Positions 1 through 64,000 of a stretch of DNA of 64,000 nucleotides are shown here, piece after piece. How positions within the stretch are numbered: position 1 is the stretch's first letter; each line of letters begins with the position of its first letter. The position numbers and the translations under genes are program-made. The notes beneath the pieces were generated by a model. The model was not told the DNA's origin. It worked only from the letters and a program-made list of their open reading frames with translations, and did no database searches. This DNA comes from an uncultured delta proteobacterium. GTDB lineage: Bacteria; Desulfobacterota; WTBG01. Where the stretch lies: the NCBI GenBank assembly GCA_963793865.1, contig CAWCBP010000002.1, positions 1 to 64,000 of the forward strand, in the 5' to 3' direction.

Positions 1-862
1 CTGCCCCACTGGCGCCAACCCCTATGACCTGATCCTGAGACTGCAGGAAGAGAAAAAGATGCATTTTGTGCAACCCGGTGTTGCAGATTTTATTGAGCAG
101 ACACTGACCGCTGTCCCCAACGAAATTATCCCGGGCGACCCGGACAAGCCGGCCCTGAACCTCTGCGTCATGGGCCACGCGTATCCCCTTGGCATCACCG
201 ATAGCAGAATGTTTGCCGGGCTGACCCTGGTCCGGGGAAGTGATTACTTTTCGCGCGCCGTCTTCCTCCACACCGGCATGGAAAGCAGGGTACGCTCATG
301 CACCCAGCGCTACATCGATAACCTTGCGAAGCTCAACAAGCCGGAAATCGTCTTTGTCCATGATGACTGTTATGCCATGGTTGTCAGGAAGGCCCCTGAG
401 TATGGAATCACCGTGCCCTTCAGGGCTGTCCACATCATTGACTATATGCTCGGCTACCTTCAGGAGCATGAAAGTTCTATCAGTAAGCTCAACAGGAAGA
501 TAGCCTACCAGCGGCCCTGCATCTCCCGCTACACGCCTGAAAAAGAGCCCTCCCTCGATAAGCTGTTTGAGCTTATAGGAGTGGAGCGGGTGGCCCGGCG
601 ATATGACCGTAAGAACGCCCTTTGCTGCGCTTTCGGCCTGCGGGAAACAGACCCCGAACGCGGCTCACAAATCCTCACAAGGAACCTGGATGACGCGCTC
701 GACTATGGCGCTGAAGGGATGGTATTTTTATGCCCCGGCTGCTACTGGCTCACCAGCGAGGTGTGTGAGAATCGAGGACTTGCGGCAATATTTATAACCG
801 ATCTCTGCCGCATGGCGCTGGGCGAGATACCCTTTTCCTCCAGACCCTGGAAGGCAGCATAA
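1..862 (+). CDS. (Fe-S)-binding CCG-domain protein (HdrB/GlpC-like), 5' end outside the window
   Basis: Frame is open from position 2 (CPTGANPYDLILRLQ...). Contains CCG-type motifs YQRPC, CCAFG and CPGC. Confidence 0.75.
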   Translation, partial: CPTGANPYDLILRLQEEKKMHFVQPGVADFIEQTLTAVPNEIIPGDPDKPALNLCVMGHAYPLGITDSRMFAGLTLVRGSDYFSRAVFLHTGMESRVRSCTQRYIDNLAKLNKPEIVFVHDDCYAMVVRKAPEYGITVPFRAVHIIDYMLGYLQEHESSISKLNRKIAYQRPCISRYTPEKEPSLDKLFELIGVERVARRYDRKNALCCAFGLRETDPERGSQILTRNLDDALDYGAEGMVFLCPGCYWLTSEVCENRGLAAIFITDLCRMALGEIPFSSRPWKAA

Positions 863-944
863 TCGCTAAGGGATCGCAGCTCATTCCATGACCATTGCAT
901 GCGGATATAAGTGGATAGCGGGCAAACCTCATTCCATAAAGTCT

Positions 945-1583
945 CTATGCATAACCGGCCGCAATAGCCAACTGGACTCCCAAATCAAAAGCTTTCTCAA
1001 GATCCTCTTTATTCTTGCCGGCGTCTCCTTTTGCCAAATTGTTCATGCTGATTATGTTTCCTGCCCTCTGCAATCTGAAATCCTTTAAATTGTTTTCCAG
1101 AACCTCATAGACAAGAGAAGAGCAGAAATACGGTTCGCCCTGGTTGATAACCACAGCCACCGGCTTGTTTTGAATTGCAGTACTGATCTCACCTCCGATT
1201 CTATTTCCTTTATTGTCATAGAGAGCTTTAAACTCCATCAGGGGGAGCATTCTGCTCAGGAAATTTAAAAGAGGAGCGCTTACGGTCCGCATATGATTGG
1301 GTGTTCCAAAAATGAAAGCGTCACTTTTTTTCATATTTTCTAAAATGACTGCCATGCCATCCTCTATCACACACCTGCCTGTTCCCGGTGAAGGCATGAT
1401 GCATGTCAGGCAGCCACTACAGTAATCAATCCGTTTATCTACAATGAGAATTTTTTCCAAATCTATATCAGTCTTGCTCCTGCATCCTGCAACAACCTGC
1501 TCTACCAAAAGTTCAGTATTACCGCCCTTTCGCGGACTGCCAATAATGGCCATAAGCCTCATAAAGCCTGCCTCCTGTGTCAT
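945..1583 (-). CDS. Iron-sulfur flavoprotein / NADPH-dependent FMN reductase family
   Basis: GSPRKGGNT FMN loop, CxxCxxC...C cluster and IFGTP motif. Confidence 0.85.
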   Translation of the reverse strand: MTQEAGFMRLMAIIGSPRKGGNTELLVEQVVAGCRSKTDIDLEKILIVDKRIDYCSGCLTCIMPSPGTGRCVIEDGMAVILENMKKSDAFIFGTPNHMRTVSAPLLNFLSRMLPLMEFKALYDNKGNRIGGEISTAIQNKPVAVVINQGEPYFCSSLVYEVLENNLKDFRLQRAGNIISMNNLAKGDAGKNKEDLEKAFDLGVQLAIAAGYA

Positions 1584-1766
1584 CCAGTAATAAAACCTGC
1601 TTTGTACCCAATGCTACCGACTGTCCTTATGTTTGCAAGAGTATAAGGGAAAAATAAGCACGCGTCAATACAGGTGCCGATTCAACTCGAGAATATTGCC
1701 AGATGCAATTTAAAAAATCAATTTACATCAATAGATGGGTGAGGGAAATAGTGACAAGCCTCATAA

Positions 1767-1805
1767 AATGGAAAGAGGGCTGAATATCAGCCCCCTTTCT
1801 CCATT
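1767..1805 (-). terminator. Intrinsic terminator of hsp20 copy 1
   Basis: GGGCTGA-ATA-TCAGCCC hairpin with extended pairing. A homologous hairpin follows hsp20 copy 2. Confidence 0.65.
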
Positions 1806-1823
1806 AAAACAATCTGCTAAAGC

Positions 1824-2270
1824 TTATTCAATTTTTATTTCGGCGGTTTTCGGCTTTTCCGCTTTCGGAGCAGGCATGGTCACTTCCAGCACGCCGTCTT
1901 TGTACTGGGCGTGTATGTCCTTCTCGGTTACACCCTCAGGTACGCTCAGCGTCCGCTCGAAAGTGCCGTACGACCTTTCAACCCTGTGATAGGTATCCTG
2001 CTTCTCCTCGTGCTCCGACTTCCTTTCTCCCCGCAGCCTCAGATATCCGTTCCGCAGTTCAATATGGATATCCCCTTTCTTCATCCCCGGCAGGTCAGCC
2101 CGCACGACATACTTTCCATCCTTCTCTTCCACGTCAATCGCAGGCCGCCACAGCTTCTCAGGCATATCGGTAAAGAACCCCGTATCGAACCACGTGTCGA
2201 TATCATCGAACCACCGAGTCAGACCCTCAAAAGGTCTCCTATCTCTCCACAGTGTGATTGCCATATTCAT
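1824..2270 (-). CDS. Hsp20/alpha-crystallin small heat-shock protein (copy 1)
   Basis: PAIDVEE, ADLPG, VERSYGTFER and AQYKDGVLEV motifs. GGAGG RBS. Confidence 0.95.
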   Translation of the reverse strand: MNMAITLWRDRRPFEGLTRWFDDIDTWFDTGFFTDMPEKLWRPAIDVEEKDGKYVVRADLPGMKKGDIHIELRNGYLRLRGERKSEHEEKQDTYHRVERSYGTFERTLSVPEGVTEKDIHAQYKDGVLEVTMPAPKAEKPKTAEIKIE

Positions 2271-2402
2271 TCACCTCCCTTTTATATTTGCTCTCTTGTG
2301 TGGCCAAACAATAACCATGGATTAAAGCCGGTCAAGGTTTGAGTGAGGTTGATTTTTATTTTTTTTTGTACCTGATCGACGGGGGTGTGCCGGCCGGGTA
2401 AC

Positions 2403-2596
2403 ACAAAGCCCCTCAAAGGTTTAACCAATGAGGGGCTTTAAGATGAATCCGCAATGCCGTTTAGTTTCTTTGGCTTAAATCTCTCTTTTACTATTGCCCT
2501 ACCAAGGGTTGCTGTAACCAAAGGGCATGTTCACTGCTCTGTTAGATTTTGCCAAATTAACTTATGAACGAACATCACAGACCATTTATCAACTGT
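2403..2596 (-). ncRNA. 6S-like structured RNA (copy 1); core rod 2446-2583, terminator 2405-2439
   Basis: 5' GGUCUGUGAUGUUCGUU pairs with 3' AACGGCAUUGCGGAUU. Internal helices UUUGGC/GCCAAA and AAAUCU/AGAUUU, a central bubble, then UGCCCU/AGGGCA. Has its own promoter and terminator. Conserved paralogue at 62.2 kb. Confidence 0.7.
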
Positions 2597-2602
2597 AGGC
2601 AA

Positions 2603-2630
2603 ATACTAAGCATCAATAAGCCTTAGTCAA
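2603..2630 (-). promoter_or_regulatory. Sigma70-like promoter of 6S-like RNA copy 1
   Basis: TTGACT-N16-TAGTAT, at the same position as TTGACA-N16-TATCTT in copy 2. Confidence 0.55.
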
Positions 2631-2718
2631 GAGCATACCTTGTACACTCAGATAATTTTACCTGCTTGTTAGAAAAAAACAAATAATTTCATAAAACATT
2701 CCCCGTATGGCAGGCCCT

Positions 2719-4035
2719 TCAGGTAACTTTCCCCATAAACATCGGTATTCCAATCCGCTGCCTCCGGTTCTCCCCTTTTAGCAAAAGCTTTTTCCGCTCA
2801 GGGGTATCGCCCCGTTCCCGCTCGTGCTGGGGACGGTCATGGGCCAGAAAACTGCTGCCCAGAAAAACGGTATGCTTGCCGAACCTTTGATTTATCTCAT
2901 CTACGCTTTTGTAGATTTTTTTCATTTCCAGGGCCTTCAGGGCCTGGTTGAACAAATCCAGCTGTTTGATCTTGTCTTCTTCCAGTTTGAAAAGCGCTAT
3001 GCCCGTAGCCCGGTACAGGCAGCGGCTGTCATAGACGGTATCAAAGTGAGCGTCTATGAGCTTGATGATCTCGCTGGGTATGGAGGTGGGGCGGGAAAAC
3101 CGGAGCTCGAGACCTGCGTAGCGGAACGTCTGGAGCTTGAGAAAAAATGCCCCCCTGCCCGCGGCCAGATCATAGCGCCTCAGTTTTATGCAGGCATTCT
3201 CAACATTTTTGGAAAGCTGTGAAAACACAAAGTCACGGTCGCTGGAAGGAGGGGTAAAGGTCTTGACCTTCTGCACCGAGGTGTAGGTGGTTCTCCCTAT
3301 GGTGTCGAGCGGAAACACGAAAATGCCCCTGAGTTCCTGCCAGGTTTCAAAAATGGGCTTGGTAAATCTGCCCTTGACCCACTCCTCGCTTTTCCGGGCA
3401 AACTCAAGCGCGGTACGCACTCCGGCCTTTTTGAGAAAGGCGCTGGTTTGCGGGCCGATGCCCCAGACATCTCCGGCGGGCTTGTGCCGCAGAAATTCAT
3501 GGATCAGATAGCCGGGGATGGCAGTGAAACCCGACGGCTTTTTCCATTTGGAACCGATTTTGGCAATGGTTTTATTCGGGCCGAGCCCGATGGAGAAAGT
3601 GAAGCCCAGCTCCGTATCCACATCCGTTTTTATCTTCTCGGCTATTTTGCAGTACGACAGGCGAAGCGGGCGGCGGAGCCCGGTGATATCGGCGAAGCAC
3701 TCGTCAATGCCATACTCCTCGATTTCCGGCGTGTAGCGGCGCACAATTTCGAAAAACCTTTTGGAGAGCAGGCTGTAGGTTTCATAGTCGGAAGGCAGCA
3801 GGATGGCCCCGGGGCATATCTTTTTTATTTCGGATATGCGCATGCCCCGCTTCACTCCCAGGGCCTTGGCTTCGTAGCTTAAGGAGGCGGCTATGCCGCG
3901 CTCCCTGCCGGTGATTACCGGCCTGCCCTTAAGGGCGGGGTCTCTTGACTGCTCGCAGGCGGCAAAAAAGGCATCCCCGTCAATATGGAGGATGGCCCTC
4001 TCAAATGAGCCGATGGAAAGCGGCTGTTCGTTCAT
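2719..4035 (-). CDS. dinB: Y-family error-prone DNA polymerase (DinB/UmuC-like)
   Basis: HIDGDAFFAACE, SYEAK and GIDECFAD catalytic motifs, VWGIG HhH, QLDLF clamp motif. Confidence 0.9.
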   Translation of the reverse strand: MNEQPLSIGSFERAILHIDGDAFFAACEQSRDPALKGRPVITGRERGIAASLSYEAKALGVKRGMRISEIKKICPGAILLPSDYETYSLLSKRFFEIVRRYTPEIEEYGIDECFADITGLRRPLRLSYCKIAEKIKTDVDTELGFTFSIGLGPNKTIAKIGSKWKKPSGFTAIPGYLIHEFLRHKPAGDVWGIGPQTSAFLKKAGVRTALEFARKSEEWVKGRFTKPIFETWQELRGIFVFPLDTIGRTTYTSVQKVKTFTPPSSDRDFVFSQLSKNVENACIKLRRYDLAAGRGAFFLKLQTFRYAGLELRFSRPTSIPSEIIKLIDAHFDTVYDSRCLYRATGIALFKLEEDKIKQLDLFNQALKALEMKKIYKSVDEINQRFGKHTVFLGSSFLAHDRPQHERERGDTPERKKLLLKGENRRQRIGIPMFMGKVT

Positions 4036-4065
4036 TATAGATTGTTGAAAAAGTGGTTTCAGGTG

Positions 4066-4635
4066 TTAGTAATATTTCCTGATCACCGCGATAACCACGG
4101 CGGCAATTTTCAGCTCGTCTCCGGGAACAATGGTTTTGTACTTCTTATTGGCGGGCTCCAAAACCAGGCGGCCGTTTTGTTTTTTGAGGTACTTCATCGT
4201 CCACTCCTTATCAACCTCGGCAATAACAATATCCCCTTCTTTCGGGCTTCTGTTCCTCTCAACCAGCACCATGTCGCCGGGATGGATACCCGCCTCGATC
4301 ATGGAGTCGCCGCTGACCTTGAGCATGTAGGTGGCCTCTTTATTGGTGATCAGGAACTCGTCAATGGTGATGGTGTCAACCAGCTCCTCTTCCGCGGGCG
4401 AGGGGAACCCCGCCGCTACCGTTCCCAGAATCCTGGTTGCACCCGGGAGCCTTTTGGGAATTAATTTGCCCGCCGCGTCCTTCTTGATGATCCCCCGCGC
4501 AACCAGCCTGTCGACCAGCTTGCTCACGGCGTTGGTGGATTTGAGCCCCGTGATCCGGCCGATTTCGCGAAAGCTTGGCATCCGCTTGTTTTTCTGGTAG
4601 AATTTGTATAATTGCTTTTCGTGATCTTTTTGCAT
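4066..4635 (-). CDS. lexA: LexA-family repressor (wHTH + S24 peptidase)
   Basis: PSFREIG HTH, VAAG cleavage site, VSGDSM catalytic Ser and TMK Lys. Alternative start at 4650. Confidence 0.88.
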   Translation of the reverse strand: MQKDHEKQLYKFYQKNKRMPSFREIGRITGLKSTNAVSKLVDRLVARGIIKKDAAGKLIPKRLPGATRILGTVAAGFPSPAEEELVDTITIDEFLITNKEATYMLKVSGDSMIEAGIHPGDMVLVERNRSPKEGDIVIAEVDKEWTMKYLKKQNGRLVLEPANKKYKTIVPGDELKIAAVVIAVIRKYY

Positions 4636-4665
4636 GGGCTTTCCCTTCATAAGTGTGATAGATTG

Positions 4666-4694
4666 ATTATAGTGAACGAATGTTCACCTGTCAA
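4666..4694 (-). promoter_or_regulatory. Consensus sigma70 promoter of lexA with an SOS-box palindrome in the spacer
   Basis: TTGACA (4689-4694)-N17-TATAAT (4666-4671). The spacer holds GTGAAC-GAAT-GTTCAC (4672-4687). Confidence 0.85.
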
Positions 4695-4742
4695 GCCCCA
4701 AGTTACATTCCGTCAATAAAAATACGGGGGGAACGATAAATT

Positions 4743-5450
4743 ATGTGCGGCCGGTTTTCCCTGACCTCTCCCTGGGAATTGATCAAAAAACGGTTTGATA
4801 TCAACATACCGGCAGATGATTACCGCCTGCGCTATAACGCGGCGCCGGGGCAGGAGCTGTGGGTCATACCGGAAGAGACTCCCAATGACGCTCAATTGTT
4901 CCACTGGGGGCTGGTTCCCTTCTGGGCCAAAGACCCGAAAATCGGAACACGCATGATCAACGCCAGGGCGGAAACCATCGCGGAAAAGCCGGCCTTCAGG
5001 ACCCCCTTTAAAAAACACCGCTGCCTGGTGCTGGCGGATGGATTTTATGAATGGGACCGAAAAGGTGCCAGGAGAGTTCCCTACCGGGTGGTTCTCAAGG
5101 ACGAACAACCTTTTGCCCTGGCCGGGATCTGCGATTACTGGAAAGATGAAACGGGAAAGGAGCTGAAATCTTTTTCCATCATCACCACCGATGCCAACCA
5201 GCTCATTGCCGGAATTCACGACCGGATGCCGGTGATCCTGTTGCCGCACGATGAAAAAGTATGGCTTGATCCCGGGCTGGACATAATGAAGGCAATGAAA
5301 ATGCTGCGGCCCTATCCGGCCAGTGAAATGAAGATGTATCCGGTTTCCACGCTGGTAAACAATCCCAAAAATGACCTTCCTCAGGTTATAGCGATTGAAA
5401 AGGAAACAACAGACCTCTCTCTCCTCCCGGATCACCCCAAAAAAGAATAA
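4743..5450 (+). CDS. SOS response-associated peptidase (SRAP/YedK/HMCES family)
   Basis: N-terminal MCGRF, INARAET, GFYEW and HDRMPV motifs. Confidence 0.95.
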   Translation: MCGRFSLTSPWELIKKRFDINIPADDYRLRYNAAPGQELWVIPEETPNDAQLFHWGLVPFWAKDPKIGTRMINARAETIAEKPAFRTPFKKHRCLVLADGFYEWDRKGARRVPYRVVLKDEQPFALAGICDYWKDETGKELKSFSIITTDANQLIAGIHDRMPVILLPHDEKVWLDPGLDIMKAMKMLRPYPASEMKMYPVSTLVNNPKNDLPQVIAIEKETTDLSLLPDHPKKE

Positions 5451-5532
5451 GGACATTTTGCTTTGTTCCCCCGGTACCCTTATGTTATCATTTAAACATT
5501 TCAACCACACTATACTCAGGAGGAATAAAACC

Positions 5533-6147
5533 ATGCATTGCTCTAACATCGTGAAATCATTTTTTAACATGGCAATGATTATCAGCACACTGTTAAGTGC
5601 TTCGATTGTGTCTGCCGCCCCCCCGGACGGCAAGACACTTATCGTGTGCTCTTCTTATACGGGGAATACCAGGGTTGCCTGTGAAGCTATTCAAAAGAGT
5701 CTGGGGGCCACGGTTCTGGAATTGAAGGACGTAAAGAACCCTCCGGAAAATTTAAAAATGGAAAAGGATGCGAAGCCCAAATGGGTTCTGGACACAGAGA
5801 TAGAACCAAAAAGCGCAGACCTTGCGTCCAGCGACTGCATTGTCCTCGGCTCACCAATCTGGATGGCAACGCTCGCTCCCGCCATGCGCAAATTCATCGA
5901 GCTGAACAGATTCGATGGTAAAAAGATCATACTTTTAACCACCACCAACGCATCGTTAAATGAGGAGCAGCGACAGAAGATTAAAAGCCTGGTCACGGCC
6001 AAGGGAGGAACGGTGGTGGGGTACTACGAAATTCTGGCACAGGAAAAGGTACAGGAAAAGAAAGTAGAAAAGACAAAGGAGCAGATTAAAGCGGAAGCCT
6101 TAAAAATAGCGCCTGAAATAAGCAAAGCCTTTGCTGCGGGCAAATGA
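5533..6147 (+). CDS. Exported flavodoxin-like protein (paralogue 1)
   Basis: AGGAGG RBS, signal-peptide-like N-terminus, SYTGNT, LGSPIW and NRFDGKK motifs. Confidence 0.75.
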   Translation: MHCSNIVKSFFNMAMIISTLLSASIVSAAPPDGKTLIVCSSYTGNTRVACEAIQKSLGATVLELKDVKNPPENLKMEKDAKPKWVLDTEIEPKSADLASSDCIVLGSPIWMATLAPAMRKFIELNRFDGKKIILLTTTNASLNEEQRQKIKSLVTAKGGTVVGYYEILAQEKVQEKKVEKTKEQIKAEALKIAPEISKAFAAGK

Positions 6148-6195
6148 ACCTCGAAAGGAATATTTCCCGGGAAACCGCCTGCACCGCAGTGCGGC

Positions 6196-7320
6196 TCATG
6201 ATATTTCCTCAACCATTGCCGCAACATATTTTCCTATAGCCGGAGACGAGGTAAGCCCGGGAGATTCGATGCCGACAAGATTAATGAAATTCTCAAGGCC
6301 GCGATCCGCTTCATGCCTGACTATGAAATCCTTCATGGGTTCCCCCTCTTTCTGAACTTTGGGATGAATGCCCGCTATGTCAGGATTGATCTGTTCCATT
6401 TTCAGAAATGGCAGAAATGATACCGTGGAGCGGTAAAAATAGTCGCGCAGCGATTCGTCAACCGTATAGTCTATTTTGTCAACCCATACGTCGTAGGGCC
6501 CCAGGCGCATCCCCCCGCCGAGATCGGGGGTGGTGTGTATGCCCACAAAGCCCGGCCACGGCGGCACAGGATAGATGAGCATTGTGGGAAACCGGCTGAT
6601 GCTGCCGCTCACCCGGAAGTACATCCCCTTGCAGTAGCTGATCCGGTAGCCTGCCTCATCAACATCTATGCCCAGCATCGCCGACACGTTCCCCGACTCG
6701 AGCCCCGCGCAATTTATCAAGATCCTGGTCCGGAACTCATAATCCCTGCCGGCCGTGTCGTTCACCCGCACGAGGTATCCGCCGCCTTTCTTCTCCACCG
6801 CCCTCACTTCGGTGTTGTAGACGACGGCTGGCGCCTCCCTCGATGGCAGACCGCTCATAGTATTGCATCAGGCTATGGGAATCCACAATCCCTGACGTGG
6901 GACAGAGGATCGCTGCCCGCGCGGACACCTTCGGCTCTTGGATTCTCATTTCCTCCCCGCCGATGATGCCACGCCTTTAGCCCCGTTGTTCCGTGCGGTT
7001 TGGAGCAGCTGCGGCAGCTGTTCCTCATCCTGTTCACTCACGGCAACAATCAGCTTCCCGGTCCTGCGGTGAGGGATGTTGTGCCGTTCGCACAGCTCAT
7101 ACATCAGCTCATTTCCCTCCAGGCAGAATCTGCCCTTCAGCGAGTTCTGCGGGTAATAAATGCTCGCGTGAATCACCTCGCTGTTCCTGCTTGATGTCTC
7201 CTGCCCGAAAGAGGCATGCCTTTCAATCAGGACCACGTTTCTGCTGCCGTTGGCAACGCAGGAGGCAACGGAAAGCCCAACCGCCCCTGCCCCTATTATG
7301 GTTACATCCGCTTGTTCCAT
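6196..7320 (-). CDS. FAD-dependent oxidoreductase, LhgO/L-2-hydroxyglutarate dehydrogenase-like; split by two frameshifts
   Basis: GAGAVG, ETSSRNSEVIHA, PTSGIVDSH, INCAGL and GIESPGLTSSPAIG motifs are spread over three overlapping ORFs (6946-7320, 6737-6949, 6196-6858). Confidence 0.8.
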
Positions 7321-7392
7321 TACCTATCCTGGATTGAAGTTACGGGTCAGCCTTAAAACAGTTTGTGACGTCAGGCTAGCATCCTGACATCA

Positions 7393-8489
7393 CTAGACAT
7401 GCGTGGGAATCATGCTTGTGCCCGATTTCATGCGGTCCCGCATGGTACCGGCGTTGTAGCCGCTTGCCTTTAGTTTTATCAGGTATGCTTTAAAGGTATC
7501 ATTTCCATACGGAGGCGAAAAGTGGCTGACAACTGACCAGTATTTTGCGGCTTCCAGGTAAAAAGCCATCCGCTTAAACATGGGAGCACCATACTGATAG
7601 CCTTCATGATCTTGATCCGCCGCTCCCAGGATTCCATGGATACAACCGTAAATTTCTCCGGCTTGCCCAGCACCTCGAACAGCAGCTCATTGGCCCGCCT
7701 TAGAGTACAAATATTGTCTTCCACCCATGGCCCGCCCACCGGAAAGATTCTTCCGTAATTATTCTCATTAAAAAGCAGGTTGACAATGAACTCAGAGAGG
7801 TTTTCCCGTGAAATGGGGTTGCTCACCGCCCACTCGCCGTGATCAAAAATACGGCAGGGCCTGTCGTTCTGCACTTCGCTGAAATTGATGGCCAGGTGCG
7901 GGTAATAGGAGGTGGGCCGCACAATCGAATAATTTACCGGCCCGTGAAAATGGCCGATGAGTTCCCCTTCAACCTGGAGTTTGTAGACCTGGGGCAGTAG
8001 TTCCGGGCGGTAGCAGCCGCTATCGGAGATATGAATGAAATGTTTCAGGCCCCTTCCTGCCCCTGCCTGAATGGCGTTAACATTGGACCGGTAATCAACC
8101 CGCCGGCACTCCTCTTCATCATTGGGTCGGCGGCTGCTTAAAAGGGTTATGACCGCTTCCACCGGAAAGGCATCAAAGACCTTCTCAACATCCGCCTTTT
8201 GACTCACCTCCCCTATGACAACCTCAGCGTGCGGATACGTTTCCTGAGCCTGCGCGTGCCGTGCAAGCAGCACCGGTTTATAACCGCGCTGCGCCAGTTC
8301 GGGAACCAGCGCCCTGCCGATATAGCCCGTGCCGCCCAGCACCAAAACGTGCTGCCCGCTGCCCTGACCCACCTTGCCGGTTGTATAGGTAGTATCCTTG
8401 GTTGCAAGCGCTTTGGTAATAAGCAACCTGACTTTCGCCTGTTCCTCATCCTTTCGTTTGTGAAGCTCCTGGATTGTGCTGTAAGCCAT
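7393..8489 (-). CDS. BciA/DVR-like divinyl (chlorophyllide) 8-vinyl reductase homologue (atypical SDR); one frameshift near 7582
   Basis: GGTGYIG, LSSR, VDYRSN, YSIVRPT, IFDHG..SNPIS and PVGGP match DVR as recalled. The C-terminal KYW..PPYGNDT lies in ORF 7393-7581. Confidence 0.7.
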
Positions 8490-8622
8490 AAAGAACCCCT
8501 TCTCTTAAAAGCCTACTCTTCTTATTATTCTTTTCTCACAAAGCGGACAATGAAGATCTGTCTGTCTTCACTTTCCCCTGCGGTAACGTATCGGCGTGCT
8601 CGTACCAATGCTCCTTTTCTTC

Positions 8623-9249
8623 TCATTGGTGCGGAACTGCTGAAAATAACCCCTTTATCTCCGGCACAAGGGCGACGGTATCCCTGATGATCTGTTCTTT
8701 CGCACGTTCTATCTTTTTCCCATCGACTTCTTCTTTGGCAAGGATCTGGTAATAGCCGACCACATCACCACCGGCTTTTCGCACCAGGTTCTTGCCCTTC
8801 TCCTTGTACTTCTCTTTTTCAAAGGCGTTGGTGGTGGTATAAATGATCACCTTTTTCCCGTCAAACCGGTTCCGGTCAATGAACGTGCGAATGGCCATGC
8901 TCAGCTTGCCGGTCCAGATGGGAGATCCAAGTATTATATTTTGATACCCGGTGATCTCAATTTTTTCAGGTTCAATCTTGGTATGTTTACCGACAAGCGA
9001 GCCTATAGCTGTTTTAAAAAAGCCCCACTTGCCTGATCGCTTCCTCAAATCCTTTATTTCCATAATATCAGCACCAAGCTCCTTCTGCAATGCCTCACAA
9101 CCTGCCTTCGTGTTCCCGGTAAGAGAATAATATACGATGAGGGTTTTCCCGCAGGCCGGTTCCTCGGCCGGCAAAGAAGAGGCGTTACAACAAACCAGAC
9201 AAAGCGATACGAGCGCCACTGCTACGCATGTGAAAAGCCGATGTTTCAT
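8623..9249 (-). CDS. Exported flavodoxin-like protein (paralogue 2)
   Basis: Signal peptide, YYSLTGNT, LGSPIW and NRFDGKK motifs. Confidence 0.8.
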   Translation of the reverse strand: MKHRLFTCVAVALVSLCLVCCNASSLPAEEPACGKTLIVYYSLTGNTKAGCEALQKELGADIMEIKDLRKRSGKWGFFKTAIGSLVGKHTKIEPEKIEITGYQNIILGSPIWTGKLSMAIRTFIDRNRFDGKKVIIYTTTNAFEKEKYKEKGKNLVRKAGGDVVGYYQILAKEEVDGKKIERAKEQIIRDTVALVPEIKGLFSAVPHQ

Positions 9250-9475
9250 GGTGAACCTCCGGTATGCAAATTTTTTATGCCGACAATCCCCTCTGTCTTC
9301 CGGCTATTCCTGAAATAGGTTAATATGGTTCATTATATTTGTAAATAACCACCTTCACCCTGCGCACGCCCATTGTCGCCATACGGATGTTCTTACTCAA
9401 AAGGGGCGGCAGCAGCTGATGCAAGGAAAACGAAACGCCACCCCTTTTGAGATCAAAAAGATGGAATCCAGGCGA

Positions 9476-9715
9476 TTACTTGGGGGTCATGAGCGGTTCA
9501 ATGCTTTTTAACGCCATGGCGATAAAAGGCTTGGGGGTAATCTCCTTTACCACTTCAACTACCATATCCTCGGTTACCGCCCCCGCATCACCTGCTTTTT
9601 TCCCCAGTCCCTCCAGCATCTTTTTTTCCGTCATTGCCCTGAAGGGTTTCGGGGAACCTTCCAATAACTTTTGAAACATTTCCTTGCTTTTCCCCTGCCA
9701 GTTAAGTTCCGCCAT
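9476..9715 (-). CDS. Small helical protein, PCP_red (BchB C-terminal)/DUF2621-like
   Basis: LNW...PKPFR...VTEDMV pattern, duplicated PKPF motif, GGAGGAG RBS. Confidence 0.55.
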   Translation of the reverse strand: MAELNWQGKSKEMFQKLLEGSPKPFRAMTEKKMLEGLGKKAGDAGAVTEDMVVEVVKEITPKPFIAMALKSIEPLMTPK

Positions 9716-9826
9716 AGTTCTCCTCCTTGCACGTTATAGGGTTTTATTGAAATGCAGTTACAACACGTGCGAGCTTTGTTCCCGCCTCTGCTGAACTGCC
9801 GGCGACTTCCCTCTCAAGCAGTTGCA

Positions 9827-10492
9827 TCATGATAATTTTTCCTGTACATACTCGACACACTGCAATGTCTGATCGATGAGTTGATCATCCGTTTTTGCCT
9901 GTGTTTCAAAATGATAGTGTCCAATAAAATCTCCTCCCGCGTTAATGACTTCGCCCACCGCCGCTTTTCTTTTGTCTCTCAGGTAGTCCTTTAAATATCG
10001 TTTTATAAAGGGTGCCTCCTCACCGAATTGTTCATACTTCATGATGTGGATATTGGCTGTGGTAATCAGTATAAGTTTCTTGCCGTCAAACCTGTTGCGT
10101 TCGAACAGGGTGTGAATGGGCGTACTGACATTCCAGCTCCAAATGGGGGTGGCAATGATAACCGCCGAATAAGGGGTTAGATCAGGATTTTCCGGTTCAA
10201 TGGGGGTATGTATATGGCGAAAGGCATCGAGTCCCGAGGCAATGAATCCCCACCACCCCGAGCGGTCTTTCGGATCCTTGATTTCCAAGATATCCGCGCC
10301 GATGTTGTTAGCCAGGGTCTCGCTGATGAGCTTTGTTTTTCCTGATCTTGAATAATGTATTATCAGCGTTTTTGCAGCCCCCCGCTCTTCGGGGAAGGCA
10401 CTGGAAGAAATCTGAACTGAAAAAGCCAGCACAAAACAACAGCAGAGTTTAAACAGGTTTTGCTTGCCGAGGAATAGGTACCTTGTCATCAT
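9827..10492 (-). CDS. Exported flavodoxin-like protein (paralogue 3)
   Basis: Signal peptide, YSRSGKT, ATPIW and NRFDGKK motifs. Confidence 0.8.
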   Translation of the reverse strand: MMTRYLFLGKQNLFKLCCCFVLAFSVQISSSAFPEERGAAKTLIIHYSRSGKTKLISETLANNIGADILEIKDPKDRSGWWGFIASGLDAFRHIHTPIEPENPDLTPYSAVIIATPIWSWNVSTPIHTLFERNRFDGKKLILITTANIHIMKYEQFGEEAPFIKRYLKDYLRDKRKAAVGEVINAGGDFIGHYHFETQAKTDDQLIDQTLQCVEYVQEKLS

Positions 10493-10589
10493 ATATATTC
10501 TCCCATGGGCAATGCACCGCTTAACGGTACATGTTCCAGAAATAGCAATCACATGATTATGGTACAGAAAGCTGGAATCGTGCGGGAGA

Positions 10590-10892
10590 TTATAGATTAA
10601 GCCTTACCGTGGACAAAACAGAAAGGTTGAATGAGGTAACCGGCAACAGAATGAACGCATTATTTTCTGCCGGTATGGAAGGGTTATGGAATGCGGCAGG
10701 GAAGGCATTGAGGACTATTATCGAACTGCTGCCCGCGTTTTCCTGAAACTCTCTTTGCGGGGTCCGGGTTCCATTTTTGATAATGATCTCATGGTTGGCA
10801 GCATAATCCAGGTGGTGAATTGCGGGACACAACACCAGAAAGAGAAACGCACCCAGATAAATTATACAATGAAAACGCCTGGTTAATTTCAT
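10590..10892 (-). CDS. Small hypothetical membrane/secreted protein
   Basis: ORF with an N-terminal hydrophobic segment, co-oriented with its neighbours. Confidence 0.4.
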   Translation of the reverse strand: MKLTRRFHCIIYLGAFLFLVLCPAIHHLDYAANHEIIIKNGTRTPQREFQENAGSSSIIVLNAFPAAFHNPSIPAENNAFILLPVTSFNLSVLSTVRLNL

Positions 10893-11024
10893 AGGGGCGA
10901 CAACTCGGGTGGTATTTCTATCATTGCATGAGATGTATTCTGTTACACTTATACATAACCGGAAGCCGTTTGTCAAGGGGAAAATAAACAGGGGATTGTT
11001 CGACGGGTTCGGTGCCCAATGATG

Positions 11025-11939
11025 CTAGCGATCTAAATCTATATCCTTCCAGGAAGCGGGATCATTAAGCGACTCCAAGTGAGTAAAAACTGTCACGTTT
11101 GGCAACGCCTGGCAAATGCATGATTCTATTTTTTCCAACAGATCATGCCCATCCTGGACTGTCCATACCCCGGGAACCAGTACATGCAGGGATACAAAGC
11201 GGCGCCTTCCCGACTGGCGAGTTCGAATTGCGTGGCATTCAACCCCATTTTGCATATACGGCTCCAGCACTTTTCTCAAGGTGTCCCGGTCTTCAGAAGG
11301 CAGGGCAGCATCCATTAACCCCGATACCGACTTATACACAATCCGCCCGCCTGACCAGACGATGTTGGCGGCAACCATAATCGCAATAACCGGATCCAGC
11401 CGCTGCCAACCGGTCACTGCTACTGCACCGATTCCCGCCACCACTCCCGCTGATGTCCATACATCAGTCAGCAAATGCTTTGCATTGGCCTCGAGTGTTA
11501 TGGAATGGTACTGCCTGCCTGCCCGTAACAATAAGAGGGCGACAAACAGGTTCACCAGGGAGGCCGCTATCGATACCCCCATTCCCAGCCCGACCTGTTC
11601 CAGCTGTTTGGGGGTAATGAGCCGATGAACGGCTGCCGCGCCAATGCCAATTGCCGCAATGAGAATCAACGTGCCTTCGACGCCGCTCGAAAAGTATTCC
11701 GCCTTGCTGTGTCCATAGGCATGGTTCTCATCGGCCGGGCGCGAAGCTATGGTCAACATCGCCAGTGCCATCAGCGCCCCAGCAAGGTTGACGAAGGACT
11801 CCAGAACGTCGGAAAGCAGTCCGACCGAACCCGTAACCAGGTATGCGACGGCCTTGAGGGCAATGGTAATAATGGCCGCGGCAATCGAAAACCAGGCAAA
11901 GCTTGCAAGCGATGAACGGTTTGTGGTATTTGATGTCAT
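11025..11939 (-). CDS. Cation diffusion facilitator (FieF-like) transporter
   Basis: GSVGLLSD, HAYGHSKAEY, HLLTDVWTS and THLE motifs; about six TM segments. Confidence 0.92.
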   Translation of the reverse strand: MTSNTTNRSSLASFAWFSIAAAIITIALKAVAYLVTGSVGLLSDVLESFVNLAGALMALAMLTIASRPADENHAYGHSKAEYFSSGVEGTLILIAAIGIGAAAVHRLITPKQLEQVGLGMGVSIAASLVNLFVALLLLRAGRQYHSITLEANAKHLLTDVWTSAGVVAGIGAVAVTGWQRLDPVIAIMVAANIVWSGGRIVYKSVSGLMDAALPSEDRDTLRKVLEPYMQNGVECHAIRTRQSGRRRFVSLHVLVPGVWTVQDGHDLLEKIESCICQALPNVTVFTHLESLNDPASWKDIDLDR

Positions 11940-11995
11940 GGTATTCAGTGTAGCACGACAGGCACAGCAGCTCAACACAATTAAACCGGACGGCA

Positions 11996-13705
11996 ATGTT
12001 TCTCCCCACGACGCGCGAAGAGATGGATGAGCTGGGCTGGGATAGGCCCGATATCATCCTGGTGACCGGAGACAGCTACATCGACAGCCCGTTCATTGGT
12101 GTCGCCCTGATCGGCAGGGTGCTCCAGCACGCCGGGTACCGGGTGGGCATTATTGCCCAGCCTGATGCGCAGAGTCACCGGGACATTTCCCGGCTGGGGG
12201 AACCAGGGCTGTTCTGGGGCGTATCGGGCGGCAGCATCGACTCCATGGTGGCCAACTACACCGCCCTGAAGAAAAAAAGAAAAACGGACGACTACACCCC
12301 CGGCGGAATCAATGACCGCCGTCCGGACCGGGCCGCCATCGTTTACAGCAACCTCATCAGGCGCTACTTCAAAAACACCCGGCCCATCGTGCTGGGCGGC
12401 ATCGAGGCCAGCCTGCGGCGCATTGCCCATTACGACTTCTGGTCTGACCGGGTCCGCGCCTCCATCCTGTTTGACGCCAAGGCAGACTTCCTCCTGTACG
12501 GAATGGCCGAAAAAGCTGCCGTCAACCTTGCCGATGCCCTCCGCGCGGGCAGCGATGCGCGTGGCATTCGCGGCCTCTGTTACATAGCCCATGAAAGCGA
12601 TGTTGTCGGCATGAGAAGCAGCTTTCATGAACTGCCGCCATATGAGACTGCTGCCGGAGACAAGCAGGCCTTTATCGACATGTTCCACACCTTCTATCAA
12701 AACTGCGATCCCGTCACCGCAAAAGGTCTCTTGCAGAGACACGGCACACGCTACCTGGTGCAGAACCCGCCCTGCCCCCACCCCGCCCAGGCTGAGCTTG
12801 ATGCAATCTATGCGCTTGATTTTGAGCGGGACCAGCATCCCTATTATCAGAAGCAGGGTGACGTGCGGGCGCTGGAAACGATACGCTTCTCGGTCTCCAC
12901 CCATCGCGGCTGTTACGGGGAGTGCAACTTCTGCTCCATCGCCGTGCACGAGGGCAGGCGGATTCTGTGGCGCAGCCATCAATCCATCCTGGCCGAGGTA
13001 AAGCGTCTCACCCGTCACCCTGATTTCAAGGGTTATATACCGGACGTGGGCGGGCCGACGGCCAACATGTACGGGATTGAATGCGAACGAAAGATGTCGC
13101 ATGGCAATTGTCCCGCAAAACGCTGCCTCTATCCGGTGGTATGCCCCTCCCTTAAGGCCGATCACCGGCGGCAGCTGCAGCTGCTGAACAAAATCCGGCG
13201 CGTCAAAGGTGTGAAAAAGGTCTTCGTGGCCTCGGGTATCCGCTATGATCTGCTGCTGGCCGACCGTGCATACGGCAGGGAGTGCGTGCGGCAGCTGATC
13301 GAGCACCATGTCTCAGGGCAGATGAAGGTGGCGCCGGAGCACAGCGAGGAGACTGTTCTGAAGATGATGGGAAAACCCGGCACTGCTGCACTGGTGGAAT
13401 TCAGGGAGCTGTTCAACCGCATCTCCCTGGCCGCCGGCAAAGAGCGCTACCTCACCTATTATCTGATTGCCGCGCACCCCGGCTGCAGCGAAAACCATAT
13501 GCGGCAGCTCAAGCAGTTTACCGACCGCGTGCTCAGGATCAATCCGGAGCAGGTTCAAATCTTCACCCCCACGCCATCCACCTACTCCAGCCTCATGTAT
13601 TATACGGAGACTGATCCTTTTACCGGCATGCCCGTCTTTGTTGAAAAAGACCCCCGGGGGAAAACCAGGCAGAAGAATATTGTAATCCGGAAGCGCAGGA
13701 TGTAA
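11996..13705 (+). CDS. YgiQ/UPF0313-family radical SAM protein
   Basis: FLPTTREEM, GDSYIDSP, CYGECNFC (CxxxCxxC) and VQIFTPTP motifs. Confidence 0.92.
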   Translation: MFLPTTREEMDELGWDRPDIILVTGDSYIDSPFIGVALIGRVLQHAGYRVGIIAQPDAQSHRDISRLGEPGLFWGVSGGSIDSMVANYTALKKKRKTDDYTPGGINDRRPDRAAIVYSNLIRRYFKNTRPIVLGGIEASLRRIAHYDFWSDRVRASILFDAKADFLLYGMAEKAAVNLADALRAGSDARGIRGLCYIAHESDVVGMRSSFHELPPYETAAGDKQAFIDMFHTFYQNCDPVTAKGLLQRHGTRYLVQNPPCPHPAQAELDAIYALDFERDQHPYYQKQGDVRALETIRFSVSTHRGCYGECNFCSIAVHEGRRILWRSHQSILAEVKRLTRHPDFKGYIPDVGGPTANMYGIECERKMSHGNCPAKRCLYPVVCPSLKADHRRQLQLLNKIRRVKGVKKVFVASGIRYDLLLADRAYGRECVRQLIEHHVSGQMKVAPEHSEETVLKMMGKPGTAALVEFRELFNRISLAAGKERYLTYYLIAAHPGCSENHMRQLKQFTDRVLRINPEQVQIFTPTPSTYSSLMYYTETDPFTGMPVFVEKDPRGKTRQKNIVIRKRRM

Positions 13706-13758
13706 AGTATGCAGGTGCGATAGAGGCATGAAGCATTACGCTCAGGAGAAAACCCCTC

Positions 13759-14463
13759 ATGACCGATCAATTGAAAGACATTCATCTTCAATTCAGGAAT
13801 ACCATTGCCGGCCGCTATGCTCTTAAACCGGTACCCTTAAAACATCCCTTCCCGGAGCGGCCGCTGCGCGCGCTGGGCATCATTAAGATCGACGGCAGCG
13901 TGCATGAGACGGAAAAGCTCATGCGGGTGATGGTTCTTACCACACAGTTTTTAACCGGCTCCCGCTGCTCGCGCTCGATCTTCCTGGGGCCGCGTCCTGA
14001 ATTGCATCTTCCCATATTATCTTCGGAAACCATCCTCATGGGTGCCAAACGGGCCTTCCTGGTCGACATTCATACAACGGTACGGCAGGAGCGCTGGAGC
14101 GCGCTGAACATTGAAGACCGGTTGCTTGCCATCAGGAGCAGCTATCCGCAGCTCCTGGCAAAGCCATTAACCCTCAAGGGGAAAATAAACGATATCATGT
14201 CAAAAGCCCACTGTTATGTGGAGGTGCCGCCTGAGCTTGACGGACAGGCTCTTTCCCTGTTCAATGAATATCTCCATCTGTTTCTGGAACTTGTCGACGC
14301 GGCAGTCCCGGCCCCGGCGGGAGATCAGAACAAGGCCCGGGAGGATTTTGAGGCCTATCACCAAACGGTCATTAACCACGACCCCGCGGTAAAGTTATAT
14401 TCCGTGCTCTTCGGTAAAACCGGTGGAGTTGAACGGGTCAATGATCTCTTTTTCGCAAAATAG
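13759..14463 (+). CDS. Ferredoxin-dependent bilin reductase / red chlorophyll catabolite reductase-like protein
   Basis: P..HLPIL, FLVDIH, LFNEYLHLF and HDPA..LFGK...VNDLFF resemble PcyA/PebA/PebB/HY2/RCCR; 234 aa. Confidence 0.65.
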   Translation: MTDQLKDIHLQFRNTIAGRYALKPVPLKHPFPERPLRALGIIKIDGSVHETEKLMRVMVLTTQFLTGSRCSRSIFLGPRPELHLPILSSETILMGAKRAFLVDIHTTVRQERWSALNIEDRLLAIRSSYPQLLAKPLTLKGKINDIMSKAHCYVEVPPELDGQALSLFNEYLHLFLELVDAAVPAPAGDQNKAREDFEAYHQTVINHDPAVKLYSVLFGKTGGVERVNDLFFAK

Positions 14464-14490
14464 CACCGGGAGAGAGTGAAAAAATATTGG

Positions 14491-14599
14491 ATTCCCGCTT
14501 TCGCGGGAATGACATTTTTAAATTGTTCGGACGCGACGGAGCGCGTCCCTTCCTGTAATCCTTATCCAAAGGTAGGGGCGACCGGCCGGTGGCCCCTAC
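14491..14599. repeat. Cluster of three REP-like palindromes
   Basis: ATTCCC-N8-GGGAAT (14491-14510), GGACGCG..CGCGTCC (14529-14548) and GTAGGGGC..GCCCCTAC (14572-14599). Confidence 0.7.
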
Positions 14600-14621
14600 A
14601 GATCAGAAGGAGCAGAACCAA

Positions 14622-15080
14622 ATGCGTGAAGTGCTGAAAAACATGGCATCCCTGCCGGAGGTAGAGATTGCCGAGACACCTGAAGACCTTAAGGTTATCG
14701 CCGCGCGGACTTTACAAAGCAAGGAAAAGGTCATTTATTATGTCGGCAGCGTGGAAGTGCTCATGCAGGGGTATGAGCGGACCTATGATCAGGGCTTTTA
14801 TATCCCCACCAGAACAGAGCTGGGCATTTTCGTAAAAATGCTTGTCCCGGACACGGAGGTGATGCGCGCCTACCGGGCCAACGATGCCGGCGAAGCCCGC
14901 GAAACCAGGGCGCTGCCCGATGACGTGAGGATGGACTACTCAGCCATGATTCATGATGACCATGTGGTCTTTTTTCTCCAGGAGCCGAAGCTGTACGGCC
15001 TTTCCATCATCTCGCCGGCGCTGGCTCAAACCATGAAGGCGATGTTCCAGGACATGTGGCGCAACGCAAAAAAACAGTGA
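14622..15080 (+). CDS. Hypothetical protein resembling the TrmB C-terminal (PLD-like effector) domain
   Basis: IHDDHVVFF...IISPALAQTMKAMFQDMW pattern; no HTH. Confidence 0.5.
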   Translation: MREVLKNMASLPEVEIAETPEDLKVIAARTLQSKEKVIYYVGSVEVLMQGYERTYDQGFYIPTRTELGIFVKMLVPDTEVMRAYRANDAGEARETRALPDDVRMDYSAMIHDDHVVFFLQEPKLYGLSIISPALAQTMKAMFQDMWRNAKKQ

Positions 15081-15104
15081 AGCGCTGACGCCTCAACCGC
15101 AAAG

Positions 15105-15146
15105 GCAAAAATGCCCTGTCCGCTAAAAACGAACAGGGCATTTTTG
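15105..15146. terminator. Bidirectional intrinsic terminator
   Basis: CAAAAATGCCCTGT...ACAGGGCATTTTTG between convergent genes. Confidence 0.8.
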
Positions 15147-15165
15147 TAATTGCCGGGACCTTTTA

Positions 15166-16761
15166 TCAGACGCGCACACCCTTTTCTATACCGATGGCCG
15201 ACAAGGGTTCACTGACGCCCTCCTGAGATAGGATGGAGCGCGCAACCTGCAGCCCTGAGACCGTTACCCCGATAATGCCCAGCGCCGGCTGCGTCCAATG
15301 GCCGCTCAGGAAAAGATTTTTAACCGGCGTCTTTTGCCCCAGCCGCCGCGGTCCCAGCTGCTGCGGGGTAAGGGCCCAGCCGATGCTCGCGTCTTCGCCG
15401 CACAGCATATACCGGTTTACCGTGCGCGGGGACCAGAACTCCCGGTACTCGATGTGCTGCGAAAGGCCGGGAATTTTCCTTTCGGCGCGTTTGATGAGCA
15501 CGTCCGCCACCCGCTTTTCAAAATCAGGGTCATCCCATCCCTCGACCGGCGCCGGTATAACGTGGATGACCAGCGCTGTTTTCCCCGGCGTGGCTGACCC
15601 GGGATCACTCAGGTTTGCCAGCTGAAATCTGAACAGGGGGTCAGGCGCGTTTTCGTCCAGCAGCCGGCCTTTCAGGTTCTTAAAATGCTGCTCGGTATCA
15701 TAGGTGGAGGTGTGGATGTGCAGCGCCGGCGCAAGCCCCATTTTCTTCAAATCAATATCCAGGCCGAGCAGCAGCGCGCAAAACGGCGGGGTCACCTCAA
15801 GCGCGCGCAGCCGGTTAAGGTATGAGGCGCTGACATGCCGGCCGCCGAGCAGCTGAAAGAACGTCTGCCGGGCCGAAGCGTTTGAAATCACATACCTGGC
15901 GGTTATGGTCTCGGGCGGGCCTTTCCCGGCGTCGTCTTCCGCCCCGGCATGCGGGGAGTTGACCAGTTGCACCCCGCAGGCCCTGCGGTTCTCCACCATG
16001 ATCCGCTCCACCAGTTTCCCGGTGAGGACGGTGCCGCCTTTTGCCCGCACACCAGAAGCAAAGGCCTCCGATACCGACTGTGCGCCGCCCTTCACATGAG
16101 GAATAGACAGGCCGCCTTCAATCAAAAGCCCGGCAATGCCCAGGGCAGACATCTTTGAGGGAGGTAAATTGGCGCAGGTTGAATTAATGGAGAGCGCCGC
16201 CTTGAGCCGGGGATTCCTCACATACCCGTCCATAAAGGGGACAATGCCCCTGGACATATGCCGGACCAGGGTGGGACATTTGAACAGAATCCTGGCGATA
16301 TCCCGCGGACCCGTGCCGAGGAAGGTGGCATAGTCTGCCTGCTCATTAATGGTTGTGAGCGTTTTAAAAAAACGCCGGATGCCGTCTGCCTCTGCGGGGA
16401 AGAGCTTTATAAACTGTTCCATGAAGCGCTCGCGGGCAGCCCCGCCGCCCGAATAGATATAATAATTAAAATCGGGAAAGTGCACGTGGTACCCCTGCTC
16501 AAGGGGTATAAACTCAATCTCCTTCTCAATCCCCAGGGCGCGGATGGTTCTGGTGATGAGTCCGTTCTCCGTGGTGCCGGTCACCTCGGAGGCAGCCACG
16601 GTAAAGTTAAAGCCGCCGCGCTCATAGCTGGAGCAGAAACCGCCCACCTGCCGGTTCTGCTCAACGACGGCGACCTTCATCCCGTGGTGCGCAAGCCACG
16701 CCCCGCAGGAAAGCCCCCCCATCCCGCCGCCAATTATGACCGCATCATATTTGTCATTCAT
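15166..16761 (-). CDS. Phytoene desaturase/retinol saturase-family FAD oxidoreductase (CrtI-like)
   Basis: GGGMGGLSCG, VEQNRQVGG, KGGAQSVS and TPVKNLFLSGHW motifs. Confidence 0.85.
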   Translation of the reverse strand: MNDKYDAVIIGGGMGGLSCGAWLAHHGMKVAVVEQNRQVGGFCSSYERGGFNFTVAASEVTGTTENGLITRTIRALGIEKEIEFIPLEQGYHVHFPDFNYYIYSGGGAARERFMEQFIKLFPAEADGIRRFFKTLTTINEQADYATFLGTGPRDIARILFKCPTLVRHMSRGIVPFMDGYVRNPRLKAALSINSTCANLPPSKMSALGIAGLLIEGGLSIPHVKGGAQSVSEAFASGVRAKGGTVLTGKLVERIMVENRRACGVQLVNSPHAGAEDDAGKGPPETITARYVISNASARQTFFQLLGGRHVSASYLNRLRALEVTPPFCALLLGLDIDLKKMGLAPALHIHTSTYDTEQHFKNLKGRLLDENAPDPLFRFQLANLSDPGSATPGKTALVIHVIPAPVEGWDDPDFEKRVADVLIKRAERKIPGLSQHIEYREFWSPRTVNRYMLCGEDASIGWALTPQQLGPRRLGQKTPVKNLFLSGHWTQPALGIIGVTVSGLQVARSILSQEGVSEPLSAIGIEKGVRV

Positions 16762-17016
16762 GACTCGCCGCTCTCTTTCCATTCCTGTTTCATGTTCCGG
16801 GTATAAGCACTCATGACAATATAAATGCGCATGGTCGGGCTACTATAAGATATGGGTCCATGCAAGTCAAGTGCAGCGTCTTATCACCGCCGCAGACAAA
16901 TGAATGTTTCCATGGACGCAACCAGGACGACTACGCACCGCGATTTCTCTTACAGGCACACATCTGAGAATTTACCAGCCTCGGGCTGTTGAATCTTTCA
17001 GATATTCATGAAGCCG

Positions 17017-17065
17017 GTAGGAGCGACTTCAGCGGCGAATGCTTCGCGCCTGAAGGCGCTCCTAC
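17017..17065. repeat. GTAG-family REP doublet
   Basis: GTAGGAGCGACTTCAG...CTGAAGGCGCTCCTAC. Related singlets at about 50266-50286 and 63898-63921. Confidence 0.7.
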
Positions 17066-17187
17066 CGAAATCTAAAACAGTTCTGGCTGGATTGAGGGTT
17101 GTTAAAAAAGTTGCCAAACGGGTTTTATTGCTGTATTTTGTCAAACAAATGCTCTTTGTGGTACATATCTTTGAGAGGAGGACCGGT

Positions 17188-17835
17188 ATGAACAAAAAAA
17201 CAGCACTCTTTTTTCTTGTGGGCGTTTTTTTCACCGCCGCGCTTGCCATGAATGCGCCGGCGGCAGCGCAGCAGGCAAATGATGTGTTGCCTCAAGACAC
17301 CCTCATGCGCATGCGGCTGGAACTCGAGAACATGGACCGGACCGGGGACCTGACAGGCATGATCTCGAAAACCGGGCATCTGGTTGACGCTTTACTGCCG
17401 TCCCTTCAGGATGGAGACCCTGATGCTCTTCTGCCGGTGATCGCGGATTTCCTTGCGGAGGTCAATACCATTGAGGAACAGCAGCTTGTGGAGGAATGCA
17501 AAGACGCTTTGCTGACAGGGCTGTTCTATTCAGGCTGGTCGCTTTTCCAGACGGCATCAGGAGTTGGAGACCCGGTTTGCCTCACCCTCTCTGCCGGCGA
17601 CATCATTGCGGACATTCTGATAGTGCTGCAATCATACCAACTCTGCGTGATTGATAATTCGGAGGTCCCTGATGAGGCACTCAGGGAGACCATCTGTCAG
17701 CAGCAGAAATTAGTCAAAACCTATGATTTTATAGCCGGCTGGATGTATGTGACACAGTGCAGCTATGGGGCCTCATTCGTCACCTATCTCACCCTGATCG
17801 TAAACTTTTTGACCGTTTTTTCGGTTTGTGCCTGA
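17188..17835 (+). CDS. Secreted hypothetical protein (Cys-containing, helical)
   Basis: AGGAGG RBS and a signal peptide ending in AAA. Confidence 0.65.
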   Translation: MNKKTALFFLVGVFFTAALAMNAPAAAQQANDVLPQDTLMRMRLELENMDRTGDLTGMISKTGHLVDALLPSLQDGDPDALLPVIADFLAEVNTIEEQQLVEECKDALLTGLFYSGWSLFQTASGVGDPVCLTLSAGDIIADILIVLQSYQLCVIDNSEVPDEALRETICQQQKLVKTYDFIAGWMYVTQCSYGASFVTYLTLIVNFLTVFSVCA

Positions 17836-17876
17836 TAATCACCGGGGTCACATAACAAATGAGGTAAAGGTGCGCT

Positions 17877-18602
17877 ATGAGTGAAACGGTGCGAATGTGG
17901 ACGGAAATTGTATTCGATGTCTTCTACCTGGCAACCATCTGGACACTGGTTGGCGTTATGTCCTACAAATTGTCCGGCCTTCCGCGGAGCATGTTTCGTC
18001 TTGCACAAGTCTTCCGGGCAGCGTTTTTCTTTCTGGTGCTGGGTGATACCGGGCTGCTCGGTTCGCGCATTATCGCGTATGCGGCAGGCGGTCTTGAATA
18101 CAGTCCGGCATTTTTAGGAGGATCTATTCACCTGGCCGGTCTGGGCAATTTATCCACATCGATCACCGTGACCATTTTTTACATGTGCTTCCTGGAATTG
18201 TGGCGGAGGAGATATGACCGTCCCTTTACCCTCCTGTATTATGTGCTCATCGCGGCCGCGGTTGTTCGCTTTATTGTTATGCTGTTTCCTCAAAACCACT
18301 GGGAATTCCATATCGCTCCGGTGGGCTATGGAATTTTCCGCAATATCTTTTTAACCGTTCAGGGTCTGGGTGTCGCTTTTCTCTTTTTGCATGACGCGCG
18401 AAAGACCAATGACCGGCTGTTTTTAACCTTCAGTATCCTGATTTTTGTTTCATTTTTTTGCATGTGGCCGGTCGTCCCTTTCTATCCCCGCTTTCCCCTG
18501 ATCGGCATGATGATGATTCCCAAAACCGTTGCCTACATGGCCATTGCCTTTATCGGGTATAAATATTTCTTTAAGGATCAAAAGGCCGGGGCTGCTGGAT
18601 AA
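17877..18602 (+). CDS. Conserved 7-TM hypothetical membrane protein
   Basis: Hydrophobic helices with LGD, STSITVTIFY, FRNIFL and MMIPKT motifs. Confidence 0.7.
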   Translation: MSETVRMWTEIVFDVFYLATIWTLVGVMSYKLSGLPRSMFRLAQVFRAAFFFLVLGDTGLLGSRIIAYAAGGLEYSPAFLGGSIHLAGLGNLSTSITVTIFYMCFLELWRRRYDRPFTLLYYVLIAAAVVRFIVMLFPQNHWEFHIAPVGYGIFRNIFLTVQGLGVAFLFLHDARKTNDRLFLTFSILIFVSFFCMWPVVPFYPRFPLIGMMMIPKTVAYMAIAFIGYKYFFKDQKAGAAG

Positions 18603-18693
18603 ACCTGATAACGAATGGTTTTGGAAGGCCTCTTATTGGACTTGCTGCCGTTCCGGAGGGTCATGCGGCACAGATGAGTAGATGATGTAGGTA

Positions 18694-19131
18694 TTACCCC
18701 TGACCCCTCCTCGCGATCATGCGCTTGTAAATCCACTGGGCAAAATTTATAAAATAAACCATGGAAGCAAAAAGCATGCTCGCGGCCAGCCGGTTGCGAT
18801 CCCACCCCTGCCAGATCCCAATAAAATAGATGATGTATGAAAGAATGGCCGCAAGATTGCCGACATCCTGCCAGAAAAATTCCCGGCACATGAAGTATTT
18901 ATTGCAAAACTGCTTCTCCCAGAGGATGCCGATAACCGTATTAAGCCAGAGCAGCGCGAAATTGACCCAGAAGGTTATCAGCGCAGGCATCCATCCCTCG
19001 CCTGCGGTCAGAAAACGCAGCACATAATAAAAGTTCAGCAGCAGTATTAACAGCTGGATCCCGCCTATGACCATCATCGCACGGGCCAGGGGTGACGAAT
19101 TGCGGCGGCTCAGTTCTTCCGCGGTATACAT
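18694..19131 (-). CDS. BchF-like 3-vinyl (bacterio)chlorophyllide hydratase homologue
   Basis: YTAEELSRRNSS, VLRFLTAGEG, GILWEK, FFWQDV and YFINFAQW match BchF as recalled (YT.E...RR..S, GAIWEK, FFWEDV, Y.INA.Q). GGGAGG RBS. Confidence 0.8.
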   Translation of the reverse strand: MYTAEELSRRNSSPLARAMMVIGGIQLLILLLNFYYVLRFLTAGEGWMPALITFWVNFALLWLNTVIGILWEKQFCNKYFMCREFFWQDVGNLAAILSYIIYFIGIWQGWDRNRLAASMLFASMVYFINFAQWIYKRMIARRGQG

Positions 19132-19250
19132 AAGCACCTCCCTCAACTATTTCTCCAGTCCACGCTGTTCAGATATGCCGGCGTCATCAGTCATGCCAAT
19201 CTGTTTTTTCAACGCGCTCAATTGAAAAAAACGAATCTTCCGCACGGCAG

Positions 19251-19270
19251 ATATAGTAAATGTATGTATA
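19251..19270. promoter_or_regulatory. Putative MarR operator upstream of the bchF-like gene
   Basis: ATATAGTAAATGTATGTATA, 17/20 identical to 42676-42695 upstream of the paralogous marR. Confidence 0.45.
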
Positions 19271-19578
19271 TTAATCATCAGGCAGCTAAAATTCAAGCAA
19301 AAAATAAAACACTTGTTGATGGCGTATGACTGCTGCTTCTCAATAACGGTCCTTTCCCGCGGAATACGCGTCAAAACACCATTTCATTTTTCACTAAAAT
19401 ATGTGGTGGTAGTGCATATATATTCAGCTCTCCCATACCATCAGATTCATTACCGCCGTTCATGCAAATATCATTTTATTTCGGATAACTACAGCGTCAA
19501 TAAAATGATTGACAAGGAACAGAATATTAGTTAATTAATGTGTACTATTATTCCATCTCACCGGCACGCAACAATCAT

Positions 19579-20076
19579 ATGAATGAGTTGGCACTAAAAA
19601 ACATAACACGGCGCAAGGCTGAAAAAGCTGATTTTGACAGGATTTCCCACCAGGTTTACATCAACCTCCAGAAAATCTTTCGCTGCCTGAATATCGGCCG
19701 GGGACTGCAGGGAAAGCGGCTGCCGATCACCATGACCCAAATGCGCGTCCTTTCCCTGTTTAATGAGCGGGACATCATCAGCATCACTGACATCAGCCGC
19801 TCGCTGGGGATGTCGCTGCAAAGCGCCACCAACCTGGTATGCCGGCTTGAGCAGCTTGATTACCTGGAGCGGACTAAAAATGAAAAGGATAAACGGGTTT
19901 CGGATGTAAAGCTTACTGCCAGGGGCAAAAAGCGTCAGGACATGTTCAGGAATGGTGAGATTGAAACGGTACGATTGCTCCTGGAACGACTGAATACGGT
20001 GGAAAGCAGGGTTTTAAATGAAACACTCAATGGTGTTGCCCTTCTTTTTGAAAAGGCAAGCAGCGCCTCTTCATAA
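19579..20076 (+). CDS. MarR-family regulator
   Basis: TMTQMRVL and wHTH with DKR..DVKLT..G. TTGACA at 19509-19514. Confidence 0.9.
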   Translation: MNELALKNITRRKAEKADFDRISHQVYINLQKIFRCLNIGRGLQGKRLPITMTQMRVLSLFNERDIISITDISRSLGMSLQSATNLVCRLEQLDYLERTKNEKDKRVSDVKLTARGKKRQDMFRNGEIETVRLLLERLNTVESRVLNETLNGVALLFEKASSASS

Positions 20077-20119
20077 CCGCACATAGAAATCACAGCAAAC
20101 AGCACAGGGGAGTTGCGCA

Positions 20120-20896
20120 ATGAAACAGGTGAAAGGACTGGGAGGCTGGGTACGCAGTGCCATCTGGCTGGAACTGGTTATTCCCGGGTATTTTTTCGGT
20201 AAAACCTTCGGCACCGCGGACGCAAAATACCGTTTCCTTGATCAGTTCATGTATCCCACGCTGTTTATCAAGATCTGCGGATATTTCCGGGATCTTCCGG
20301 TTGGCTATTATACAGGAAGGTTTTTAGGAGTTCTTGCAGGTGCCATGATCGGAGTACTGTGGGTGCTGCTCATCGGGGTTTTTTATAAATGGGTGCTCAA
20401 GGACTGGTCATACTCAAAGGCGACACGCATCGGCGCGCTGGCTTTTATCCTCATTGCGCTCATGACCGGCTTCATGTCAGACATGTTTAACGAAAGCATC
20501 GGCATGGGGCTGCGCATCGACGAGGATGCGCCCAAGGAACTGGTGGGCAAGAGTCTGGTTCAGGATTACGGCTCATTTGTAAAGGGCACCATGATCACAG
20601 AGGAAAATGCCGGGCTGCTTGCCGCCTACGGCAAGGTCAGGGCCAACAACGAAGCCGGTGCTCATCGCTGGTGGGTGGCTTCACTGATATTCATGTATTC
20701 CTGGTTTGTTCTCTATTTCATCTGCGCCCACCGTTTTTTCAAACGCAACCTGGTGCCCCGGGAGTCTTATTTCAAGCTGCAGATGATCAATCTTGCCGCG
20801 ATTATCATCTATTTGAGAATGGGCTTTGGCATTGCTCCGGCGGAATATCATTATATTGTAACCAGGTTCCAGTACCTGTTTGGAGGAGGAATGTAA
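20120..20896 (+). CDS. Multi-pass membrane protein of unknown function
   Basis: About five TM segments; sits 1 bp before the next gene's start. Confidence 0.7.
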   Translation: MKQVKGLGGWVRSAIWLELVIPGYFFGKTFGTADAKYRFLDQFMYPTLFIKICGYFRDLPVGYYTGRFLGVLAGAMIGVLWVLLIGVFYKWVLKDWSYSKATRIGALAFILIALMTGFMSDMFNESIGMGLRIDEDAPKELVGKSLVQDYGSFVKGTMITEENAGLLAAYGKVRANNEAGAHRWWVASLIFMYSWFVLYFICAHRFFKRNLVPRESYFKLQMINLAAIIIYLRMGFGIAPAEYHYIVTRFQYLFGGGM

Positions 20897-20897
20897 T

Positions 20898-22490
20898 ATG
20901 GCTTGGTCCGGCTTTACCCGCGAGGAATTTGTACGACATGTGAGAAATATGGCGCTCCTGGGGCTGATTTTGTACCTCGGTGGGATACTGACCGGTTATG
21001 TAATTAACTGGGTGTGCCTGATGCTGGGACTGTGCGCGCTGACGCTTTTTTTCACCGACTTTTTCTACGGCAGAACACAGGGTGCCGCATACTTCTGGTT
21101 TTTTGTTTTCATCTACGGCATGGGCAACTATAAACCCTTCCGGTTCCCGGTCAACGCGGAGGCATGGAAGCTTCAGACCAATGACATGATTGACTGGATT
21201 GTCGGCGGGAAGGGCACCATGATGTTTCCCCGGGCTGACTGGGTGATGCTGACCCCGCTGCTTGCCTACACCCTCTACATTGCCATCAGGCTTTTGAAAA
21301 CACCGCCCGACCCCGTAGCCCGGGCCCGCAAGACAGTGGCCACAAAAAAATGGCGCATGTTCACCCAGACCTTTGTGCTGGTGTGGTATTTTGAGATCTT
21401 TGCTGACGGCATGACCGCCCGCCCCATCGAAAACCCGGAACTGCTCTTCTGGGCGCTGGCCATGCTGCTGGGCTCGCTCCTGCTGCCCTTTTTTATCGGA
21501 CGCTGGTTCTGCGGCTGGTTCTGCCCGGTCGGAGCCCTGCAGGACGGCATACTGAAACATTTCAAGAATTACCAGGGCATTAAGATCAGCGATTCATTCC
21601 GCGCCCTGATCAACCGCATTTATGTGCCCGCCCTTATGGTGGGCATGATTATTGTGGTCTATACCTTTGAACGGGTCTTCCAGCTTGCCTCTTCCGCCGA
21701 GATGATCCGCTCGCCTGACTGGAAAAATCTCTGGAAGCCGATGGTGTGGACAAAAATACTCACCAACGGCATGTTCCTGGGATCGATCCTGTTCGCCTAC
21801 CGGGTGTACTGCCGCTACTTCTGCTGGTATATCGGCTACCGGGTAACACTGGGACACCCGTCCCTCTACCGGGTGCCGTTTAAAACCGATCGCTGCCAGA
21901 TCTGCCCTGAATGTCCGCCCGAGGAACACTGCACCATGGGCTACCAGTTCCAGTCGCAGCCCGAAGGGGAGGAACAGCTTTCCATCAGAAATATCGGCGA
22001 GGCGCCGGTTACCTGCACCCTCTGCTATGAATGCCGGGACACCTGCCCCCATGGCGTATTCCGGGGCAAAATCAAGCGCATCAACGTCATCCCCGAGCGC
22101 TGCGTGGGCTGCCGGCTCTGCGAGCTTGCCTGCTCAGGAAGCCGTCTCGGGGTCTTCGATCCGACCCGTGCAAATATCACCGTAGAAATGGAGGGGATTC
22201 CCGAACTCCCGGTGCCGAAAATCAAGGACACCTGCGATGCCTGCAACGGCGACCCCGCGTGTATCAAGGTCTGTCCGGCACGGGTGATCATCTGGGACAA
22301 GGACGGTGTCCGCAAGGGCATAAAAATCAAACGGCCGGGAGCGCTGCGCAAATTTGTGCGAAGGCTGAATCCCTTTTCCGGAACGCCGGCTGTCTGCGAT
22401 AACCTCTGCGGCGCGTATCCCCAGGGGTGCCCGACCTGCGACCAAAACAAATCGCTGAAGCACGAGGATGCCAAAGGAGTCGCTGCATGA
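20898..22490 (+). CDS. Membrane polyferredoxin (NapH/MauN/RdxA-like) fused to a 4Fe-4S dicluster domain
   Basis: GRWFCGWFCPVG, YCRYFC and several CxxCxxCxxxC(P) motifs. Confidence 0.85.
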   Translation: MAWSGFTREEFVRHVRNMALLGLILYLGGILTGYVINWVCLMLGLCALTLFFTDFFYGRTQGAAYFWFFVFIYGMGNYKPFRFPVNAEAWKLQTNDMIDWIVGGKGTMMFPRADWVMLTPLLAYTLYIAIRLLKTPPDPVARARKTVATKKWRMFTQTFVLVWYFEIFADGMTARPIENPELLFWALAMLLGSLLLPFFIGRWFCGWFCPVGALQDGILKHFKNYQGIKISDSFRALINRIYVPALMVGMIIVVYTFERVFQLASSAEMIRSPDWKNLWKPMVWTKILTNGMFLGSILFAYRVYCRYFCWYIGYRVTLGHPSLYRVPFKTDRCQICPECPPEEHCTMGYQFQSQPEGEEQLSIRNIGEAPVTCTLCYECRDTCPHGVFRGKIKRINVIPERCVGCRLCELACSGSRLGVFDPTRANITVEMEGIPELPVPKIKDTCDACNGDPACIKVCPARVIIWDKDGVRKGIKIKRPGALRKFVRRLNPFSGTPAVCDNLCGAYPQGCPTCDQNKSLKHEDAKGVAA

Positions 22491-24366
22491 GCAGAGCAAT
22501 GCTGTATAAAGGATACACAAGAAAAATCCTGCGGGTGAACCTTACCGCCGGATCGGTAACGCCCGAGGAGCTCCCCAACGGTCAGCTCAGGAAATACGTC
22601 GGCGGCGCGGGCCTTGCTGCCCGGATGCTGTATGATGAGCTCCCGCCGGGCATTGACCCCCTCTCCCCGGCTAACAAGGTGCTTTTTCTTGCGGGACCGC
22701 TTGCGGGCACCATGGCCCCCACCGGCAGCCGCATCGGTGTGTACACCAAGTCCCCTCTCACCAACGGCTTCTTTCACTCCTCCGCCGGCGGGCACTTCGC
22801 GCCCGAGCTTAAATATGCCGGCTACGATGGGGTGATGATCGAGGGGGTGAGCGCCACCCCGGCGTATCTCTATGTTGATAATCAGCGCGCTGAGCTTCGC
22901 GATGCCGCGCGCGTCTGGGGGGAGCGGACCGACGCAACCCAGCACTGGCTGAAGCGGGATATCGGCGATGAGGCGGCGCAGCTTGCCGTCATCGGGCCGG
23001 CCGGGGAGCGGCTGGTGCGATTTGCCAACATTGTGGTCGGATGCCGGGCGCTGGGCAGGGGGGAATCGGCGCCGTGCTCGGCTCAAAAAAGTTTAAGGGG
23101 CTCGCGGTGCGGGGAACGGGCAAGCTTGAAGTGCATGACATGCCGGGGACGCTCAAGCTTTCCCGCGAGATTTGCTGGATCATGCGCAGCCATCCCGCCA
23201 CGGGGCAGGTGCTGCCTGCTTTCGGCACACCGGTGCTGGTGGATGCCAATAACAGCCTGGGCGTGTTCGGCTCGCGCAACTGGCAGCGGGAAACCTTCGA
23301 GGGCGCGGAGGGCTTAAGCGCCGAGACCATGCGCCGGAAGATCGTGGTGCGGGACAAATCCTGCTTCGCCTGCCCCATCAAATGCGGCAAATACAGCGTG
23401 GTGGTCTCCACCCCCTTTGAAGGCCGCACGGTGGAAGGCCCTGAATACGAGAACATCTTCGCCCTGGGATCCATGTGCGGCATTGATTCCATAGAAGCGG
23501 TGGCGGCGGCGGAGCGCGAGTGCGACGACCTGGGAATGGACGCCATTGAAACCGGCGTAAGCATAGCCTTTGCCATGGAGAATTTTGAAAAGGGCAATCT
23601 GACCGCCGCGGACACCGGGGGCATGGAACTCACCTTCGGCAACACGGAACTGCTGCTTCCCCTGATTCACAAAATCGGCATGCGCGAGGGCATCGGCTCC
23701 CTGCTGGCGGAGGGCGTCAAGCGGGCCGCCGTGAAAATCGGCAAGGGCTCGGCGGATTTTGCCATGCAGAACAAGGGCATGACCTTTGCGGGACACTCCG
23801 CGCGCGGGCTGCCCGGGTTCGCCCTCGGCTACGCGACCGGCCCCCGCGGCGGTTCCCACCACGACAGCAGGCCCACGGGAGAGCGCACCGGCATGCTGCC
23901 CCGGGACACCATCGACGGCAAGGCGGCTTACACGGTTAAAGTGAACCATCTCATGATCCTGACCGACTCAATGATCCTCTGCCATCTTGCGGAATCCATC
24001 TGGGGCCCCATCGAGATCAACCCGGTGGTGGTGGACATTCTGAACACCGTAACCGGCATGGAGATGACCGTGGCGGAGGCGGAGATCACCGCGGAGCGCA
24101 TCTGGAATGTGATGCGCGCGTTTGCGGCGCGGGAAGGACTGCGCCGGGAAGACGACTCGCTGCCCAAGCGTTTCCTCACCGAACCCATCCCCGACGGCCC
24201 TTCAAAGGGCATGGTCATCACCCCGGAAATGCTTGAGAAGATGAAAGACGAGTACTACCAGCTGCGCGGGTGGGACAGGGAGACCGGGATCCCCACACCG
24301 CAGCAGCTGCTGAAGCTCGACCTTCCTGATATTGCTGAAGACATGAAAAAGATACTGGGCCAGTAA
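22487..24366 (+). CDS. Aldehyde:ferredoxin oxidoreductase (W/Mo AOR family); frameshift in the G-run at 23058-23063
   Basis: KSPLT, GG.FAPELKYAGYD, IGPAGE, GRGG.GAVLGSK, CFACPIKC, EGPEYE and DDLGMD motifs across ORFs 22427-23317 and 23041-24366. Confidence 0.9.
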
Positions 24367-24384
24367 AAGGAGAGGTGATACAAG

Positions 24385-25857
24385 ATGAGCCGTGTTAAAT
24401 TCTGGACTTTAATTTCCCTTGCGGTAGTGCTTTCCATCAGCGTCTCAGCGGCTTTATCAAACAAGCAGGATGATCAAAACTACCGCCATGACTATGTCTA
24501 TCAGGACACGAGCCTGGCGGGGAAGCCGGGTATCCTTATCACCGCCCTGGGGCAGCCGGAAGAATACGATTTTAATTTCTTCAATCGCTACATCAGCATG
24601 ATCTTCCGGACCGCATTCCCGCCGGCACTCAAGCTTATCATCATGCAGGACAAGGGGACCGTGCTCATGGATCCGGAGCATCTGGAAGCCGCTGAAGAGT
24701 ATCAGCCAAAAGCACTCATGGACTGTCTTGGCAAAACCGCGGATGAAGAAGGGGAGCCTTATGTGGACCTTAAAGATCTCGAATGGGTGCCTTCACGGGA
24801 CGGCGAGTCGCCCGGCCATTTTCTGCTGCCGGGGAAAAACGGTTACATAGACGCGGTTGAGAAGGTCGGTGTTAAAATCGCCGCTTCATATTATCCCAAG
24901 ATGCCCGGGAAAAAGGTCCCCTACACCCGGCAGCATCTTGAGATTATCAATGAAGTCGGGGCCATGCTCAAACAGGCATTTCCCGATGTCCCCATGCGCT
25001 GGGGCTGGACCATGGAGCCGGAAACGGTTGAAACAGCGGTTGACCAACTGATTGTGGAAGACAAGGTCAAGACCATTGTACACTGCGATATATTCCCCGT
25101 TTATTCCTCCCTCGAGCACTTCAACACCCTGTACCAGGACGTGAAAGATGCGGTCGCGGAACGGGCCAAGGTAATCTTCACTCCCTGCCCGGGGGCTTAT
25201 CCGTCATTTCGGAAAGGCATCGAATTGATGGCAACGGATGAAGTGCTCTCCCTGCCAAAGGAAGACCGCAAGCTTCTGGTGCTCACACGACACGGCTGGC
25301 CGGACATCAAGGGAGACCCCTACCCGGAACTCGGCAGGGTGTATTACTGGAACCTGAAATCAGAAATAGAAAAAGCCATCGAGGGAACCAATACCCTGGT
25401 CGTGTACGCGGATACGGATTTTGCCGGGGATGCCGACGATCCCAAGCATAAGCGGCTGGCAAGTTTTGAAGCCCTGGAACTGGGCCTTGAGGAAAAATAC
25501 GATCACATCATCTTTCAGATGGTCGATTTTACCAGCGAGAACACTGACACCATCTTCGCAATGCGTCTTGAAACCTTTGAGCCGCTTCATTTTGAATATG
25601 GAGAACAGGTGCCGTACACGGACTGGTCAAAACCATTCAGAACCGAGCTCAAGGGAGGAAGGGATTTTCACTACACGCTGAAAGAGGGAAACGGGGAGAG
25701 CGCGGCCCGGGTGGTGGTGCTCGGCGTGCCGGTCGGCCCGCGCTACCGGCCGCACATATCCCGGGGACTCTTTGATTCCATCGCCACGGTTCTGAAGGGA
25801 GAAACGTGGCCGCAGCTGGTGCTCGAGGAAAAAGTGGAGAAAAAGGGCATGTTTTAA
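24385..25857 (+). CDS. Exported ferrochelatase-like (class II chelatase fold) protein
   Basis: Signal peptide. GILITALGQP, PVYSS, LVLTRHGWP..GDPYP and DFTSENTDTI align with HemH motifs. Confidence 0.65.
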   Translation: MSRVKFWTLISLAVVLSISVSAALSNKQDDQNYRHDYVYQDTSLAGKPGILITALGQPEEYDFNFFNRYISMIFRTAFPPALKLIIMQDKGTVLMDPEHLEAAEEYQPKALMDCLGKTADEEGEPYVDLKDLEWVPSRDGESPGHFLLPGKNGYIDAVEKVGVKIAASYYPKMPGKKVPYTRQHLEIINEVGAMLKQAFPDVPMRWGWTMEPETVETAVDQLIVEDKVKTIVHCDIFPVYSSLEHFNTLYQDVKDAVAERAKVIFTPCPGAYPSFRKGIELMATDEVLSLPKEDRKLLVLTRHGWPDIKGDPYPELGRVYYWNLKSEIEKAIEGTNTLVVYADTDFAGDADDPKHKRLASFEALELGLEEKYDHIIFQMVDFTSENTDTIFAMRLETFEPLHFEYGEQVPYTDWSKPFRTELKGGRDFHYTLKEGNGESAARVVVLGVPVGPRYRPHISRGLFDSIATVLKGETWPQLVLEEKVEKKGMF

Positions 25858-25878
25858 CCGGTGGAGCAACCCAATTAT

Positions 25879-26212
25879 CTAGTGTAGTGCGTCCAACACT
25901 TCTTTACTTATGAAAGGCTTCTGTGTGTTGCGAATACCATGCTGTAGAGGAGGTTCAGTGGCTCAAAGGGGAGGGGCTTTTGACGCCACAACAATGTGTC
26001 TTTAGGCTTACGGCACGAGCCGGTGCCTTACGACTTAAACCGAGACAGGCAGCTATACAGAGACTTCGATACGGCTGTTACTATGCGGGTCTGTCGGACA
26101 AAGTTAGAGAGATGCTGCCGTTCTACAGGTTCCGAATAATTTTGTTGTGGCTAAAAAGCCCCTGCCCCTTGAGCCACATATAAATAAAGTAATCAATAAC
26201 GCACTACACTAG
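25879..26212. mobile_element. MITE / non-autonomous element, IS630-like (CTAG ends)
   Basis: Perfect 14 bp terminal inverted repeat CTAGTGTAGTGCGT, a second internal inverted repeat (about 25958-25993 vs 26143-26177), and no transposase. Confidence 0.75.
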
Positions 26213-26258
26213 GTAGGGGTCACAAACATACATCAACACAAGAGCAGGAGGAGAGCCT

Positions 26259-26867
26259 ATGAAGAGCCCGCGCAAACTATTTCTGATGCTGGTTATTGCC
26301 GCCCTCGTTTTCATCACGCCATTGGCGCGTGCCCAGGAAGTCGCCGCGGATGATATTCTCATCTTCTACTATTCGCGCACCGGGAATACCAGAATGGCCT
26401 GCGAGGCGCTGCAGAAGGAACTCAACGCCCGGCTGATTGAGATCAAAGATCTCACTGACCGCTCGGGAGCGTGGGGCGGGCTCACCGGCATGCTCAATAC
26501 CCTTTTCAACATGGAAACCGGCATCGATCCCGAACACCCTGACCTTTCGGCCGGCACCAGCATCATACTGGCGTCCCCTCTGTGGGCGGGAAAGCTTGCT
26601 CCGGCAATTCGCACGCTGATTGCGCGCAATAAATTTGACGGCAAGAAGGTAATCATTTTTACCACCGGCAATGCCATCCTGGATGAAAAGAACCAGGAGA
26701 AAAACAAGGCGCCGGTTACCGCTGCCGGCGGCGAGGTTGTCGATTATCTGCAGGTCGCGGTCCAGGAAAAGGTAAATGATGAGAAGGTGGACAGGCCGAA
26801 GGAAAAGGTTCTGGAGGATACCATAAAATTGGTGCCCGGGATTAAAAAGTCGTTTTCGCTGCCGTAA
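26259..26867 (+). CDS. Exported flavodoxin-like protein (paralogue 4)
   Basis: Signal peptide ending ARA, YYSRTGNT, LASPLW and NKFDGKK motifs. Confidence 0.82.
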   Translation: MKSPRKLFLMLVIAALVFITPLARAQEVAADDILIFYYSRTGNTRMACEALQKELNARLIEIKDLTDRSGAWGGLTGMLNTLFNMETGIDPEHPDLSAGTSIILASPLWAGKLAPAIRTLIARNKFDGKKVIIFTTGNAILDEKNQEKNKAPVTAAGGEVVDYLQVAVQEKVNDEKVDRPKEKVLEDTIKLVPGIKKSFSLP

Positions 26868-26915
26868 CTGGATGTTCGCCGGGGATGAACCGGCTTGAAG
26901 GGGCGTAGAGCATTA

Positions 26916-29900
26916 TTACGCAGCTTCAAGCCGGCATTTCATTTCCAGCCCCTCCTGAACCAATTTCAGGATCTGATGTATTTGAAACGGTTTCTGAATG
27001 ATAAAATGCACCCCCTTCTCTCTCATCCCCGGTTCATTCAGATTGATGCTCCATCCGGAAATAACCGCAACCGGCACGTTCTTCCCCATGCGTTTAATCT
27101 CTTCCGCTACCTGCCAGCCTGACATGCCGGGCATGCCCAGATCGGTACAAACCAAATCAAAATCGCCGTTTCTCATCAGCTCTAATCCCTCATTTCCATT
27201 GGAAGCAGCTTCAGCCTCATGTCCTTGACCCGTCACTATATCAAGTAAAAGCCGCCTGACTTCTTCTTCATCCTCAATAATCAGAATCCTCGCCTTTCTG
27301 CCGCTTGCCTCGCAGGGTAGAACCGCCCTTTCCTCTTTCATTGCTTGTTCGTGGACGGGCAGCTGGATGGTAAAAACAGTTCCCATGCCCTCCTCGCTTT
27401 CTACCGTGATAGTACCTTTATGACGATCGATAATGCTGTAAGAAATACTCATGCCCAGGCCGGTTGAACGAACCCCTTTCGTGGTGAAAAAGGGATCAAA
27501 AATCCTGTCCCGGATGGCTTCCGGGATACCGACACCGGTATCCGCTATGGTCAGGATAATACGGGCACCTTCTCTCATGGTCTTAATGCTAATCGTTCCG
27601 CCATCAGGCATGGCATCGAGCGCGTTATTGATAAGATTGGTGAATACTTCCCGCAACTCTGAGGCACTGCCGAATGTGCAGGGAATGGGCGCATAGTCTT
27701 TTTGAACCTCAATGTTGATCCCCTTTGTCTCAGCTTCATTTCTCCACCTCGCCCCGGTAAATTCAAGGGCATTGTCCAGCAGGTTATTGACATCAACCGG
27801 GGCAAAGTGCGTATCATCTACTCGTTTCCGGGAAAACTCCTGTATCCTCCTGACTATCTCAGCCCCGTCCAATGCGGCCCTCTCGATGATCTCCAAATAT
27901 TTTTTCGTATCAGGCGTCGCTTTTCTCTTCTCATCATCACCATCAGGGGGTTTAAATTGCATTTTCAAAAGCTGAACCCTTCCCAGAATTGCGGCCAACA
28001 CATTATTGAAGTCGTGCGCCACACCGCCCGCCATTTCTCCCAGCGATCGCAGCTTTTCAGATTGCGCCATCTGCTGCTGCATTTTGTTTCTTGCGGTAAT
28101 GTCCCGCACGATGGCTATGCCACCGATGCACTCCGCGTTATTATAAATCATTGAGTTGTAGCATTCCACTTCAACCGTCGTACCGTCCCTGCGCACGTAT
28201 CGCGTTTCGTACGACGCAAACCCCTTCTCCAGCAGTTCTCCTATCTTCTCCCTCACCTTCTTTCGCTCAGCAGTGTCATCTCCATGCAGTTCCGCAGTGT
28301 GCCTTCCCGCAATAGCGCTTTTCTCCAGACCCAGCATTTCCGACATGGCATCATTGACTGAAATGATGCAGCCCTGTGTATCGCATATGACGATTCCATC
28401 TTTACTGCCCTGAATGATTTTTTCGAGAAATTCCTTGCTTTCCTGAATCTCACGCTGTGTCTTTTTTCTCTCGGAGATATCCCGCAGGACGGCCACTCCG
28501 GCGACATACTCTCCCTGTTCATCCCTGATCATTGAAGCAGTACATTCGACATCAAGGCATGTTTCGTTGTTAGTCTTGTATTGCGCCTCATACGTGGCAG
28601 AGCCTTTTTCAAACAGTTCAGCGGTTTTTTCCAGGATGATCTGCTTGGTTTCTTTATCATCAACGATGAGCGACGAAGCATGCTCCCCTAATATCTCTTC
28701 TTTGGCAAAACCACTCATTTTCTCCATGGCCGTGTTTGCAGACAGGATATATCCTTTTTCATCAACGATCAGGATCCCATCCCTGGTGCTTTCGATAACT
28801 TTTTCCAGAAATTCTTTCGTTTCTCTTAAATCCTTTTCTGCTTTTCTCCTCTGGGTAATATCTCTTATGACCGCAACCGCACCGCTCCGCTCCCCTTCCT
28901 TATCGTACAAGCACACTATATTCTGCTCAACGGGGACAACCTTCCTGTCCTTACAGAAATAAAATGTCTCCCAGTTGGTAACCGTTCCTTTTTCAATAAG
29001 ATCTGCAATCCTTTGTTGCGCATCCTGCGTATATGCCGTACCCAAGCTCAACACTTCTCCGGTCGTGCATTCATAGGTGCCCTCGTCAACCATTGGGGTG
29101 CACTCCATGACATGCCTGCCGATCATCTCCTCTTTACCGAAGCCGAACAGGTCCAGGAAATACCTGTTGACCCTGGTTATATAGCCGGTCTTGTCGGAGA
29201 CCATTATGCAGTCCAGGGAGTTCTCAATGAGGTTGTCCAAATGTTCCTTTGCCTCCTGCAGCTCTTTCTGGGCCTTGCTCCGTTCGGTAATATCCCTGAT
29301 GGTTGCGACGGATCCGGTAATGTTCCCCTGTTTATCCTTCAAGAGGGCAACACTTCTTTCGACGATGATCATTGTGCCGTCTTTTCTTATCCAGGGCACA
29401 TCCAGTCCCGAAGCGCTTCCATCCCTGAACAGGCGTTCAAAAAACTGCCTGTTCTTTTCTTCGTGCTCGCTGCCCTCTGCCCGCAATGCTTTTGCATGCG
29501 TTCCGATTAACTCCTCCCTCCTGTAACCGGTTATGGTTTCAACCGCGTCGTTTAACATGATGATGCATCCTGTGGGATCGGTGACAATGATTCCATCCGA
29601 TGCGGTTTTAAAAATGTTGTCCAAAAATTCTCTCATCTCCGCAACGCTTTTTGCGGCATTTCTTCTTTCGGTAATGTTCCTGACGATGCCAACCGCCCCG
29701 ATCACGTTCCCCCCGTCATCATATAACGACGAAATATTCTGTTCACAGGGAATGATCTTGCCGTCTTTGCGGGTAAAATAGCAGGTCCTGTTTCTTATTT
29801 CATCACCTTCGACCATTCTGGCAATTGACGCTGCCTGGTCGTTGAAGTATTCCCCTGTAATATCAATTGAATCTCCCGTGGTCAGATCATATGTTCCCGC

Positions 29901-30188
29901 TTCCCGGATAGAAAGTTCTGCCATGTGTTTCCCAACCAGCTCATGTGCCTCATATCCCAGTGACTTGAGCAGCGATTTGTTTATTCTCCTGATGTATCCT
30001 TGTCTGTCGACGGCAACAATGCCGTCCAATGAGCTTTCAATGATATTATGCAATAAATCTTTTGCCTCTCCAAACGAGTCATCGGGTACATTCATATTTT
30101 TGCTCTCCGGGTTCCTGGTTACCACCCGGTTGCGGGCAGCAAGGATTTTGTGCAGGATGGTATCGCTTCTTGTATCAGTGGGCTTCAT
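26916..30188 (-). CDS. Hybrid sensor histidine kinase: 5 PAS/PAC + HisKA + HATPase + REC
   Basis: Five PAS repeats, VAHDFNN H-box, N/G1/F/G2 boxes, C-terminal TDLGMP receiver. Confidence 0.95.
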   Translation of the reverse strand: MKPTDTRSDTILHKILAARNRVVTRNPESKNMNVPDDSFGEAKDLLHNIIESSLDGIVAVDRQGYIRRINKSLLKSLGYEAHELVGKHMAELSIREAGTYDLTTGDSIDITGEYFNDQAASIARMVEGDEIRNRTCYFTRKDGKIIPCEQNISSLYDDGGNVIGAVGIVRNITERRNAAKSVAEMREFLDNIFKTASDGIIVTDPTGCIIMLNDAVETITGYRREELIGTHAKALRAEGSEHEEKNRQFFERLFRDGSASGLDVPWIRKDGTMIIVERSVALLKDKQGNITGSVATIRDITERSKAQKELQEAKEHLDNLIENSLDCIMVSDKTGYITRVNRYFLDLFGFGKEEMIGRHVMECTPMVDEGTYECTTGEVLSLGTAYTQDAQQRIADLIEKGTVTNWETFYFCKDRKVVPVEQNIVCLYDKEGERSGAVAVIRDITQRRKAEKDLRETKEFLEKVIESTRDGILIVDEKGYILSANTAMEKMSGFAKEEILGEHASSLIVDDKETKQIILEKTAELFEKGSATYEAQYKTNNETCLDVECTASMIRDEQGEYVAGVAVLRDISERKKTQREIQESKEFLEKIIQGSKDGIVICDTQGCIISVNDAMSEMLGLEKSAIAGRHTAELHGDDTAERKKVREKIGELLEKGFASYETRYVRRDGTTVEVECYNSMIYNNAECIGGIAIVRDITARNKMQQQMAQSEKLRSLGEMAGGVAHDFNNVLAAILGRVQLLKMQFKPPDGDDEKRKATPDTKKYLEIIERAALDGAEIVRRIQEFSRKRVDDTHFAPVDVNNLLDNALEFTGARWRNEAETKGINIEVQKDYAPIPCTFGSASELREVFTNLINNALDAMPDGGTISIKTMREGARIILTIADTGVGIPEAIRDRIFDPFFTTKGVRSTGLGMSISYSIIDRHKGTITVESEEGMGTVFTIQLPVHEQAMKEERAVLPCEASGRKARILIIEDEEEVRRLLLDIVTGQGHEAEAASNGNEGLELMRNGDFDLVCTDLGMPGMSGWQVAEEIKRMGKNVPVAVISGWSINLNEPGMREKGVHFIIQKPFQIHQILKLVQEGLEMKCRLEAA

Positions 30189-30370
30189 TGGTATTTTTCC
30201 TCATAGAGGTGAGCTCCGGTCATACCTTTTACCTGTTTTAAATCGGCCATTAGATTGAAAAACCTTAACTATTTAATAAATCCGGCCATGTTTGACCATC
30301 ACCTTCCTTCCCCATCGAGCTCCTTATCGTTAACCCTTTACCCCGCCGGCCTGGTATGATATAAGACACC

Positions 30371-30859
30371 ATGGCTAAAATTCGCACCGTACCCTTTGCA
30401 TACAAACTGCTTATAATCATACTCGCCCTTGCCGGTATTGTATTCGCATACTATTTCCTGCCCCGCTATGCTTCAGTTGAAACGGTGCTCAATGGAGACA
30501 CGCTCCTGCTTGAGAACGGCAGTCTGATAAAGCTCATCGGCGTTTACACGCCTGAATGCAATGATCCGGACGAACGGGTGCGACGCGGCGGCACGGCAGC
30601 CGCCGATTTCACGCAAAACATGGTGGAAGGAAAAAAAATCAGGATTGAATACCATCATCGGCACAATAATGCGGACGGGAAGGCGCGGGCTTCTGTATAT
30701 CTTATGGACGGAACCTACCTCAATGCGGAGATCATCAGGCAGGGCTATGGCCATGCTGATTCAGAATGCGCATCCGGGGATGCAAAAGCGTTTCAGGAGC
30801 ATGAGCGCCGGGCGCGGGAACAGAAGCGGGGGCTCTGGGCTGAAATGCCGGGATTTTAA
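30371..30859 (+). CDS. Thermonuclease (SNase-like) family protein, membrane-anchored
   Basis: NGDT, LIGVYTPE, LNAEIIRQGYG and ARE.KRGLW. Several catalytic residues look substituted. Confidence 0.8.
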   Translation: MAKIRTVPFAYKLLIIILALAGIVFAYYFLPRYASVETVLNGDTLLLENGSLIKLIGVYTPECNDPDERVRRGGTAAADFTQNMVEGKKIRIEYHHRHNNADGKARASVYLMDGTYLNAEIIRQGYGHADSECASGDAKAFQEHERRAREQKRGLWAEMPGF

Positions 30860-30938
30860 AAGACGGAAATAAGGTCTTAGGGTGGCTATTTGAGGAGGAA
30901 GAAGGGCGGGAGCTGTCTTGACCCCCGCCCTTGAGCAT

Positions 30939-31451
30939 TCAGCCAAAGTGACTTAAGTCGGTGACGCCTGCATGGCTTGCAGAATATACAGCGTCGGCAG
31001 CAGACGGCAATTGCATTAAAAACTTATGATACGGTTTCCCCTTGTATTTGGCCATGGTGGGTATCTTCTTGAAACCGCACCTGGAGTAAAAAACATCTGC
31101 ACTGTACTGGCAGTACGTATCCACAAGCAGCTTGTCGAATCCATGGTCTTGTGTGATCTTTTTTGCATGCTCGATCAGCTCTGAGCCAATGCCTTTTTTT
31201 TGATATGCCTCAGAGACAGAAATGGTTTCAAGATACATGCCTTCATCTCGTGGTGAGATGCAAGCAGCCGCGACAACCGTGCCCCTGTCTTTCACAACGA
31301 AATAATTCCCCTCATCAACTTCCCCCTCTACAAAATCATGCGTATTCCCCTTAAATTCAGGCGCCTCTACTTTCAGGAGCTGATTCAGAGCAAGAATCGC
31401 TTCAATATCCTGTTCGGATGCCCTCACTATTTCCATGGAGTGATGTAACAT
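30939..31451 (-). CDS. GNAT acetyltransferase
   Basis: V..AYQKKGIGSEL and FYSRCGF motifs. Confidence 0.85.
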   Translation of the reverse strand: MLHHSMEIVRASEQDIEAILALNQLLKVEAPEFKGNTHDFVEGEVDEGNYFVVKDRGTVVAAACISPRDEGMYLETISVSEAYQKKGIGSELIEHAKKITQDHGFDKLLVDTYCQYSADVFYSRCGFKKIPTMAKYKGKPYHKFLMQLPSAADAVYSASHAGVTDLSHFG

Positions 31452-31712
31452 AGTCTTCCCCCTTTATGCTTTTTCTTTGCCGGGAAGGTTTTATAAAGAA
31501 GCGTTTCCTTTTCATCACGGAACATGAATCAAAACATCCACAACCCTGAATAATTTTAGAATTAAGCCCCGGTTAAAGCAATGGGTACAATGCAGTATTT
31601 TGATAGAGGAAAGAGAGTATTTTTTTGCAATTATTTTCTTTGCATAAAGGCATCTTTTAGGCTATAGAGACAGCGGTATTACAACTGATATGACCATGAT
31701 TAATAAATACTT

Positions 31713-32342
31713 ATGCTCAAGTTCCTTTTGCCCAAACAGCCGGAGTTTTTTAAGTATTTCAGGCAGCTCAATGATTGTCTGAAGGAAATGACCGCGCTGT
31801 CGTCGGAGTTTGTTGTTTCTTTTAAGGATGTTGAGAATTTTTATGCCAGATCCGAAGAAATTGAACATCGCGCGGATACGCTTACCCATACTATCATTGA
31901 AACACTTAATAAAACCTTTGTGACTCCTTTCGACAGAGAGGATATGTATGCCCTGGCTCATACCATGGATGACGTGATTGACTTGTTGGAAAAAAACATC
32001 AAAACAATTTATGTTTACCAGGTTACGGAGAAGAAGGCCTACGTTGACGAATTCATTTCTTTGGCCGCTCAGGCTTCGGCAGCCTTAGACAGCCTGGTCA
32101 GAGAGTGTTTCAAACAGCAAAAACGCACATCCATCGTCAACGAATTAATTGTTAAAATTCACGAATTGGAAGACGAGGGTGATATTCTTCACGAAAAATC
32201 CATTCGGAAATTATTTAATGAAGAAAAAGATTCGTCCATGCTGATTAAATGGAAGGATATTTATGAAAATTTAGAGGGAATCATGGATAAGTTCCAAAGG
32301 GTGAGCGATGCCTTCGGCAGCATAATCGTAAAGTCAAATTAA
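31713..32342 (+). CDS. DUF47/PhoU-like phosphate transport regulator
   Basis: IEHRAD, TFVTPFDRED and LEDEGD motifs; upstream of pit. Confidence 0.9.
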   Translation: MLKFLLPKQPEFFKYFRQLNDCLKEMTALSSEFVVSFKDVENFYARSEEIEHRADTLTHTIIETLNKTFVTPFDREDMYALAHTMDDVIDLLEKNIKTIYVYQVTEKKAYVDEFISLAAQASAALDSLVRECFKQQKRTSIVNELIVKIHELEDEGDILHEKSIRKLFNEEKDSSMLIKWKDIYENLEGIMDKFQRVSDAFGSIIVKSN

Positions 32343-32345
32343 GGT

Positions 32346-33341
32346 ATGAGCGTAACATTATTGTTTGTGGTTATTGTCGTTTTAACGGCTCTCGTTTTTG
32401 ATTTTACTAACGGCATGCACGATTCGGCCAATTCAATAGCCACGGTCGTTTCCACTCAGGTGTTGAGTCCCCGCCAAGCTGTCCTCTGGGCAGCTTTTTT
32501 TAATTTTATTGCCTTCCTGGTTTTCGGCACGGCGGTGGCCGAAACCGTCGGCAAGGGGCTGATAGATGTCAGGCTGGTTACGCCGACTATTATTTTAGCC
32601 GGTTTAATCGGGACGATCGCCTGGAATATCATTACCTGGTATCTGGGTTTGCCTACCAGTTCCTCACATGCCTTGATCGGCGGTTATGCCGGAGCGGCGG
32701 TTGCCAGCGCCGGTTTCAAGGCAATTATTCCAGGCGGCTGGTATAAAACTTTGTTATTTATTGTGCTGGCGCCGGCTATCGGGTTGTTTTTAGGCTGGGT
32801 ATTTAAAATTATCACCACCTGGCTTATTTATAAAAGATCGCTGGTTTCCATAAATATCTGGTCGCGGCGTTTACAACTTGTGTCGGCGGCATTATATAGT
32901 CTGGGGCATGGCGGTAACGATGCGCAAAAAACCATGGGCATAATTACCAGCCTTTTATTTTCGGCCGGATATTTAAAAACATTTCACATACCATTCTGGG
33001 TGGTTTTAAGTGCCAATGGCGCCATTGCTTTAGGTACGCTGACCGGAGGTTGGCGGATCGTTAAGACGATGGGCCAAAAAATTACCAAACTGAAACCGAT
33101 TGACGGTTTTTGCGCTGAAACTGCCAGCGCCGCAAGTATTTTCACGGCCACTCATTTAGGCGTGCCCGTGAGTACCACCCACGTGATTACCGGGGCTATT
33201 TCCGGCGTGGGATCGGTCAACCGACTTTCGGCAGTTCGCTGGGGAGTAACTATCAGCATTGTTTGGGCCTGGATTCTGACTATCCCGGCGGCTGCAACTC
33301 TTGCCGCTTTAACTTTTCTCATATTTAAATTGTTTTTGTGA
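32346..33341 (+). CDS. pit: PiT-family inorganic phosphate transporter
   Basis: GMHDSANS, GLPTSSSH, HGGNDAQK and PVSTTH motifs. Confidence 0.95.
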   Translation: MSVTLLFVVIVVLTALVFDFTNGMHDSANSIATVVSTQVLSPRQAVLWAAFFNFIAFLVFGTAVAETVGKGLIDVRLVTPTIILAGLIGTIAWNIITWYLGLPTSSSHALIGGYAGAAVASAGFKAIIPGGWYKTLLFIVLAPAIGLFLGWVFKIITTWLIYKRSLVSINIWSRRLQLVSAALYSLGHGGNDAQKTMGIITSLLFSAGYLKTFHIPFWVVLSANGAIALGTLTGGWRIVKTMGQKITKLKPIDGFCAETASAASIFTATHLGVPVSTTHVITGAISGVGSVNRLSAVRWGVTISIVWAWILTIPAAATLAALTFLIFKLFL

Positions 33342-33503
33342 AATCGATCCCGTACCATAGCCTGCCGGCTGATAAAATCAGAAAAAATACGAGCACTGCC
33401 GTTTCCATACCGAATCCAGCCACAACAGCAAAATTGGCCGTCCTCTGGACGGCCAATACATGTGGTGTGTTCGGGACGATGCGAGCGCCCGATCTGCGGA
33501 TGC

Positions 33504-34805
33504 TTATGTATTTATGAGCTGCCCCGCAAAGTAGGAGTCATAGGCTCCCAGATCAAGCATTCCATGACCGCTCAGGTTAAACAGAATCACCCGCTTTTTT
33601 CCTTCCTCTTTAGCCTTCAGGGCCTCATCAATGGCAGCCTTTATTGCGTGGGCGGCTTCAGGCGCAGGGACAATACCTTCTGCACGGGCAAAGGTTATGG
33701 CTGCGTCAAATATCTCAAGCTGGCCGTACGCTGCTGCTTCAATCAGCTTCATGTCGAAGAGTTGGCTCACCAGCGGTGACATGCCGTGATAGCGAAGCCC
33801 GCCGGCATGAATGCCCGGCGGTATGAAAGACGACCCCAGGGTGTACATCTTCAACAGAGGAGTCTGCTGAGCCGTGTCGCCGAAGTCATAGCGGTACTCC
33901 CCTGAGGTAAGGGAGGCGCATGCCCTCGGCTCAACGGCAAGGGCACGCACCTTTTTCCCGGCAAACTTATCTGCCAGGAAAGGGAAAGCAAGCCCCGCAA
34001 AGTTACTGCCGCCGCCCACACAGCCGATCACCACGTCCGGATATTCGCCGGTCATCTCCATCTGTTTTTTTGTTTCAAGTCCGATAATGGTCTGATGATG
34101 CACGACGTGGTTTACCACACTGCCAATGGCATATTTCACTCCCGCGTGGGTTACTGCATCCTCAATTGCCTCGCCGATGGCTATGCCGAGGCTTCCGGGG
34201 GTATCCGGGTTCTCTGCCAGAAGCTTTCTGCCAAATTGGGTCTGATCGCTGGGGCTTGGATAGATGGAGGCTCCAAATGTCTGCATCAGGGATTTGCGGT
34301 ACGGCTTCTGGTAATAGCTCACCTTGACCATGTACACCGTGCACTCCAGATTAAAAAAGCTGCAGGCCATGGCCAGGGCACAGCCCCACTGGCCGGCTCC
34401 GGTCTCAGTGGCAAGCCGCTTGATGCCTTCCTTTTTATTGTAGTATGCCTGGGCCACTGAAGTGTTTGACTTGTGGCTCGCTACCGGACTGGTTCCTTCA
34501 TGTTTATAGAAAATTTTTGCCGGGGTATTAAGCGCCTGCTCCAGCCGTATTGCCCGGTATAATGGCGTGGGGCGCCACAAAGAAAGCACATCCAACACTT
34601 CCCCGGGGATTGGTATCCACCTGGCACCGCTCATCTCCTGCTCCACGATTGCCTTTGGGAAGATCGGCTCGAGGGCCTCAGGTCCGCATGGCTGCATGGT
34701 GGCAGGATACAGGGGCGGTGCCGGCGGGACGCCCATGTCTGCTATGATGTTATACCACTGCGTGGGAATATCTTTCTGTGCAAGTAGAAACTGTCTCTGT
34801 TCCAT
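33504..34805 (-). CDS. trpB2: TrpB2-type tryptophan synthase beta-like PLP enzyme
   Basis: [26 protein letters not shown] and HAGGLRYHG motifs; stand-alone, no trpA nearby. Confidence 0.92.
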
Positions 34806-34909
34806 GTATGTCTTCCTGCTTCATGTGTGCCGTCCGGCTATTGGCCGCTCCGGCAATAAAGTGAGCCTTATGACAGACAATACCATCATTTCATAAAATA
34901 ACCGGCTAA

Positions 34910-35716
34910 TCAGCCGATTGATGCATCATGTTTCCTTTTTATCCTCTCCGCCCGAATGATATACAGGAGAATGGCAATGAAGGCTACAGTCACGATACTT
35001 AAGAACAACGGGTTCAAGCTTATCCAGGGTTCGGCGGTAATCTTCCATTTAACCAGCAGTTCCACACAACTCCACAATACGATTACGGTGGGCATGGCAT
35101 AACGAAAAGCGTAACCCATCTCTTTCGCTTTGGTCAATCGATAAAAGAGATAACTGCCACCCAACAGACAGATGACAAAAACTGTTTTGCAATACAGACT
35201 CTGCGGACCCAAAAAGTCTTCATCATAACCGAAATACAGGATCATATGACCAATCCAGATCATGAGGAACATCTTTATGGCAACCCGTGGTCCCCAGTGG
35301 TCAATTGGTATCTCAGGCAGCTTCCCTCGCGCAATACGCAAACCTTTTCTCAATGAAATAAAAAGGTTGCACCTCAAATTCTCGTTAAAAATAAAATAGA
35401 TGAAAAGAGGAATGAGTATGACCAGTGTAAATTCCATCGCCTTCCGCTCGGTAATAGCAAGGGCTTCAGCTCCTTCATGGACACCAATCTCCACCAGGCT
35501 TGCCCACAGCAGAACACCGGCAAGCATACCTATAAAGGTTTCCCATGCAGGTGCCTTTATCCATTTGGTTAGACAGATGATAACCACCGTGGCAATCAAG
35601 CCGGCCCCTGCAATCAGCATATGCAGTTCTTGGGGAAGTTTTAGGGCAAGAACAGTTACCGCATGTCCCAATGGCATGACAAAAAGCACGGTTATAAAAG
35701 CTATTACTCCTTTCAT
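34910..35716 (-). CDS. Multi-pass hypothetical membrane protein
   Basis: About eight TM helices; MPLGHA motif; downstream of marR. Confidence 0.75.
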   Translation of the reverse strand: MKGVIAFITVLFVMPLGHAVTVLALKLPQELHMLIAGAGLIATVVIICLTKWIKAPAWETFIGMLAGVLLWASLVEIGVHEGAEALAITERKAMEFTLVILIPLFIYFIFNENLRCNLFISLRKGLRIARGKLPEIPIDHWGPRVAIKMFLMIWIGHMILYFGYDEDFLGPQSLYCKTVFVICLLGGSYLFYRLTKAKEMGYAFRYAMPTVIVLWSCVELLVKWKITAEPWISLNPLFLSIVTVAFIAILLYIIRAERIKRKHDASIG

Positions 35717-35824
35717 AGTAAAGCTCCTTCTAGCGCCTTAGTTGTCCAATGGTAATGGAAAAGTAATACCATTATTGGAGATTGGGTTTTGACTCAATCA
35801 CTGCCTCAATGCTCATGTTCCTGA

Positions 35825-36277
35825 TCACGTATTGCGCTTTTTGAAAGTCTTTTCTAAAATTCTACAGGCACCGCGCAAGCAGTTGAGCAGATCCTCCTTA
35901 TCGCTATGATTTAAACTGGAGAAAATGGACTGTGCTGTTTTTCGTCTTTGGGTCAGGAATTTAGCTTTTATTTTTTTACCTCGATCGGTGAGGCAAACCA
36001 TTACTTTTCTTCTGTCTGATTCATCCCGGTCTCTTTCAGCAATTCCATCTTTGATAAGACCGTTAATCATCATGGTCATGGTGGGTAAGTTTACCCCCAT
36101 ATTATGAGCGAGCTCCTTCATGGAAAAGCAATTCTTATCCTTGAAAGCGGTAATAGCTCTCACCTGGGAGAGTCGCAGATCAGACTTTATGCTTTTCCCA
36201 TCATCGACAACATGTTGCATAAAGAGACGACTGAAATTTCGCAGGGCGGTAAAGTATAGATCCAGTTTATCTTCCAT
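35825..36277 (-). CDS. MarR-family regulator
   Basis: wHTH with DRR.VMV.LT.RG. Confidence 0.9.
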   Translation of the reverse strand: MEDKLDLYFTALRNFSRLFMQHVVDDGKSIKSDLRLSQVRAITAFKDKNCFSMKELAHNMGVNLPTMTMMINGLIKDGIAERDRDESDRRKVMVCLTDRGKKIKAKFLTQRRKTAQSIFSSLNHSDKEDLLNCLRGACRILEKTFKKRNT

Positions 36278-36306
36278 GCTTACATAATATTATTCAATTA
36301 TTAATG

Positions 36307-36351
36307 GTTCAATATTGAACTAATTATATCCACATTAAAATTATTTGTCAA
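36307..36351 (-). promoter_or_regulatory. Consensus promoter plus palindromic operator of marR
   Basis: TTGACA (36346-36351)-N17-TATAAT (36323-36328). Perfect palindrome GTTCAATATTGAAC at 36307-36320. Confidence 0.8.
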
Positions 36352-36492
36352 AGAGTTTTATGTTAAGCGATGATCAGGCGTCATACATTGATTATGGAGC
36401 CTTGCATATCTCCAGCTGGTGAATAACCGGGGTGAGAAGTTGATGGAATCCGGTAAATTCTCCGATCAGCAGTACCTGCCATGATCAGCAAA

Positions 36493-37233
36493 TCACTCGA
36501 TCAGCTTTTCAATCATTGGCAAAACAGTATTAATCATTGCCTCAAATTCTTTTTTGAACGACTCATCATTATCCAATGCTTTCACTATCGAGGGACTCCA
36601 CTGATAATAGAGTTTTATTAGTTCACGACCTTCCGAAGTGGTGCTTAAGATGATATCCCGGTAGTTTCTGAGAAGCTTGGCTTCGAACGAATGATTACCG
36701 TAGACAGTTACTACAGGACAATTAGCATTACCTTCACACACATCTCCTATTCCATCCCCATCTGCATCGTTCTGATCGGGATTTCGTTGACCGGGGCAAT
36801 TATCCAGGTCATCATTGATGTCGTCATGATCGGAATCAACACATCCCACGGTCACCCACTCCCAGGCTGGCATCCCGCCTAGCATATCATTGACGTGAAG
36901 AAAACCCTGGGAATCAAGAAAGTTTGCCGCTGAATTACTGCGGGCGCCGGTATGGCAGACAATAAGAATTTCTGAATCAGAAGGCAGTTCTGTGTAGCGT
37001 GCCTCCAGCACACCGGACAACCACGGATAATTGACTGCCCCGGGAATATGACCTGTTGAACTGCAATATTCACTCGTCTCCCTGACATCGATTACTACCA
37101 GCTCGCCATTGGTATCGATCATCTGCTTTGCCTGCTCAACTGTTACATCGATATGCCCCCAGGCAAGAGCAGTAAGCCTCCCAAAAACCAAGAAAAATAT
37201 GAAAAACATGTGTGCTACGCTGTTCTTGTTCAT
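36493..37233 (-). CDS. Secreted rhodanese-domain protein with TSP3-like Ca-binding repeats and a CFI-box-CTERM-like tail
   Basis: IDVRE, GHIPGA, CHTGARS; DNCP..NPDQ.D.DGDGIGDVC; C-terminal LR.YRD..L...GR.LI.LYY.WSP. Confidence 0.8.
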   Translation of the reverse strand: MNKNSVAHMFFIFFLVFGRLTALAWGHIDVTVEQAKQMIDTNGELVVIDVRETSEYCSSTGHIPGAVNYPWLSGVLEARYTELPSDSEILIVCHTGARSNSAANFLDSQGFLHVNDMLGGMPAWEWVTVGCVDSDHDDINDDLDNCPGQRNPDQNDADGDGIGDVCEGNANCPVVTVYGNHSFEAKLLRNYRDIILSTTSEGRELIKLYYQWSPSIVKALDNDESFKKEFEAMINTVLPMIEKLIE

Positions 37234-37365
37234 TTTGTCTCCCTCTTAAAGCCAATGCTCCTCTTATTTCAATGATAATTACCGTTCTTCCGCAACCCCT
37301 TGGATCTGAACTGTGCATATTCTTGTCAATAAGCCAAAATGAAAATGTTTCGGGGCTGGCTGTAT

Positions 37366-38137
37366 TTATTTTTCTATCCTGCTCATTACAGTAAGTTCGA
37401 GTATTGGTTTCTTCTGATTATTCGTCTCCAGTATTATTTTCCCTCTAAAAACATCCTTGAGACCTGAGCGGGTTTTAATTTCCAAACCAAATTCCTTCCC
37501 CTCCTTTATTGTCTTCAGCTTATATTCTATTTTGCTATCAATGTCGGAAGATAGTTTCGTGATAGCAATCGCCTGATCTTCATGAGAAGTTATGGTTACG
37601 TTCTGAGTAATGTTGTCGTTATAGTAACCTTGGAGAAGTACCCGGTCACTGGGTTCAAAATCAAAATATTGTTTGATAGAAACAATGGTGGAAACTTTGA
37701 TTATGGGGTTTTGGGGATCATTTGAAAAGATAGTCGCAATCTGCTTCAATCTGCCCTTTTTTATTCTTTGTGTCGACCTTTAAAGTTATTCTACCCTCCT
37801 GACCAGGAGGAATGGCCTTATCAAAATCGGCTACTGTACAGCCTCACCCGGGCTTGACATCAGTAATGTCAAGCTGGGCCGTTCCTGTATTTTTAACAAT
37901 AAAGCCATGTGCGATAACATCTCCTTCGTAAACCTCTCCTGCATCGTATTGAGCAGATTCAAAACGTATTTGAGGGTACTTTTGTGCAGAAGCTTTTTCC
38001 TGATTGCCTTTAATGGTTTGTTCGTCTGAAATGGTCTCTTTCGACGTTTCCTTGGCTAACGAATAATGTAATGAAGATGATGCAGATAGAAAGCAGAACA
38101 AAACAATACATCGGAAGTAAATTTTGACGGACAGCAT
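37366..38137 (-). CDS. DUF1573-domain exported protein, probable selenoprotein (UGA at 37844-37846), with a frameshift near 37760
   Basis: Reads VKNTGTAQLDITDVKPG-UGA-GCTVADFDKAIPPGQEGRITLKVDT, then continues as KQIATIFSNDP in ORF 37366-37749. Confidence 0.7.
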
Positions 38138-38581
38138 TTGAAGACCTCCTGATATGGAAAGAAAACTATTTTAAACCACCAGCCCCCAAAACAACAAGAA
38201 CCCACGAAATGCACATCAGCATATTACCTTTTCTTCCCGGAGCTATTTTCCATCGCACACCTGCTTCGAATTAATGAATCAACTATCATAAAACAATGGA
38301 ATACACCACTATTATTGATATAAAATTTATCAAGATAATATTTAATAATTAATATTAATCACGATATAAAATATAAGCAATAGACGAATATAAAACTTGA
38401 CAATACCAATAAAATATCTTTATAAATAAGGCGTGTAAATGCAAATCATAAGGTTGGAACCTAATAGGCTTATCAATCTGAAGGTGCTGTGATGCTTAAG
38501 TGCACTTACATTTTCTGTTATTTTTTGCTATAATACAAGAAAGTGCATTAAATTTATAACCTTTTTTTAAAGCGAAATGTT

Positions 38582-39490
38582 ATGAGTATCCTCTCAGCAA
38601 TTGGCAACACCCCTCTGGTCGACATAACCAATCTCAACGGGCATTCCGGAGTGCGTATTCTGGCAAAACTGGAGGGAAATAATCCCGGCGGCTCGGTTAA
38701 AGATCGCCCCGCCTATTATATGATCAAGAAGGCGGAGGAATCAGGTGCGCTCACCAGGGATAAAACCATACTCGAGCCGACCTCGGGAAATACGGGTATC
38801 GCCATTGCCATGATCGGAGCCGCAAAAGGGTACCGGGTAAAGCTGGTCATGCCCTCCTGTGCGAGCCACGAAAGACAATATACGCTTAAGGCTTTGGGTG
38901 CTGAAGTTGTGCTTACCCCGGGGAAGGAAGGAACTGATGGCGCCATTCGCAAGGCGCACCAGCTGCTTGAAGAATCTCCTGAACTCTATTACATGCCGAA
39001 TCAGTTTGAGAATGAATATAATACGATTTCCCACTATGAAACCACCGGGCCGGAGATTTTTACTCAAACAAAAGGTGAAATCGATGTGCTGGTAGCCGGG
39101 CTGGGGACAACCGGTACCATCATGGGAACCGGACGGTATTTAAAAGAACAGAAGCCCTCGGTTAAAATTGTTGCCGTCGAGCCAACGGTAGGGCATACCA
39201 TCCAGGGGTTAAAGAACATGCAGGAGGCCATTGTCCCCCGGATTTATCATCCCGAAGCATTGGATGAAAAATTCATCATTGAGGACGAGGAGGCATTTGA
39301 AACCGCCCGGAAGCTTTCCACCCTTGAGGGGCTTTTCTCCGGCATGTCCAGCGGGGCGGCCATGGCTGGTGCTTTGAGGGTTGCACGGGATATGAAGTCA
39401 GGCACTATTGTAGTGATTCTTCCCGATCGAGGTGACCGCTATTTAAGCACTACCCTTTTCCTGCCCATTTGTGGTCAATGCCCACCCTAG
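38582..39490 (+). CDS. cysM: Cysteine synthase (CysM/CysK family PLP enzyme)
   Basis: IGNTPLV, NPGGSVKDR, PTSGNTG, GTTGT and PDRGDRYLS motifs. Confidence 0.9.
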   Translation: MSILSAIGNTPLVDITNLNGHSGVRILAKLEGNNPGGSVKDRPAYYMIKKAEESGALTRDKTILEPTSGNTGIAIAMIGAAKGYRVKLVMPSCASHERQYTLKALGAEVVLTPGKEGTDGAIRKAHQLLEESPELYYMPNQFENEYNTISHYETTGPEIFTQTKGEIDVLVAGLGTTGTIMGTGRYLKEQKPSVKIVAVEPTVGHTIQGLKNMQEAIVPRIYHPEALDEKFIIEDEEAFETARKLSTLEGLFSGMSSGAAMAGALRVARDMKSGTIVVILPDRGDRYLSTTLFLPICGQCPP

Positions 39491-39534
39491 TCTTGCAACT
39501 ATGTTGTCTGCATACATTGAAGGAGGTACAGAAT

Positions 39535-40712
39535 ATGGAGAAAAGAATATTTTTAAAGATGTCACCAGTGCTTTTACTCCTGCTGGCATTGGCCCTACCA
39601 CAATCGCAAGGGCTGACTGGTCTGCCATGGAAAGCGGCACCACCTATGAACTGCGAGGTGTCTGGGGCAGTTCAGCTGCTGATGTTTTTGTAGTAGGCAT
39701 TGGCGGCGTTATTCTTCACTACGACGGCAATGCAGAAGGCAGCTGGTCTCCCATGCAAAACAGCTCTCCCTGACTATCAGCTATTTGGGGCAGTTCAGCC
39801 TCAGATGTTTTTGCTGTGTGCGTGAGCGGAAGAATCCGTCACTATGATGGTTCCACCTGGTCTTCAATGGAAAGCGGGACGAGTCAGGATCTCAAGGGAG
39901 TATGGGGCAGCTCTGCAAACGATGTATTTGCCGTGGGCACGAGCGGCACGGTTCTCCATTACGATGGCTCCGGCTGGTCACCCATGCAAAGCGGGACGGT
40001 TAAAAATCTGTATGGGGTGTGGGGGAGTTCTGCACGTGATGTTTTCGCAGTAGGCTCCGGGGGTACTATTATTCGATACGACGGTTCGCAGTGGTCACCC
40101 ATGCAAAGCGGGACGGACAAGCAGCTTAATGCCGTCTGGGGCAGCACTGCAAACGCTGTCTTTGCCGTAGGTGTTTCCGGCACCATACTTACCTTTGATG
40201 GTTCCAGCTGGTCTCAGATGAGCAGTGGCATAACTAATGAGTTGGCCCAGCTTAAAGGGGTGTGGGGTACCTCTGATAGTAATGTCTTCGCTGTCGGCAC
40301 GTCGGGAACCATTCTTCGGTTTAATGGCACTATCTGGACCGCCATGGCAAGCGGTACTACCAACTTTCTCAACAGTGTCTGGGGCAGTTCAGCTGATAAC
40401 GTTTTCACCGTCGGCGATATGGGCACCATCCTTTTCTATGATGGCACCGCAGCAGTCACGACCACCACAACTTCAATCAGCCCTCCGGACCGCTGCCCGG
40501 TTGAGGAAATCTATGGCCGGGACTCGCGGCAGGCTGAGGTGCTCAGGATATTTAGAGATACAACTATGAGCAGAACTCCCGAAGGCCGACTGCTCATAGC
40601 ACTCTATTATGGATGGGGTCCTTTCATCGTCAAGACATTGCAGGAAGATGCGGAGTTCAAACAATGTTTAAGGGAAATGATAGACGGGTTATTACCCATG
40701 GCTGTGCAATGA
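39535..40712 (+). CDS. Secreted beta-propeller repeat protein with CFI-box-CTERM-like tail; frameshift near 39600 and in-frame TGA at 39771
   Basis: Seven repeats of about 39 aa (L.GVWGSS..DVFAVG..G.ILHYDG..W..M.SGT), Thr linker, and a C-terminal domain like that of 36493-37233. Confidence 0.8.
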
Positions 40713-40828
40713 GCGGAGGACCAATGAGATAAATCAAATACCATGAACGTCGCGGTTTCATTGGCCTGCCCCAAAACCTGACGCAAGATTGTATCTAAAC
40801 AAGGCAGGGGTTCAGGTTGAACAAATAA

Positions 40829-42175
40829 TCATTGGATCTTCCTCTGACGGCCTGCTGATTTATCAGGTTCATTGCTTTTTTTAAATTCTTTTAATTTCAA
40901 AAATCTGATATTTGAAGTTTCGCTTTCTCGCTGGGGGATAAAGTAATTTGTAAAATCAAACATTTCCTCTTTCACAATTCCCACACCTTGTGCAAGCCAG
41001 AGATAACCGAGCGCAATCTTTTCATTTCTCATATTAAAATTTCGCGCAATTGCATACAGTGCTATCTTGAGACAGTTTCTATATGTTCCTGCCGGGACAA
41101 CTATATCTTCGGTACAGAGAACAATACTTGAATACTGCATTTCGGGGTTAAAGTCTTCATATATTGATTTGCTTGGCCAGGATGCTATTCGTGGATACGA
41201 GATGGATGAATAATAGGAACCGCGCTTTAACGTGATGGGAAAAACGGTGACTGGAGGATTGGGAGGCTGAAACAGGGAGCAGCCGTTCACTGAAAACCAG
41301 TACACTTGATTTAACACCAGCCCCTCGGGAGTAAACGCGTAGTAAAAAATATCTTCGTTGTTTTCCACAAATGGTGTGGTATCGAGGTTATAAAGTTTCT
41401 CTTGTTTTCCTGTTTCGATAACAAAAGGCTTTCCCGCTTCGTTATTAAATTCCCACCTGAGGCCGGGTGTCAGCGGGAAGTAATCCCTTATGGAAAAAAC
41501 CGGAACATCAGTTCTTTCGGAATTGACATACGAGAGCAGTGTATGCGTTGTCTGTTTTTCTCCTCGGGTTATGATTCTCTTTATCGGACCTACTGTGGGT
41601 GCCAACCAGAGTGTCTCGCCGATCTTTTCTTTATCATCATGTATTGTTTTTTCGATTATAGCGCCGCTGCTTATTTCTCTGTCTCCCACCGTCACATCTT
41701 CAATGCTTTTTAAGGTGAGGGAGACATGCCGTGTAATTTTCCCTTGTGCTTTAAAGTGCTCACCTTTGGGCCGGGTATACAGTGTGAGTTGAGCAGTGTA
41801 ATTAATGGGGGTATCTAATTGCATTTCCCGCGGCACAAAGAGCATTGGTTCATCAGGTATAAGATATTTATCCGGCCAGTACTCACCGTATATATATAAT
41901 CCGCCCCATCCATCTCTCACACTCACGAAACTGCCATTATCCTGTGACAAGACAATGACTTTTCCCACATTTCGCAGGGTAAAGGTCCCGTTAATGGCCC
42001 ACGAATAATGGGTGTTATCTTCTTTCTTGAAATTCCAGAAGCAACCTTGTTCAGTAGGAAAATATCCGGTGAGTATTATGGCATAAGAATTTTCTGCTGA
42101 CAGAAAAAACAAGGAAACAACCAATAGTACAAATGCACTGTATCTACCTGATCTGTTTGAGCTCATCTGAATCAC
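40829..42175 (-). CDS. Secreted hypothetical protein with two repeated beta-rich domains
   Basis: Signal peptide and duplicated YFP...W.F ... ED(V/I).V ... WLA..VG.(I/V)K motifs. Confidence 0.7.
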   Translation of the reverse strand: MIQMSSNRSGRYSAFVLLVVSLFFLSAENSYAIILTGYFPTEQGCFWNFKKEDNTHYSWAINGTFTLRNVGKVIVLSQDNGSFVSVRDGWGGLYIYGEYWPDKYLIPDEPMLFVPREMQLDTPINYTAQLTLYTRPKGEHFKAQGKITRHVSLTLKSIEDVTVGDREISSGAIIEKTIHDDKEKIGETLWLAPTVGPIKRIITRGEKQTTHTLLSYVNSERTDVPVFSIRDYFPLTPGLRWEFNNEAGKPFVIETGKQEKLYNLDTTPFVENNEDIFYYAFTPEGLVLNQVYWFSVNGCSLFQPPNPPVTVFPITLKRGSYYSSISYPRIASWPSKSIYEDFNPEMQYSSIVLCTEDIVVPAGTYRNCLKIALYAIARNFNMRNEKIALGYLWLAQGVGIVKEEMFDFTNYFIPQRESETSNIRFLKLKEFKKSNEPDKSAGRQRKIQ

Positions 42176-42184
42176 TCCTCCACT

Positions 42185-42643
42185 TTATTGTTTTCTTCCT
42201 TTTTCCAATATTTCTGCGGCATTTTTTAACAGTGCAGTAAGTTCCTGTTTCCCTTCCGGTCTTACCTTTTCTAAAATGCGTTCCAGTGATTCAACCTGGT
42301 TGTTTTTGAAGGCCACGAGCAATTTTTTTCCCATGGCTGTTAAGCGGATATCTGAAAAGCGTTTGTTGTTCTCATTGGGTTTTCTTTTTACATAGCCTGC
42401 AACCTCAAGTCGTTGAATGAGATTATTCACACTCTGCACTGACATGCCAAGGATCGGACTTATTTTTGAGATATGGATAACAGCGCTTTCACTAAAAAAA
42501 GAGAGGACCCTCATCTGGGTAACGGTGAGAGAAGGTACCTTTTCCCTGAGACCCTTGCCGAACTCCAGGCACCTGAGAATTTTTTGCAAGCTTATGAAAA
42601 TATCCTGGATTGCCTTTTTTTGAGATGGTTTTTGAGTACCCAT
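42185..42643 (-). CDS. MarR-family regulator, paralogue of 19579-20076
   Basis: Shares LQKI.RCL..G.GL, T.TQMRVLS.F, LGMS.QS..NL..RLE and KR.SD..LTA.GKK. Confidence 0.9.
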   Translation of the reverse strand: MGTQKPSQKKAIQDIFISLQKILRCLEFGKGLREKVPSLTVTQMRVLSFFSESAVIHISKISPILGMSVQSVNNLIQRLEVAGYVKRKPNENNKRFSDIRLTAMGKKLLVAFKNNQVESLERILEKVRPEGKQELTALLKNAAEILEKGRKQ

Positions 42644-42730
42644 AACCGAACCCCGCAAGCAAAAACTATACTTTTATATAGTATACGAATGTATAACATA
42701 TGGGAAAAAATGTCAACACTATATAAAACT

Positions 42731-43174
42731 TCATCTCATATCAGCATGCTTTTCCCCGGTCATCTCCACAAACTTATCGTTTTCCCACTTTACATGGGTA
42801 ACCGTACCATCGGCTGAGGTCTTCTTACCCGTACCGTACAATGCATCGTTTTTCCATTCACCTTCATAGATGTCACCGTTGGCCATGGTCAGAATGCCCT
42901 GCCCTTCCTTCTTGCCATGCACAAATTGGCCTTTATAGGTCGCGCCATTCCATTCCCCTTCACCAAAGGTGTAAATCCCGTTGCCATGGTAGTCGCCTTC
43001 CAGCCACTCCCCGTCATAACAATCACCTTTCCATTTTCCTTCACCCCAGGTAAATATTCCATGGCCGTTCTTTGATCCGTTTGCCCATTCACCCTCATAT
43101 TTACCGCCGCGGGCATAGGTACACGTGCCCCTTCCATGTTTTTGGCCATTTTTCCAGGAACCCACATAGGTGTG
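42731..43174 (-). pseudogene. MORN-repeat protein, 5'-truncated at the long-repeat boundary
   Basis: Y.G.W..G..HG.G repeats begin abruptly at the TTGAAC junction (43175). Confidence 0.7.
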
Positions 43175-43849
43175 TTGAACCATAAGAAAAAATTGGCACC
43201 GGCACATAAATATTGTTCGAAGAAAATATCAAGTGACGTTACGACGGGTCAAAAAAAGTATTCCACAGACATGTGTGAATTGCCTGTGGATAAGTGGAGG
43301 GTTGAGAAGAAATTGATGCCAATGCGATTGGCGATTTAGCATTTGCTCAAATCCTGACCATTGAGGAATGGCAATAAAAACAGAGTGTTAGAAGCGAGTG
43401 GGGTTGTGTCTGATCCGAAGCAGTCTCCGACTTTCTTTTTTATACCCAAGATATCCACAGTGATGGAAGATGCTTCAATATCTTGTGCCGGGTCTTTTGC
43501 GCGAGATCAATTTCTCCATCCATCGCCACTGCAAAAAGAAAAATTTTCAAATACAAAAAAATTCGCCTTGCGCCTTTATGAGATAATTTATAAGCAGGGA
43601 ATGATGCAGGATACAGGATACAGGAGTGTTCTTCCCTGAACCGGGTTCCCCTACGCCCTAAACCCTCACTTTGAACCACAGAAGACCAGAACACGAAGAG
43701 CATAAAAAAGGGTCTCAGTTTCAAGCATGCAATACAGCAATGTTGATACCAGACCCACGGTTCGGAGAAGGGCACAGGAGAAGCGGGGCATGAAAAGCAG
43801 GAAAGAATGCCGGATACAACGATTCAGGTGTAAGGCAGCCAGTATCCAG
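43175..43849. repeat. Long non-coding repeat, copy A
   Basis: Highly similar to 53235-54057 and 50373-50907. Confidence 0.9.
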
Positions 43850-43941
43850 TACTCCGACCTTTGCTCTTTGGGGGTCAGGGTTTAGGGTACAGGGTTCCGG
43901 GGAAAAGCGCTCGCGGTTAGAGAGAAAATAGCAAAGCTATT

Positions 43942-44901
43942 TCAGGGTCGGATCTTGAACAGTTCCTCTGCAATCTTTTGTATTTTTCTCAGCGTTTTCT
44001 ACACCATGTACCCACTTATTCGGTATGGATTCGACGCCAAGAAGGTTCCAAGAATAGCTCCGGTAATGGAACCGGTTGAATCACTGTCGCCGGAGTGATT
44101 GATGGCGGCAAGGGTAGCTGAAGTCCAATCATCAGGGAATTTCAGTGAGCAGTAAAGTGCTATGGCCAAGGCCTCCTCCCCGAACCACCCTTCCCCAATG
44201 GCTGCAATGGAATCTTCAACCGGATCCTGACTGTTTGATAAAGTGATTGCGCGCTGAATTAAAGCAAGCGTTTCCTCATGGCCATCATAGGTTGTCAGGG
44301 TACCGATGCTCCTCTCGATAGCTTCCTCCAATGTCATCCTCTCAATGATATGGGCGATCATTTCTGAAAGAAATCCGGCGGATAGATACCCTGAAGGGTG
44401 CCCATGGGTGATGGCGGCAAATTCAGCACCCTTTCGGAAGGCAGCAGCTGCAGGAAAGGCCAGTCCGGCAGGTGCAGTACGCATCACTCCGCCGCATCCT
44501 TTGCTATTATTGATCTTCTTTTCAATGGTCCCCATCTTCCCGCTTCGCAACGAACTCAAACACGTAATGCCAGGGGCTCTTTTTTGATTAGGATCATTCT
44601 GTGTTGCGAGCCACTCCCGATAACATTGGTAGACTTCAGCTGCCGGCTCGAAAATCCTACCCTCTTTTTGATTTTGGTACGCATTCAGGCAGCCTTGCGC
44701 TGTTGCCAGAGACATCTGGGTGTCATCGGTATAGAAGCCGGGCTTAAATTCTGCCTCTAATGTTTTCCACGCATGAAAATCAGCAATGCCGTTTTCACCA
44801 TGGTGTGCCTTGATTTCTGCAAGTGATAGAAATTCAACCGGCGCGCCCAGCGCATCACCTATTGCAAGCCCGAATAAGCAGCCGAAGAACTTGGGAAGCA
44901 T
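43942..44901 (-). CDS. ADP-ribosylglycohydrolase (DraG/ARH family); two indels near the 3' end
   Basis: GLAIGDALG, YTDDTQM, GCGGVMR, ITHGH and GDSDSTG motifs. The corrected C-terminus reads GVESIPNKWV...ELFKIRP. Confidence 0.9.
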
Positions 44902-45062
44902 AAAAAATCAGGGTTCAGGGTGTAGGTAGTCGGCTAAAACACCTTTAACTATTACAGATCATACATAGTTGATCGCATATCACACATCATGCATCATGTC
45001 AATTTGGGACCAGGGCTTTATTGGACTTGACAATTCTAAAGTGATACTTTATAATTCTCAAC

Positions 45063-46238
45063 ATGAAATATATTCCACGATCTCTGGAGACGGAGCTGGC
45101 AAGGGCGGTCAAAAGCTTTCCCGCCATTATCCTGACCGGCCCGCGCCGTTCGGGAAAGACAACCCTTTTAAGAAAGTGTTTCCCCAAGGCCTCCTATACC
45201 CTCATCGAAGATCCCGACATTATTGCGCAAATCAAGCATGACCCGCGGACATTCCTGGAGGGAGTTACAACACCGGCGATTTTTGATGAGATACAAAACG
45301 TCCCGCAGATATTAAACTATGTACGAACCTTGATTGATCAATCACCCAAAAAATGCGGCCAATGGTTCTTGACCGGTTCTCAAGAATCTTCCTTGATGAA
45401 AGGGGTCAGTGAATCGATGGCCGGGCGGGCAGCTGTTTTTCAGCTTTTACCTTTTTCAAAAAGCGAAACACCGAAGGTTTCCATTTTGCAGGGAGGATTT
45501 CCGGAAGTCATCGAAAAACCGAAAACGGCGGACTTATGGTTTCGTTCCTATTTGCAAACCTATCTGGAACGGGATTTGCGGGCCATCAGCGCCATTAAGG
45601 ATTTGTCGACCTTTCGAAGGTTTTTATCCATTTTAGCCAGCCGCAATGGGCAGATAGTAAACCGGACTGATTTGGCCGCACCCCTTGGAGTTTCCATTCC
45701 AACGATAACGCAGTGGCTGAGCATTCTTGAGATGACGTCACAAATTATCCTCATCCCTCCTTTCTTTGAGAATTTCGGGAAAAGGCTGGTGAAATCCCCT
45801 AAGCTCTATTTTGTTGATTCCGGATTATTGTGTTATTTGCTTGGCATTGAATCTCCGCAAGCTCTCACACGATCCCCTTTTTATGGTTTTATTTTTGAAG
45901 CGTTTGTTGCATCAGAAATCCTTAAAAGCCAGCTTGCCTGCGGTGCAAGAAAGGAACTGTATTATTTTAGGGATCAGCAGGGCCTGGAAGTAGACTTCCT
46001 GGTCCCGATGGGCGATAACCATCTGATGCTTCTGGAGGTGAAAGCGTCGAAAACGATCAATCCCTCTATGACCTTGCCGCTTGAACGTCTGATAAAATCC
46101 ATCCGAAAGCATTCCACAGAAGCGTTCCTGGTTCATATTCCTTTACAGAAAGGGGAAATACCTTCCGCCATCACGCCGGGGATTAAAGCCATCTCGAGCG
46201 ATGAAGTATGTGCAATAATAAGGGCCCGGGGCAATTGA
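45063..46238 (+). CDS. AAA_14 ATPase with DUF4143 / PD-(D/E)XK C-terminal domain
   Basis: GPRRSGKT, IFDEIQ, LTGS, KSPKLYFVDSG and EVDF..LEVK motifs. Confidence 0.9.
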   Translation: MKYIPRSLETELARAVKSFPAIILTGPRRSGKTTLLRKCFPKASYTLIEDPDIIAQIKHDPRTFLEGVTTPAIFDEIQNVPQILNYVRTLIDQSPKKCGQWFLTGSQESSLMKGVSESMAGRAAVFQLLPFSKSETPKVSILQGGFPEVIEKPKTADLWFRSYLQTYLERDLRAISAIKDLSTFRRFLSILASRNGQIVNRTDLAAPLGVSIPTITQWLSILEMTSQIILIPPFFENFGKRLVKSPKLYFVDSGLLCYLLGIESPQALTRSPFYGFIFEAFVASEILKSQLACGARKELYYFRDQQGLEVDFLVPMGDNHLMLLEVKASKTINPSMTLPLERLIKSIRKHSTEAFLVHIPLQKGEIPSAITPGIKAISSDEVCAIIRARGN

Positions 46239-46822
46239 TTTTATGTACGTGGCTATCCAATTTCATCTCCAAGAGCCAGGGCTTTCCACGACTATGTAAA
46301 AGGCATGTTACGCGCCAGATTTTCCACCAGTGGGCCAAGAAAGGCTGCACTATCTGCAACTATCTCCTGAAAGTCTTTTGTAATAGTGACTAACCGGTTT
46401 TTTCGAAAAAACACCTTCCATTGAGCACCCTTTACCGTTAAAAACCGTAGGTGAATAGGTTCTTAACTTATTTGAGAACTCAAGTGGTCCGGGTTGTCTA
46501 GACAGAAAGGAGCTTCTTTAAGGTGGACCTGGCTGCCCCCCTTTTTTTCTGTGCCTCTGACCCTTTAAAAAGCGGGGTTCAGCATGGGAGATGCGAAATG
46601 GATTAATGCAACGATGGGTAACTTCAAGATTTTTGTGTCAGCAGGAGAGGAGTGACAATACCTGCCTTTGCATTTTCATAGGGGAAAAGAAGGATTTGTG
46701 ATGAGTGACAATTAGAACTCCCGCGAGGGAAAATACGAGTTGACGTCAATCAGATTTGCTTTGCAATAGGATCTAATTAGATGTATTATTTTTTAAAGAT
46801 CAAAGGAAACAGAGGTGACGAA

Positions 46823-47032
46823 ATGAAGGGCAAAGCCAGGAAAAAAGCTCCTGAGATAGTTCTCAGAGAGGGCAAACCCTCAGCGGTGATACTAGACATT
46901 CATGATTATCGAGAGATGCTGGAACGCCTGGAAGACCTCGATGATTTGAACATGCTTAATGAAATGAGGAAGAGGCCGCTAAAATACAAAAAGCTTGAAG
47001 ATTTTTTGAAGGAGTATCCGCACAGTGTATGA
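46823..47032 (+). CDS. Phd/YefM-like antitoxin
   Basis: GKPSAVILDI.DY..MLE.LEDL.D; overlaps the relE start. Confidence 0.8.
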   Translation: MKGKARKKAPEIVLREGKPSAVILDIHDYREMLERLEDLDDLNMLNEMRKRPLKYKKLEDFLKEYPHSV

Positions 47033-47258
47033 AGTCCTTCTTGAGAAGTCTGCGGAAAATGACCTCAAGCGTTTGTCACCATCAATCTTCCAGCGAATTA
47101 TCCCTCAGCTTAGAACCTTAGCTAACAAACCAAGACCTTTCGGGTGCCGTAAAATTTCCGGTTCAAAGAACGATTGGTGAATTAGAATCGGCGACTATCG
47201 CATCATTTACGAAATTGACGAGAAAACCAGGTTCGTGAAGGTTATGCGAGTGCGACAC
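47025..47258 (+). pseudogene. relE: RelE/ParE toxin pseudogene
   Basis: GTG start; MYEVLLEKSAENDL...PRPFGCRKISG..DW*IRIGDYRIIYEID..VRH. TGA at 47178-47180 replaces Arg, and the 3' end is cut by the IS. Confidence 0.85.
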
Positions 47259-47284
47259 CGTCTTGTCCTAAAATAGTTGACATT

Positions 47285-48112
47285 TTAAGCAGCATGCTTC
47301 TGTGCGGGTGTCATATACTTCAATGACATATGTAACCGCTCTTCGTTATAGATCTGTATGGCTTCTTTTACCATTCGCTCTGCCACTCGAAAAGATACCA
47401 GTTTCTCCCCCAACTGTAATTCATCCTTCAGTATGCCGTTGACTCGCTCTGCCACGGCATTCTCATACACGTGATTCTCTTCGGTCATACTAATTCGAAC
47501 TCCTTGTTTCTTTAATATTTCCGTATACCCTTTACTACAATATTGGATTCCCCGATCAGAATGGTGTATTAACAGCTTCGGATTCTTCGTCATGCGCAGT
47601 GCCATCTTGAGCGCTCGTACACTTCCCTCAATTGACAAACTCCTGCTTACTGCATACCCCATAATCTTTCGAGAATACCAATCCGTAATCAGTGACAAAT
47701 AACAATACCCTTCCATCGTTTCCAGATACGTTATATCTGCTACAAATACCTGCTCCGGCCTTTGTGCCTCTTCTTCTTTAATCAGATTCTTATATACCTT
47801 CATCCCATGTGCAGATTGAGTCGTCCGTACATATTTCCTCTTTCTCTTTACCAACAAATCCCTCTCTCGCAATATCCTCAATAACCGATCCCGTCCAATC
47901 GTACACTCACCAGCTCCCAGCATCTTGTGGAGCTTTCTGCCTCCTACCCGCGGCTGCCGCTTCCGTATCCTTCGTACCTCATCCATCACTGCTGCTTCTT
48001 CCACCCTTCGTCTTCCCTCAATCACTATCCGCTTGTAATACCCCTGCCGACTGTATCCGTATGCTTCACAAAGCTTTCCTATCCCTGCTCCTTTTTGATT
48101 GCCTCGCCCCAC
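47285..48112 (-). CDS. IS3 transposase OrfB (DDE)
   Basis: VADITY, HHSDRGIQY, ENAVAER and YNEERLH motifs. Confidence 0.92.
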   Translation of the reverse strand: MGRGNQKGAGIGKLCEAYGYSRQGYYKRIVIEGRRRVEEAAVMDEVRRIRKRQPRVGGRKLHKMLGAGECTIGRDRLLRILRERDLLVKRKRKYVRTTQSAHGMKVYKNLIKEEEAQRPEQVFVADITYLETMEGYCYLSLITDWYSRKIMGYAVSRSLSIEGSVRALKMALRMTKNPKLLIHHSDRGIQYCSKGYTEILKKQGVRISMTEENHVYENAVAERVNGILKDELQLGEKLVSFRVAERMVKEAIQIYNEERLHMSLKYMTPAQKHAA

Positions 48113-48473
48113 TCCTTGCCACCAAAATTTTTTTTAAAATCTACCTGATAATGCTCTTCTGCGCTCTCAATTAATGATTCCAGGGCAACGTTCTTTACCT
48201 GCGCTTTGGCTAAGGCTGATTCCAGTGCCTTTATCTGGCGCTCTAATGCCTTGATCCGTTCTTGCTCGTCTTTCATCTCAATCCGCACCACCTTGTTTAG
48301 TAAATGATTTTTCCCAAGCTTCCGTATCCAGTTCTGTATCGTCTCCCCGCCCCTGATATCGTATATCTTCTGTGCTCCCGCTCATACTTACCTCGCCTGC
48401 TTCTATCTCAGCTACTACTTTTCTGTCTGAATGCTAAACTGTATCGATGTATTATTCTTCCTTCCCCCTTCAT
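48079..48473 (-). CDS. IS3 OrfA (HTH + leucine zipper), frameshifted
   Basis: RYSLAFRQK...TIQNWIRKLGK...LESLIE in shifting frames; A-run slippery site near 48127-48135. Confidence 0.7.
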
Positions 48474-48520
48474 AGGTTGACTCCTTTCATTCCTTTGTCA
48501 ACCTATTTCAGGACGACTCA

Positions 48521-48668
48521 CCCTGTACCTCTGCCCTGCACCCAGTTCCCTCAACCCTCTGCTTTGAACCACGAAGCTCACGAAGAGAAAATCACGAAGA
48601 ACACGAATGTTGCAAGGGGTCAGGTCTTGAAATATCAGTTTTGAGGAGCGAAGGCTTTGGATTGCGGA
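48521..48668. repeat. CACGAAG-rich / GGGGTCAGGTCTTGA spacer module
   Basis: Near-duplicate of about 51690-51824; related to 49924-50165 and 54063-54090. Confidence 0.75.
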
Positions 48669-48733
48669 TTGGAGGGAACAGGGGTGCAGGGTGGTGGCAA
48701 TTACTTTGCTTGTGAGTCTATGAACACGCAGAA

Positions 48734-49096
48734 TTATTTTCTTGTTCTTCGCGTGCGGATCCCCTCGGGGGTGATGATAACAAGATTATTTTTAATATCT
48801 TCTTCTTTGATCTCCTCAAACAACTTTTTAAAAATATTCACGGATTCATCAACTGTCCTTCGGTATATCTTTACCACTATGATTCCTCCACATGATTCCG
48901 GGGGAAAACGAAACATTCTGGAAAAATCCTTATCCATCGTTACAATCACATACTTTTCTTTACAGGCCAGCTGAAAAACTTCATCATCGGATATTCCTGA
49001 AAGCCCCGCTTCTCTTAAACTCAGCACATCATGACCATGGCTTCTTAGGTAATTAATAATAGGGTCAAATAGATTTTCATTGGCAAACATCTTCAT
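48734..49096 (-). CDS. DUF5615 PIN-like protein (putative toxin)
   Basis: FANENL, GHDV, SDDEV and VTMDKDF motifs; coupled to DUF433. Confidence 0.88.
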   Translation of the reverse strand: MKMFANENLFDPIINYLRSHGHDVLSLREAGLSGISDDEVFQLACKEKYVIVTMDKDFSRMFRFPPESCGGIIVVKIYRRTVDESVNIFKKLFEEIKEEDIKNNLVIITPEGIRTRRTRK

Positions 49097-49320
49097 AATG
49101 CAACACCTGCTTCTTCATCAGCAAGGATGGATGCATAATACAGACAAGCCCTTATATCTTCATCACTTATATTTGGATAAGCAATTTTAACGTTTTGATT
49201 ACTCTCACCTGCGGCAAGAAGATCCAGGATTATATGCACAGGGATTCGTGTTCCTTTGATACAGGGTTTGCCGCTGCATATCTTTGGATCACAAACAATT
49301 CTATTGTATAACTGGTTCAT
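49093..49320 (-). CDS. DUF433 antitoxin
   Basis: DPKICSGKPCIKGTRIPV..IL motif. Confidence 0.93.
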   Translation of the reverse strand: MNQLYNRIVCDPKICSGKPCIKGTRIPVHIILDLLAAGESNQNVKIAYPNISDEDIRACLYYASILADEEAGVAL

Positions 49321-49409
49321 ACTTCCACCTCTATTATAATTGTTACACGAGAAGTTATGATTGTAATGATGCTGTTAGAGAAGATTATACTAAATTCAAA
49401 TCTGCATCT

Positions 49410-49715
49410 TCAGTTTGCATACACAACCTCCAGACTCTTTAGGATTTCATGGCGCCTGAAAGAATTGCGTAAAGCGGCCTTTTCCACCACATCAACCTTT
49501 CTTCCAAAAATCTCAGCTAATACCTCTTCCATACGGGCCAGATCAAACAGGCTGTGATGAGCATCGGGAGCAAAAGCAACCAGTACATCTACATCACTAT
49601 CGTTATGAAAGTCTTTTCGCAAAATTGACCCGAACAGGCCAAATTCAATTACTTTCCACTTTCGACAAAAGTCTTTGATTTTTTCCCGGGGAATCGAGAT
49701 GTTTTTGTTGTTCAT
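49410..49715 (-). CDS. Minimal nucleotidyltransferase (MNT) antitoxin, partner missing
   Basis: LFGS.LR.DF..DSDVDVLV and GRKVDVV. Only an 11-codon stub (MQTEDADLNLV) overlaps its stop. Confidence 0.9.
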   Translation of the reverse strand: MNNKNISIPREKIKDFCRKWKVIEFGLFGSILRKDFHNDSDVDVLVAFAPDAHHSLFDLARMEEVLAEIFGRKVDVVEKAALRNSFRRHEILKSLEVVYAN

Positions 49716-49923
49716 TACCGTAACCGTGCGTTATTCTTTGCTACCAATTAAATAAATATATCAGAACGCGTGATGATTGAACAGATTATTTTTATATAGT
49801 CTGAGACGGAGCATTTGTCAGTTGGGGTCAGCCCTTGACATTGGACAAGTACACAGATTTGCGGGACGTTGTTGACTAAGTGGAATAAGTAAGGTGATGT
49901 GCGATAGAAACGGGAGACTGCTC

Positions 49924-50238
49924 CCTGTACCCTGCACTCTCATCTTCCAACCACGAAGCTCACGAAGGACGGCACGAAGAACACGAAGAAAAAGCGCAAA
50001 AAAAGGGGTCTGGTTTCAACATGCATTGCAGCAATGTTGATACCAAACCCGCTTTCTGGTGAAGAGCGCGAAGAAAATGAGGAAAGGATGTAGCAGACGG
50101 CGTCTGACCCTCCACCCTCTGCTTTGAATCACGAAGAACACAAAGGAAGACAGGAAGAATACGAATAATTCCCTAACACTACTTTCTTCTGCTTTTTTCT
50201 TCGTGATCTTCGTGCGTTTTTCCTTCGTGGTCCAAAGT
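49924..50238. repeat. Partial copy of the 3' half of the long repeat plus an inverted CACGAAG block
   Basis: CACGAAG arrays, GCAATGTTGATACC block and inverted CTTCGTG arrays at about 50198-50232. Confidence 0.7.
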
Positions 50239-50372
50239 TAGTGAATGGTTCGGGGCATCTCTCTATCGCGGCTAAAGCCGCTCCTACCGGGATTTTTTCT
50301 TCTGACTAATCTTCCTCCTATCTACATCGCACATCGCAGATCTTACATCCCCCCATCTTCTTCCCCAAACCT

Positions 50373-50907
50373 TTCCACAGCAATCTGTTAATTGCCTGTG
50401 GATAAGTGAGGGGTTGAAGGAAAATTGGTACGGTTGCTATTCTGGCTTTTTTAGCATCTTTGCTCAAATCCTGACCATTGAAGAGTGATAATAAAAACAG
50501 AGTGTTAGAAAGCGTAGTGGGCTTATGCTGAATGGGAAGCCGTTTGCGACTTTCTTTTTTATACCCAAGATATCCAGAATGGTGAAGAAGCTTTCAATAT
50601 CTTGTGCCGGGTCTTTTGCACGAGATGCAATTTCTGATTCCAGCGCCACTGCAAAAAGAAAAATTTTCAAATACAAAAAAAATACGCCTTGCGTCTTTAT
50701 GAGATAATTTATAAGGAGGGAATGATGCAGGAATGCAGGATGCACGATACAGGAGTCATTGACCCTGAACCCCTCTTTTTTGAACCACGAAGCTCACGAA
50801 GGACGGCACGAAGAACACGAAGAAAAAGCGCAAAAAGGGATCTAGTCTCAATATGCAATAAAGCAATGTTGATACCAGACCCACGGTTCTGTGAAGGGCA
50901 CGGAGAA
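50373..50907. repeat. Long non-coding repeat, copy B (lacks about the first 85 bp)
   Basis: Near-identical to 53321-53990 apart from an internal duplication in copy C. Confidence 0.9.
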
Positions 50908-50957
50908 AATGAGGACGTATGATGGATACAGGGCAGAGAGGCGATGTAGAAACTATA

Positions 50958-51266
50958 TCATTTCTTCGCTTTCACATATTTACGAATCCGATAGCCATTA
51001 TCTCTCACAATCTTCTGAGGATTGATAATATGATATCGAAGGAGAATTGCTTTCCCGCGACCCCACAATGTGCCGAATTCTATAAGGCCGCCGAAATCCT
51101 TATCACCTGATACTACTATCAACTTCTTTTTTTCCGCATAATCAAGAATGACACTGTCTCTCTGTCCGGCAAGGCCAATTTCCGGAACAAAGAATACCTC
51201 ATGGCTTTCTCTGCGAAGTCCCTGTACAATTTCAAAATGAAGATTTTCGTCTGCCAGGATTCTCAT
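50958..51266 (-). CDS. DUF5615 PIN-like protein, possibly 3'-truncated
   Basis: ILADENL, HEV and VSGDKDFG motifs; shorter than the 48734 paralogue. Confidence 0.8.
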   Translation of the reverse strand: MRILADENLHFEIVQGLRRESHEVFFVPEIGLAGQRDSVILDYAEKKKLIVVSGDKDFGGLIEFGTLWGRGKAILLRYHIINPQKIVRDNGYRIRKYVKAKK

Positions 51267-51499
51267 TTTCTTTTACTCGCAAAAATCCTCACTTCTTCAC
51301 CTTGGAATTGCCTTGCTGCAAAATTCAGCGCTTCGTCAAGCCCTTCTTTGGTCAAGGTAGGATATCCACGGAGAATATCCGCCCTGGTCATGCCTGAGGC
51401 AATGCATTGGAGTATCAGTGCCACTGATACACGAGTACCTTTAACAATAGGCTTGCCGTTCAAGATATCAGGGTCACATACGATTAATGCTTTTTTCAT
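51263..51499 (-). CDS. DUF433 antitoxin
   Basis: DPDILNGKPIVKGTRVSV motif. Confidence 0.93.
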   Translation of the reverse strand: MKKALIVCDPDILNGKPIVKGTRVSVALILQCIASGMTRADILRGYPTLTKEGLDEALNFAARQFQGEEVRIFASKRK

Positions 51500-51991
51500 A
51501 GCGGTTTTCCTCTTGTATTATTTTTGTCTATTACTACTTAGATAATTCATTGCTATTTATTTGCATAATATCACAAAACCATGACAGAGCAAGCCTGGAA
51601 TTGTTGCTATACGAGTGTGCAACCGGAAAGCAGCAACCACGGGAGAGTACGGAGGAAGAGGAGAAAGGATGCAGCAGACGGCGTCTAGCCCTGTACCTGT
51701 CTTCTCCCTCCACCCTCTGCTTTCTACCACGAGCTTGACGAAGAGAAAATCACGAAGAACACGAATGTTGCTTGGGGTCAGGTCTTGAGATCAGTTTTGA
51801 GCGGTGAGTGGCAAGGATTGCGGAAAAAGAGGGTACAGGTAAAAACGGTTCGTTAGTTTGCTGGTTGGCCGGTTAAGCCTGCTACCAGCTAGTGCGATAA
51901 ATAGTATCGTCAACGGTCCATTGTCCAGTTTACTCCCAATTTAACAAGATCGATTCCCTCACCTTAAAACCGGTCACAAATTGTGACCGGT

Positions 51992-52450
51992 TTACCATTC
52001 TTCATATGATTTCTTACTGTATTTATCTTCTGTGTGAACAAGTTCTTTTGTCTTGCCTAAGAACTTTACAGCGAGTTTAAGCATTTCCTCAGCACCAATT
52101 CTTGACCAGTCATCATAGTAGTCTGCATCTTCACGCAAACCTTTGCCTTTTTCCAGCGCCTCAACAAAATATGCCGGCAATTTCCCGGTTTTGACATAGA
52201 GATGCTGTAAGGCGATCATCAGACAATGATGGCTTTTTTCACGATAATTTTTGATATATATAAGTGCTCTGGCAGCATGAAACATGGCATAATAACTCTG
52301 AATTGTTGTCCACTTGTATTTCCCACGTTCATAACCCTCTTTTGCATCTGCAAGGTCTTGCTCTGCCGTTTTAAGCTCTTTTGGAACCAGTTCTTTGCCC
52401 TGAGAAAATCCTTTTATCCGGCCTCTTCTCACACACTCCTCAAATGTCAC
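51992..52450 (-). CDS. HEPN-domain protein
   Basis: SYYAMFHAARAL, KSH and LREDADY motifs. Confidence 0.88.
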   Translation of the reverse strand: MTFEECVRRGRIKGFSQGKELVPKELKTAEQDLADAKEGYERGKYKWTTIQSYYAMFHAARALIYIKNYREKSHHCLMIALQHLYVKTGKLPAYFVEALEKGKGLREDADYYDDWSRIGAEEMLKLAVKFLGKTKELVHTEDKYSKKSYEEW

Positions 52451-52985
52451 CGCTTCCCCCGTCCCATAAAACGATCCCTTTATTCACCTGCTGATAGAAT
52501 ACAGGGTCTGTTTTCTCCTTTTCAATAAAGCTCAGATTGGTGCAGATGATGCTCTGAATTTTTCTATTGCCACCGAATTTTTTAATCTGTTCCACCACAG
52601 CGTCTTTATTACGGCTAATAATCAGCAAATCTATGTCACTATCGGCCTGGTCTTCTCCCCTGCTTGAGCTGCCAAAAAGGATTATTCTGGAAGAGAGCGG
52701 TTTTAACTTATTCAGAAGGCCACTGAGCTGTCTTATTATCTCTATTACCTTGAGATGTTTAACGATTGGATTTTCATAATTTAATGTATAAAAGAATGTT
52801 TTTCCCCTCTTGGTTCTGAAAAGAAAGTCCGTGCTCATCAGATCACGGAGTGCATAATTTACGCCAGACTTGCTTATTTTGGTTGCCTGCTGAATTTCAG
52901 TTTCCAGAAAGTCCCTGATTGGACTATTGATAAGAAAATGGAGTATTTTTTGAGCGTTGGTCGCGATTAAGATATTTTTTTTCAT
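52440..52985 (-). CDS. wHTH-nucleotidyltransferase (MNT) antitoxin
   Basis: N-terminal HTH (ISKSGVNYALRDL) and LFGSSSRGED..DSDIDLLII. Confidence 0.88.
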   Translation of the reverse strand: MKKNILIATNAQKILHFLINSPIRDFLETEIQQATKISKSGVNYALRDLMSTDFLFRTKRGKTFFYTLNYENPIVKHLKVIEIIRQLSGLLNKLKPLSSRIILFGSSSRGEDQADSDIDLLIISRNKDAVVEQIKKFGGNRKIQSIICTNLSFIEKEKTDPVFYQQVNKGIVLWDGGSGDI

Positions 52986-53059
52986 TGGATTATCTCCCAA
53001 AATATTGGACTACTATCCAATATATTAGACATTATGATGATTTGTCAAGAATAAGTAGC

Positions 53060-53234
53060 GCCACCTACCGCGTCCTGTTTTTGAGATGCCAAAATGGCAT
53101 CTCCAATCTTTATCTTTTTCAACGGTAAGTTGAAACATAAAATCTTCAGGAAATCTATCCAGGTTTCTGGTAACGGCTCGCTTCAACAGCATCGTGACCT
53201 CAAGTTGAAAACAGCGGGCGGGACAGAACTGCGC
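53060..53234 (-). pseudogene. ORF6N-domain remnant truncated at the long-repeat boundary
   Basis: LKRAVTRNLDRFPEDFMFQLT motif; the 5' part is replaced by the repeat. Confidence 0.7.
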
Positions 53235-54057
53235 TTGAACCATAAGAAAAAATTGGCTCCAGCACATAAATATTGTTCGAAGAAAATATCAAGCGACGTT
53301 ACGACGGGTCAAAAAAAGTATTCCACAGACATGTGTGAATTGCCTGTGGATAAGTGAGGGGTTGAAGGAAAATTGGTACGATTGCTATTGGCGTTTTAGC
53401 ATTCTGCTCAAATCCTGACCATTGAAGAGTGATAATAAAAACAGAGTGTTAGAAGCGTATGGGCTTATGCTGAATGGAATCCGTTTGCGACTTTCTTTTT
53501 TATACCCAAGATATCCACAATGGTGAAGAAGCTTTCAATATCTTGTGCCGGGTCTTTTGCACGAGATCAATTTCTGCTTCCAGCGCCACTGCAAAAAGAA
53601 AAATTTTCAAATACAAAAAAAATACGCCTTGCGTCTTTATGAGATAATTTATAAAGAGGGAATGATGCAGGATGCACGATACAGGAGTCATTGACCCTGA
53701 CCCCTGCACCCCTCTTTTTTGAACCACGAAGCTCACGAAGGAAAAGAAGGAAGAACACGAAGAAAGAGGACTAGATGCTAGATGCTTGCCGCAGGATGCA
53801 GGCAGAGTGTTCTTCCCTGAACCCGGTTCCCTGCACCCTAAACCCTCTTTTTTGAACCACGAAGCTCACGAAGGACGGCACGAAGAACACGAAGCTGCAA
53901 CCACGAAACACGAAGAAAAAAGGGGTCTAGTCTCAACATGCAATACAGCAATGTTGATACCAGACCCACGGTTATGTGAAGGGCACGGAGAAGCGGGGCA
54001 TGAAAAGCAGGAAAGAATGCCGGATACACGATTCAGGTGTAAGCAGCCAGTATCCAG
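53235..54057. repeat. Long non-coding repeat, copy C
   Basis: Same left junction TTGAACCATAAG and same right block (GATTCAGGTGTAAG..CCAGTATCCAG) as copy A. Confidence 0.9.
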
Positions 54058-54290
54058 CAACGTGCAAGGGGTCAGGTCTTGAAATATCAATTGCGAGGGC
54101 GCAGGGGTCGGGGATCAGGGTGGAGGGGGAAACAAGAAGTTTACAGTTGCCGGTTAGCAGTTCACAGGAAGAAAATAGTCAACTGTCCATGCTCCACGGC
54201 GAAGGCAGTTTGTTGACGGTGGGAGGCGAGAAAATCAGCGGCGGGCTGTTTTTGTGTCACCTCATTCTTCCGGCGGCGGAGGGGAAATAG

Positions 54291-54624
54291 TCAATGTTTC
54301 AAAATGTATTCCATTTGCTCTTTTAGGATGGGTAGTTCATGTTTCATATTCCCCTAAACAACGACAATATCCACACCCAGATAGTTATGGATTAAAACAT
54401 TTCGCAATCCTATTACGCTTTTCCAGGGAACTTCCGGATATCTCTCTAAATTCTTTTGGAAGTTTGCTGCTCGCCTCTCCGATTATTTCAAAATTTCTTA
54501 TAATGGCATCTATGGTTTTGTTATCTCTTTCAAAAGCTGCAAATGACATACCTTCCGTATATCTTTCGATTGAAGATATTGCGTCAAGAATATGGTTTAC
54601 ATACGCTTTATAATCCTTCTCCAA
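54291..54624 (-). pseudogene. DUF86/HepT HEPN RNase toxin, disrupted
   Basis: DAIIRNFEIIGEA, then after a frameshift YPEVPWKSVIGLRNVLIHNYLGVD..V*G (RX4H motif; TAG where Trp is expected). Confidence 0.8.
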
Positions 54625-54907
54625 TTGTCTCAGCCTCATTCAAAATATATGGGCCGATATATTTGCTTAACCCTCTTCTGGACACAATATTGACCTTTTT
54701 TTTCAATATCTCAGATAAATTTTCTTCAAGTTCCACCAGGTCAAAAAGAGTTGCCCCTTCGACCAGATCCACCAGCAAGTCAATATCGCTGCTCTCCTTC
54801 TGCTCATTTCTTACATAAGAACCGAAAAGTGCAACGGATTTGACCTTGCATTTTTTAAACATGTCTCCGTGCGCAGATAAGATCTTTATGATGTCCTTTT
54901 TTTGCAT
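54608..54907 (-). CDS. MNT (MntA-like) antitoxin
   Basis: LFGSYVRNEQ..SSDIDLLVD motif. Confidence 0.92.
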   Translation of the reverse strand: MQKKDIIKILSAHGDMFKKCKVKSVALFGSYVRNEQKESSDIDLLVDLVEGATLFDLVELEENLSEILKKKVNIVSRRGLSKYIGPYILNEAETIGEGL

Positions 54908-55018
54908 CGCTGTTTGTTCCTCTATTCATCTTTGAATTAATATACATTTACATGATATCACAGAACCGGCAAAGAGCAAACCTGGAATTTGTGTCAATGA
55001 GGCAGTGGGGTATAGACG

Positions 55019-55256
55019 ATGATAGAAGCAGGGCAGAACATAGAGTACATTCTGAATCAGCTCGGTCATAGTTCGATTCAGGTAACCCTAGACATATACG
55101 GCCACCACATGAAACCAGTTAACAGCGAAGAAGCAGAAAAGCTGAGGGCTACCCTTTTCAGTAGCAAAAATTCAGAAGATGGTAGCAAAATGGTAGCAGA
55201 AGGGGTAGAAGTCATGAAAAAAGCACCTGACTATACAGCCAAGTGCTTGATTTTGC
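55019..55256 (+). pseudogene. Tyrosine integrase C-terminal remnant
   Basis: QLGHSSIQVTLDIYGH box II with catalytic Tyr; the N-terminal part is missing; runs into the att copy. Confidence 0.8.
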
Positions 55257-55302
55257 TGGTGGGCCGTGCAGGAGTCGAACCTGCGACCTACTGATTAAGA
55301 GT
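55257..55302 (-). repeat. 46 bp direct repeat of the tRNA-Lys 3' end (att core)
   Basis: Identical to 63389-63434. Confidence 0.95.
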
Positions 55303-55625
55303 TACTCTCCCTAGCCCTTCTAGTTTTCTCTCTTGTTTGTTACTGTTTGATCTTGTTTGAAAAATTGCTGTATAAAGGGGTAGAGTTTTCTACCCTGGTC
55401 TCCCTTGTTTGCTCCTGTCTACTGCACAATTACTGCACAGCCCCCCATAAGTCAAATCGCCCGACGGGCCTTCCCAACGACAGCATAAAGCCTATTCATG
55501 TGAGTATAATCTCAGCCAAAACCAGGGTGGTACGGCAAGGGTGGTCAGGGCCAAAAATTCCAGAAACATGCAAGTATAACACTAAATAGTTTTAGTAAGT
55601 GATGCCACTCGTTGGGTAGGGAAAA

Positions 55626-55820
55626 TTACTCCTCTATAATGATAGCATCTGTATCACACTCTGTAATGGCTTTTTTTACACGGTCTTCCAGATGGGGAGG
55701 GATTTCACTGACAACCACACGCGCCTCTGTTTTTTCATCATCGTATTCGAAGACTTCCGGACACACTTCACTGCAGTGTCCATCTCCCATACACAAATCG
55801 TAGTCAATTTTTATCTTCAT
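55626..55820 (-). CDS. Monocluster ferredoxin
   Basis: CMGDGHCSEVCPEVF...ECDTDAI, with Asp in place of the second Cys. Confidence 0.88.
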   Translation of the reverse strand: MKIKIDYDLCMGDGHCSEVCPEVFEYDDEKTEARVVVSEIPPHLEDRVKKAITECDTDAIIIEE

Positions 55821-56345
55821 ATACTTCCCCCTGTAACAGTTTGCTGTACTTCCTCCCGGTTTCGAATCTATCACTGCCAGTTTATAAATCAAGATTATTC
55901 TATTACCTATACATGCAGACCGCAAGATGTAGGAGTTGCCCAATATATCAAATTTCTTGACCCTTCTTGCAACATTGATTTTGCATTTTTACTTGCAGAC
56001 TCCATATTACAACTTGTAATAGAACATCCCGAACAATGACATACACTAGGGTTTGCTTTCTATCTTCCCCTGTTTCAAGAATTACTTTTTGCGCAAGAGA
56101 AGCCATAGCAAGAAGACTACAACAACTAAAACTATGATTTTTGACATCCTTGCCTTCCTCTCTGTCAAATACCCATTGAATCCGTCCTAACACTATAATT
56201 ATTATTTGCAATGGAATTGTATTTATATTCAAAAGTAGTTGCAACCATGTAATTCAAAACATAAATCCCTTGTTATTGCAAACAAAAACCCCCAGTATCA
56301 CTCATGAGGGGAAACAAGGGATTTGCAATTTCGTCTTCCACCTGA

Positions 56346-56422
56346 TTACAGCTTGTTTTGGCTTGTTATGGTAGCAAAATGGTAGCAGAAAAGGGGCTGG
56401 GATTATTCCCGGCTCTTTTGTT
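56346..56422. repeat. 77 bp direct repeat, copy 1 (contains tandem TGGTAGCA)
   Basis: Near-identical to 57791-57867. Confidence 0.9.
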
Positions 56423-56756
56423 GTTAAACGAACCGCCCCAGGATACTCAACCTGCTCTTAGATCATACCCAAGGCAAGCCCCCAGATCAGATCCATCAGG
56501 AGCAGGTGACGTTCGTTATGCACGTCAATAGGAATACTGATGCTCAGGATGCAGTGGTGGTTGATGATGGGCATAAGTATCTGCCAGAGGGAGAGGGGTA
56601 ATAAAGGCAGGCGCTGGTTTGACCCCTGCCCGTAGCATACTAACCAAGCAAATAATCGCGTGGATTTTTATGTTTGCTGATCTCTTTAATTTCTTCCTTA
56701 TTTCCCCGACTCCTCCCGTTAAGATCGACAATACGATACTGTCAATTGGTTTAAAA

Positions 56757-57662
56757 CTAAATGCAAATACCAACAAAGCACACCACCAACGGTGCACAAC
56801 AATCCTCGTTAACGACACATGGGCCGCAGTGTCCACCTATACACGCCTGATTACCGCAGTCACTACAGGTGAAACACTCATAACAGTCCTGTGTATTGAT
56901 TTTACAATTGTTATTGCAGGTCAAAACACCACCATAAGGGTAGCCGGCTTCTTCGCAGGTGTCCTTGGCCAGCGGAAACAGGTCACCGTCACATTCCTCA
57001 CCGGCATCCAACGTGTTGTTCCCACATTTTATGGGTCCACGTACTGGCCAGACGTAGTAGGGGAAGGTCTTAAAGTCAGTGCCGACATAGCCATTGCCGA
57101 AGTACACGACCCAGCCGAAGAAAACGTTGGCGTTAGTAGTAGACGACCAGTAGTAGGTATTCTTCACGTCGGTGAAAAAATACATCTGATTATAACGTAT
57201 ATACTCATCCCCGACCATGATTCCTACCAGCTCACTCTTGGTGGGGAGCCGCCAATCTCCTTCCACTGACCCATCACTGAGTCCGGTCCCTGACATGCCT
57301 GCATATAAGATACCAGCCCTCGTGTGTGCATCATCATATGCATCACAATCAGCCCATGGTTTTAAGCCTCCCCACCCCGCATTTTTCAACCACACCAGCC
57401 CGGTTGTCATGTCTTTTACTGTCCCGTTGCCTTGGTCACACCACCTGCCTAGCGGTGACAGTGTGCCGCTGCAACAATCGCTACCCGTGGGACACGGATT
57501 ATTAATCTGACTTCTTCCAAAATCTGATTTGAACACAAAAGCATCAGTTCCATCTACATCTACATCACAGTCAAAATTACCGTCACAGAAATCTTGTGCC
57601 ATCACTGGGGCAACTGACAATAGCAACACAAAAGCAAGTACTAATGATAGTTTCTTATCCAT
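56757..57662 (-). CDS. Secreted DUF1566 (Lcl C-terminal) protein with an N-terminal dockerin/EF-hand-like module and a Cys-rich tail
   Basis: GNGTVKD..TGLVWLK, DWRLPT..EL, YWSSTT and VWPVRG motifs; CGN..LD.GEECDG. Confidence 0.85.
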   Translation of the reverse strand: MDKKLSLVLAFVLLLSVAPVMAQDFCDGNFDCDVDVDGTDAFVFKSDFGRSQINNPCPTGSDCCSGTLSPLGRWCDQGNGTVKDMTTGLVWLKNAGWGGLKPWADCDAYDDAHTRAGILYAGMSGTGLSDGSVEGDWRLPTKSELVGIMVGDEYIRYNQMYFFTDVKNTYYWSSTTNANVFFGWVVYFGNGYVGTDFKTFPYYVWPVRGPIKCGNNTLDAGEECDGDLFPLAKDTCEEAGYPYGGVLTCNNNCKINTQDCYECFTCSDCGNQACIGGHCGPCVVNEDCCAPLVVCFVGICI

Positions 57663-57790
57663 GGTAGCCTCCTTTTTAAAAATTATGGATGCAAAATAAT
57701 ATTAAAAACTCCCATAATCATTAATAGACTCCAATTTCCCGCAAGTAAATGGAGTCAATGCTGTATTTAGACAGGATTTAAACAGTATTT

Positions 57791-57867
57791 TTACAGCTTG
57801 TTTTGGCTTGTTATGGTAGCAAAATGGTAGCAGAAAAGGGCTGGGGATTATTCCCGGCTCTTTTGTT
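57791..57867. repeat. 77 bp direct repeat, copy 2
   Basis: Near-identical to 56346-56422. Confidence 0.9.
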
Positions 57868-58077
57868 CATTATCCCGCCACCAGAAAAAATGAGGCTCGG
57901 GATAGCGAGCTGCTTGAGCAGGGTTGCTTGCTAAAGGTAGTAAGGAATGCAAAAGGCAGGAGTGATTTTGACCCCTGCCTTTGTTATCCTGCATAGAAGA
58001 TAATCTTGTCACACTCATCTCTAATGCTATTTAAGGCACCTTATTTGGATAAATAATCTGATCTGTAAACTTAAAAT

Positions 58078-58752
58078 TTACTTCTTCGCTCCCGTTGACA
58101 GTTCTTTTGCCTTGCGTTCATTCCTTTTTCTTGTCTTAGTCATTCCCTTATTAAATTCTACCTTACTTAAAAACCCATCATTGTTTGCGTCCATCAATTT
58201 AAAATTATTTCTAGCACGTTTCCTTGCATGAATCATGTGTTCTTTCAGGCTAATTTTCCCATCTCCGTCAGCATCCACTTTATTAAACCGCCACTCCAAC
58301 CTCTTGGCGTTATAAGGGACATTTTGGTCATCAATCATATCTCTGACAATCCAGCATGCTATGAATAGTACTAGAACAAACACCGCAATATAAGGGTATC
58401 GTGATATCGGCTTCCAGATTTTATAAGAAAGCCTATCATCATTTGCTTTTAGATACTGTTTTGTTTTCTCATCAAAATCCTCCTTAATCTCATCGATTAT
58501 TCTACGGTGCTTGCCAAGAGACCATTGTATATCTAAAAGGAGAATTACTCCAACACCAAATATTACCCAGATATACCATTCCGGGATTATAACGAAAGGA
58601 AAATTTTTATCTATAAATGTTATGGCTGTTAACAAAAGAAGACAATAATAGGTAACTTTCCATTGTTGCTGCTTGAAGAATCTTAATTCATCATTACATT
58701 GCTGGTAAAGTGTAATTCTTTCTACGCTTACTTTACTTTCTCTATCGTTCAT
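58078..58752 (-). CDS. Membrane protein fused to a paired EF-hand domain
   Basis: Three TM segments followed by DADGDGKISLKE and DANNDGFLSKVE. Confidence 0.7.
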   Translation of the reverse strand: MNDRESKVSVERITLYQQCNDELRFFKQQQWKVTYYCLLLLTAITFIDKNFPFVIIPEWYIWVIFGVGVILLLDIQWSLGKHRRIIDEIKEDFDEKTKQYLKANDDRLSYKIWKPISRYPYIAVFVLVLFIACWIVRDMIDDQNVPYNAKRLEWRFNKVDADGDGKISLKEHMIHARKRARNNFKLMDANNDGFLSKVEFNKGMTKTRKRNERKAKELSTGAKK

Positions 58753-58840
58753 TGGTTCCACTTGCAACGCCTCCTTTTAGATTATTGATAACTACACCAC
58801 TCCACCCCAGCTTCACACGCAGGGCATGGGTTCAGAAACT

Positions 58841-59515
58841 CTAATGACCACCTCGGACGGGCCAGACATAGAGGGGATTCGCTGTCTTTTGGCCGAAGAC
58901 CACGGTACCACTGCCCATGTCCACGCTCCACGCTTCGCCCGTAAAGCCGTTGAGAGTAGTAGACGACCAGTAGTATTCGGACTGCACGTTGTCGAAGAAA
59001 TTCCACCCCCACATAGCCGGCTCAGAATAGTCATAATCAACAAGACTTAACATTTCCTTGATATTTGGCAAACTCCAATCACCTGGAATTGAACCATCCG
59101 TAAGTCCGCAAGTCCCACTTGATAAACTGTTACATGCCGTCAATGCAGCGTCCCACGTTTCTCTTGCAAAACAATTAGCGTTTTTCAACCAGGTAAGCCC
59201 TGTCAGGTTATCGGTTATCGTACCATTACCATTATCGGTAAAGCGACCAGCACCCCATGAAATACCTTTGTGATACCAGCCGTCATCACCTATTGCATAA
59301 GAAGGGCTTTGCCATGTCCTCTCCACTGGTGCTGGCCCATCAGGCGGACAGGGATCCAATAATGCACTTCTACCAAAATCCTGTTTGAATGTTGATGCAT
59401 CGCTTCCATCCACATCTTTGTCATAGTCAAAATTACCTTTGCAGAAATCCTGTCCTAATGCAGCAAATGGCACTAACAGTAATAAGATTGAAAATGACAC
59501 TATTATTCTTTTCAT
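58841..59515 (-). CDS. Secreted DUF1566 (Lcl C-terminal) protein with an N-terminal dockerin/EF-hand-like module
   Basis: RFTDNGNGTITDNLTGLTWLK, W.LPNIKEM, YWSSTT and YVWPVRGG motifs. Confidence 0.88.
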   Translation of the reverse strand: MKRIIVSFSILLLLVPFAALGQDFCKGNFDYDKDVDGSDASTFKQDFGRSALLDPCPPDGPAPVERTWQSPSYAIGDDGWYHKGISWGAGRFTDNGNGTITDNLTGLTWLKNANCFARETWDAALTACNSLSSGTCGLTDGSIPGDWSLPNIKEMLSLVDYDYSEPAMWGWNFFDNVQSEYYWSSTTLNGFTGEAWSVDMGSGTVVFGQKTANPLYVWPVRGGH

Positions 59516-59617
59516 AGTCCACCTCCTTGTTAGGTAATTGTTACTGACATAAATCCACACTCACATGATGGACAAGTGACAAATCGATTCCCTCCATAGT
59601 CAGGGCATGCATGGTGC

Positions 59618-60886
59618 TTACAGATCCTGAAATAAACTACCAGCCCTCCAGTCATCTTCACCTGTAGCATTATGGGACATCCCACCACTTACGCTGGAAG
59701 TACCCCCGCTTGCTGTATTAGCAAACCCACCGCTCACGCTGGCAGAAGTGCCGCTTGCTAAATTTAAATTACCCCCGCTTACACTGGCAGAATCCCCGCT
59801 TGCTGTATTATAAAACCCGCCGCTTACACTGGCAAAACTATAAGTAGCCGCATTCCCAGATCCCCCGCTCACGCTGGTAGACCCACCGCTCGCTGTATTT
59901 TCAGAACCACCACTTACACTTGCATACCATGCACTTGCTGTATTACTCAGCCCCCCACTCACACTGGCCCACTGACCGATTGATTCATTGGAATGCCCGC
60001 CACTCACACTGGCATTATTGCCACTTGCTGTATTACTTGCTCCACCGCTCACACTTGACCTATCGCCGCTTGCTGTATTAGCATTTCCTCCGCTCACGCA
60101 CGCATTCTGCCCAATAGTGTGGTCTGTAAGGTCCGGATCTCCTGCTGTGTTATAAACTCCTCCCAGTACCGCTGAATAGTGGCCAAATGCTTTATTTCCA
60201 TAATCTGCAGTGTCGCCACCGCCTCCGCCCACAAAGGAATAATCACCGCTGGCCACATTATACCTGCCACCGCTTACGCTGGAACTTTGGCTGCTTGCCG
60301 TATTATTGGCTCCACCGCTCACACTAGAAGCCTGACTGCTTGCTGTATTATTATTGCCACCGCTCACACTGGCATAAGGCCCTGAAACAGTGTTCCAACG
60401 GCCTGCTACCAGCCCGCCATAGGAAGCATAGTTATGGCGTGAGCCGACCACAATATTATGGGATCCGGTGCGATCATCAGTACCATCATTGCGAATCTCG
60501 TTATATCCTACAATCAGGTTACCCCGGCCATTGACTGTTCCGCTTGTATTCCCACTCCCACTAACAATCTGCACATTCACTCCGCTAAACCGTATCGTAT
60601 CCTGTCCTTCCACTATAATCCTGGTCACATTGGCCAGCAGCGCTTCAAGCTGTGCAATCCTTATTTCTAACTGTTCGGCTGTCTCACACGCTATCACGGG
60701 GCAGGGATCTAACAATGAACTTCTACCAAAATCTGATTTAAACACAAAGGCATCCGTTCCATCCTGGTCAGAATCGTTATCAAAATTGCCTTCACAATAG
60801 TCAACTGGTTGTGCCATGACAGGAGATACCGATAGTGAAAAAATAAAAACTGCTGTAACTGCTAAAACTACCGTTAGTCTTTTCAT
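59618..60886 (-). CDS. Secreted adhesin-like protein: dockerin/EF-hand-like module, coiled coil and 14-aa ASVSGG..NTASG repeats
   Basis: Many 42 bp tandem repeat units resembling YadA-head-like beta-roll repeats. Confidence 0.8.
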   Translation of the reverse strand: MKRLTVVLAVTAVFIFSLSVSPVMAQPVDYCEGNFDNDSDQDGTDAFVFKSDFGRSSLLDPCPVIACETAEQLEIRIAQLEALLANVTRIIVEGQDTIRFSGVNVQIVSGSGNTSGTVNGRGNLIVGYNEIRNDGTDDRTGSHNIVVGSRHNYASYGGLVAGRWNTVSGPYASVSGGNNNTASSQASSVSGGANNTASSQSSSVSGGRYNVASGDYSFVGGGGGDTADYGNKAFGHYSAVLGGVYNTAGDPDLTDHTIGQNACVSGGNANTASGDRSSVSGGASNTASGNNASVSGGHSNESIGQWASVSGGLSNTASAWYASVSGGSENTASGGSTSVSGGSGNAATYSFASVSGGFYNTASGDSASVSGGNLNLASGTSASVSGGFANTASGGTSSVSGGMSHNATGEDDWRAGSLFQDL

Positions 60887-61484
60887 AGTCTTACCCTCCT
60901 TCAAATAAAAAATCCCCACTTCATTCCATGACCACCACGGCCAAAGAAAAAGCGGGGTTCTTCTCATATGATGCCAGTACTCACCGTATTTCCCCCTCAC
61001 AGATACAATGTATTATAATTTAATCAGAAAAGGTTCATTTTTTCAAGGACAATAAAACAGCCCCCCAGCCTGCTAGTGGCCAAGGGGCTATTTTATGAAG
61101 GGTTTAATTAATGAGGATCAGGGGTGCCTACCGGAAGGTAGTGCGGAAGAATAAAGGCAGGAGCCGTTTTGGCCCCTGCCTTAGTTGACATGCTGGAAGA
61201 TATGGCTACTGTCAAGTCAGGTATTGTTCGGGACAGATTTGCTATAGAACTGCAGCAGTTGATTCTATTTAACCTTGTTCATTTGATCCTGGAGTTTTTC
61301 CTTCTCAACCTTTTCACCGGCAACCTGCCGTTGAGGTGCGAGTCAGGTTCTCACTCCAAACTTTGGCAATATGTAAGCCTGCAATAACAGCCAACCCCCG
61401 ACTATTAAAACCATAAATAAAAGTGCTTTCATTCCAAACACTCCTTTTTACCCATGCACACTGCATGCGTTTTTGGTTATATGA

Positions 61485-61512
61485 AAAGAGGGCTGAAATT
61501 AAGCCCTCTTCT
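61485..61512 (-). terminator. Terminator of hsp20 copy 2
   Basis: AAGAGGGCT-GAAATTA-AGCCCTCTT hairpin. Confidence 0.7.
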
Positions 61513-61535
61513 CCGTATTATGAACCACCAATAAC

Positions 61536-61976
61536 TTACTCAATTTTTATTTCGGTGGTTTTTGGCTCTTCTACCTTCGGAGTTGGAATTGTCAGTTCCA
61601 GCACTCCGTCTTTGTAGTTTGCGTGTATGTCTTTCTCAGTTACACCCTCCGGCACACAGAGTGTCCTCTCAAACGTGCCATAGGTTCTTTCAACTCTATG
61701 ATAATTATCTTTCTTCTCCTCGTTCTCGGACTTCCGCTCTCCTCTGAGTGTCAGGTATCCATTGTGCAGTTCAATGTGGATATCCTCTTTCTTCATCCCA
61801 GGTAAGTCTGCCCGCACCATAAACTTCCCATCCTTTTCCTCAATGTCGATTGCGGGTCGCCACATCGTATCGGGCATGTCGGTAAAGAACCCCGTGTCAA
61901 CCCATGTATCAATATCATCAAACCACTTCGTTAAACCCTCAAAAGGGCTTCTTTGTTTCCATAGTGTGATTGCCAT
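61536..61976 (-). CDS. Hsp20 small heat-shock protein (copy 2)
   Basis: Close paralogue of 1824-2270; AGGAGG RBS. Confidence 0.95.
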   Translation of the reverse strand: MAITLWKQRSPFEGLTKWFDDIDTWVDTGFFTDMPDTMWRPAIDIEEKDGKFMVRADLPGMKKEDIHIELHNGYLTLRGERKSENEEKKDNYHRVERTYGTFERTLCVPEGVTEKDIHANYKDGVLELTIPTPKVEEPKTTEIKIE

Positions 61977-62127
61977 AGTAAACACCTCCTTATATGACAT
62001 CAGTTTTTCTTAAGTTAACACAAGCATAACCATTAATTGAAGGCAGTCAATGTTTGTGAAGAACGGTTTTTGTGATGCGTCAATAATGCCTTCTTACCAT
62101 TAGTTTTGTTTTATGTGGTATCGGGAC

Positions 62128-62324
62128 ATAAAAACCCCTCAAAGGCGAAAGCAATGAGGGGATTTAAATTTGGTCCGCAAATGCCGTTTCGTTCTTTGGC
62201 TTCCAACTCTGATCTCAATCTCTTGCCCTACGAAGAGTTACAGTAACCAAAGGGCATTTTCACTATTGTGTTAGATCCGCCAAATTGACTTGTCAACGAA
62301 CACCGCAGACCGTTATGACTAAGT
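62128..62324 (-). ncRNA. 6S-like structured RNA (copy 2); core 62172-62311, terminator 62135-62161
   Basis: 5' GGUCUGCGGUGUUCGUU pairs with 3' AACGGCAUUUGCGGACC; UUUGGC/GCCAAA and UGCCCU/AGGGCA are conserved. Promoter TTGACA-N16-TATCTT at 62331-62358. Confidence 0.7.
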
Positions 62325-62708
62325 GGTTAAAAGATAACCATCATTACAGTTTTGTCAAGAGCGTGCCGCAAGTTTCAGAAAGGCTACTCAGGTAAGCAGA
62401 AAGATTCCCACACCCTGGGTTAACCCACTGAGCAGGTACAGCAGCAGCAGGTGGTATTCATTATGAACTTAAGGAGGTAGAATGAGGTTCAGGATGCTGA
62501 GGTAATAGACGGGGATCAGAAGTATCTACCAGAAGGAGAGGGGTAATAAAGGCAGGAGCTGTTTGACCCCTACCTTTCATTTTGCCCTTTCAAATGTGCT
62601 ATTGTCCGCCCCGGACGGTAAGATGCACAAGTAATTGAAAATCTTGCTGTGGTACTAAAAGTGTGGTAACGTTCAGATTATACACATAAAACAATCTTTA
62701 ATAAAGGA

Positions 62709-62918
62709 GTGAAAATGTTTGGCGGTGGAATCGGCATGATGGAACTAGCTGTAATACTAGTCATTGCTTTACTCATTTTTGGGCCAAGTAAGCTTCCAGA
62801 AATTGCTAAAGGGTTGGGAAAGGGAATAAGAAGTTTTAGAAATGCTGCCAGCGGACTTGATGAGGTTGATGTAACTCCAAAGGAAAATAAACAGGAGTTG
62901 GGAGATGTAAAAAAGTAG
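62709..62918 (+). CDS. tatA: Twin-arginine translocase TatA/E
   Basis: IG..EL.VIL.IALLIFGPSKLPEIAKGLGKGIRSFR. Confidence 0.92.
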   Translation: MKMFGGGIGMMELAVILVIALLIFGPSKLPEIAKGLGKGIRSFRNAASGLDEVDVTPKENKQELGDVKK

Positions 62919-63031
62919 CTCAATGATGGCATAGCAGCATACTCACTTACATCAAATCACCCATAATCTTACCAATAAAAAAACAGCCCCCCAGCCATTA
63001 CAGCTAAAGGGCTAGAGGAAAAATCCCTCCT

Positions 63032-63229
63032 CTATTGATAACCTTGCTTCTTCAGAGCATACCTTACACTCTCCTCTTCCCACCGAGGATACCCACACCC
63101 TATACATTCCCACCATTCAGTAACTATTATGTCGGGCATGTCTAAACCCATATTGGGGCTAATGGGTTTGTGATCGGTCTGAGCGTTACATTTGTTACAA
63201 TACAACTTCTTGTTTTCCTGCTGTGACAT
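63032..63229 (-). CDS. Small zinc-ribbon protein
   Basis: CNKC...CIGC; GGAGGG RBS. Confidence 0.6.
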   Translation of the reverse strand: MSQQENKKLYCNKCNAQTDHKPISPNMGLDMPDIIVTEWWECIGCGYPRWEEESVRYALKKQGYQ

Positions 63230-63388
63230 ATCTGCCCTCCATATCGTTCAATGCCCCTTCCTATAGCAGCATTACCGACACCTCCCTTTATATCAAATTG
63301 CCCACAATCTTACCAATAAAAAGTAGCCCCCCAGCCTAATAATGGCCAAGGGGCTATTTTGCAATGGGTCTACTTTACTGATGGTTTT

Positions 63389-63464
<76 letters not shown>

Positions 63465-63574
63465 GTTCTGTCATGTTTCTCGTGCTCCGGTCGTTCAGGA
63501 ACACACGAGATTTTGTAAGTGGCTTATATAGCCTCTTTACACTTTTTTGTCAACCCTTCATTTACTGCTAGGGG

Positions 63575-63735
63575 ACAGGGGTGAGGGTGCAGGGGACAGG
63601 GTCAAAAGAGAAGTTTACAGTTTGCGGTTGACAGTTGACGGTTACCAGGTGCCATCTTTCTTCGTGATCTTTATGTTTCTCTCTTCGTTCCCTTCGTGGT
63701 TCAAAGTGAGGGTGCAGGGGTCAGGGTTCAGGGTC
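63575..63735. repeat. Inverted copy of the CACGAAG / heptamer spacer module
   Basis: CTTCGTG arrays, GGTTCAAAG and (C/T)AGGG(G/T)T heptamers, reverse-complementary to the blocks in 43-54 kb. Confidence 0.6.
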
Positions 63736-64000
63736 AAAGAGAGGGTCCATAGCAGTCAGTCCATAGTCCACAGCTGAAACAGGTTCGTGGGTGCAAATTG
63801 GAGTAATGGAGTATCGGAGTATGGCGTAATGGTTACTGAAGGCTGCATGTGGAGGGACGTGCTTCGTCGCGTCCGATTGTGATTCACACGCGAGACGTTC
63901 GCGGCTGAAAGCCGCTCCTACCGGGTTTGGAATATTTGTGCTTTGAATTTTGAATTTGTTTGTTTGGGATTTAGGATTTTGGATTTAGAGTTTGTTTCTC

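Follow-up and report, generated by a model that had tools for sequence, protein, structure and literature searches.

A lineage-restricted operon encoding an exported ferrochelatase-fold protein and exported flavodoxins in a Desulfobacterota genome without phototrophy genes

Conserved operon

A lineage-restricted operon at 19540–26867 is the conserved unit within a 21 kb region (5533–26867) that a first-pass annotation had flagged as a candidate tetrapyrrole modification or catabolism cluster in an apparent non-phototroph. It makes up only about one third of that region, which belongs to a 64,000-nucleotide stretch (the window) of contig CAWCBP010000002.1 (assembly GCA_963793865.1) from an uncultured delta proteobacterium. 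The genome of this sediment anaerobe (G000) is 98.6% complete. The genes encode, in order, a MarR regulator, an orphan membrane protein (mem258), a NapH-like Fe-S membrane protein, an aldehyde:ferredoxin oxidoreductase (AOR), an exported chelatase-like protein and one or more exported flavodoxins (Table 1). Regions around 22 chelatase-like genes were fetched and mapped; AOR lies directly upstream of the chelatase-like gene in 16, each from a separate other genome, spanning families f1, f2, f3 and f5 of the class. Downstream of the chelatase-like gene, 15 of these 16 orthologous operons carry flavodoxin genes, and MarR stands upstream in 12, the remaining four ending at a contig boundary. The genes of the first-pass annotation were found at or near the positions it had given, including four flavodoxins with signal peptides and the CrtI-like, CDF, MarR, Fe-S membrane protein and AOR genes.

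Table 1. Features in the operon and its surroundings (window positions)
Feature	Position	Strand	Basis or remark
Left block	5395..10552		three exported flavodoxins, LhgO-like, 79-aa protein
Exported flavodoxin, left block	5395-6147	+	signal peptide
LhgO-like FAD enzyme, broken	6196-7320	-	two indels at 6858-6946
Extended SDR, DVR (BciA)-like	7479..8489	-	NAD_binding_10, 61 bits
Exported flavodoxin, left block	8623-9249	-	signal peptide
79-aa protein	9476-9715	-	DUF2621, 17.3 bits (cut-off 27.7)
Exported flavodoxin, left block	9827-10552	-	signal peptide
CDF (MntE-like) transporter, YgiQ radical SAM, FDBR-like, 163-aa protein, CrtI-like FAD enzyme	11025..16782		Pfam, NCBIfam
FDBR-like protein	13759..14463	+	PF05996, 38.7 bits (cut-off 31)
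Membrane protein mem241, no family, possible BchF-like partner	17877..18602	+	adjoins BchF-like
BchF-like membrane protein, vinyl hydratase family, divergent from MarR operon	18694..19146	-	PF07284, 88 bits (cut-off 25)
MarR-family regulator, first gene of operon	19540..20076	+	PF01047, 45 bits
Orphan polytopic membrane protein mem258	20120..20896	+	no Pfam or NCBIfam family
Membrane Fe-S protein, NapH/NosR-type Fer4_5 region and C-terminal polyferredoxin	20880..22490	+	PF12801, 46 bits; several Fer4 families
AOR, tungsten-type	22487..24366	+	AFOR_N 212 bits, AFOR_C 415 bits
Exported ferrochelatase-fold protein, class II chelatase fold	24385..25857	+	signal peptide, AlphaFold model, hhalign
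Inserted multi-copy repeat, between chelatase-like and flavodoxin genes	25906..26186		tblastn, read depth
Exported flavodoxin, last gene of operon	26259..26867	+	Flavodoxin_5/3/4 matches

Mem258 is well conserved, with 80% mean column identity over 11 orthologues. A search of 1.84 billion representatives gave only 24 matches at E≤0.001, including a single close relative of full length, and the structure model of mem258 is unusable (pLDDT 53). The Fe-S membrane protein matches the NapH/MauN subfamily of NCBIfam at E 5e-8 and is 65–89% identical across orthologous operons. The AOR frame is broken in the assembly at 23032–23083; since all four public runs examined carry one extra G after position 23057, the frameshift is an assembly error. 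The intact AOR orthologue in locus L015 has P. furiosus AOR as its closest match (1aor, 458 bits). The genome carries roughly 25 AOR-family loci (a count of tblastn matches), which makes chance adjacency to an AOR likelier. The repeat is an insertion and lies outside the system: it has 14 tblastn matches on six contigs of the genome and a read depth of 2278, compared to ∼15 in its flanks (run X1), and the contig of a relative connects 25862 to 26290 with 55 different letters in its place.

The flavodoxin that closes the operon has a signal peptide followed by a YYSRTGNT FMN loop. Among 23 flavodoxin ORFs beside the operon at nine loci, 22 begin with a signal-peptide-like segment and one has a truncated start; the FMN loop is kept in most of them. 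Porins follow the flavodoxins in two contexts. The pairing of a MarR regulator with a flavodoxin recalls the bilQ-bilR-bilS genes of gut bilirubin reduction, an analogy drawn in the first-pass annotation. However, the operon's MarR scores only 30.5 on the BilQ model, far below the cut-off of 125, so the likeness does not amount to membership.

Exported ferrochelatase-fold protein

Based on its predicted structure, the chelatase-like protein is a genuine exported ferrochelatase-fold protein, as had been suggested. PF00762 gives 26.1 bits on the window's protein, just below the cut-off of 27, and 38–43 bits, above it, on the orthologues. No PDB match was obtained by sequence or by profile. With the AlphaFold model (pLDDT 82.9), the Foldseek matches listed through rank 44 in the PDB are all ferrochelatases (best E 3.5e-10), followed by the periplasmic CbiK of D. 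vulgaris. Alignment by hhalign with four true HemH proteins, at a probability of only 60%, places His303 (LTRHGWP) on the catalytic histidine of ferrochelatase (SAHSLP). The His-x-Glu motif of ferrochelatase becomes Asn386-x-Asp388, with Asp388 at the position of the catalytic glutamate. His303, Asp388 and a retained GDPYP motif are invariant in the family, and a signal peptide or lipobox is present in all 21 relatives examined.

The neighborhoods of the wider family bear on what the protein handles. A second clade adjoins RND, ABC, ABC-3, MntP and MacB-type transport genes, a setting that would suit metal handling as much as pigment handling. Paralogues at all three mapped loci L210–L212 adjoin FDBR-like genes, present as a pair at two loci and singly at the other, a linkage that supports a tetrapyrrole theme. 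Where FDBR genes are paired, thiolase, FabG-like SDR and FAD/CCG oxidase genes are also present, which resemble lipid or acid metabolism. The transport genes of the second clade and these lipid- or acid-type genes favor a reading that we consider somewhat unlikely, in which the operon encodes a redox or metal-handling system that is directed to the periplasm and whose substrate is not a tetrapyrrole. AOR would oxidize aldehydes from fermentation or aromatic breakdown and pass electrons through the Fe-S membrane protein to the exported flavodoxins, the chelatase-fold protein would bind or insert a metal in the periplasm or bind another planar or acidic ligand, and the BchF-, HCAR- and FDBR-like proteins would have been recruited to quinones, humic aromatics or polyenes. 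The AOR is a bona fide broad-type enzyme, and we know of no role for AOR in tetrapyrrole chemistry. Additionally, its many paralogues, together with the FDBR-like matches below, suggest a general expansion of reductases, and the window also contains a CDF/MntE-like gene at a distance of 8 kb. The invariance of the catalytic histidine and GDPYP argues against a non-tetrapyrrole substrate, as do the enzymes linked to the operon described below.

BchF-like protein and other chlorophyll-type enzymes

The BchF-like protein, single-copy in the genome, falls in the family of vinyl hydratases as first proposed, with a score on the NCBIfam BchF equivalog TIGR02020 (68.3) below its cut-off of 101.35. 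Its clade nests inside Chloroflexota-type BchF. It keeps 18 of the 31 columns that are at least 90% conserved in 97 other BchF proteins; the 13 lost in the window's subclade, including W20L, Q24M and K62N, add to the case for a non-tetrapyrrole substrate. The gene is accessory, since it is present in 11 of the 42 genomes of the class and adjoins the operon in five of its 12 places. Two genera have it next to the operon, in differing arrangements: divergent from MarR in G000, G036 and G038 and downstream of the operon in G002 and G003. As the genes have been rearranged and yet are still linked, the core linkage exceeds chance. Mem241 is 83–95% identical and BchF-adjacent in L010, L011 and four metagenome contigs; its one paralogue in the genome is near another AOR. 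Esterase or lipase genes adjoin BchF-like genes in two contexts.

Could these pigment-type genes be relics of transfer from phototrophs, without coherent function and beside the AOR operon by chance? The nesting within Chloroflexota-type BchF suggests transfer, and isolated bacteriochlorophyll genes are described as frequent in non-phototroph genomes (PMC8262859). Such a reading is nevertheless scarcely credible: neither the 11 class genomes with the gene nor the 19 full-length matches from 20 metagenome contigs show a broken BchF-like frame, the acidic and aromatic core motif has been retained, and operon linkage survived rearrangement in two genera. The fixed gene order HCAR-like, BchF-like, flavodoxin, flavodoxin in three contigs (L141, L143 and L145) also argues against it. 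L138 shows one flavodoxin before the contig ends, and L144 stops right after the BchF-like gene.

The HCAR-like gene encodes a 405–419-residue protein of the HCAR/BciB family and follows the operon in five of the 16 orthologous operons. In relatives it stands between the chelatase-like and BchF-like genes, and in five of the 20 metagenome contigs it is directly upstream of the latter. The protein matches Arabidopsis HCAR (5dqr), the plant 7-hydroxymethyl-chlorophyll reductase, over its full length with an E of 2.7e-74, compared to 1.5e-15 for the F420 enzyme FrhB, a difference that speaks for a tetrapyrrole substrate. No HCAR/BciB-like gene was found in G000 at E≤1e-20 (best match 23% identity). 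A BchH-equivalog chelatase adjoins the operon in G014 (1038 bits, cut-off 829); the BchH model also matches in non-phototroph control genomes. Thus, as G000 has neither HCAR/BciB-like nor BchH/CobN genes, the strongest chlorophyll links come from relatives, not from the window.

Genes outside the operon

The first-pass annotation had joined the whole of 5533–26867 into one pathway, in which the DVR-like SDR and the PCP_red-, FDBR-, CrtI-, BchF- and chelatase-like proteins would act serially on one pigment. All of these genes do lie within 21 kb, but the synteny data have already largely refuted this reading, which we hold to be very doubtful. Synteny from CDF to MarR extends only to L010 and L011, of the same genus; in other families, the genes of the block from CDF to CrtI-like are found near neither BchF nor the operon. 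In L010, the closest relative, synteny ends beyond the CDF gene and the left block is absent. Comparison with relatives thus upheld the core operon but left the FDBR-like, CrtI-like, CDF and YgiQ genes as genus-only neighbors and the SDR as a singleton. Furthermore, the genes are spread over both strands, make up no fewer than five transcription units and are interrupted by YgiQ and CDF.

The FDBR-like protein was correctly recognized: a profile of it and its relatives gives 17 PDB matches, all FDBRs (best HY2, 6kmd, E 3.8e-15). It is not a conserved operon member. The genome has 14 PF05996 matches, 11 of them above the cut-off, so its presence here is not above chance; a given 21 kb would be expected to hold one ∼8% of the time (14 × 21 kb / 3848 kb). 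Orthologues in seven other genomes (61–72% identity) have neither core genes nor shared window neighbors nearby, only an AOR paralogue (two loci), a DAO-like gene and a weak 30% CrtI-like match. In G015, an FDBR-like gene does lie 6 kb beyond the operon, a point for the single pathway.

For the proposed BciA/DVR-like reductase, the ORF begins at 7479 rather than at 7393. Its nearest ESM Atlas clusters are auto-named divinyl chlorophyllide 8-vinyl reductase (0.99, 235/256 features), but Pfam gives only a generic domain, and the best PDB matches are generic epimerases and BLVRB at 24 bits. The likeness to DVR thus comes from language-model features, and the SDR is a putative member of the system; no orthologue was found in the 41 other class genomes (best match 35%). 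The PCP_red/DUF2621 identity of the 79-aa protein was dropped, as DUF2621 falls below threshold and PCP_red gives no match even at E≤5. In L089, a DUF3108-like protein encoded two genes away from BchF contains a domain with 50% identity to the 79-aa protein, which would fit a single pathway.

Distribution and absence of phototrophy

Five families share one phyletic pattern in the class: chelatase-like (32 of 42 genomes), FDBR-like (32, with 6–22 matches each), BchH-type (20), HCAR-like (14) and BchF-like proteins, none of which occurs in family f4 (0/8) or f6. To our knowledge, the characterized members of all five act on tetrapyrroles only. The presence of up to five such families in one class, repeatedly linked together, further disfavors a non-tetrapyrrole substrate. 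Photo_RC, PsaA/PsaB and BchM are each found in 0 of the 42 genomes, and DPOR BchB has no match above its cut-off in any. The Mg-chelatase, reaction-center and haem oxygenase genes noted earlier as missing from the window are absent from the whole of G000: Photo_RC, CobN/BchH, haem oxygenase, canonical ferrochelatase, PsaA/PsaB and above-cut-off BchB were not found genome-wide. A tetrapyrrole theme in a non-phototroph thus stands, on the chelatase fold, the BchF-like protein and the HCAR-like and BchH genes of relatives, but not for the 21 kb as one pathway.

The organism has genes for its own tetrapyrrole synthesis (HemB, HemC), so salvage is not forced. The operon might instead serve the synthesis or maturation of the cell's own modified tetrapyrrole cofactor, for example a vinyl-hydrated or -reduced haem or chlorin metallated in the periplasm for the many redox proteins that these bacteria have there. 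The lack of a canonical ferrochelatase, the retained catalytic histidine and the frequency of BchH-type chelatases in the class agree with this. We nevertheless judge it improbable, given the patchy accessory genes (BchF-like and HCAR-like, with HCAR-like and BchH missing from G000), the MarR or TetR regulators typical of substrate-induced catabolic or detoxifying operons, the esterase/lipase and porin neighbors, and an operon without a cofactor-dependent client protein.

Proposed function

Anaerobes are described as possessing a periplasmic haem dechelatase, the enzyme not identified in that account, and as releasing PpIX, meso- and deuteroporphyrin (PMC6460266). FetB, an exported CbiK-like protein of P. 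gingivalis reported to metallate porphyrins, is a precedent for an exported chelatase, although it showed no reverse (dechelatase) activity on haemin (PMC13065792).

Building on the family and fold of its parts, their export signals, the conservation of the operon, its linkage to chlorophyll-type enzymes and the absence of phototrophy genes, we tentatively propose that the operon serves the periplasmic (de)metallation and vinyl remodeling of scavenged tetrapyrroles. Substrate, direction of electron flow and all catalytic steps are those that sequence and gene context suggest. The pigments would probably be haem- or chlorophyll-like metalloporphyrins or chlorins, handled outside the cytoplasm. 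The exported chelatase-fold protein would bind the macrocycle in the periplasm and strip or swap its metal, with the exported FMN flavodoxins providing the reduction required for dechelation. Their electrons would come from aldehyde oxidation by the cytoplasmic AOR, through the polyferredoxin/NapH-like protein and mem258, possibly via menaquinone. The BchF-like protein would hydrate vinyl side chains, which in relatives the HCAR/BciB-family enzyme may also reduce, and MarR may act as the pigment sensor.

Gene order and integrity of the region

The window (C2:1–64000) lies in a genome of 3.85 Mb in 14 contigs (G000; completeness 98.6%, contamination 3.0%), which we compared with those of 41 other species of the class (42 genomes in all, families f1–f6). 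Gene order between 5.4 and 26.9 kb was derived from the ORF listing and from Pfam and NCBIfam scans. The right-hand part of this region (19540–26867) is a tightly packed, conserved operon with a NapH-type Fe-S membrane protein, an exported chelatase fold and exported FMN flavodoxins, referred to here as the core operon. Its genes overlap or are separated by gaps of at most 43 nt, except at one inserted repeat.

Features of the window between 5.4 and 26.9 kb
Feature	Position	Strand	Remark
Exported flavodoxin	5395–6147	+	
LhgO-like FAD oxidoreductase	6196–7320	-	broken in two
Extended SDR	7479–8489	-	
Exported flavodoxin	8623–9249	-	
79-aa protein	9476–9715	-	
Exported flavodoxin	9827–10552	-	
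CDF/MntE-like transporter	11025–11996	-	
YgiQ radical-SAM protein	11996–13705	+	
FDBR-like protein	13759–14463	+	
163-aa protein			uncharacterised; between FDBR-like and CrtI-like
CrtI-like FAD enzyme	15166–16782	-	
Two uncharacterised proteins	17008–18602	+	
BchF-like protein	18694–19146	-	
MarR	from 19540	+	first core operon gene
Orphan membrane protein	from 20120	+	
NapH-like Fe-S membrane protein	from 20880	+	polyferredoxin tail
AOR	22487–24366	+	
Exported ferrochelatase-like protein	24385–25857	+	
Repeat	25906–26186		
Exported flavodoxin	26259–26867	+	

In the assembly, the AOR gene is split over two frames, with the break at 23032–23083. In each of the four sequencing runs examined (three of DNA, one of an RNA library), the contigs have an extra G after position 23057, within a G-run. 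The frameshift is therefore an assembly error and the gene is intact in nature; an AOR pseudogene is thus rejected. Within 6858–6946, the LhgO-like gene carries two indels that put its middle segment in another frame and may reflect an assembly error or a pseudogene. The repeat separating the chelatase-like and flavodoxin genes (~280 bp, with an 86-aa ORF that is an artefact) gives 14 tblastn matches on six contigs of the genome and has a depth of ~2278 in sequencing run X1, compared to ~15 in its flanks, and a contig of one relative links 25862 to 26290 through 55 other letters. The insert is probably a repeat or a small mobile element. Contigs of the RNA-library run X18 match 21759–22048, 22975–23313 and 26703–26930 at 90–99% likeness, with DNA carry-over possible in this library. 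The stretch between the BchF-like and MarR genes (19147–19374) is 57–73% conserved when translated in six metagenome contigs, and may hold divergent promoters and a MarR operator, or a small ORF. A PAS hybrid kinase gene converges on the core operon from the right. To the left of the region is an SOS-type cassette (2719–5450) with a UmuC-like polymerase (IMS), a LexA-like S24 peptidase and an SRAP protein.

Conservation of the core operon

The window proteins were mapped onto 22 fetched regions around chelatase-like genes. An AOR gene lies directly upstream of the chelatase-like gene in 16 regions, each from a different genome, in families f1, f2, f3 and f5. MarR is visible in 12 of these operons, the other four being cut by contig ends, and one to four exported flavodoxins follow downstream in 15. 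The other six regions carry a second clade of the chelatase-like protein (clade 2; 47–53% identity), which lacks the AOR and occurs among transport genes (RND, MacB-type ABC, ABC-3 and MntP).

The most conserved component of the core is the orphan membrane protein (80% mean column identity). It is nearly unique to this lineage: a search of 1.84 billion representative proteins gave 24 matches at E≤0.001, including one full-length close relative; its model (pLDDT 53) is too poor for a fold search. Among 23 flavodoxin ORFs beside the operon at nine loci, 22 start with a signal-peptide-like segment and the remaining one has a truncated start. Most have a YYS(R/L)TGNT FMN loop after this segment, which is degenerate in six. 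In the open-access literature, there seems to be little on FMN flavodoxins that carry Sec-type export signals. At loci L108 (G017) and L030 (G003), the exported flavodoxin genes are followed by one for an OprB-family porin, which suggests a way for the substrate to enter through the outer membrane.

The AOR scores 212 bits on AFOR_N and 415 bits on AFOR_C. An orthologue from the operon scores 458 bits against 1aor, compared to 224 bits against BamB (4z3w), which identifies it at the sequence level as a cytoplasmic AOR sensu stricto and makes a BamB-type dearomatising role unlikely. By a manual count of tblastn matches, G000 holds roughly 25 AOR-family loci in its 3.85 Mb, including C1:19774–24612, C1:438033–442803, C8:458838–463696 and C14:334962–336833. 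Several of these adjoin FDBR-like genes (C1:440025–440603) or flavodoxins (C8:519150–519677).

The main rival to a tetrapyrrole substrate is a redox or metal-handling system unconnected with tetrapyrroles. It is favored by the AOR itself, by the general expansion of reductases in G000, of which the AOR-family loci are an example, and by the transport contexts of clade 2. With the chelatase fold and the pigment-type neighbors described below also taken into account, we consider it somewhat unlikely, and a tetrapyrrole substrate remains our preferred reading.

The exported chelatase-like protein

The window protein scores 26.1 bits on PF00762, just below the cut-off of 27, while its orthologues and the clade 2 members reach 38–43 bits. 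Of its paralogues at 30% identity, one scores 22 bits and another gives no match, and a precomputed PF00762 match is present in 83 of the 91 homologues listed. PDB searches with the sequence, and then with a profile, returned no matches. An AlphaFold model built from 24 sequences (pLDDT 82.9, pTM 0.83) gave Foldseek matches that, as listed through rank 44, are all ferrochelatases (from B. subtilis, L. monocytogenes, yeast and human), with a best E of 3.5e-10, a probability of 1.00 and target TM-scores of 0.61–0.74. These are followed by the periplasmic CbiK of D. vulgaris and by SirB.

The catalytic histidine appears to be kept in this exported fold. An hhalign comparison of the chelatase-like profile with four genuine HemH sequences from Chloroflexota genomes (probability 60%, E 8.5e-5, 198 columns) places the invariant His303 (LTRHGWP) in the same column as the catalytic His (SAHSLP). 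In the same alignment, at that probability of 60%, GDPYP is kept, and the His-x-Glu of ferrochelatases is replaced by Asn386-x-Asp388, of which Asp388 is invariant. A signal peptide or lipobox is found in the window protein and in all 21 relatives (21/21). The gene is part of a MarR/AOR operon, not a hem operon, which is not the placement of a cytoplasmic or inner-leaflet enzyme of haem synthesis. The original description of an exported ferrochelatase-like protein is upheld by the class II fold of the model and by the signal peptide, with a Pfam score just under the cut-off.

Chelatase-like paralogues of 30% identity adjoin FDBR-like genes in all three annotated loci (L210–L212), as pairs in two loci and as a single gene in the third, together with thiolase, FabG-like SDR, FAD/CCG oxidase, PNPOx-like or hydrolase genes. 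The chelatase and FDBR folds are thus linked at the family level, not in the window. The two families also have almost the same distribution in the class, and neither occurs in f4 (0/8) or f6.

The BchF-like protein

The BchF-like protein scores 88 bits on PF07284 (cut-off 25) and 68.3 bits on the NCBIfam equivalog TIGR02020 (cut-off 101.35). The reported BchF-like call thus agrees with the Pfam family, and the equivalog score lies below its cut-off. The BchF-like protein of a basal class member, G021, exceeds the TIGR02020 cut-off with 128.1 bits. Eleven of the 42 class genomes contain PF07284, with 12 places in all. At five of these places, in two genera and with differing arrangements, the gene adjoins the core operon, being divergent from MarR in G000, G036 and G038, and downstream of the operon in G002 and G003. 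Elsewhere it adjoins other AOR paralogues (G021 and G015), a lipase-like gene (G017), a carboxylesterase gene (G007) or a flavodoxin gene (G005).

A tree of 126 rows was obtained by a quick IQ-TREE search and rooted on three annotated proteobacterial bchF from plasmids; it contains no rows, or none that are labelled, for Chlorobi, Acidobacteria and most Proteobacteria. On this three-sequence root, 29 class and metagenome sequences group together (SH-aLRT 87), and the group nests in a Chloroflexota-type clade of 88 rows (SH-aLRT 98). Of 31 columns that are at least 90% conserved in the other 97 sequences, 18 are kept in the window subclade, 18 in the HCAR-linked subclade and 26 in the basal class members. 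The window protein retains E77, the E89-F-F-W-x-D94 motif, Y131, N134 and Q137, and has replacements at W20, Q24, K62 and T72. We know of no BchF structure or catalytic-residue map.

BchF is stated to be exclusive to bacteriochlorophyll a producers in Cardona 2016 (PMC4783071). The class genomes with a BchF-like gene are exceptions to this exclusivity, and the neighbors in the window are not bch genes but MarR/AOR genes and genes for uncharacterised membrane proteins. The caution about "gene shrapnel" (PMC8262859) applies to the BchF-like gene. An intact BchF-like clade in a class in which none of 42 genomes has a reaction centre alters the use of BchF as a marker.

HCAR/BciB-like and BchH-type genes of relatives

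In G002 and G003, a 405–419-aa FrhB-family protein is encoded between the flavodoxin and BchF-like genes. The protein of locus L015 (419 aa) matches Arabidopsis HCAR (5dqr) over residues 24–415 with an E of 2.7e-74, compared to 1.5e-15 for the next best match, F420 hydrogenase beta (FrhB). The relatives' reductase is thus assigned by sequence match to the HCAR/BciB family, a match that does not separate HCAR from BciB. Its gene follows the core operon in five of the 16 genomes and is present in 14 of 42 class genomes. A genome search found none in G000, and relocation within that genome is rejected, as the two PF04432 matches are unrelated (best 23% identity). Among 20 metagenome contigs, five have the HCAR/BciB-like gene directly upstream of the BchF-like gene. 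Flavodoxin genes then follow in four of the five (two in L141, L143 and L145, one in L138), and one of the five also shows a chelatase-like gene upstream. The core operon is thus recurrently linked to vinyl- and hydroxymethyl-modifying chlorophyll-type enzymes. That these pigment-type genes are adjacent by chance is an explanation to which we give scarcely any weight.

A second conserved cluster with the HCAR/BciB-like gene, in f3 and f5, comprises genes for TetR, a full-length HemG-like Flavodoxin_5, a PNPOx_N-like protein, a classical SDR and the HCAR/BciB-like protein (loci L119, L120, L121 and L124 of G021, G019, G030 and G020, respectively); an AOR gene follows in G030. The order of SDR, then HCAR, mirrors the chemistry of plant chlorophyll b to a conversion, and one Atlas neighbor cluster of this SDR is auto-named NYC1, a weak assignment. 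In G014 (L106), the core operon is followed by genes for a second MarR, a DsbD_2 membrane protein and a 1302-aa chelatase (L106:15503–19411) with 1038 bits on the BchH equivalog (cut-off 829). BchH-type genes are found in 20 of 42 class genomes, 15 over the cut-off, and not in G000; the BchH model also matches in non-phototroph control genomes.

Neighbors that are not conserved with the operon

The first-pass annotation treated 5533–26867 (~21 kb) as a single cluster for tetrapyrrole modification or catabolism. Synteny corrects its extent: the ~21 kb are not one conserved unit, and only the core operon is conserved beyond the genus, while the tetrapyrrole theme is partly supported. The closest relatives, of the same genus, share the order CDF, YgiQ, FDBR, 163-aa protein, CrtI, two uncharacterised proteins, BchF and MarR (L010 in G036, L011 in G038). 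L010 differs beyond the CDF gene, and the flavodoxin/SDR block is therefore not shared. A single pathway spanning the full stretch is very improbable.

The FDBR-like protein was correctly assigned to its family. It scores 38.7 bits on PF05996 (cut-off 31), and a profile of it and its relatives has 17 PDB matches, all to FDBRs (HY2, PcyA, PebA and PebS; best E 3.8e-15), while the single sequence has none. No haem oxygenase partner was found in G000 (PF01126, 0 matches). The genome has 14 PF05996 matches, 11 of them over the cut-off, and 32 of 42 class genomes have 6–22 matches each. Given this massive expansion, one FDBR-like gene in 21 kb is unremarkable. Orthologues of the window gene (61–72% identity) were mapped in seven other genomes, and their loci contain no core genes and none of its window neighbors; only an AOR paralogue (two loci), a DAO-like gene and a weak 30% CrtI-like match occur nearby.

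The SDR has no orthologue in the 41 other class genomes (best 35%). Pfam and NCBIfam return only generic NAD_binding_10 and epimerase families, and the PDB only generic epimerases and BLVRB. The ESM-Atlas clusters nearest to it carry the automatic name divinyl chlorophyllide 8-vinyl reductase (0.99, 235/256 features), which leaves the proposed BciA/DVR likeness as a lead. The 79-aa protein had been called PCP_red/DUF2621-like. This call is withdrawn, as the protein scores 17.3 bits on DUF2621 (cut-off 27.7) and PCP_red gives no match even at E≤5. At locus L089, a DUF3108-like protein encoded two genes from the BchF-like gene is fused to a domain 50% identical to this 79-aa protein. In the window, a paralogue of the operon MarR (42% identity) adjoins a DUF3108-like protein at 40829–42658.

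Phototrophy and tetrapyrrole synthesis

Photo_RC, CobN/BchH, haem oxygenase, canonical ferrochelatase, PsaA/PsaB and BchM were not found in G000. Across the class, none of the 42 genomes has Photo_RC, PsaA/PsaB (which together cover both types of reaction centre, I and II) or the BchM domain (0/42 for each), and no match to DPOR BchB reaches the cut-off. The description of the organism as an apparent non-phototroph agrees with these results, and hidden phototrophy is rejected for G000 and for the class by the reaction centre, BchM and BchB screens. Paired nitrogenase/DPOR-like genes in G000 (C14:240031–242473 and C6:10159–12576) score 70–130 bits on BchB, far under the cut-off of 490, and 23 of 42 class genomes have genes like these. 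Two FDBR-like genes (C14:247506–250059) lie ~5 kb from the C14 pair.

HemB and HemC are both present in G000. The organism therefore makes its own tetrapyrroles, and salvage by a tetrapyrrole auxotroph is rejected. That the operon serves an endogenous tetrapyrrole cofactor is quite unlikely in our estimate.

Comparison with known systems

The chelatase-like protein resembles the exported class II chelatases FetB/IhtB of P. gingivalis (PDB 9B86) and CbiK of D. vulgaris (2xvx and 2xvz), which likewise have a signal peptide and come from anaerobes; the periplasmic CbiK is the first fold match of the model that is not a ferrochelatase. Unlike these proteins of ~270–300 aa, it has ~470–490 aa, its fold is nearest to HemH/CpfC and not to CbiK, and it is embedded in an AOR/Fe-S/flavodoxin operon. 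According to PMC13065792, FetB is a porphyrin-binding protein that inserts Mn or Co into porphyrins outside the cytoplasm, and it showed no reverse (dechelatase) activity with haemin.

In the periplasm of Bacteroides fragilis, an iron-regulated haem dechelatase activity strips haem iron without ring opening and releases PpIX and the vinyl-modified meso- and deuteroporphyrin; the enzyme is termed "unidentified", and the CobN-like BtuS1/BtuS2 and FeoAB uptake accompany the activity (PMC6460266). Points of likeness are a CobN/BchH-type protein, here encoded beside the operon in G014, and Feo, with FeoB encoded 3.7 kb from the BchF-like and flavodoxin genes in locus L013. The systems differ in phylum and habitat, and in that G000 lacks CobN/BchH; the text consulted in PMC6460266 mentions no AOR or exported flavodoxin.

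The pre-PcyA/RCCR-like FDBRs of heterotrophic bacteria show that this family also occurs in non-photosynthetic bacteria; the pre-PcyA clusters described by Rockwell et al. 2023 (PMC10151467) include genes for haem oxygenase, V4R, Fe-S and globin proteins (BBAG). Here, by contrast, G000 has no haem oxygenase, and the FDBR-like genes have SDR, thiolase, FAD/CCG oxidase or chelatase-like paralogue genes as neighbors.

With regard to the enzymes for the vinyl and formyl side chains of chlorophyll (BchF, BciB/F-DVR, HCAR, NYC1/NOL and BciA), the BchF-like protein passes the Pfam cut-off and the relatives' reductase is HCAR-like over its full length. However, the neighbors are AOR and exported proteins instead of bch genes, and no Mg-chelatase/BchM/DPOR/COR pathway or reaction centre accompanies them, as screened with Photo_RC, CobN/BchH, PsaA/B, BchM and BchB. 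The gut bilirubin reductase locus bilQ-bilR-bilS reportedly combines a MarR-type regulator and a flavodoxin-like protein with an anaerobic tetrapyrrole reductase; the flavodoxins of the core operon differ in being exported. The operon MarR scores 30.5 bits on the BilQ equivalog NF045593 (cut-off 125), which places it outside the BilQ type. Of the first-pass observations, the BchF-like and FDBR-like proteins and the exported chelatase fold are retained, the DVR likeness rests with Atlas features, and the PCP_red call is set aside.

In its working, the closest analogues of the core operon would be the exported chelatases and periplasmic dechelatases of anaerobes, joined with the side-chain chemistry of chlorophyll. 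The operon belongs to none of the described systems compared here. In the open-access literature searched, we found no description of an operon of AOR, exported ferrochelatase fold and exported flavodoxin, nor any report of non-phototrophic Thermodesulfobacteriota-type MAGs with BchF-like or HCAR/BciB-like genes.

Possible function and implications

The core operon is built from known kinds of enzymes, and its predicted function is a candidate one. Our preferred reading, held tentatively, is that it may act on a tetrapyrrole substrate. The exported chelatase-like protein would bind a metalloporphyrin or chlorin and remove or exchange the metal, the exported flavodoxins would supply reduction, and the electrons would come from aldehyde oxidation by way of the membrane proteins. 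Side chains would be remodelled by the BchF-like protein and, in relatives, also by the HCAR/BciB-like enzyme.

A broader proposal, which we regard as unlikely as it stands, is that in this uncultured class of anaerobes from sediment and soil, enzymes carry out what amounts to the early diagenesis of chlorophyll and haem. Detrital pigments would enter the periplasm, where a flavodoxin-driven, exported chelatase-like enzyme would demetallate or transmetallate them; BciB/HCAR-like, BchF-like and SDR enzymes would act on the vinyl and formyl groups by reduction or hydration, and the 6–22 FDBR-like paralogues per genome would reduce the pigments further. As AOR-type oxidations would give electrons, tetrapyrroles could serve as electron sinks ("tetrapyrrole respiration") or as nutrient sources. 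The Treibs scheme is usually taken to proceed abiotically. If true, the proposal would provide a biological origin for some of its steps (Mg loss, vinyl-to-ethyl reduction and metal exchange).

The core operon also offers cloneable candidates for the anaerobic removal of metal from haem, namely the exported chelatase-like protein and its own flavodoxins, and the vinyl-modifying enzymes beside it are candidates for the conversion of protoporphyrin vinyl groups to the meso and deutero forms made by anaerobes. For chlorophyll and haem in anoxic sediments, there are few clear assignments of their fate to particular organisms, and this class, which combines FDBR-like (6–22 per genome), chelatase-like, BchH-type, HCAR/BciB-like and BchF-like genes, is a natural place to look.

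Follow-up and report, generated by a model that had tools for sequence, protein, structure and literature searches.

6S RNA silences bacterial RNA polymerase by mimicking an open promoter and is treated as nearly universal. In proteobacteria its gene usually sits downstream of zapA, and Bacillus subtilis carries two such RNAs, 6S-1 and 6S-2, as a paralogue pair. More than one 6S copy per genome is known in some Firmicutes, as reported in PMC8414754. Truncated 6S-1 RNAs consisting of the bubble and two short arms complete the 6S cycle in vitro with ~tenfold lower affinity, as PMC8876501 describes, and the Ms1 RNA of actinobacteria, which is 6S-like, is described in PMC9130861 as binding core polymerase.

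Here we analyse a short RNA that is encoded twice, each time upstream of hsp20, in a 64-kb stretch of bacterial DNA (the window). Judged from its sequence and predicted fold, it is a diverged, short-armed and uncatalogued relative of 6S RNA, restricted to one uncultured class of the Thermodesulfobacteriota. Our literature search, whose scope left the 6S surveys Barrick 2005 and Wehner 2014 outside, found no description of the short RNA or of a link between 6S RNA and hsp20.

Two modules share one order of parts

The window contains two modules, B (62358-61483) and A (2630-1771), both on the minus strand and identical in the order of their parts: a sigma-70-type promoter, a rod-shaped RNA of ~146 nt, a terminator, a second promoter, hsp20 and a final terminator. 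This duplicated order had been proposed in a preliminary description of the window, and the sequence together with pattern and terminator scans placed both modules where it had put them. All four promoters of the form TTGAC(A/T/C)-N16-TAnnnT that it named were likewise recovered by the pattern scan. RNA copies were scored with two models, R1 and R2, the latter built only from the new family; E-values from both are rough, coming from a shortened calibration.

Module B
62331..62358, minus strand: promoter of RNA copy B, TTGACA-16-TATCTT (pattern scan, 10 of 12 matches)
62167..62312, minus strand: RNA copy B, a rod resembling 6S RNA that runs from closing stem P1 through helices P2-P4 and a large internal loop to the short apical hairpin P5-P6 (R1, 133 bits; R2, 116.1 bits; RF00013, 24.8 bits, end to end; covariation)
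62130..62161, minus strand: intrinsic terminator of RNA copy B, recognised in the sequence as a hairpin rich in G+C with a U tract
62023..62050, minus strand: promoter of hsp20 copy B, TTGACT-16-TATGCT (pattern scan)
61536..61976, minus strand: hsp20 copy B, a small heat-shock protein of 146 amino acids (PF00011, 93.1 bits; cut-off 20.8)
61483..61510 (approximate), minus strand: terminator 3' of hsp20 copy B, a hairpin and U tract read from the sequence

Module A
2603..2630, minus strand: promoter of RNA copy A, TTGACT-16-TAGTAT (pattern scan)
2441..2584, minus strand: RNA copy A, a 6S-like rod (R1, 156.4 bits; RF00013, 29.0 bits, E 0.00016, end to end)
2401..2439, minus strand: intrinsic terminator of RNA copy A (sequence and fold)
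2308..2335, minus strand: promoter of hsp20 copy A, TTGACC-16-TATTGT (pattern scan; conserved block)
1824..2264, minus strand: hsp20 copy A, 146 amino acids from the start common with copy B (PF00011, 90.1 bits; cut-off 20.8)
1771..1799, minus strand: terminator 3' of hsp20 copy A, a 13-pair stem (terminator scan)

Both Hsp20 proteins carry the alpha-crystallin domain (PF00011) above its curated cut-off and are 82% identical to each other; orthologues of copy A within the genus share 85-96% identity. An alternative in-frame ATG of hsp20 copy A lies at 2270, two codons upstream, and would give 148 amino acids. Two more copies of the RNA, neither with hsp20, occur in the genome: contig 12 carries one, and contig 8 a fragment limited to the core.

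Comparing the modules with each other separated what is kept from what has drifted. Functional parts are 67-79% identical between A and B: 76% for the RNA rod, 78% for its terminator, 79% for the hsp20 coding sequence, and 67% and 72% for the two promoters. Spacers and flanks reach 26-45%, with 45% in the spacer between RNA terminator and second promoter, 38% in the upstream flank and 26% in the downstream flank; the terminator after hsp20 (67%) stands out against that same flank. The earlier proposal that spacers had diverged around conserved functional parts thus holds, and the RNA lies above the flanking spacers in conservation. The paired segments quoted in support of that proposal are present, and the differences between A and B preserve their pairing (G-U to G-C, U-G to C-G).

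The RNA is a structured gene of its own

Because a promoter-like block and a terminator recur in homologues, including at loci without hsp20, the RNA is an independent gene. In the alignment, the promoter-like block with its -35 element is shared by most homologues of the family-f1 type, and the RNA terminator is present at every locus with enough 3' sequence, whether or not hsp20 follows. The terminator hairpin of RNA copy B is kept in homologues with compensatory changes.

The rod itself is supported by covariation. Among 24 close sequences, 92.9% of cells were paired, against at most 42.6% with slid partners, and 12 of 42 pairs had changed on both sides; among 24 class-wide sequences the corresponding values were 87.2%, at most 42.9% and 26 of 42, all of these counts being taken from alignments fitted to the model, which favours the structure. 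The class-wide covariation score was 0.323, against at most 0.082. The alignments were model-guided, since with MAFFT alone the rod's 3' half was misaligned and RNAalifold then lost the middle helices.

A large central internal loop separates the closing arm from the terminal arm, an arrangement that covariation shows to be kept. Between P4 and P5, the loop leaves ~17 nucleotides unpaired in the 5' strand and 13-16 in the 3' strand. Beyond it, the apical part (P5, P6 and loops) spans ~33 nt, and its hairpin is the most conserved portion of the molecule, nearly invariant even at unpaired bases. We rejected a reading frame of nine codons that spans the apical hairpin, because its start codon is missing in several homologues and a variable base falls at first codon position. 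When 24 homologues were refolded with the presumed template of the product RNA blocked, no rearrangement common to the family emerged; an alternative pairing between the 3'-strand GCCAAAG and the apical CUUUGG appeared in only three sequences, all from the window's own genus.

Non-functional repeated or mobile sequence can also fold by chance. Module B does lie in a repeat-rich variable region, and partial copies of the RNA occur on contig 8 of genome G000 and in genome G009. Such an origin is nevertheless barely credible given the compensatory changes in the RNA helices, the conserved promoter and terminator, and a class-wide presence at one or two copies per genome. The short RNA is a well-supported new structured RNA family for Rfam, even if it should not bind polymerase.

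Profile matches connect the RNA to 6S RNA in both directions

Positions 1-187 of the 6S model RF00013 align to copy B (24.8 bits, E 0.0016) and to copy A (29.0 bits, E 0.00016). With each copy scanned alone, RF00013 was the best match for copy B and the sole Rfam match for copy A, both below the gathering cut-off of 46.4 bits. In the cmscan alignments the 5' and 3' strands of the closing stem are near the RF00013 consensus with high posterior probability. Within the 187 positions, good alignment is limited to the inner helices and closing stem; the RNA's apical domain departs from the model and is short.

The match is easily missed. Rfam at gathering threshold on the window gave no 6S match at the RNA copies, a 1.2-kb scan (61400-62600) at E up to 10 did not list 6S, and an RF00013 search of the RNA's own genome at E up to 10 failed to recover a match to the short copies. 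We saw it only when ~200 nt were scanned alone, plus once in the class search. Its detection therefore depends on search filters.

The reverse search was clearer. R2 matched all eight canonical 6S loci as top match, on the right strand and end to end (15.9-34.5 bits), and its next best match anywhere scored 8.7 bits. The 6S-like character first suggested for the RNA is upheld by these matches together with the end-to-end RF00013 alignments, sub-threshold as the latter are. In the R2 alignment the variable part of the apical arm is 19 nt, ~40 nt shorter than the 59 nt of the canonical 6S RNA of the same genome. From its sequence, this short apical domain may lack the '-35-like' contact, and the strongly conserved unpaired bases could alternatively be a seed or a protein-binding site.

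If those bases are a seed, the copies might be sibling base-pairing small RNAs that act on mRNAs through the invariant apical GCCCUUUGGU...GUAGGGC and that resemble 6S RNA only in a shared or convergent closing stem. An own promoter, a terminator with a U tail, several copies per genome, conservation that peaks in the apical hairpin down to its unpaired bases, and a 6S score below the Rfam cut-off would all suit such RNAs. A long rod kept by covariation in 26 of 42 pairs would be unusual for seed-type small RNAs, however, and the profile matches to 6S run end to end in both directions; we therefore regard small RNAs of this kind as unlikely and kinship with 6S RNA as the better account.

A check for a separate canonical ssrS in the genome, suggested in the preliminary description, found one beside zapA. 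This gene follows zapB-zapA, whereas the short RNAs lie in varied neighbourhoods, and its presence makes the short RNAs extra paralogues.

The short RNA is widespread in one class

R2 detected the short RNA in 25 of the 42 class genomes, including 17 of the 21 high-quality ones. Outside the class it occurred in a single genome among 151 sampled from the phylum, and plasmid and phage collections gave no match to the RNA. In family f6, 15 of 17 genomes have one or two copies (R2); a single genome can hold up to three full copies and one fragment.

Canonical 6S RNA has a narrower distribution. RF00013 scored above its cut-off in 8 of the 42 class genomes, every one in family f1, and the short and canonical forms occur together in five genomes of that family (G000, G002, G003, G007 and G010). 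A search for 6S next to zapA gave no match in five genomes of families f6, f4 and f2. RF00013 at E up to 10 returned nothing but one 15.5-bit match from five genomes of families f6 and f4.

Coexistence with canonical 6S in five genomes raises the prospect that the short RNA descends from 6S but has taken another partner, be it core polymerase as for Ms1, an alternative sigma holoenzyme or some other protein, with the apical hairpin as specificity element. An apical domain ~40 nt shorter than that of the same genome's canonical 6S (19 versus 59 nt) and a hairpin that is nearly invariant are consistent with such a switch. The families without a detected canonical 6S (f6, f4 and f2) fit instead a short form that does the ordinary 6S job, and PMC8876501 reports that truncated 6S-1 remains functional with sigma-A holoenzyme in vitro. 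We give a change of partner a low probability and prefer a short RNA that acts on the housekeeping enzyme.

Linkage to hsp20 is real and lineage-limited

The preliminary description held that selection keeps the RNA linked to hsp20. Adjacency does recur: of 21 informative close loci, 11 have it, and these represent no fewer than three distinct neighbourhoods. It is not general, as hsp20 is not adjacent at the other 10 close loci or at any of 18 loci in the wider class. Because many of these loci belong to populations that are close relatives, the number of independent cases is smaller than the counts of loci suggest. The linkage is thus real but confined to the window's own family, and its absence from 10 of 21 close and 18 of 18 wider loci means that hsp20 is not needed for RNA function.

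Where the two genes are linked, they appear to be separately wired. The hsp20 promoter block is conserved at all 11 linked loci, with no conservation of the spacer around it, and it resembles the RNA promoter at the same locus. At one locus (L025) an RNA 97% identical to the contig-12 type precedes an hsp20 that is nonetheless 99% identical to copy B.

A cis-acting hsp20 leader, serving as attenuator or thermosensor through regulated read-through of the terminator, would have the same layout of promoter, structured RNA, terminator and gene, and RNA thermometers upstream of small heat-shock genes are described in PMC3669281 and PMC4152365. We hold a leader to be very improbable here: the RNA with its terminator stands alone at 10 of 21 informative close loci and at 18 of 18 wider ones, and a separate hsp20 promoter is conserved at 11 of 11 linked loci within a spacer that is not. 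Contigs from four RNA libraries (90-99% likeness) cover hsp20 at ~61440-62017 and none covers the RNA gene; as absence, strand and ends are not readable from contigs, they hint at best faintly at hsp20 transcripts that begin close to the hsp20 promoter.

The two copies differ in genomic setting

Two features bound the variable segment that holds module B:

63389..63464, minus strand: tRNA-Lys (CTT), right border (ARAGORN and Rfam)
55257..55302, no strand assigned: left border, att-like and 8.1 kb from the tRNA, formed by 46 nt that repeat the 3' part of tRNA-Lys (63389-63434) exactly and in direct orientation

The 46-nt sequence is repeat family D20 at 100% identity. Module B is flanked as in a tRNA-bounded genomic island, with a tRNA at one border and its 3' portion, directly repeated, at the other. 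No integrase family was matched in the eight frames scanned between 55.3 and 63.4 kb, and an IS3-type transposase lies outside the bounded segment, at 47285-48112. Copy A sits between lexA and a Y-family polymerase gene on one side and hsp20 and an FMN-reductase gene on the other; the polymerase-RNA-hsp20 core recurs at seven loci of the genus and related metagenomes, with FMN reductase at four of the seven. Copy A is in conserved chromosomal synteny.

Mobility is only partly supported. The suggestion that the pair travels on mobile DNA can apply at most to copy B, with its tRNA-Lys, its 46-nt repeat and no integrase inside, and it does not fit the synteny of copy A. Similarly, the 'tRNA island' in which module B was said to lie keeps its tRNA-Lys and the repeat of its 3' part, but ARAGORN and Rfam find a single tRNA in the whole window.

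Discussion

Taken together, homology makes it probable, in our judgement, that each module pairs an extra 6S-family RNA, acting as an open-promoter mimic, with hsp20 as two probably co-regulated units. Each module would comprise two separate transcription units. The first would give a primary transcript of ~195 nt, made up of the ~146-nt rod and the terminator hairpin. By homology, this RNA would mimic an open promoter, bind the housekeeping holoenzyme of RNA polymerase and come free once the enzyme transcribes a short product RNA from the conserved 5' strand beside the loop, GGCAAAAUCU; the presumed template region is the 5' strand around GGCAAAAUCUAAC. The second unit would place the Hsp20-type chaperone gene under its own promoter, of the same architecture as the RNA promoter. 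In the family to which the window belongs, this hsp20 subfamily has been duplicated and reshuffled together with the RNA gene. The likely outcome is that, under stress or growth arrest, an RNA that damps polymerase and a protein holdase would be switched on simultaneously.

A broader scheme is more tentative, and we put it forward only as a possibility. Across most families of the class, a natural 'mini-6S' may serve as the principal or sole 6S-type polymerase regulator; in the window's family it may have turned into an extra, multiplied paralogue that twin promoters wire to hsp20. Together they would form a compact stress cassette, damping transcription while also holding unfolded proteins, and the invariant short hairpin may direct the RNA to a polymerase form different from that bound by canonical 6S.

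Although 6S RNA is treated as nearly universal, the standard model finds it in only 8 of the 42 class genomes, and the short form, in 25 of 42, fills much of the gap. It would be the natural counterpart of laboratory shortening of 6S arms. If the RNA binds polymerase, it would mark the natural minimum for an RNA that mimics a promoter and would provide a case of three to four 6S-type genes within one genome. Binding would also suggest a testable connection between protein-folding stress and the global damping of transcription, since the RNA and hsp20 were copied together and have look-alike promoters.

Comparison with known systems

Among described RNAs, 6S RNA (SsrS; RF00013) is the closest. 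Both are rods in which inner helices lead to a large internal loop, the closing stem of the short RNA is near the 6S consensus, and profile matches run end to end both ways. The short RNA differs in scoring below the 6S cut-off, in an apical arm ~40 nt shorter and in an invariant hairpin of its own; it also lies away from the zapA-ssrS position, has its own terminator and adjoins hsp20 in one family.

The engineered truncated 6S-1 of PMC8876501, a central bubble with short helical arms, has a shape that the apical side of the short RNA comes close to. As truncated 6S-1 is active in vitro, a short arm can be reconciled with function; those molecules are described as laboratory constructs of a Bacillus RNA, whereas the short RNA is a natural family with a full-length closing arm. 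Ms1, as presented in PMC9130861, is likewise a 6S-like rod that ordinary 6S searches miss and offers a precedent for binding another form of polymerase. It belongs to a different phylum, and no Rfam scan of the copies gave a sequence or profile match to it.

RNA thermometers, such as the ROSE-like elements before ibpA and the cyanobacterial hsp17 leaders described in PMC3669281 and PMC4152365, also place a structured RNA upstream of an hsp20-type gene. They are mRNA leaders that mask the ribosome-binding site. The short RNA, by contrast, is set apart from hsp20 by a terminator and a second promoter and is found also without that gene.

Two RNA–hsp20 modules share one order of parts

The two RNA–hsp20 modules of the window, A and B, which lie ~60 kb apart, have an identical order of parts, as the preliminary description had stated. 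All six parts were located in each module, on the minus strand in both.

Features of modules A and B
2630-2603, minus strand: module A RNA promoter-like site
2584-2441, minus strand: module A structured RNA (copy A)
2439-2401, minus strand: module A RNA terminator
2335-2308, minus strand: module A second promoter-like site
2264-1824, minus strand: module A hsp20 (Pfam HSP20 90.1 bits, cut-off 20.8)
1799-1771, minus strand: module A last terminator
62358-62331, minus strand: module B RNA promoter-like site, TTGACA-16-TATCTT
62312-62167, minus strand: module B structured RNA (copy B)
62161-62130, minus strand: module B RNA terminator, a G+C-rich hairpin with a U tract
62050-62023, minus strand: module B second promoter-like site, TTGACT-16-TATGCT
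61976-61536, minus strand: module B hsp20, 146 codons (Pfam HSP20 93.1 bits, cut-off 20.8)
near 61510-61483, minus strand: module B last terminator

In one global alignment split by segment, modules A and B were 76% identical in the RNA rod, 78% in the RNA terminator, 79% in the hsp20 coding sequence and 67% and 72% in the two promoters, versus 45% in the spacer 3' of the RNA terminator and 38% and 26% in the flanks outside the module. The preliminary description had been set beforehand to fall if the RNA was conserved no better than the spacers; because it is better conserved, the observation stands. The paired segments quoted there were found in both copies, and the differences between A and B preserve pairing. 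Judged from its conserved signals, each module comprises two transcription units. A rival and very unlikely account, in which the RNA is an hsp20 leader, fits its place upstream of hsp20, and has to be set against the terminator and second promoter-like site that lie between the two.

The RNA belongs to a family with a conserved rod-like fold

BLAST and a covariance model placed the RNA at four sites in the window's genome (G000): both copies in the window, a complete one on contig 12 without hsp20, and a core-only fragment on contig 8. The fragment (G000 512308-512392; locus L004:1493-1575) covers model positions 32-115, retaining the inner helices, internal loop and apical hairpin without closing stem or terminator, and is flanked by genes for a GNAT acetyltransferase and for a protein of the Lyase_1 family (fumarate-lyase type). 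Genome G009 carries two shortened relatives (loci L040 and L041; 83 and 98 nt, 35-42 bits) that keep the closing stem and are missing the apical domain.

The RNA folds as a rod closed by a stem of 16 pairs. Further in are three short inner helices and then a large internal loop, with ~17 nt in its 5' strand and 13-16 nt in its 3' strand; the rod ends in a short apical hairpin, its best-conserved part. A 31-letter degenerate pattern taken from this invariant hairpin recovered 15 metagenome loci, and the species-genome collection yielded 5 more, each from a MAG whose record title reads Thermodesulfobacteriota or 'delta proteobacterium'. Versions from family f6 of the class are slightly longer (155-178 nt), and most have an additional small hairpin on the 3' side of the internal loop in minimum-free-energy folds.

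Among 24 close sequences, standard pairs filled 92.9% of cells versus at most 42.6% with slid partners, and 12 of 42 pairs showed both-sided change; among 24 class-wide sequences the figures were 87.2% versus at most 42.9%, with both-sided change in 26 of 42 pairs and a covariation score of 0.323 versus at most 0.082 in slid controls, all in alignments that had been guided by the model and so lean towards the structure, a bias that the slid controls carry only partly. A promoter-like block was found in most homologues of the f1 type (f1 being the window's family), and a terminator hairpin in every homologue with enough 3' sequence; in a more distant group the hairpin is present but its sequence is replaced. 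At one distant homologue (L020:1391-1440) a sigma-54-like TGGCAC-N5-TGC, a pattern match only, precedes the RNA rather than a TTGAC-type promoter, and a papain-family protease gene then follows.

Judged from these alignments, the RNA is a stand-alone gene and a member of a family. Junk sequence, a very unlikely rival account, has to be weighed against the paired changes and recurrent terminator.

Profile comparisons relate the RNA to 6S RNA

Rfam gave no match to the RNA at its thresholds. Scanned alone, copy A matched only RF00013, the Rfam 6S model (29.0 bits, E 0.00016; cut-off 46.4 bits), which was also the best Rfam match of copy B (24.8 bits, E 0.0016; same cut-off). Model positions 1-187 aligned to each copy, inner helices included, and the closing stem of both is nearly identical to the RF00013 consensus. 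For a reverse test independent of Rfam's model, R2, a covariance model built solely from new-family members (n=24), was run without filters on eight canonical 6S loci (23 kb). Its top match was the canonical 6S gene in 8 of 8 loci, on the correct strand and end to end (15.9-34.5 bits), whereas the best other match in the same 23 kb reached at most 8.7 bits. In the R2 alignment the main difference is the apical part, 19 nt in the new RNA and 59 nt in canonical 6S. Because the profiles match in both directions and the difference lies mainly there, the RNA is very probably a divergent 6S-family branch with a short apical arm.

A separate canonical ssrS, which the preliminary description had proposed looking for, is present on contig 10 of the window's genome (93.5 bits), directly 3' of zapB and zapA; the window RNAs are thus additional paralogues.

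The short form is widespread in the class

R2 matched in 25 of the 42 class genomes; of the 21 with at least 90% completeness and at most 5% contamination, 17 had a match. By family, positives were 6/10 in f1 besides G000, 15/17 in f6, 2/4 in f4, 1/8 in f2, 0/1 in f3 and 0/1 in f5; copy number beyond the window's family is mostly one or two. Among 151 genomes drawn evenly from the phylum, searched with stricter filters and 20 candidates scored per genome, at least 6 had a match, 5 in the class and 1 outside (46.7 bits). In genome G018, a sub-threshold match to the Rfam 'trpB ncRNA motif' lies directly after the RNA (L046:1641-1740; 44.6 bits, cut-off 59).

RF00013 exceeded its cut-off in 8 of 42 class genomes, every one in f1, where short and canonical forms co-exist in G000, G002, G003, G007 and G010. 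Five f6, f4 and f2 genomes with zapA had no Rfam match beside it (E up to 1), and five high-quality f6 and f4 genomes had no RF00013 match (E up to 10) except one at 15.5 bits. Beyond f1 we thus detected no 6S-like RNA besides the short form. It may be the main 6S RNA in most of the class.

Linkage to hsp20 is repeatedly kept in the window's family

Adjacency was tallied over 24 non-redundant close loci, five genome-collection duplicates (L011-L015) being excluded. An hsp20 gene lies ~150 nt 3' of the RNA terminator in 11 of the 24, a count whose rows are not independent because many come from closely related populations; 10, in which the sequence continues for 800 nt or more downstream, have no hsp20, and 3 were too short to score. 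In the wider class, 0 of 18 loci (one duplicating a close locus) had hsp20 within 1.5 kb. The claimed linkage therefore holds in part: adjacency is real and repeatedly kept in the window's family, but is not general to the RNA family.

Linked loci occupy at least three kinds of neighbourhood. In the first (copy A and six relatives), the order is Y-family polymerase, RNA, hsp20, with FMN reductase next in 4 loci and, in the window, lexA upstream; the second, of copy-B type, has three differing surroundings; the third, in genome G007, has two rubrerythrin genes, RNA and hsp20. The lexA-like repressor and Y-family (UmuC/DinB-type) polymerase genes directly upstream of copy A occupy window positions 2719-4650, and the polymerase keeps this position across the genus.

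Five hsp20-family genes are present in G000, and the RNA lies upstream of only two, which are 82% alike. The promoter block before hsp20 is kept in 11 of 11 linked loci, and its similarity to the RNA promoter at each locus extends outside the two hexamers. At locus L025 the RNA shares 97% identity with the contig 12 type but 81% with copy B, and the hsp20 is 99% identical to that of copy B; the arrangement has therefore persisted through an exchange of RNA paralogues.

Possible mobility of copy B

Copy B is bracketed by tRNA-Lys (63389-63464) and, on the other side, by an exact 46-nt direct repeat of the 3' part of that tRNA (55257-55302), a pair of borders that is the signature of an insertion at a tRNA. 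The tRNA-bounded segment (8.1 kb) is lower in G+C (0.39-0.48 per kb versus 0.483 for the window). Its products include proteins that look exported and have Lcl_C or EF-hand domains, and no integrase was found in the 8 frames scanned. An IS3-type transposase lies in the neighbouring 43-55 kb, as do HEPN/nucleotidyltransferase and PIN-like pairs and numerous intergenic repeat blocks. The copy A arrangement is common to the genus, and plasmid and phage collections gave no match to the RNA. 'Mobile cassette', the earlier label, is thus fair for B, as a copy placed in a variable region, but is not supported for the pair in general.

Other repeats occur around copy B. A ~150-nt block oriented away from the RNA gene lies upstream of copy B (62409-62564), upstream of the contig 12 copy (L002:1307-1534) and at one further window site (56464-56619), with 73% identity; its contig 12 version has a 27-codon frame ending ...VIDGEQKYLPKGEEE, which in the copy B version is without a start codon. 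Repeated intergenic blocks (families D2-D17) are dense across 43000-64000, and hairpin-bearing units among them lie at 56600, 57949, 61150 and 62545. Positions 56346 and 57791 each carry a 77-nt unit whose reverse complement matches sequence after the contig-12-type RNA terminator. Inside the tRNA-bounded segment, a 460-codon frame (59618-61000) consists of roughly twelve tandem 45-nt units, each encoding 15 residues, and gives a weak beta-roll match; its neighbours encode an EF-hand protein and two proteins with Lcl_C domains.

A candidate polymerase mimic compared with known 6S RNAs

Comparative analysis shows a conserved, 6S-like predicted fold and kinship with 6S RNA. By homology, the RNA would mimic an open promoter and fill the active-site cleft of the housekeeping holoenzyme, and would be released when polymerase copies a short RNA off the 5' strand adjoining the loop. 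In that part of the strand, segment GGCAAAAUCU hardly varies across the class. A looser reading is that RNA and chaperone might be switched on jointly, in stress or growth arrest, by their look-alike promoters. Two less likely rivals bear on the same evidence: a seed-type small RNA, whose seed would lie in the invariant apical hairpin, has to be set against the two-way 6S matches; a 6S descendant with a new partner shares that kinship, and differs in what the RNA would bind. A 6S-type polymerase mimic induced jointly with a chaperone is the reading towards which we lean, with moderate confidence, and with higher confidence in its homology part by itself.

Our literature search, outside of which lay two large 6S surveys, found no account of the short form or of a 6S–hsp20 pairing. 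A short apical arm sufficing agrees with PMC8876501, and 6S paralogues are already known, such as the two copies in some Firmicutes described in PMC8414754. Judged by profile comparison, the RNA of the window is a natural short-armed 6S-type RNA missed by the standard model, which in the window's family is multiplied and tied to a heat-shock gene.
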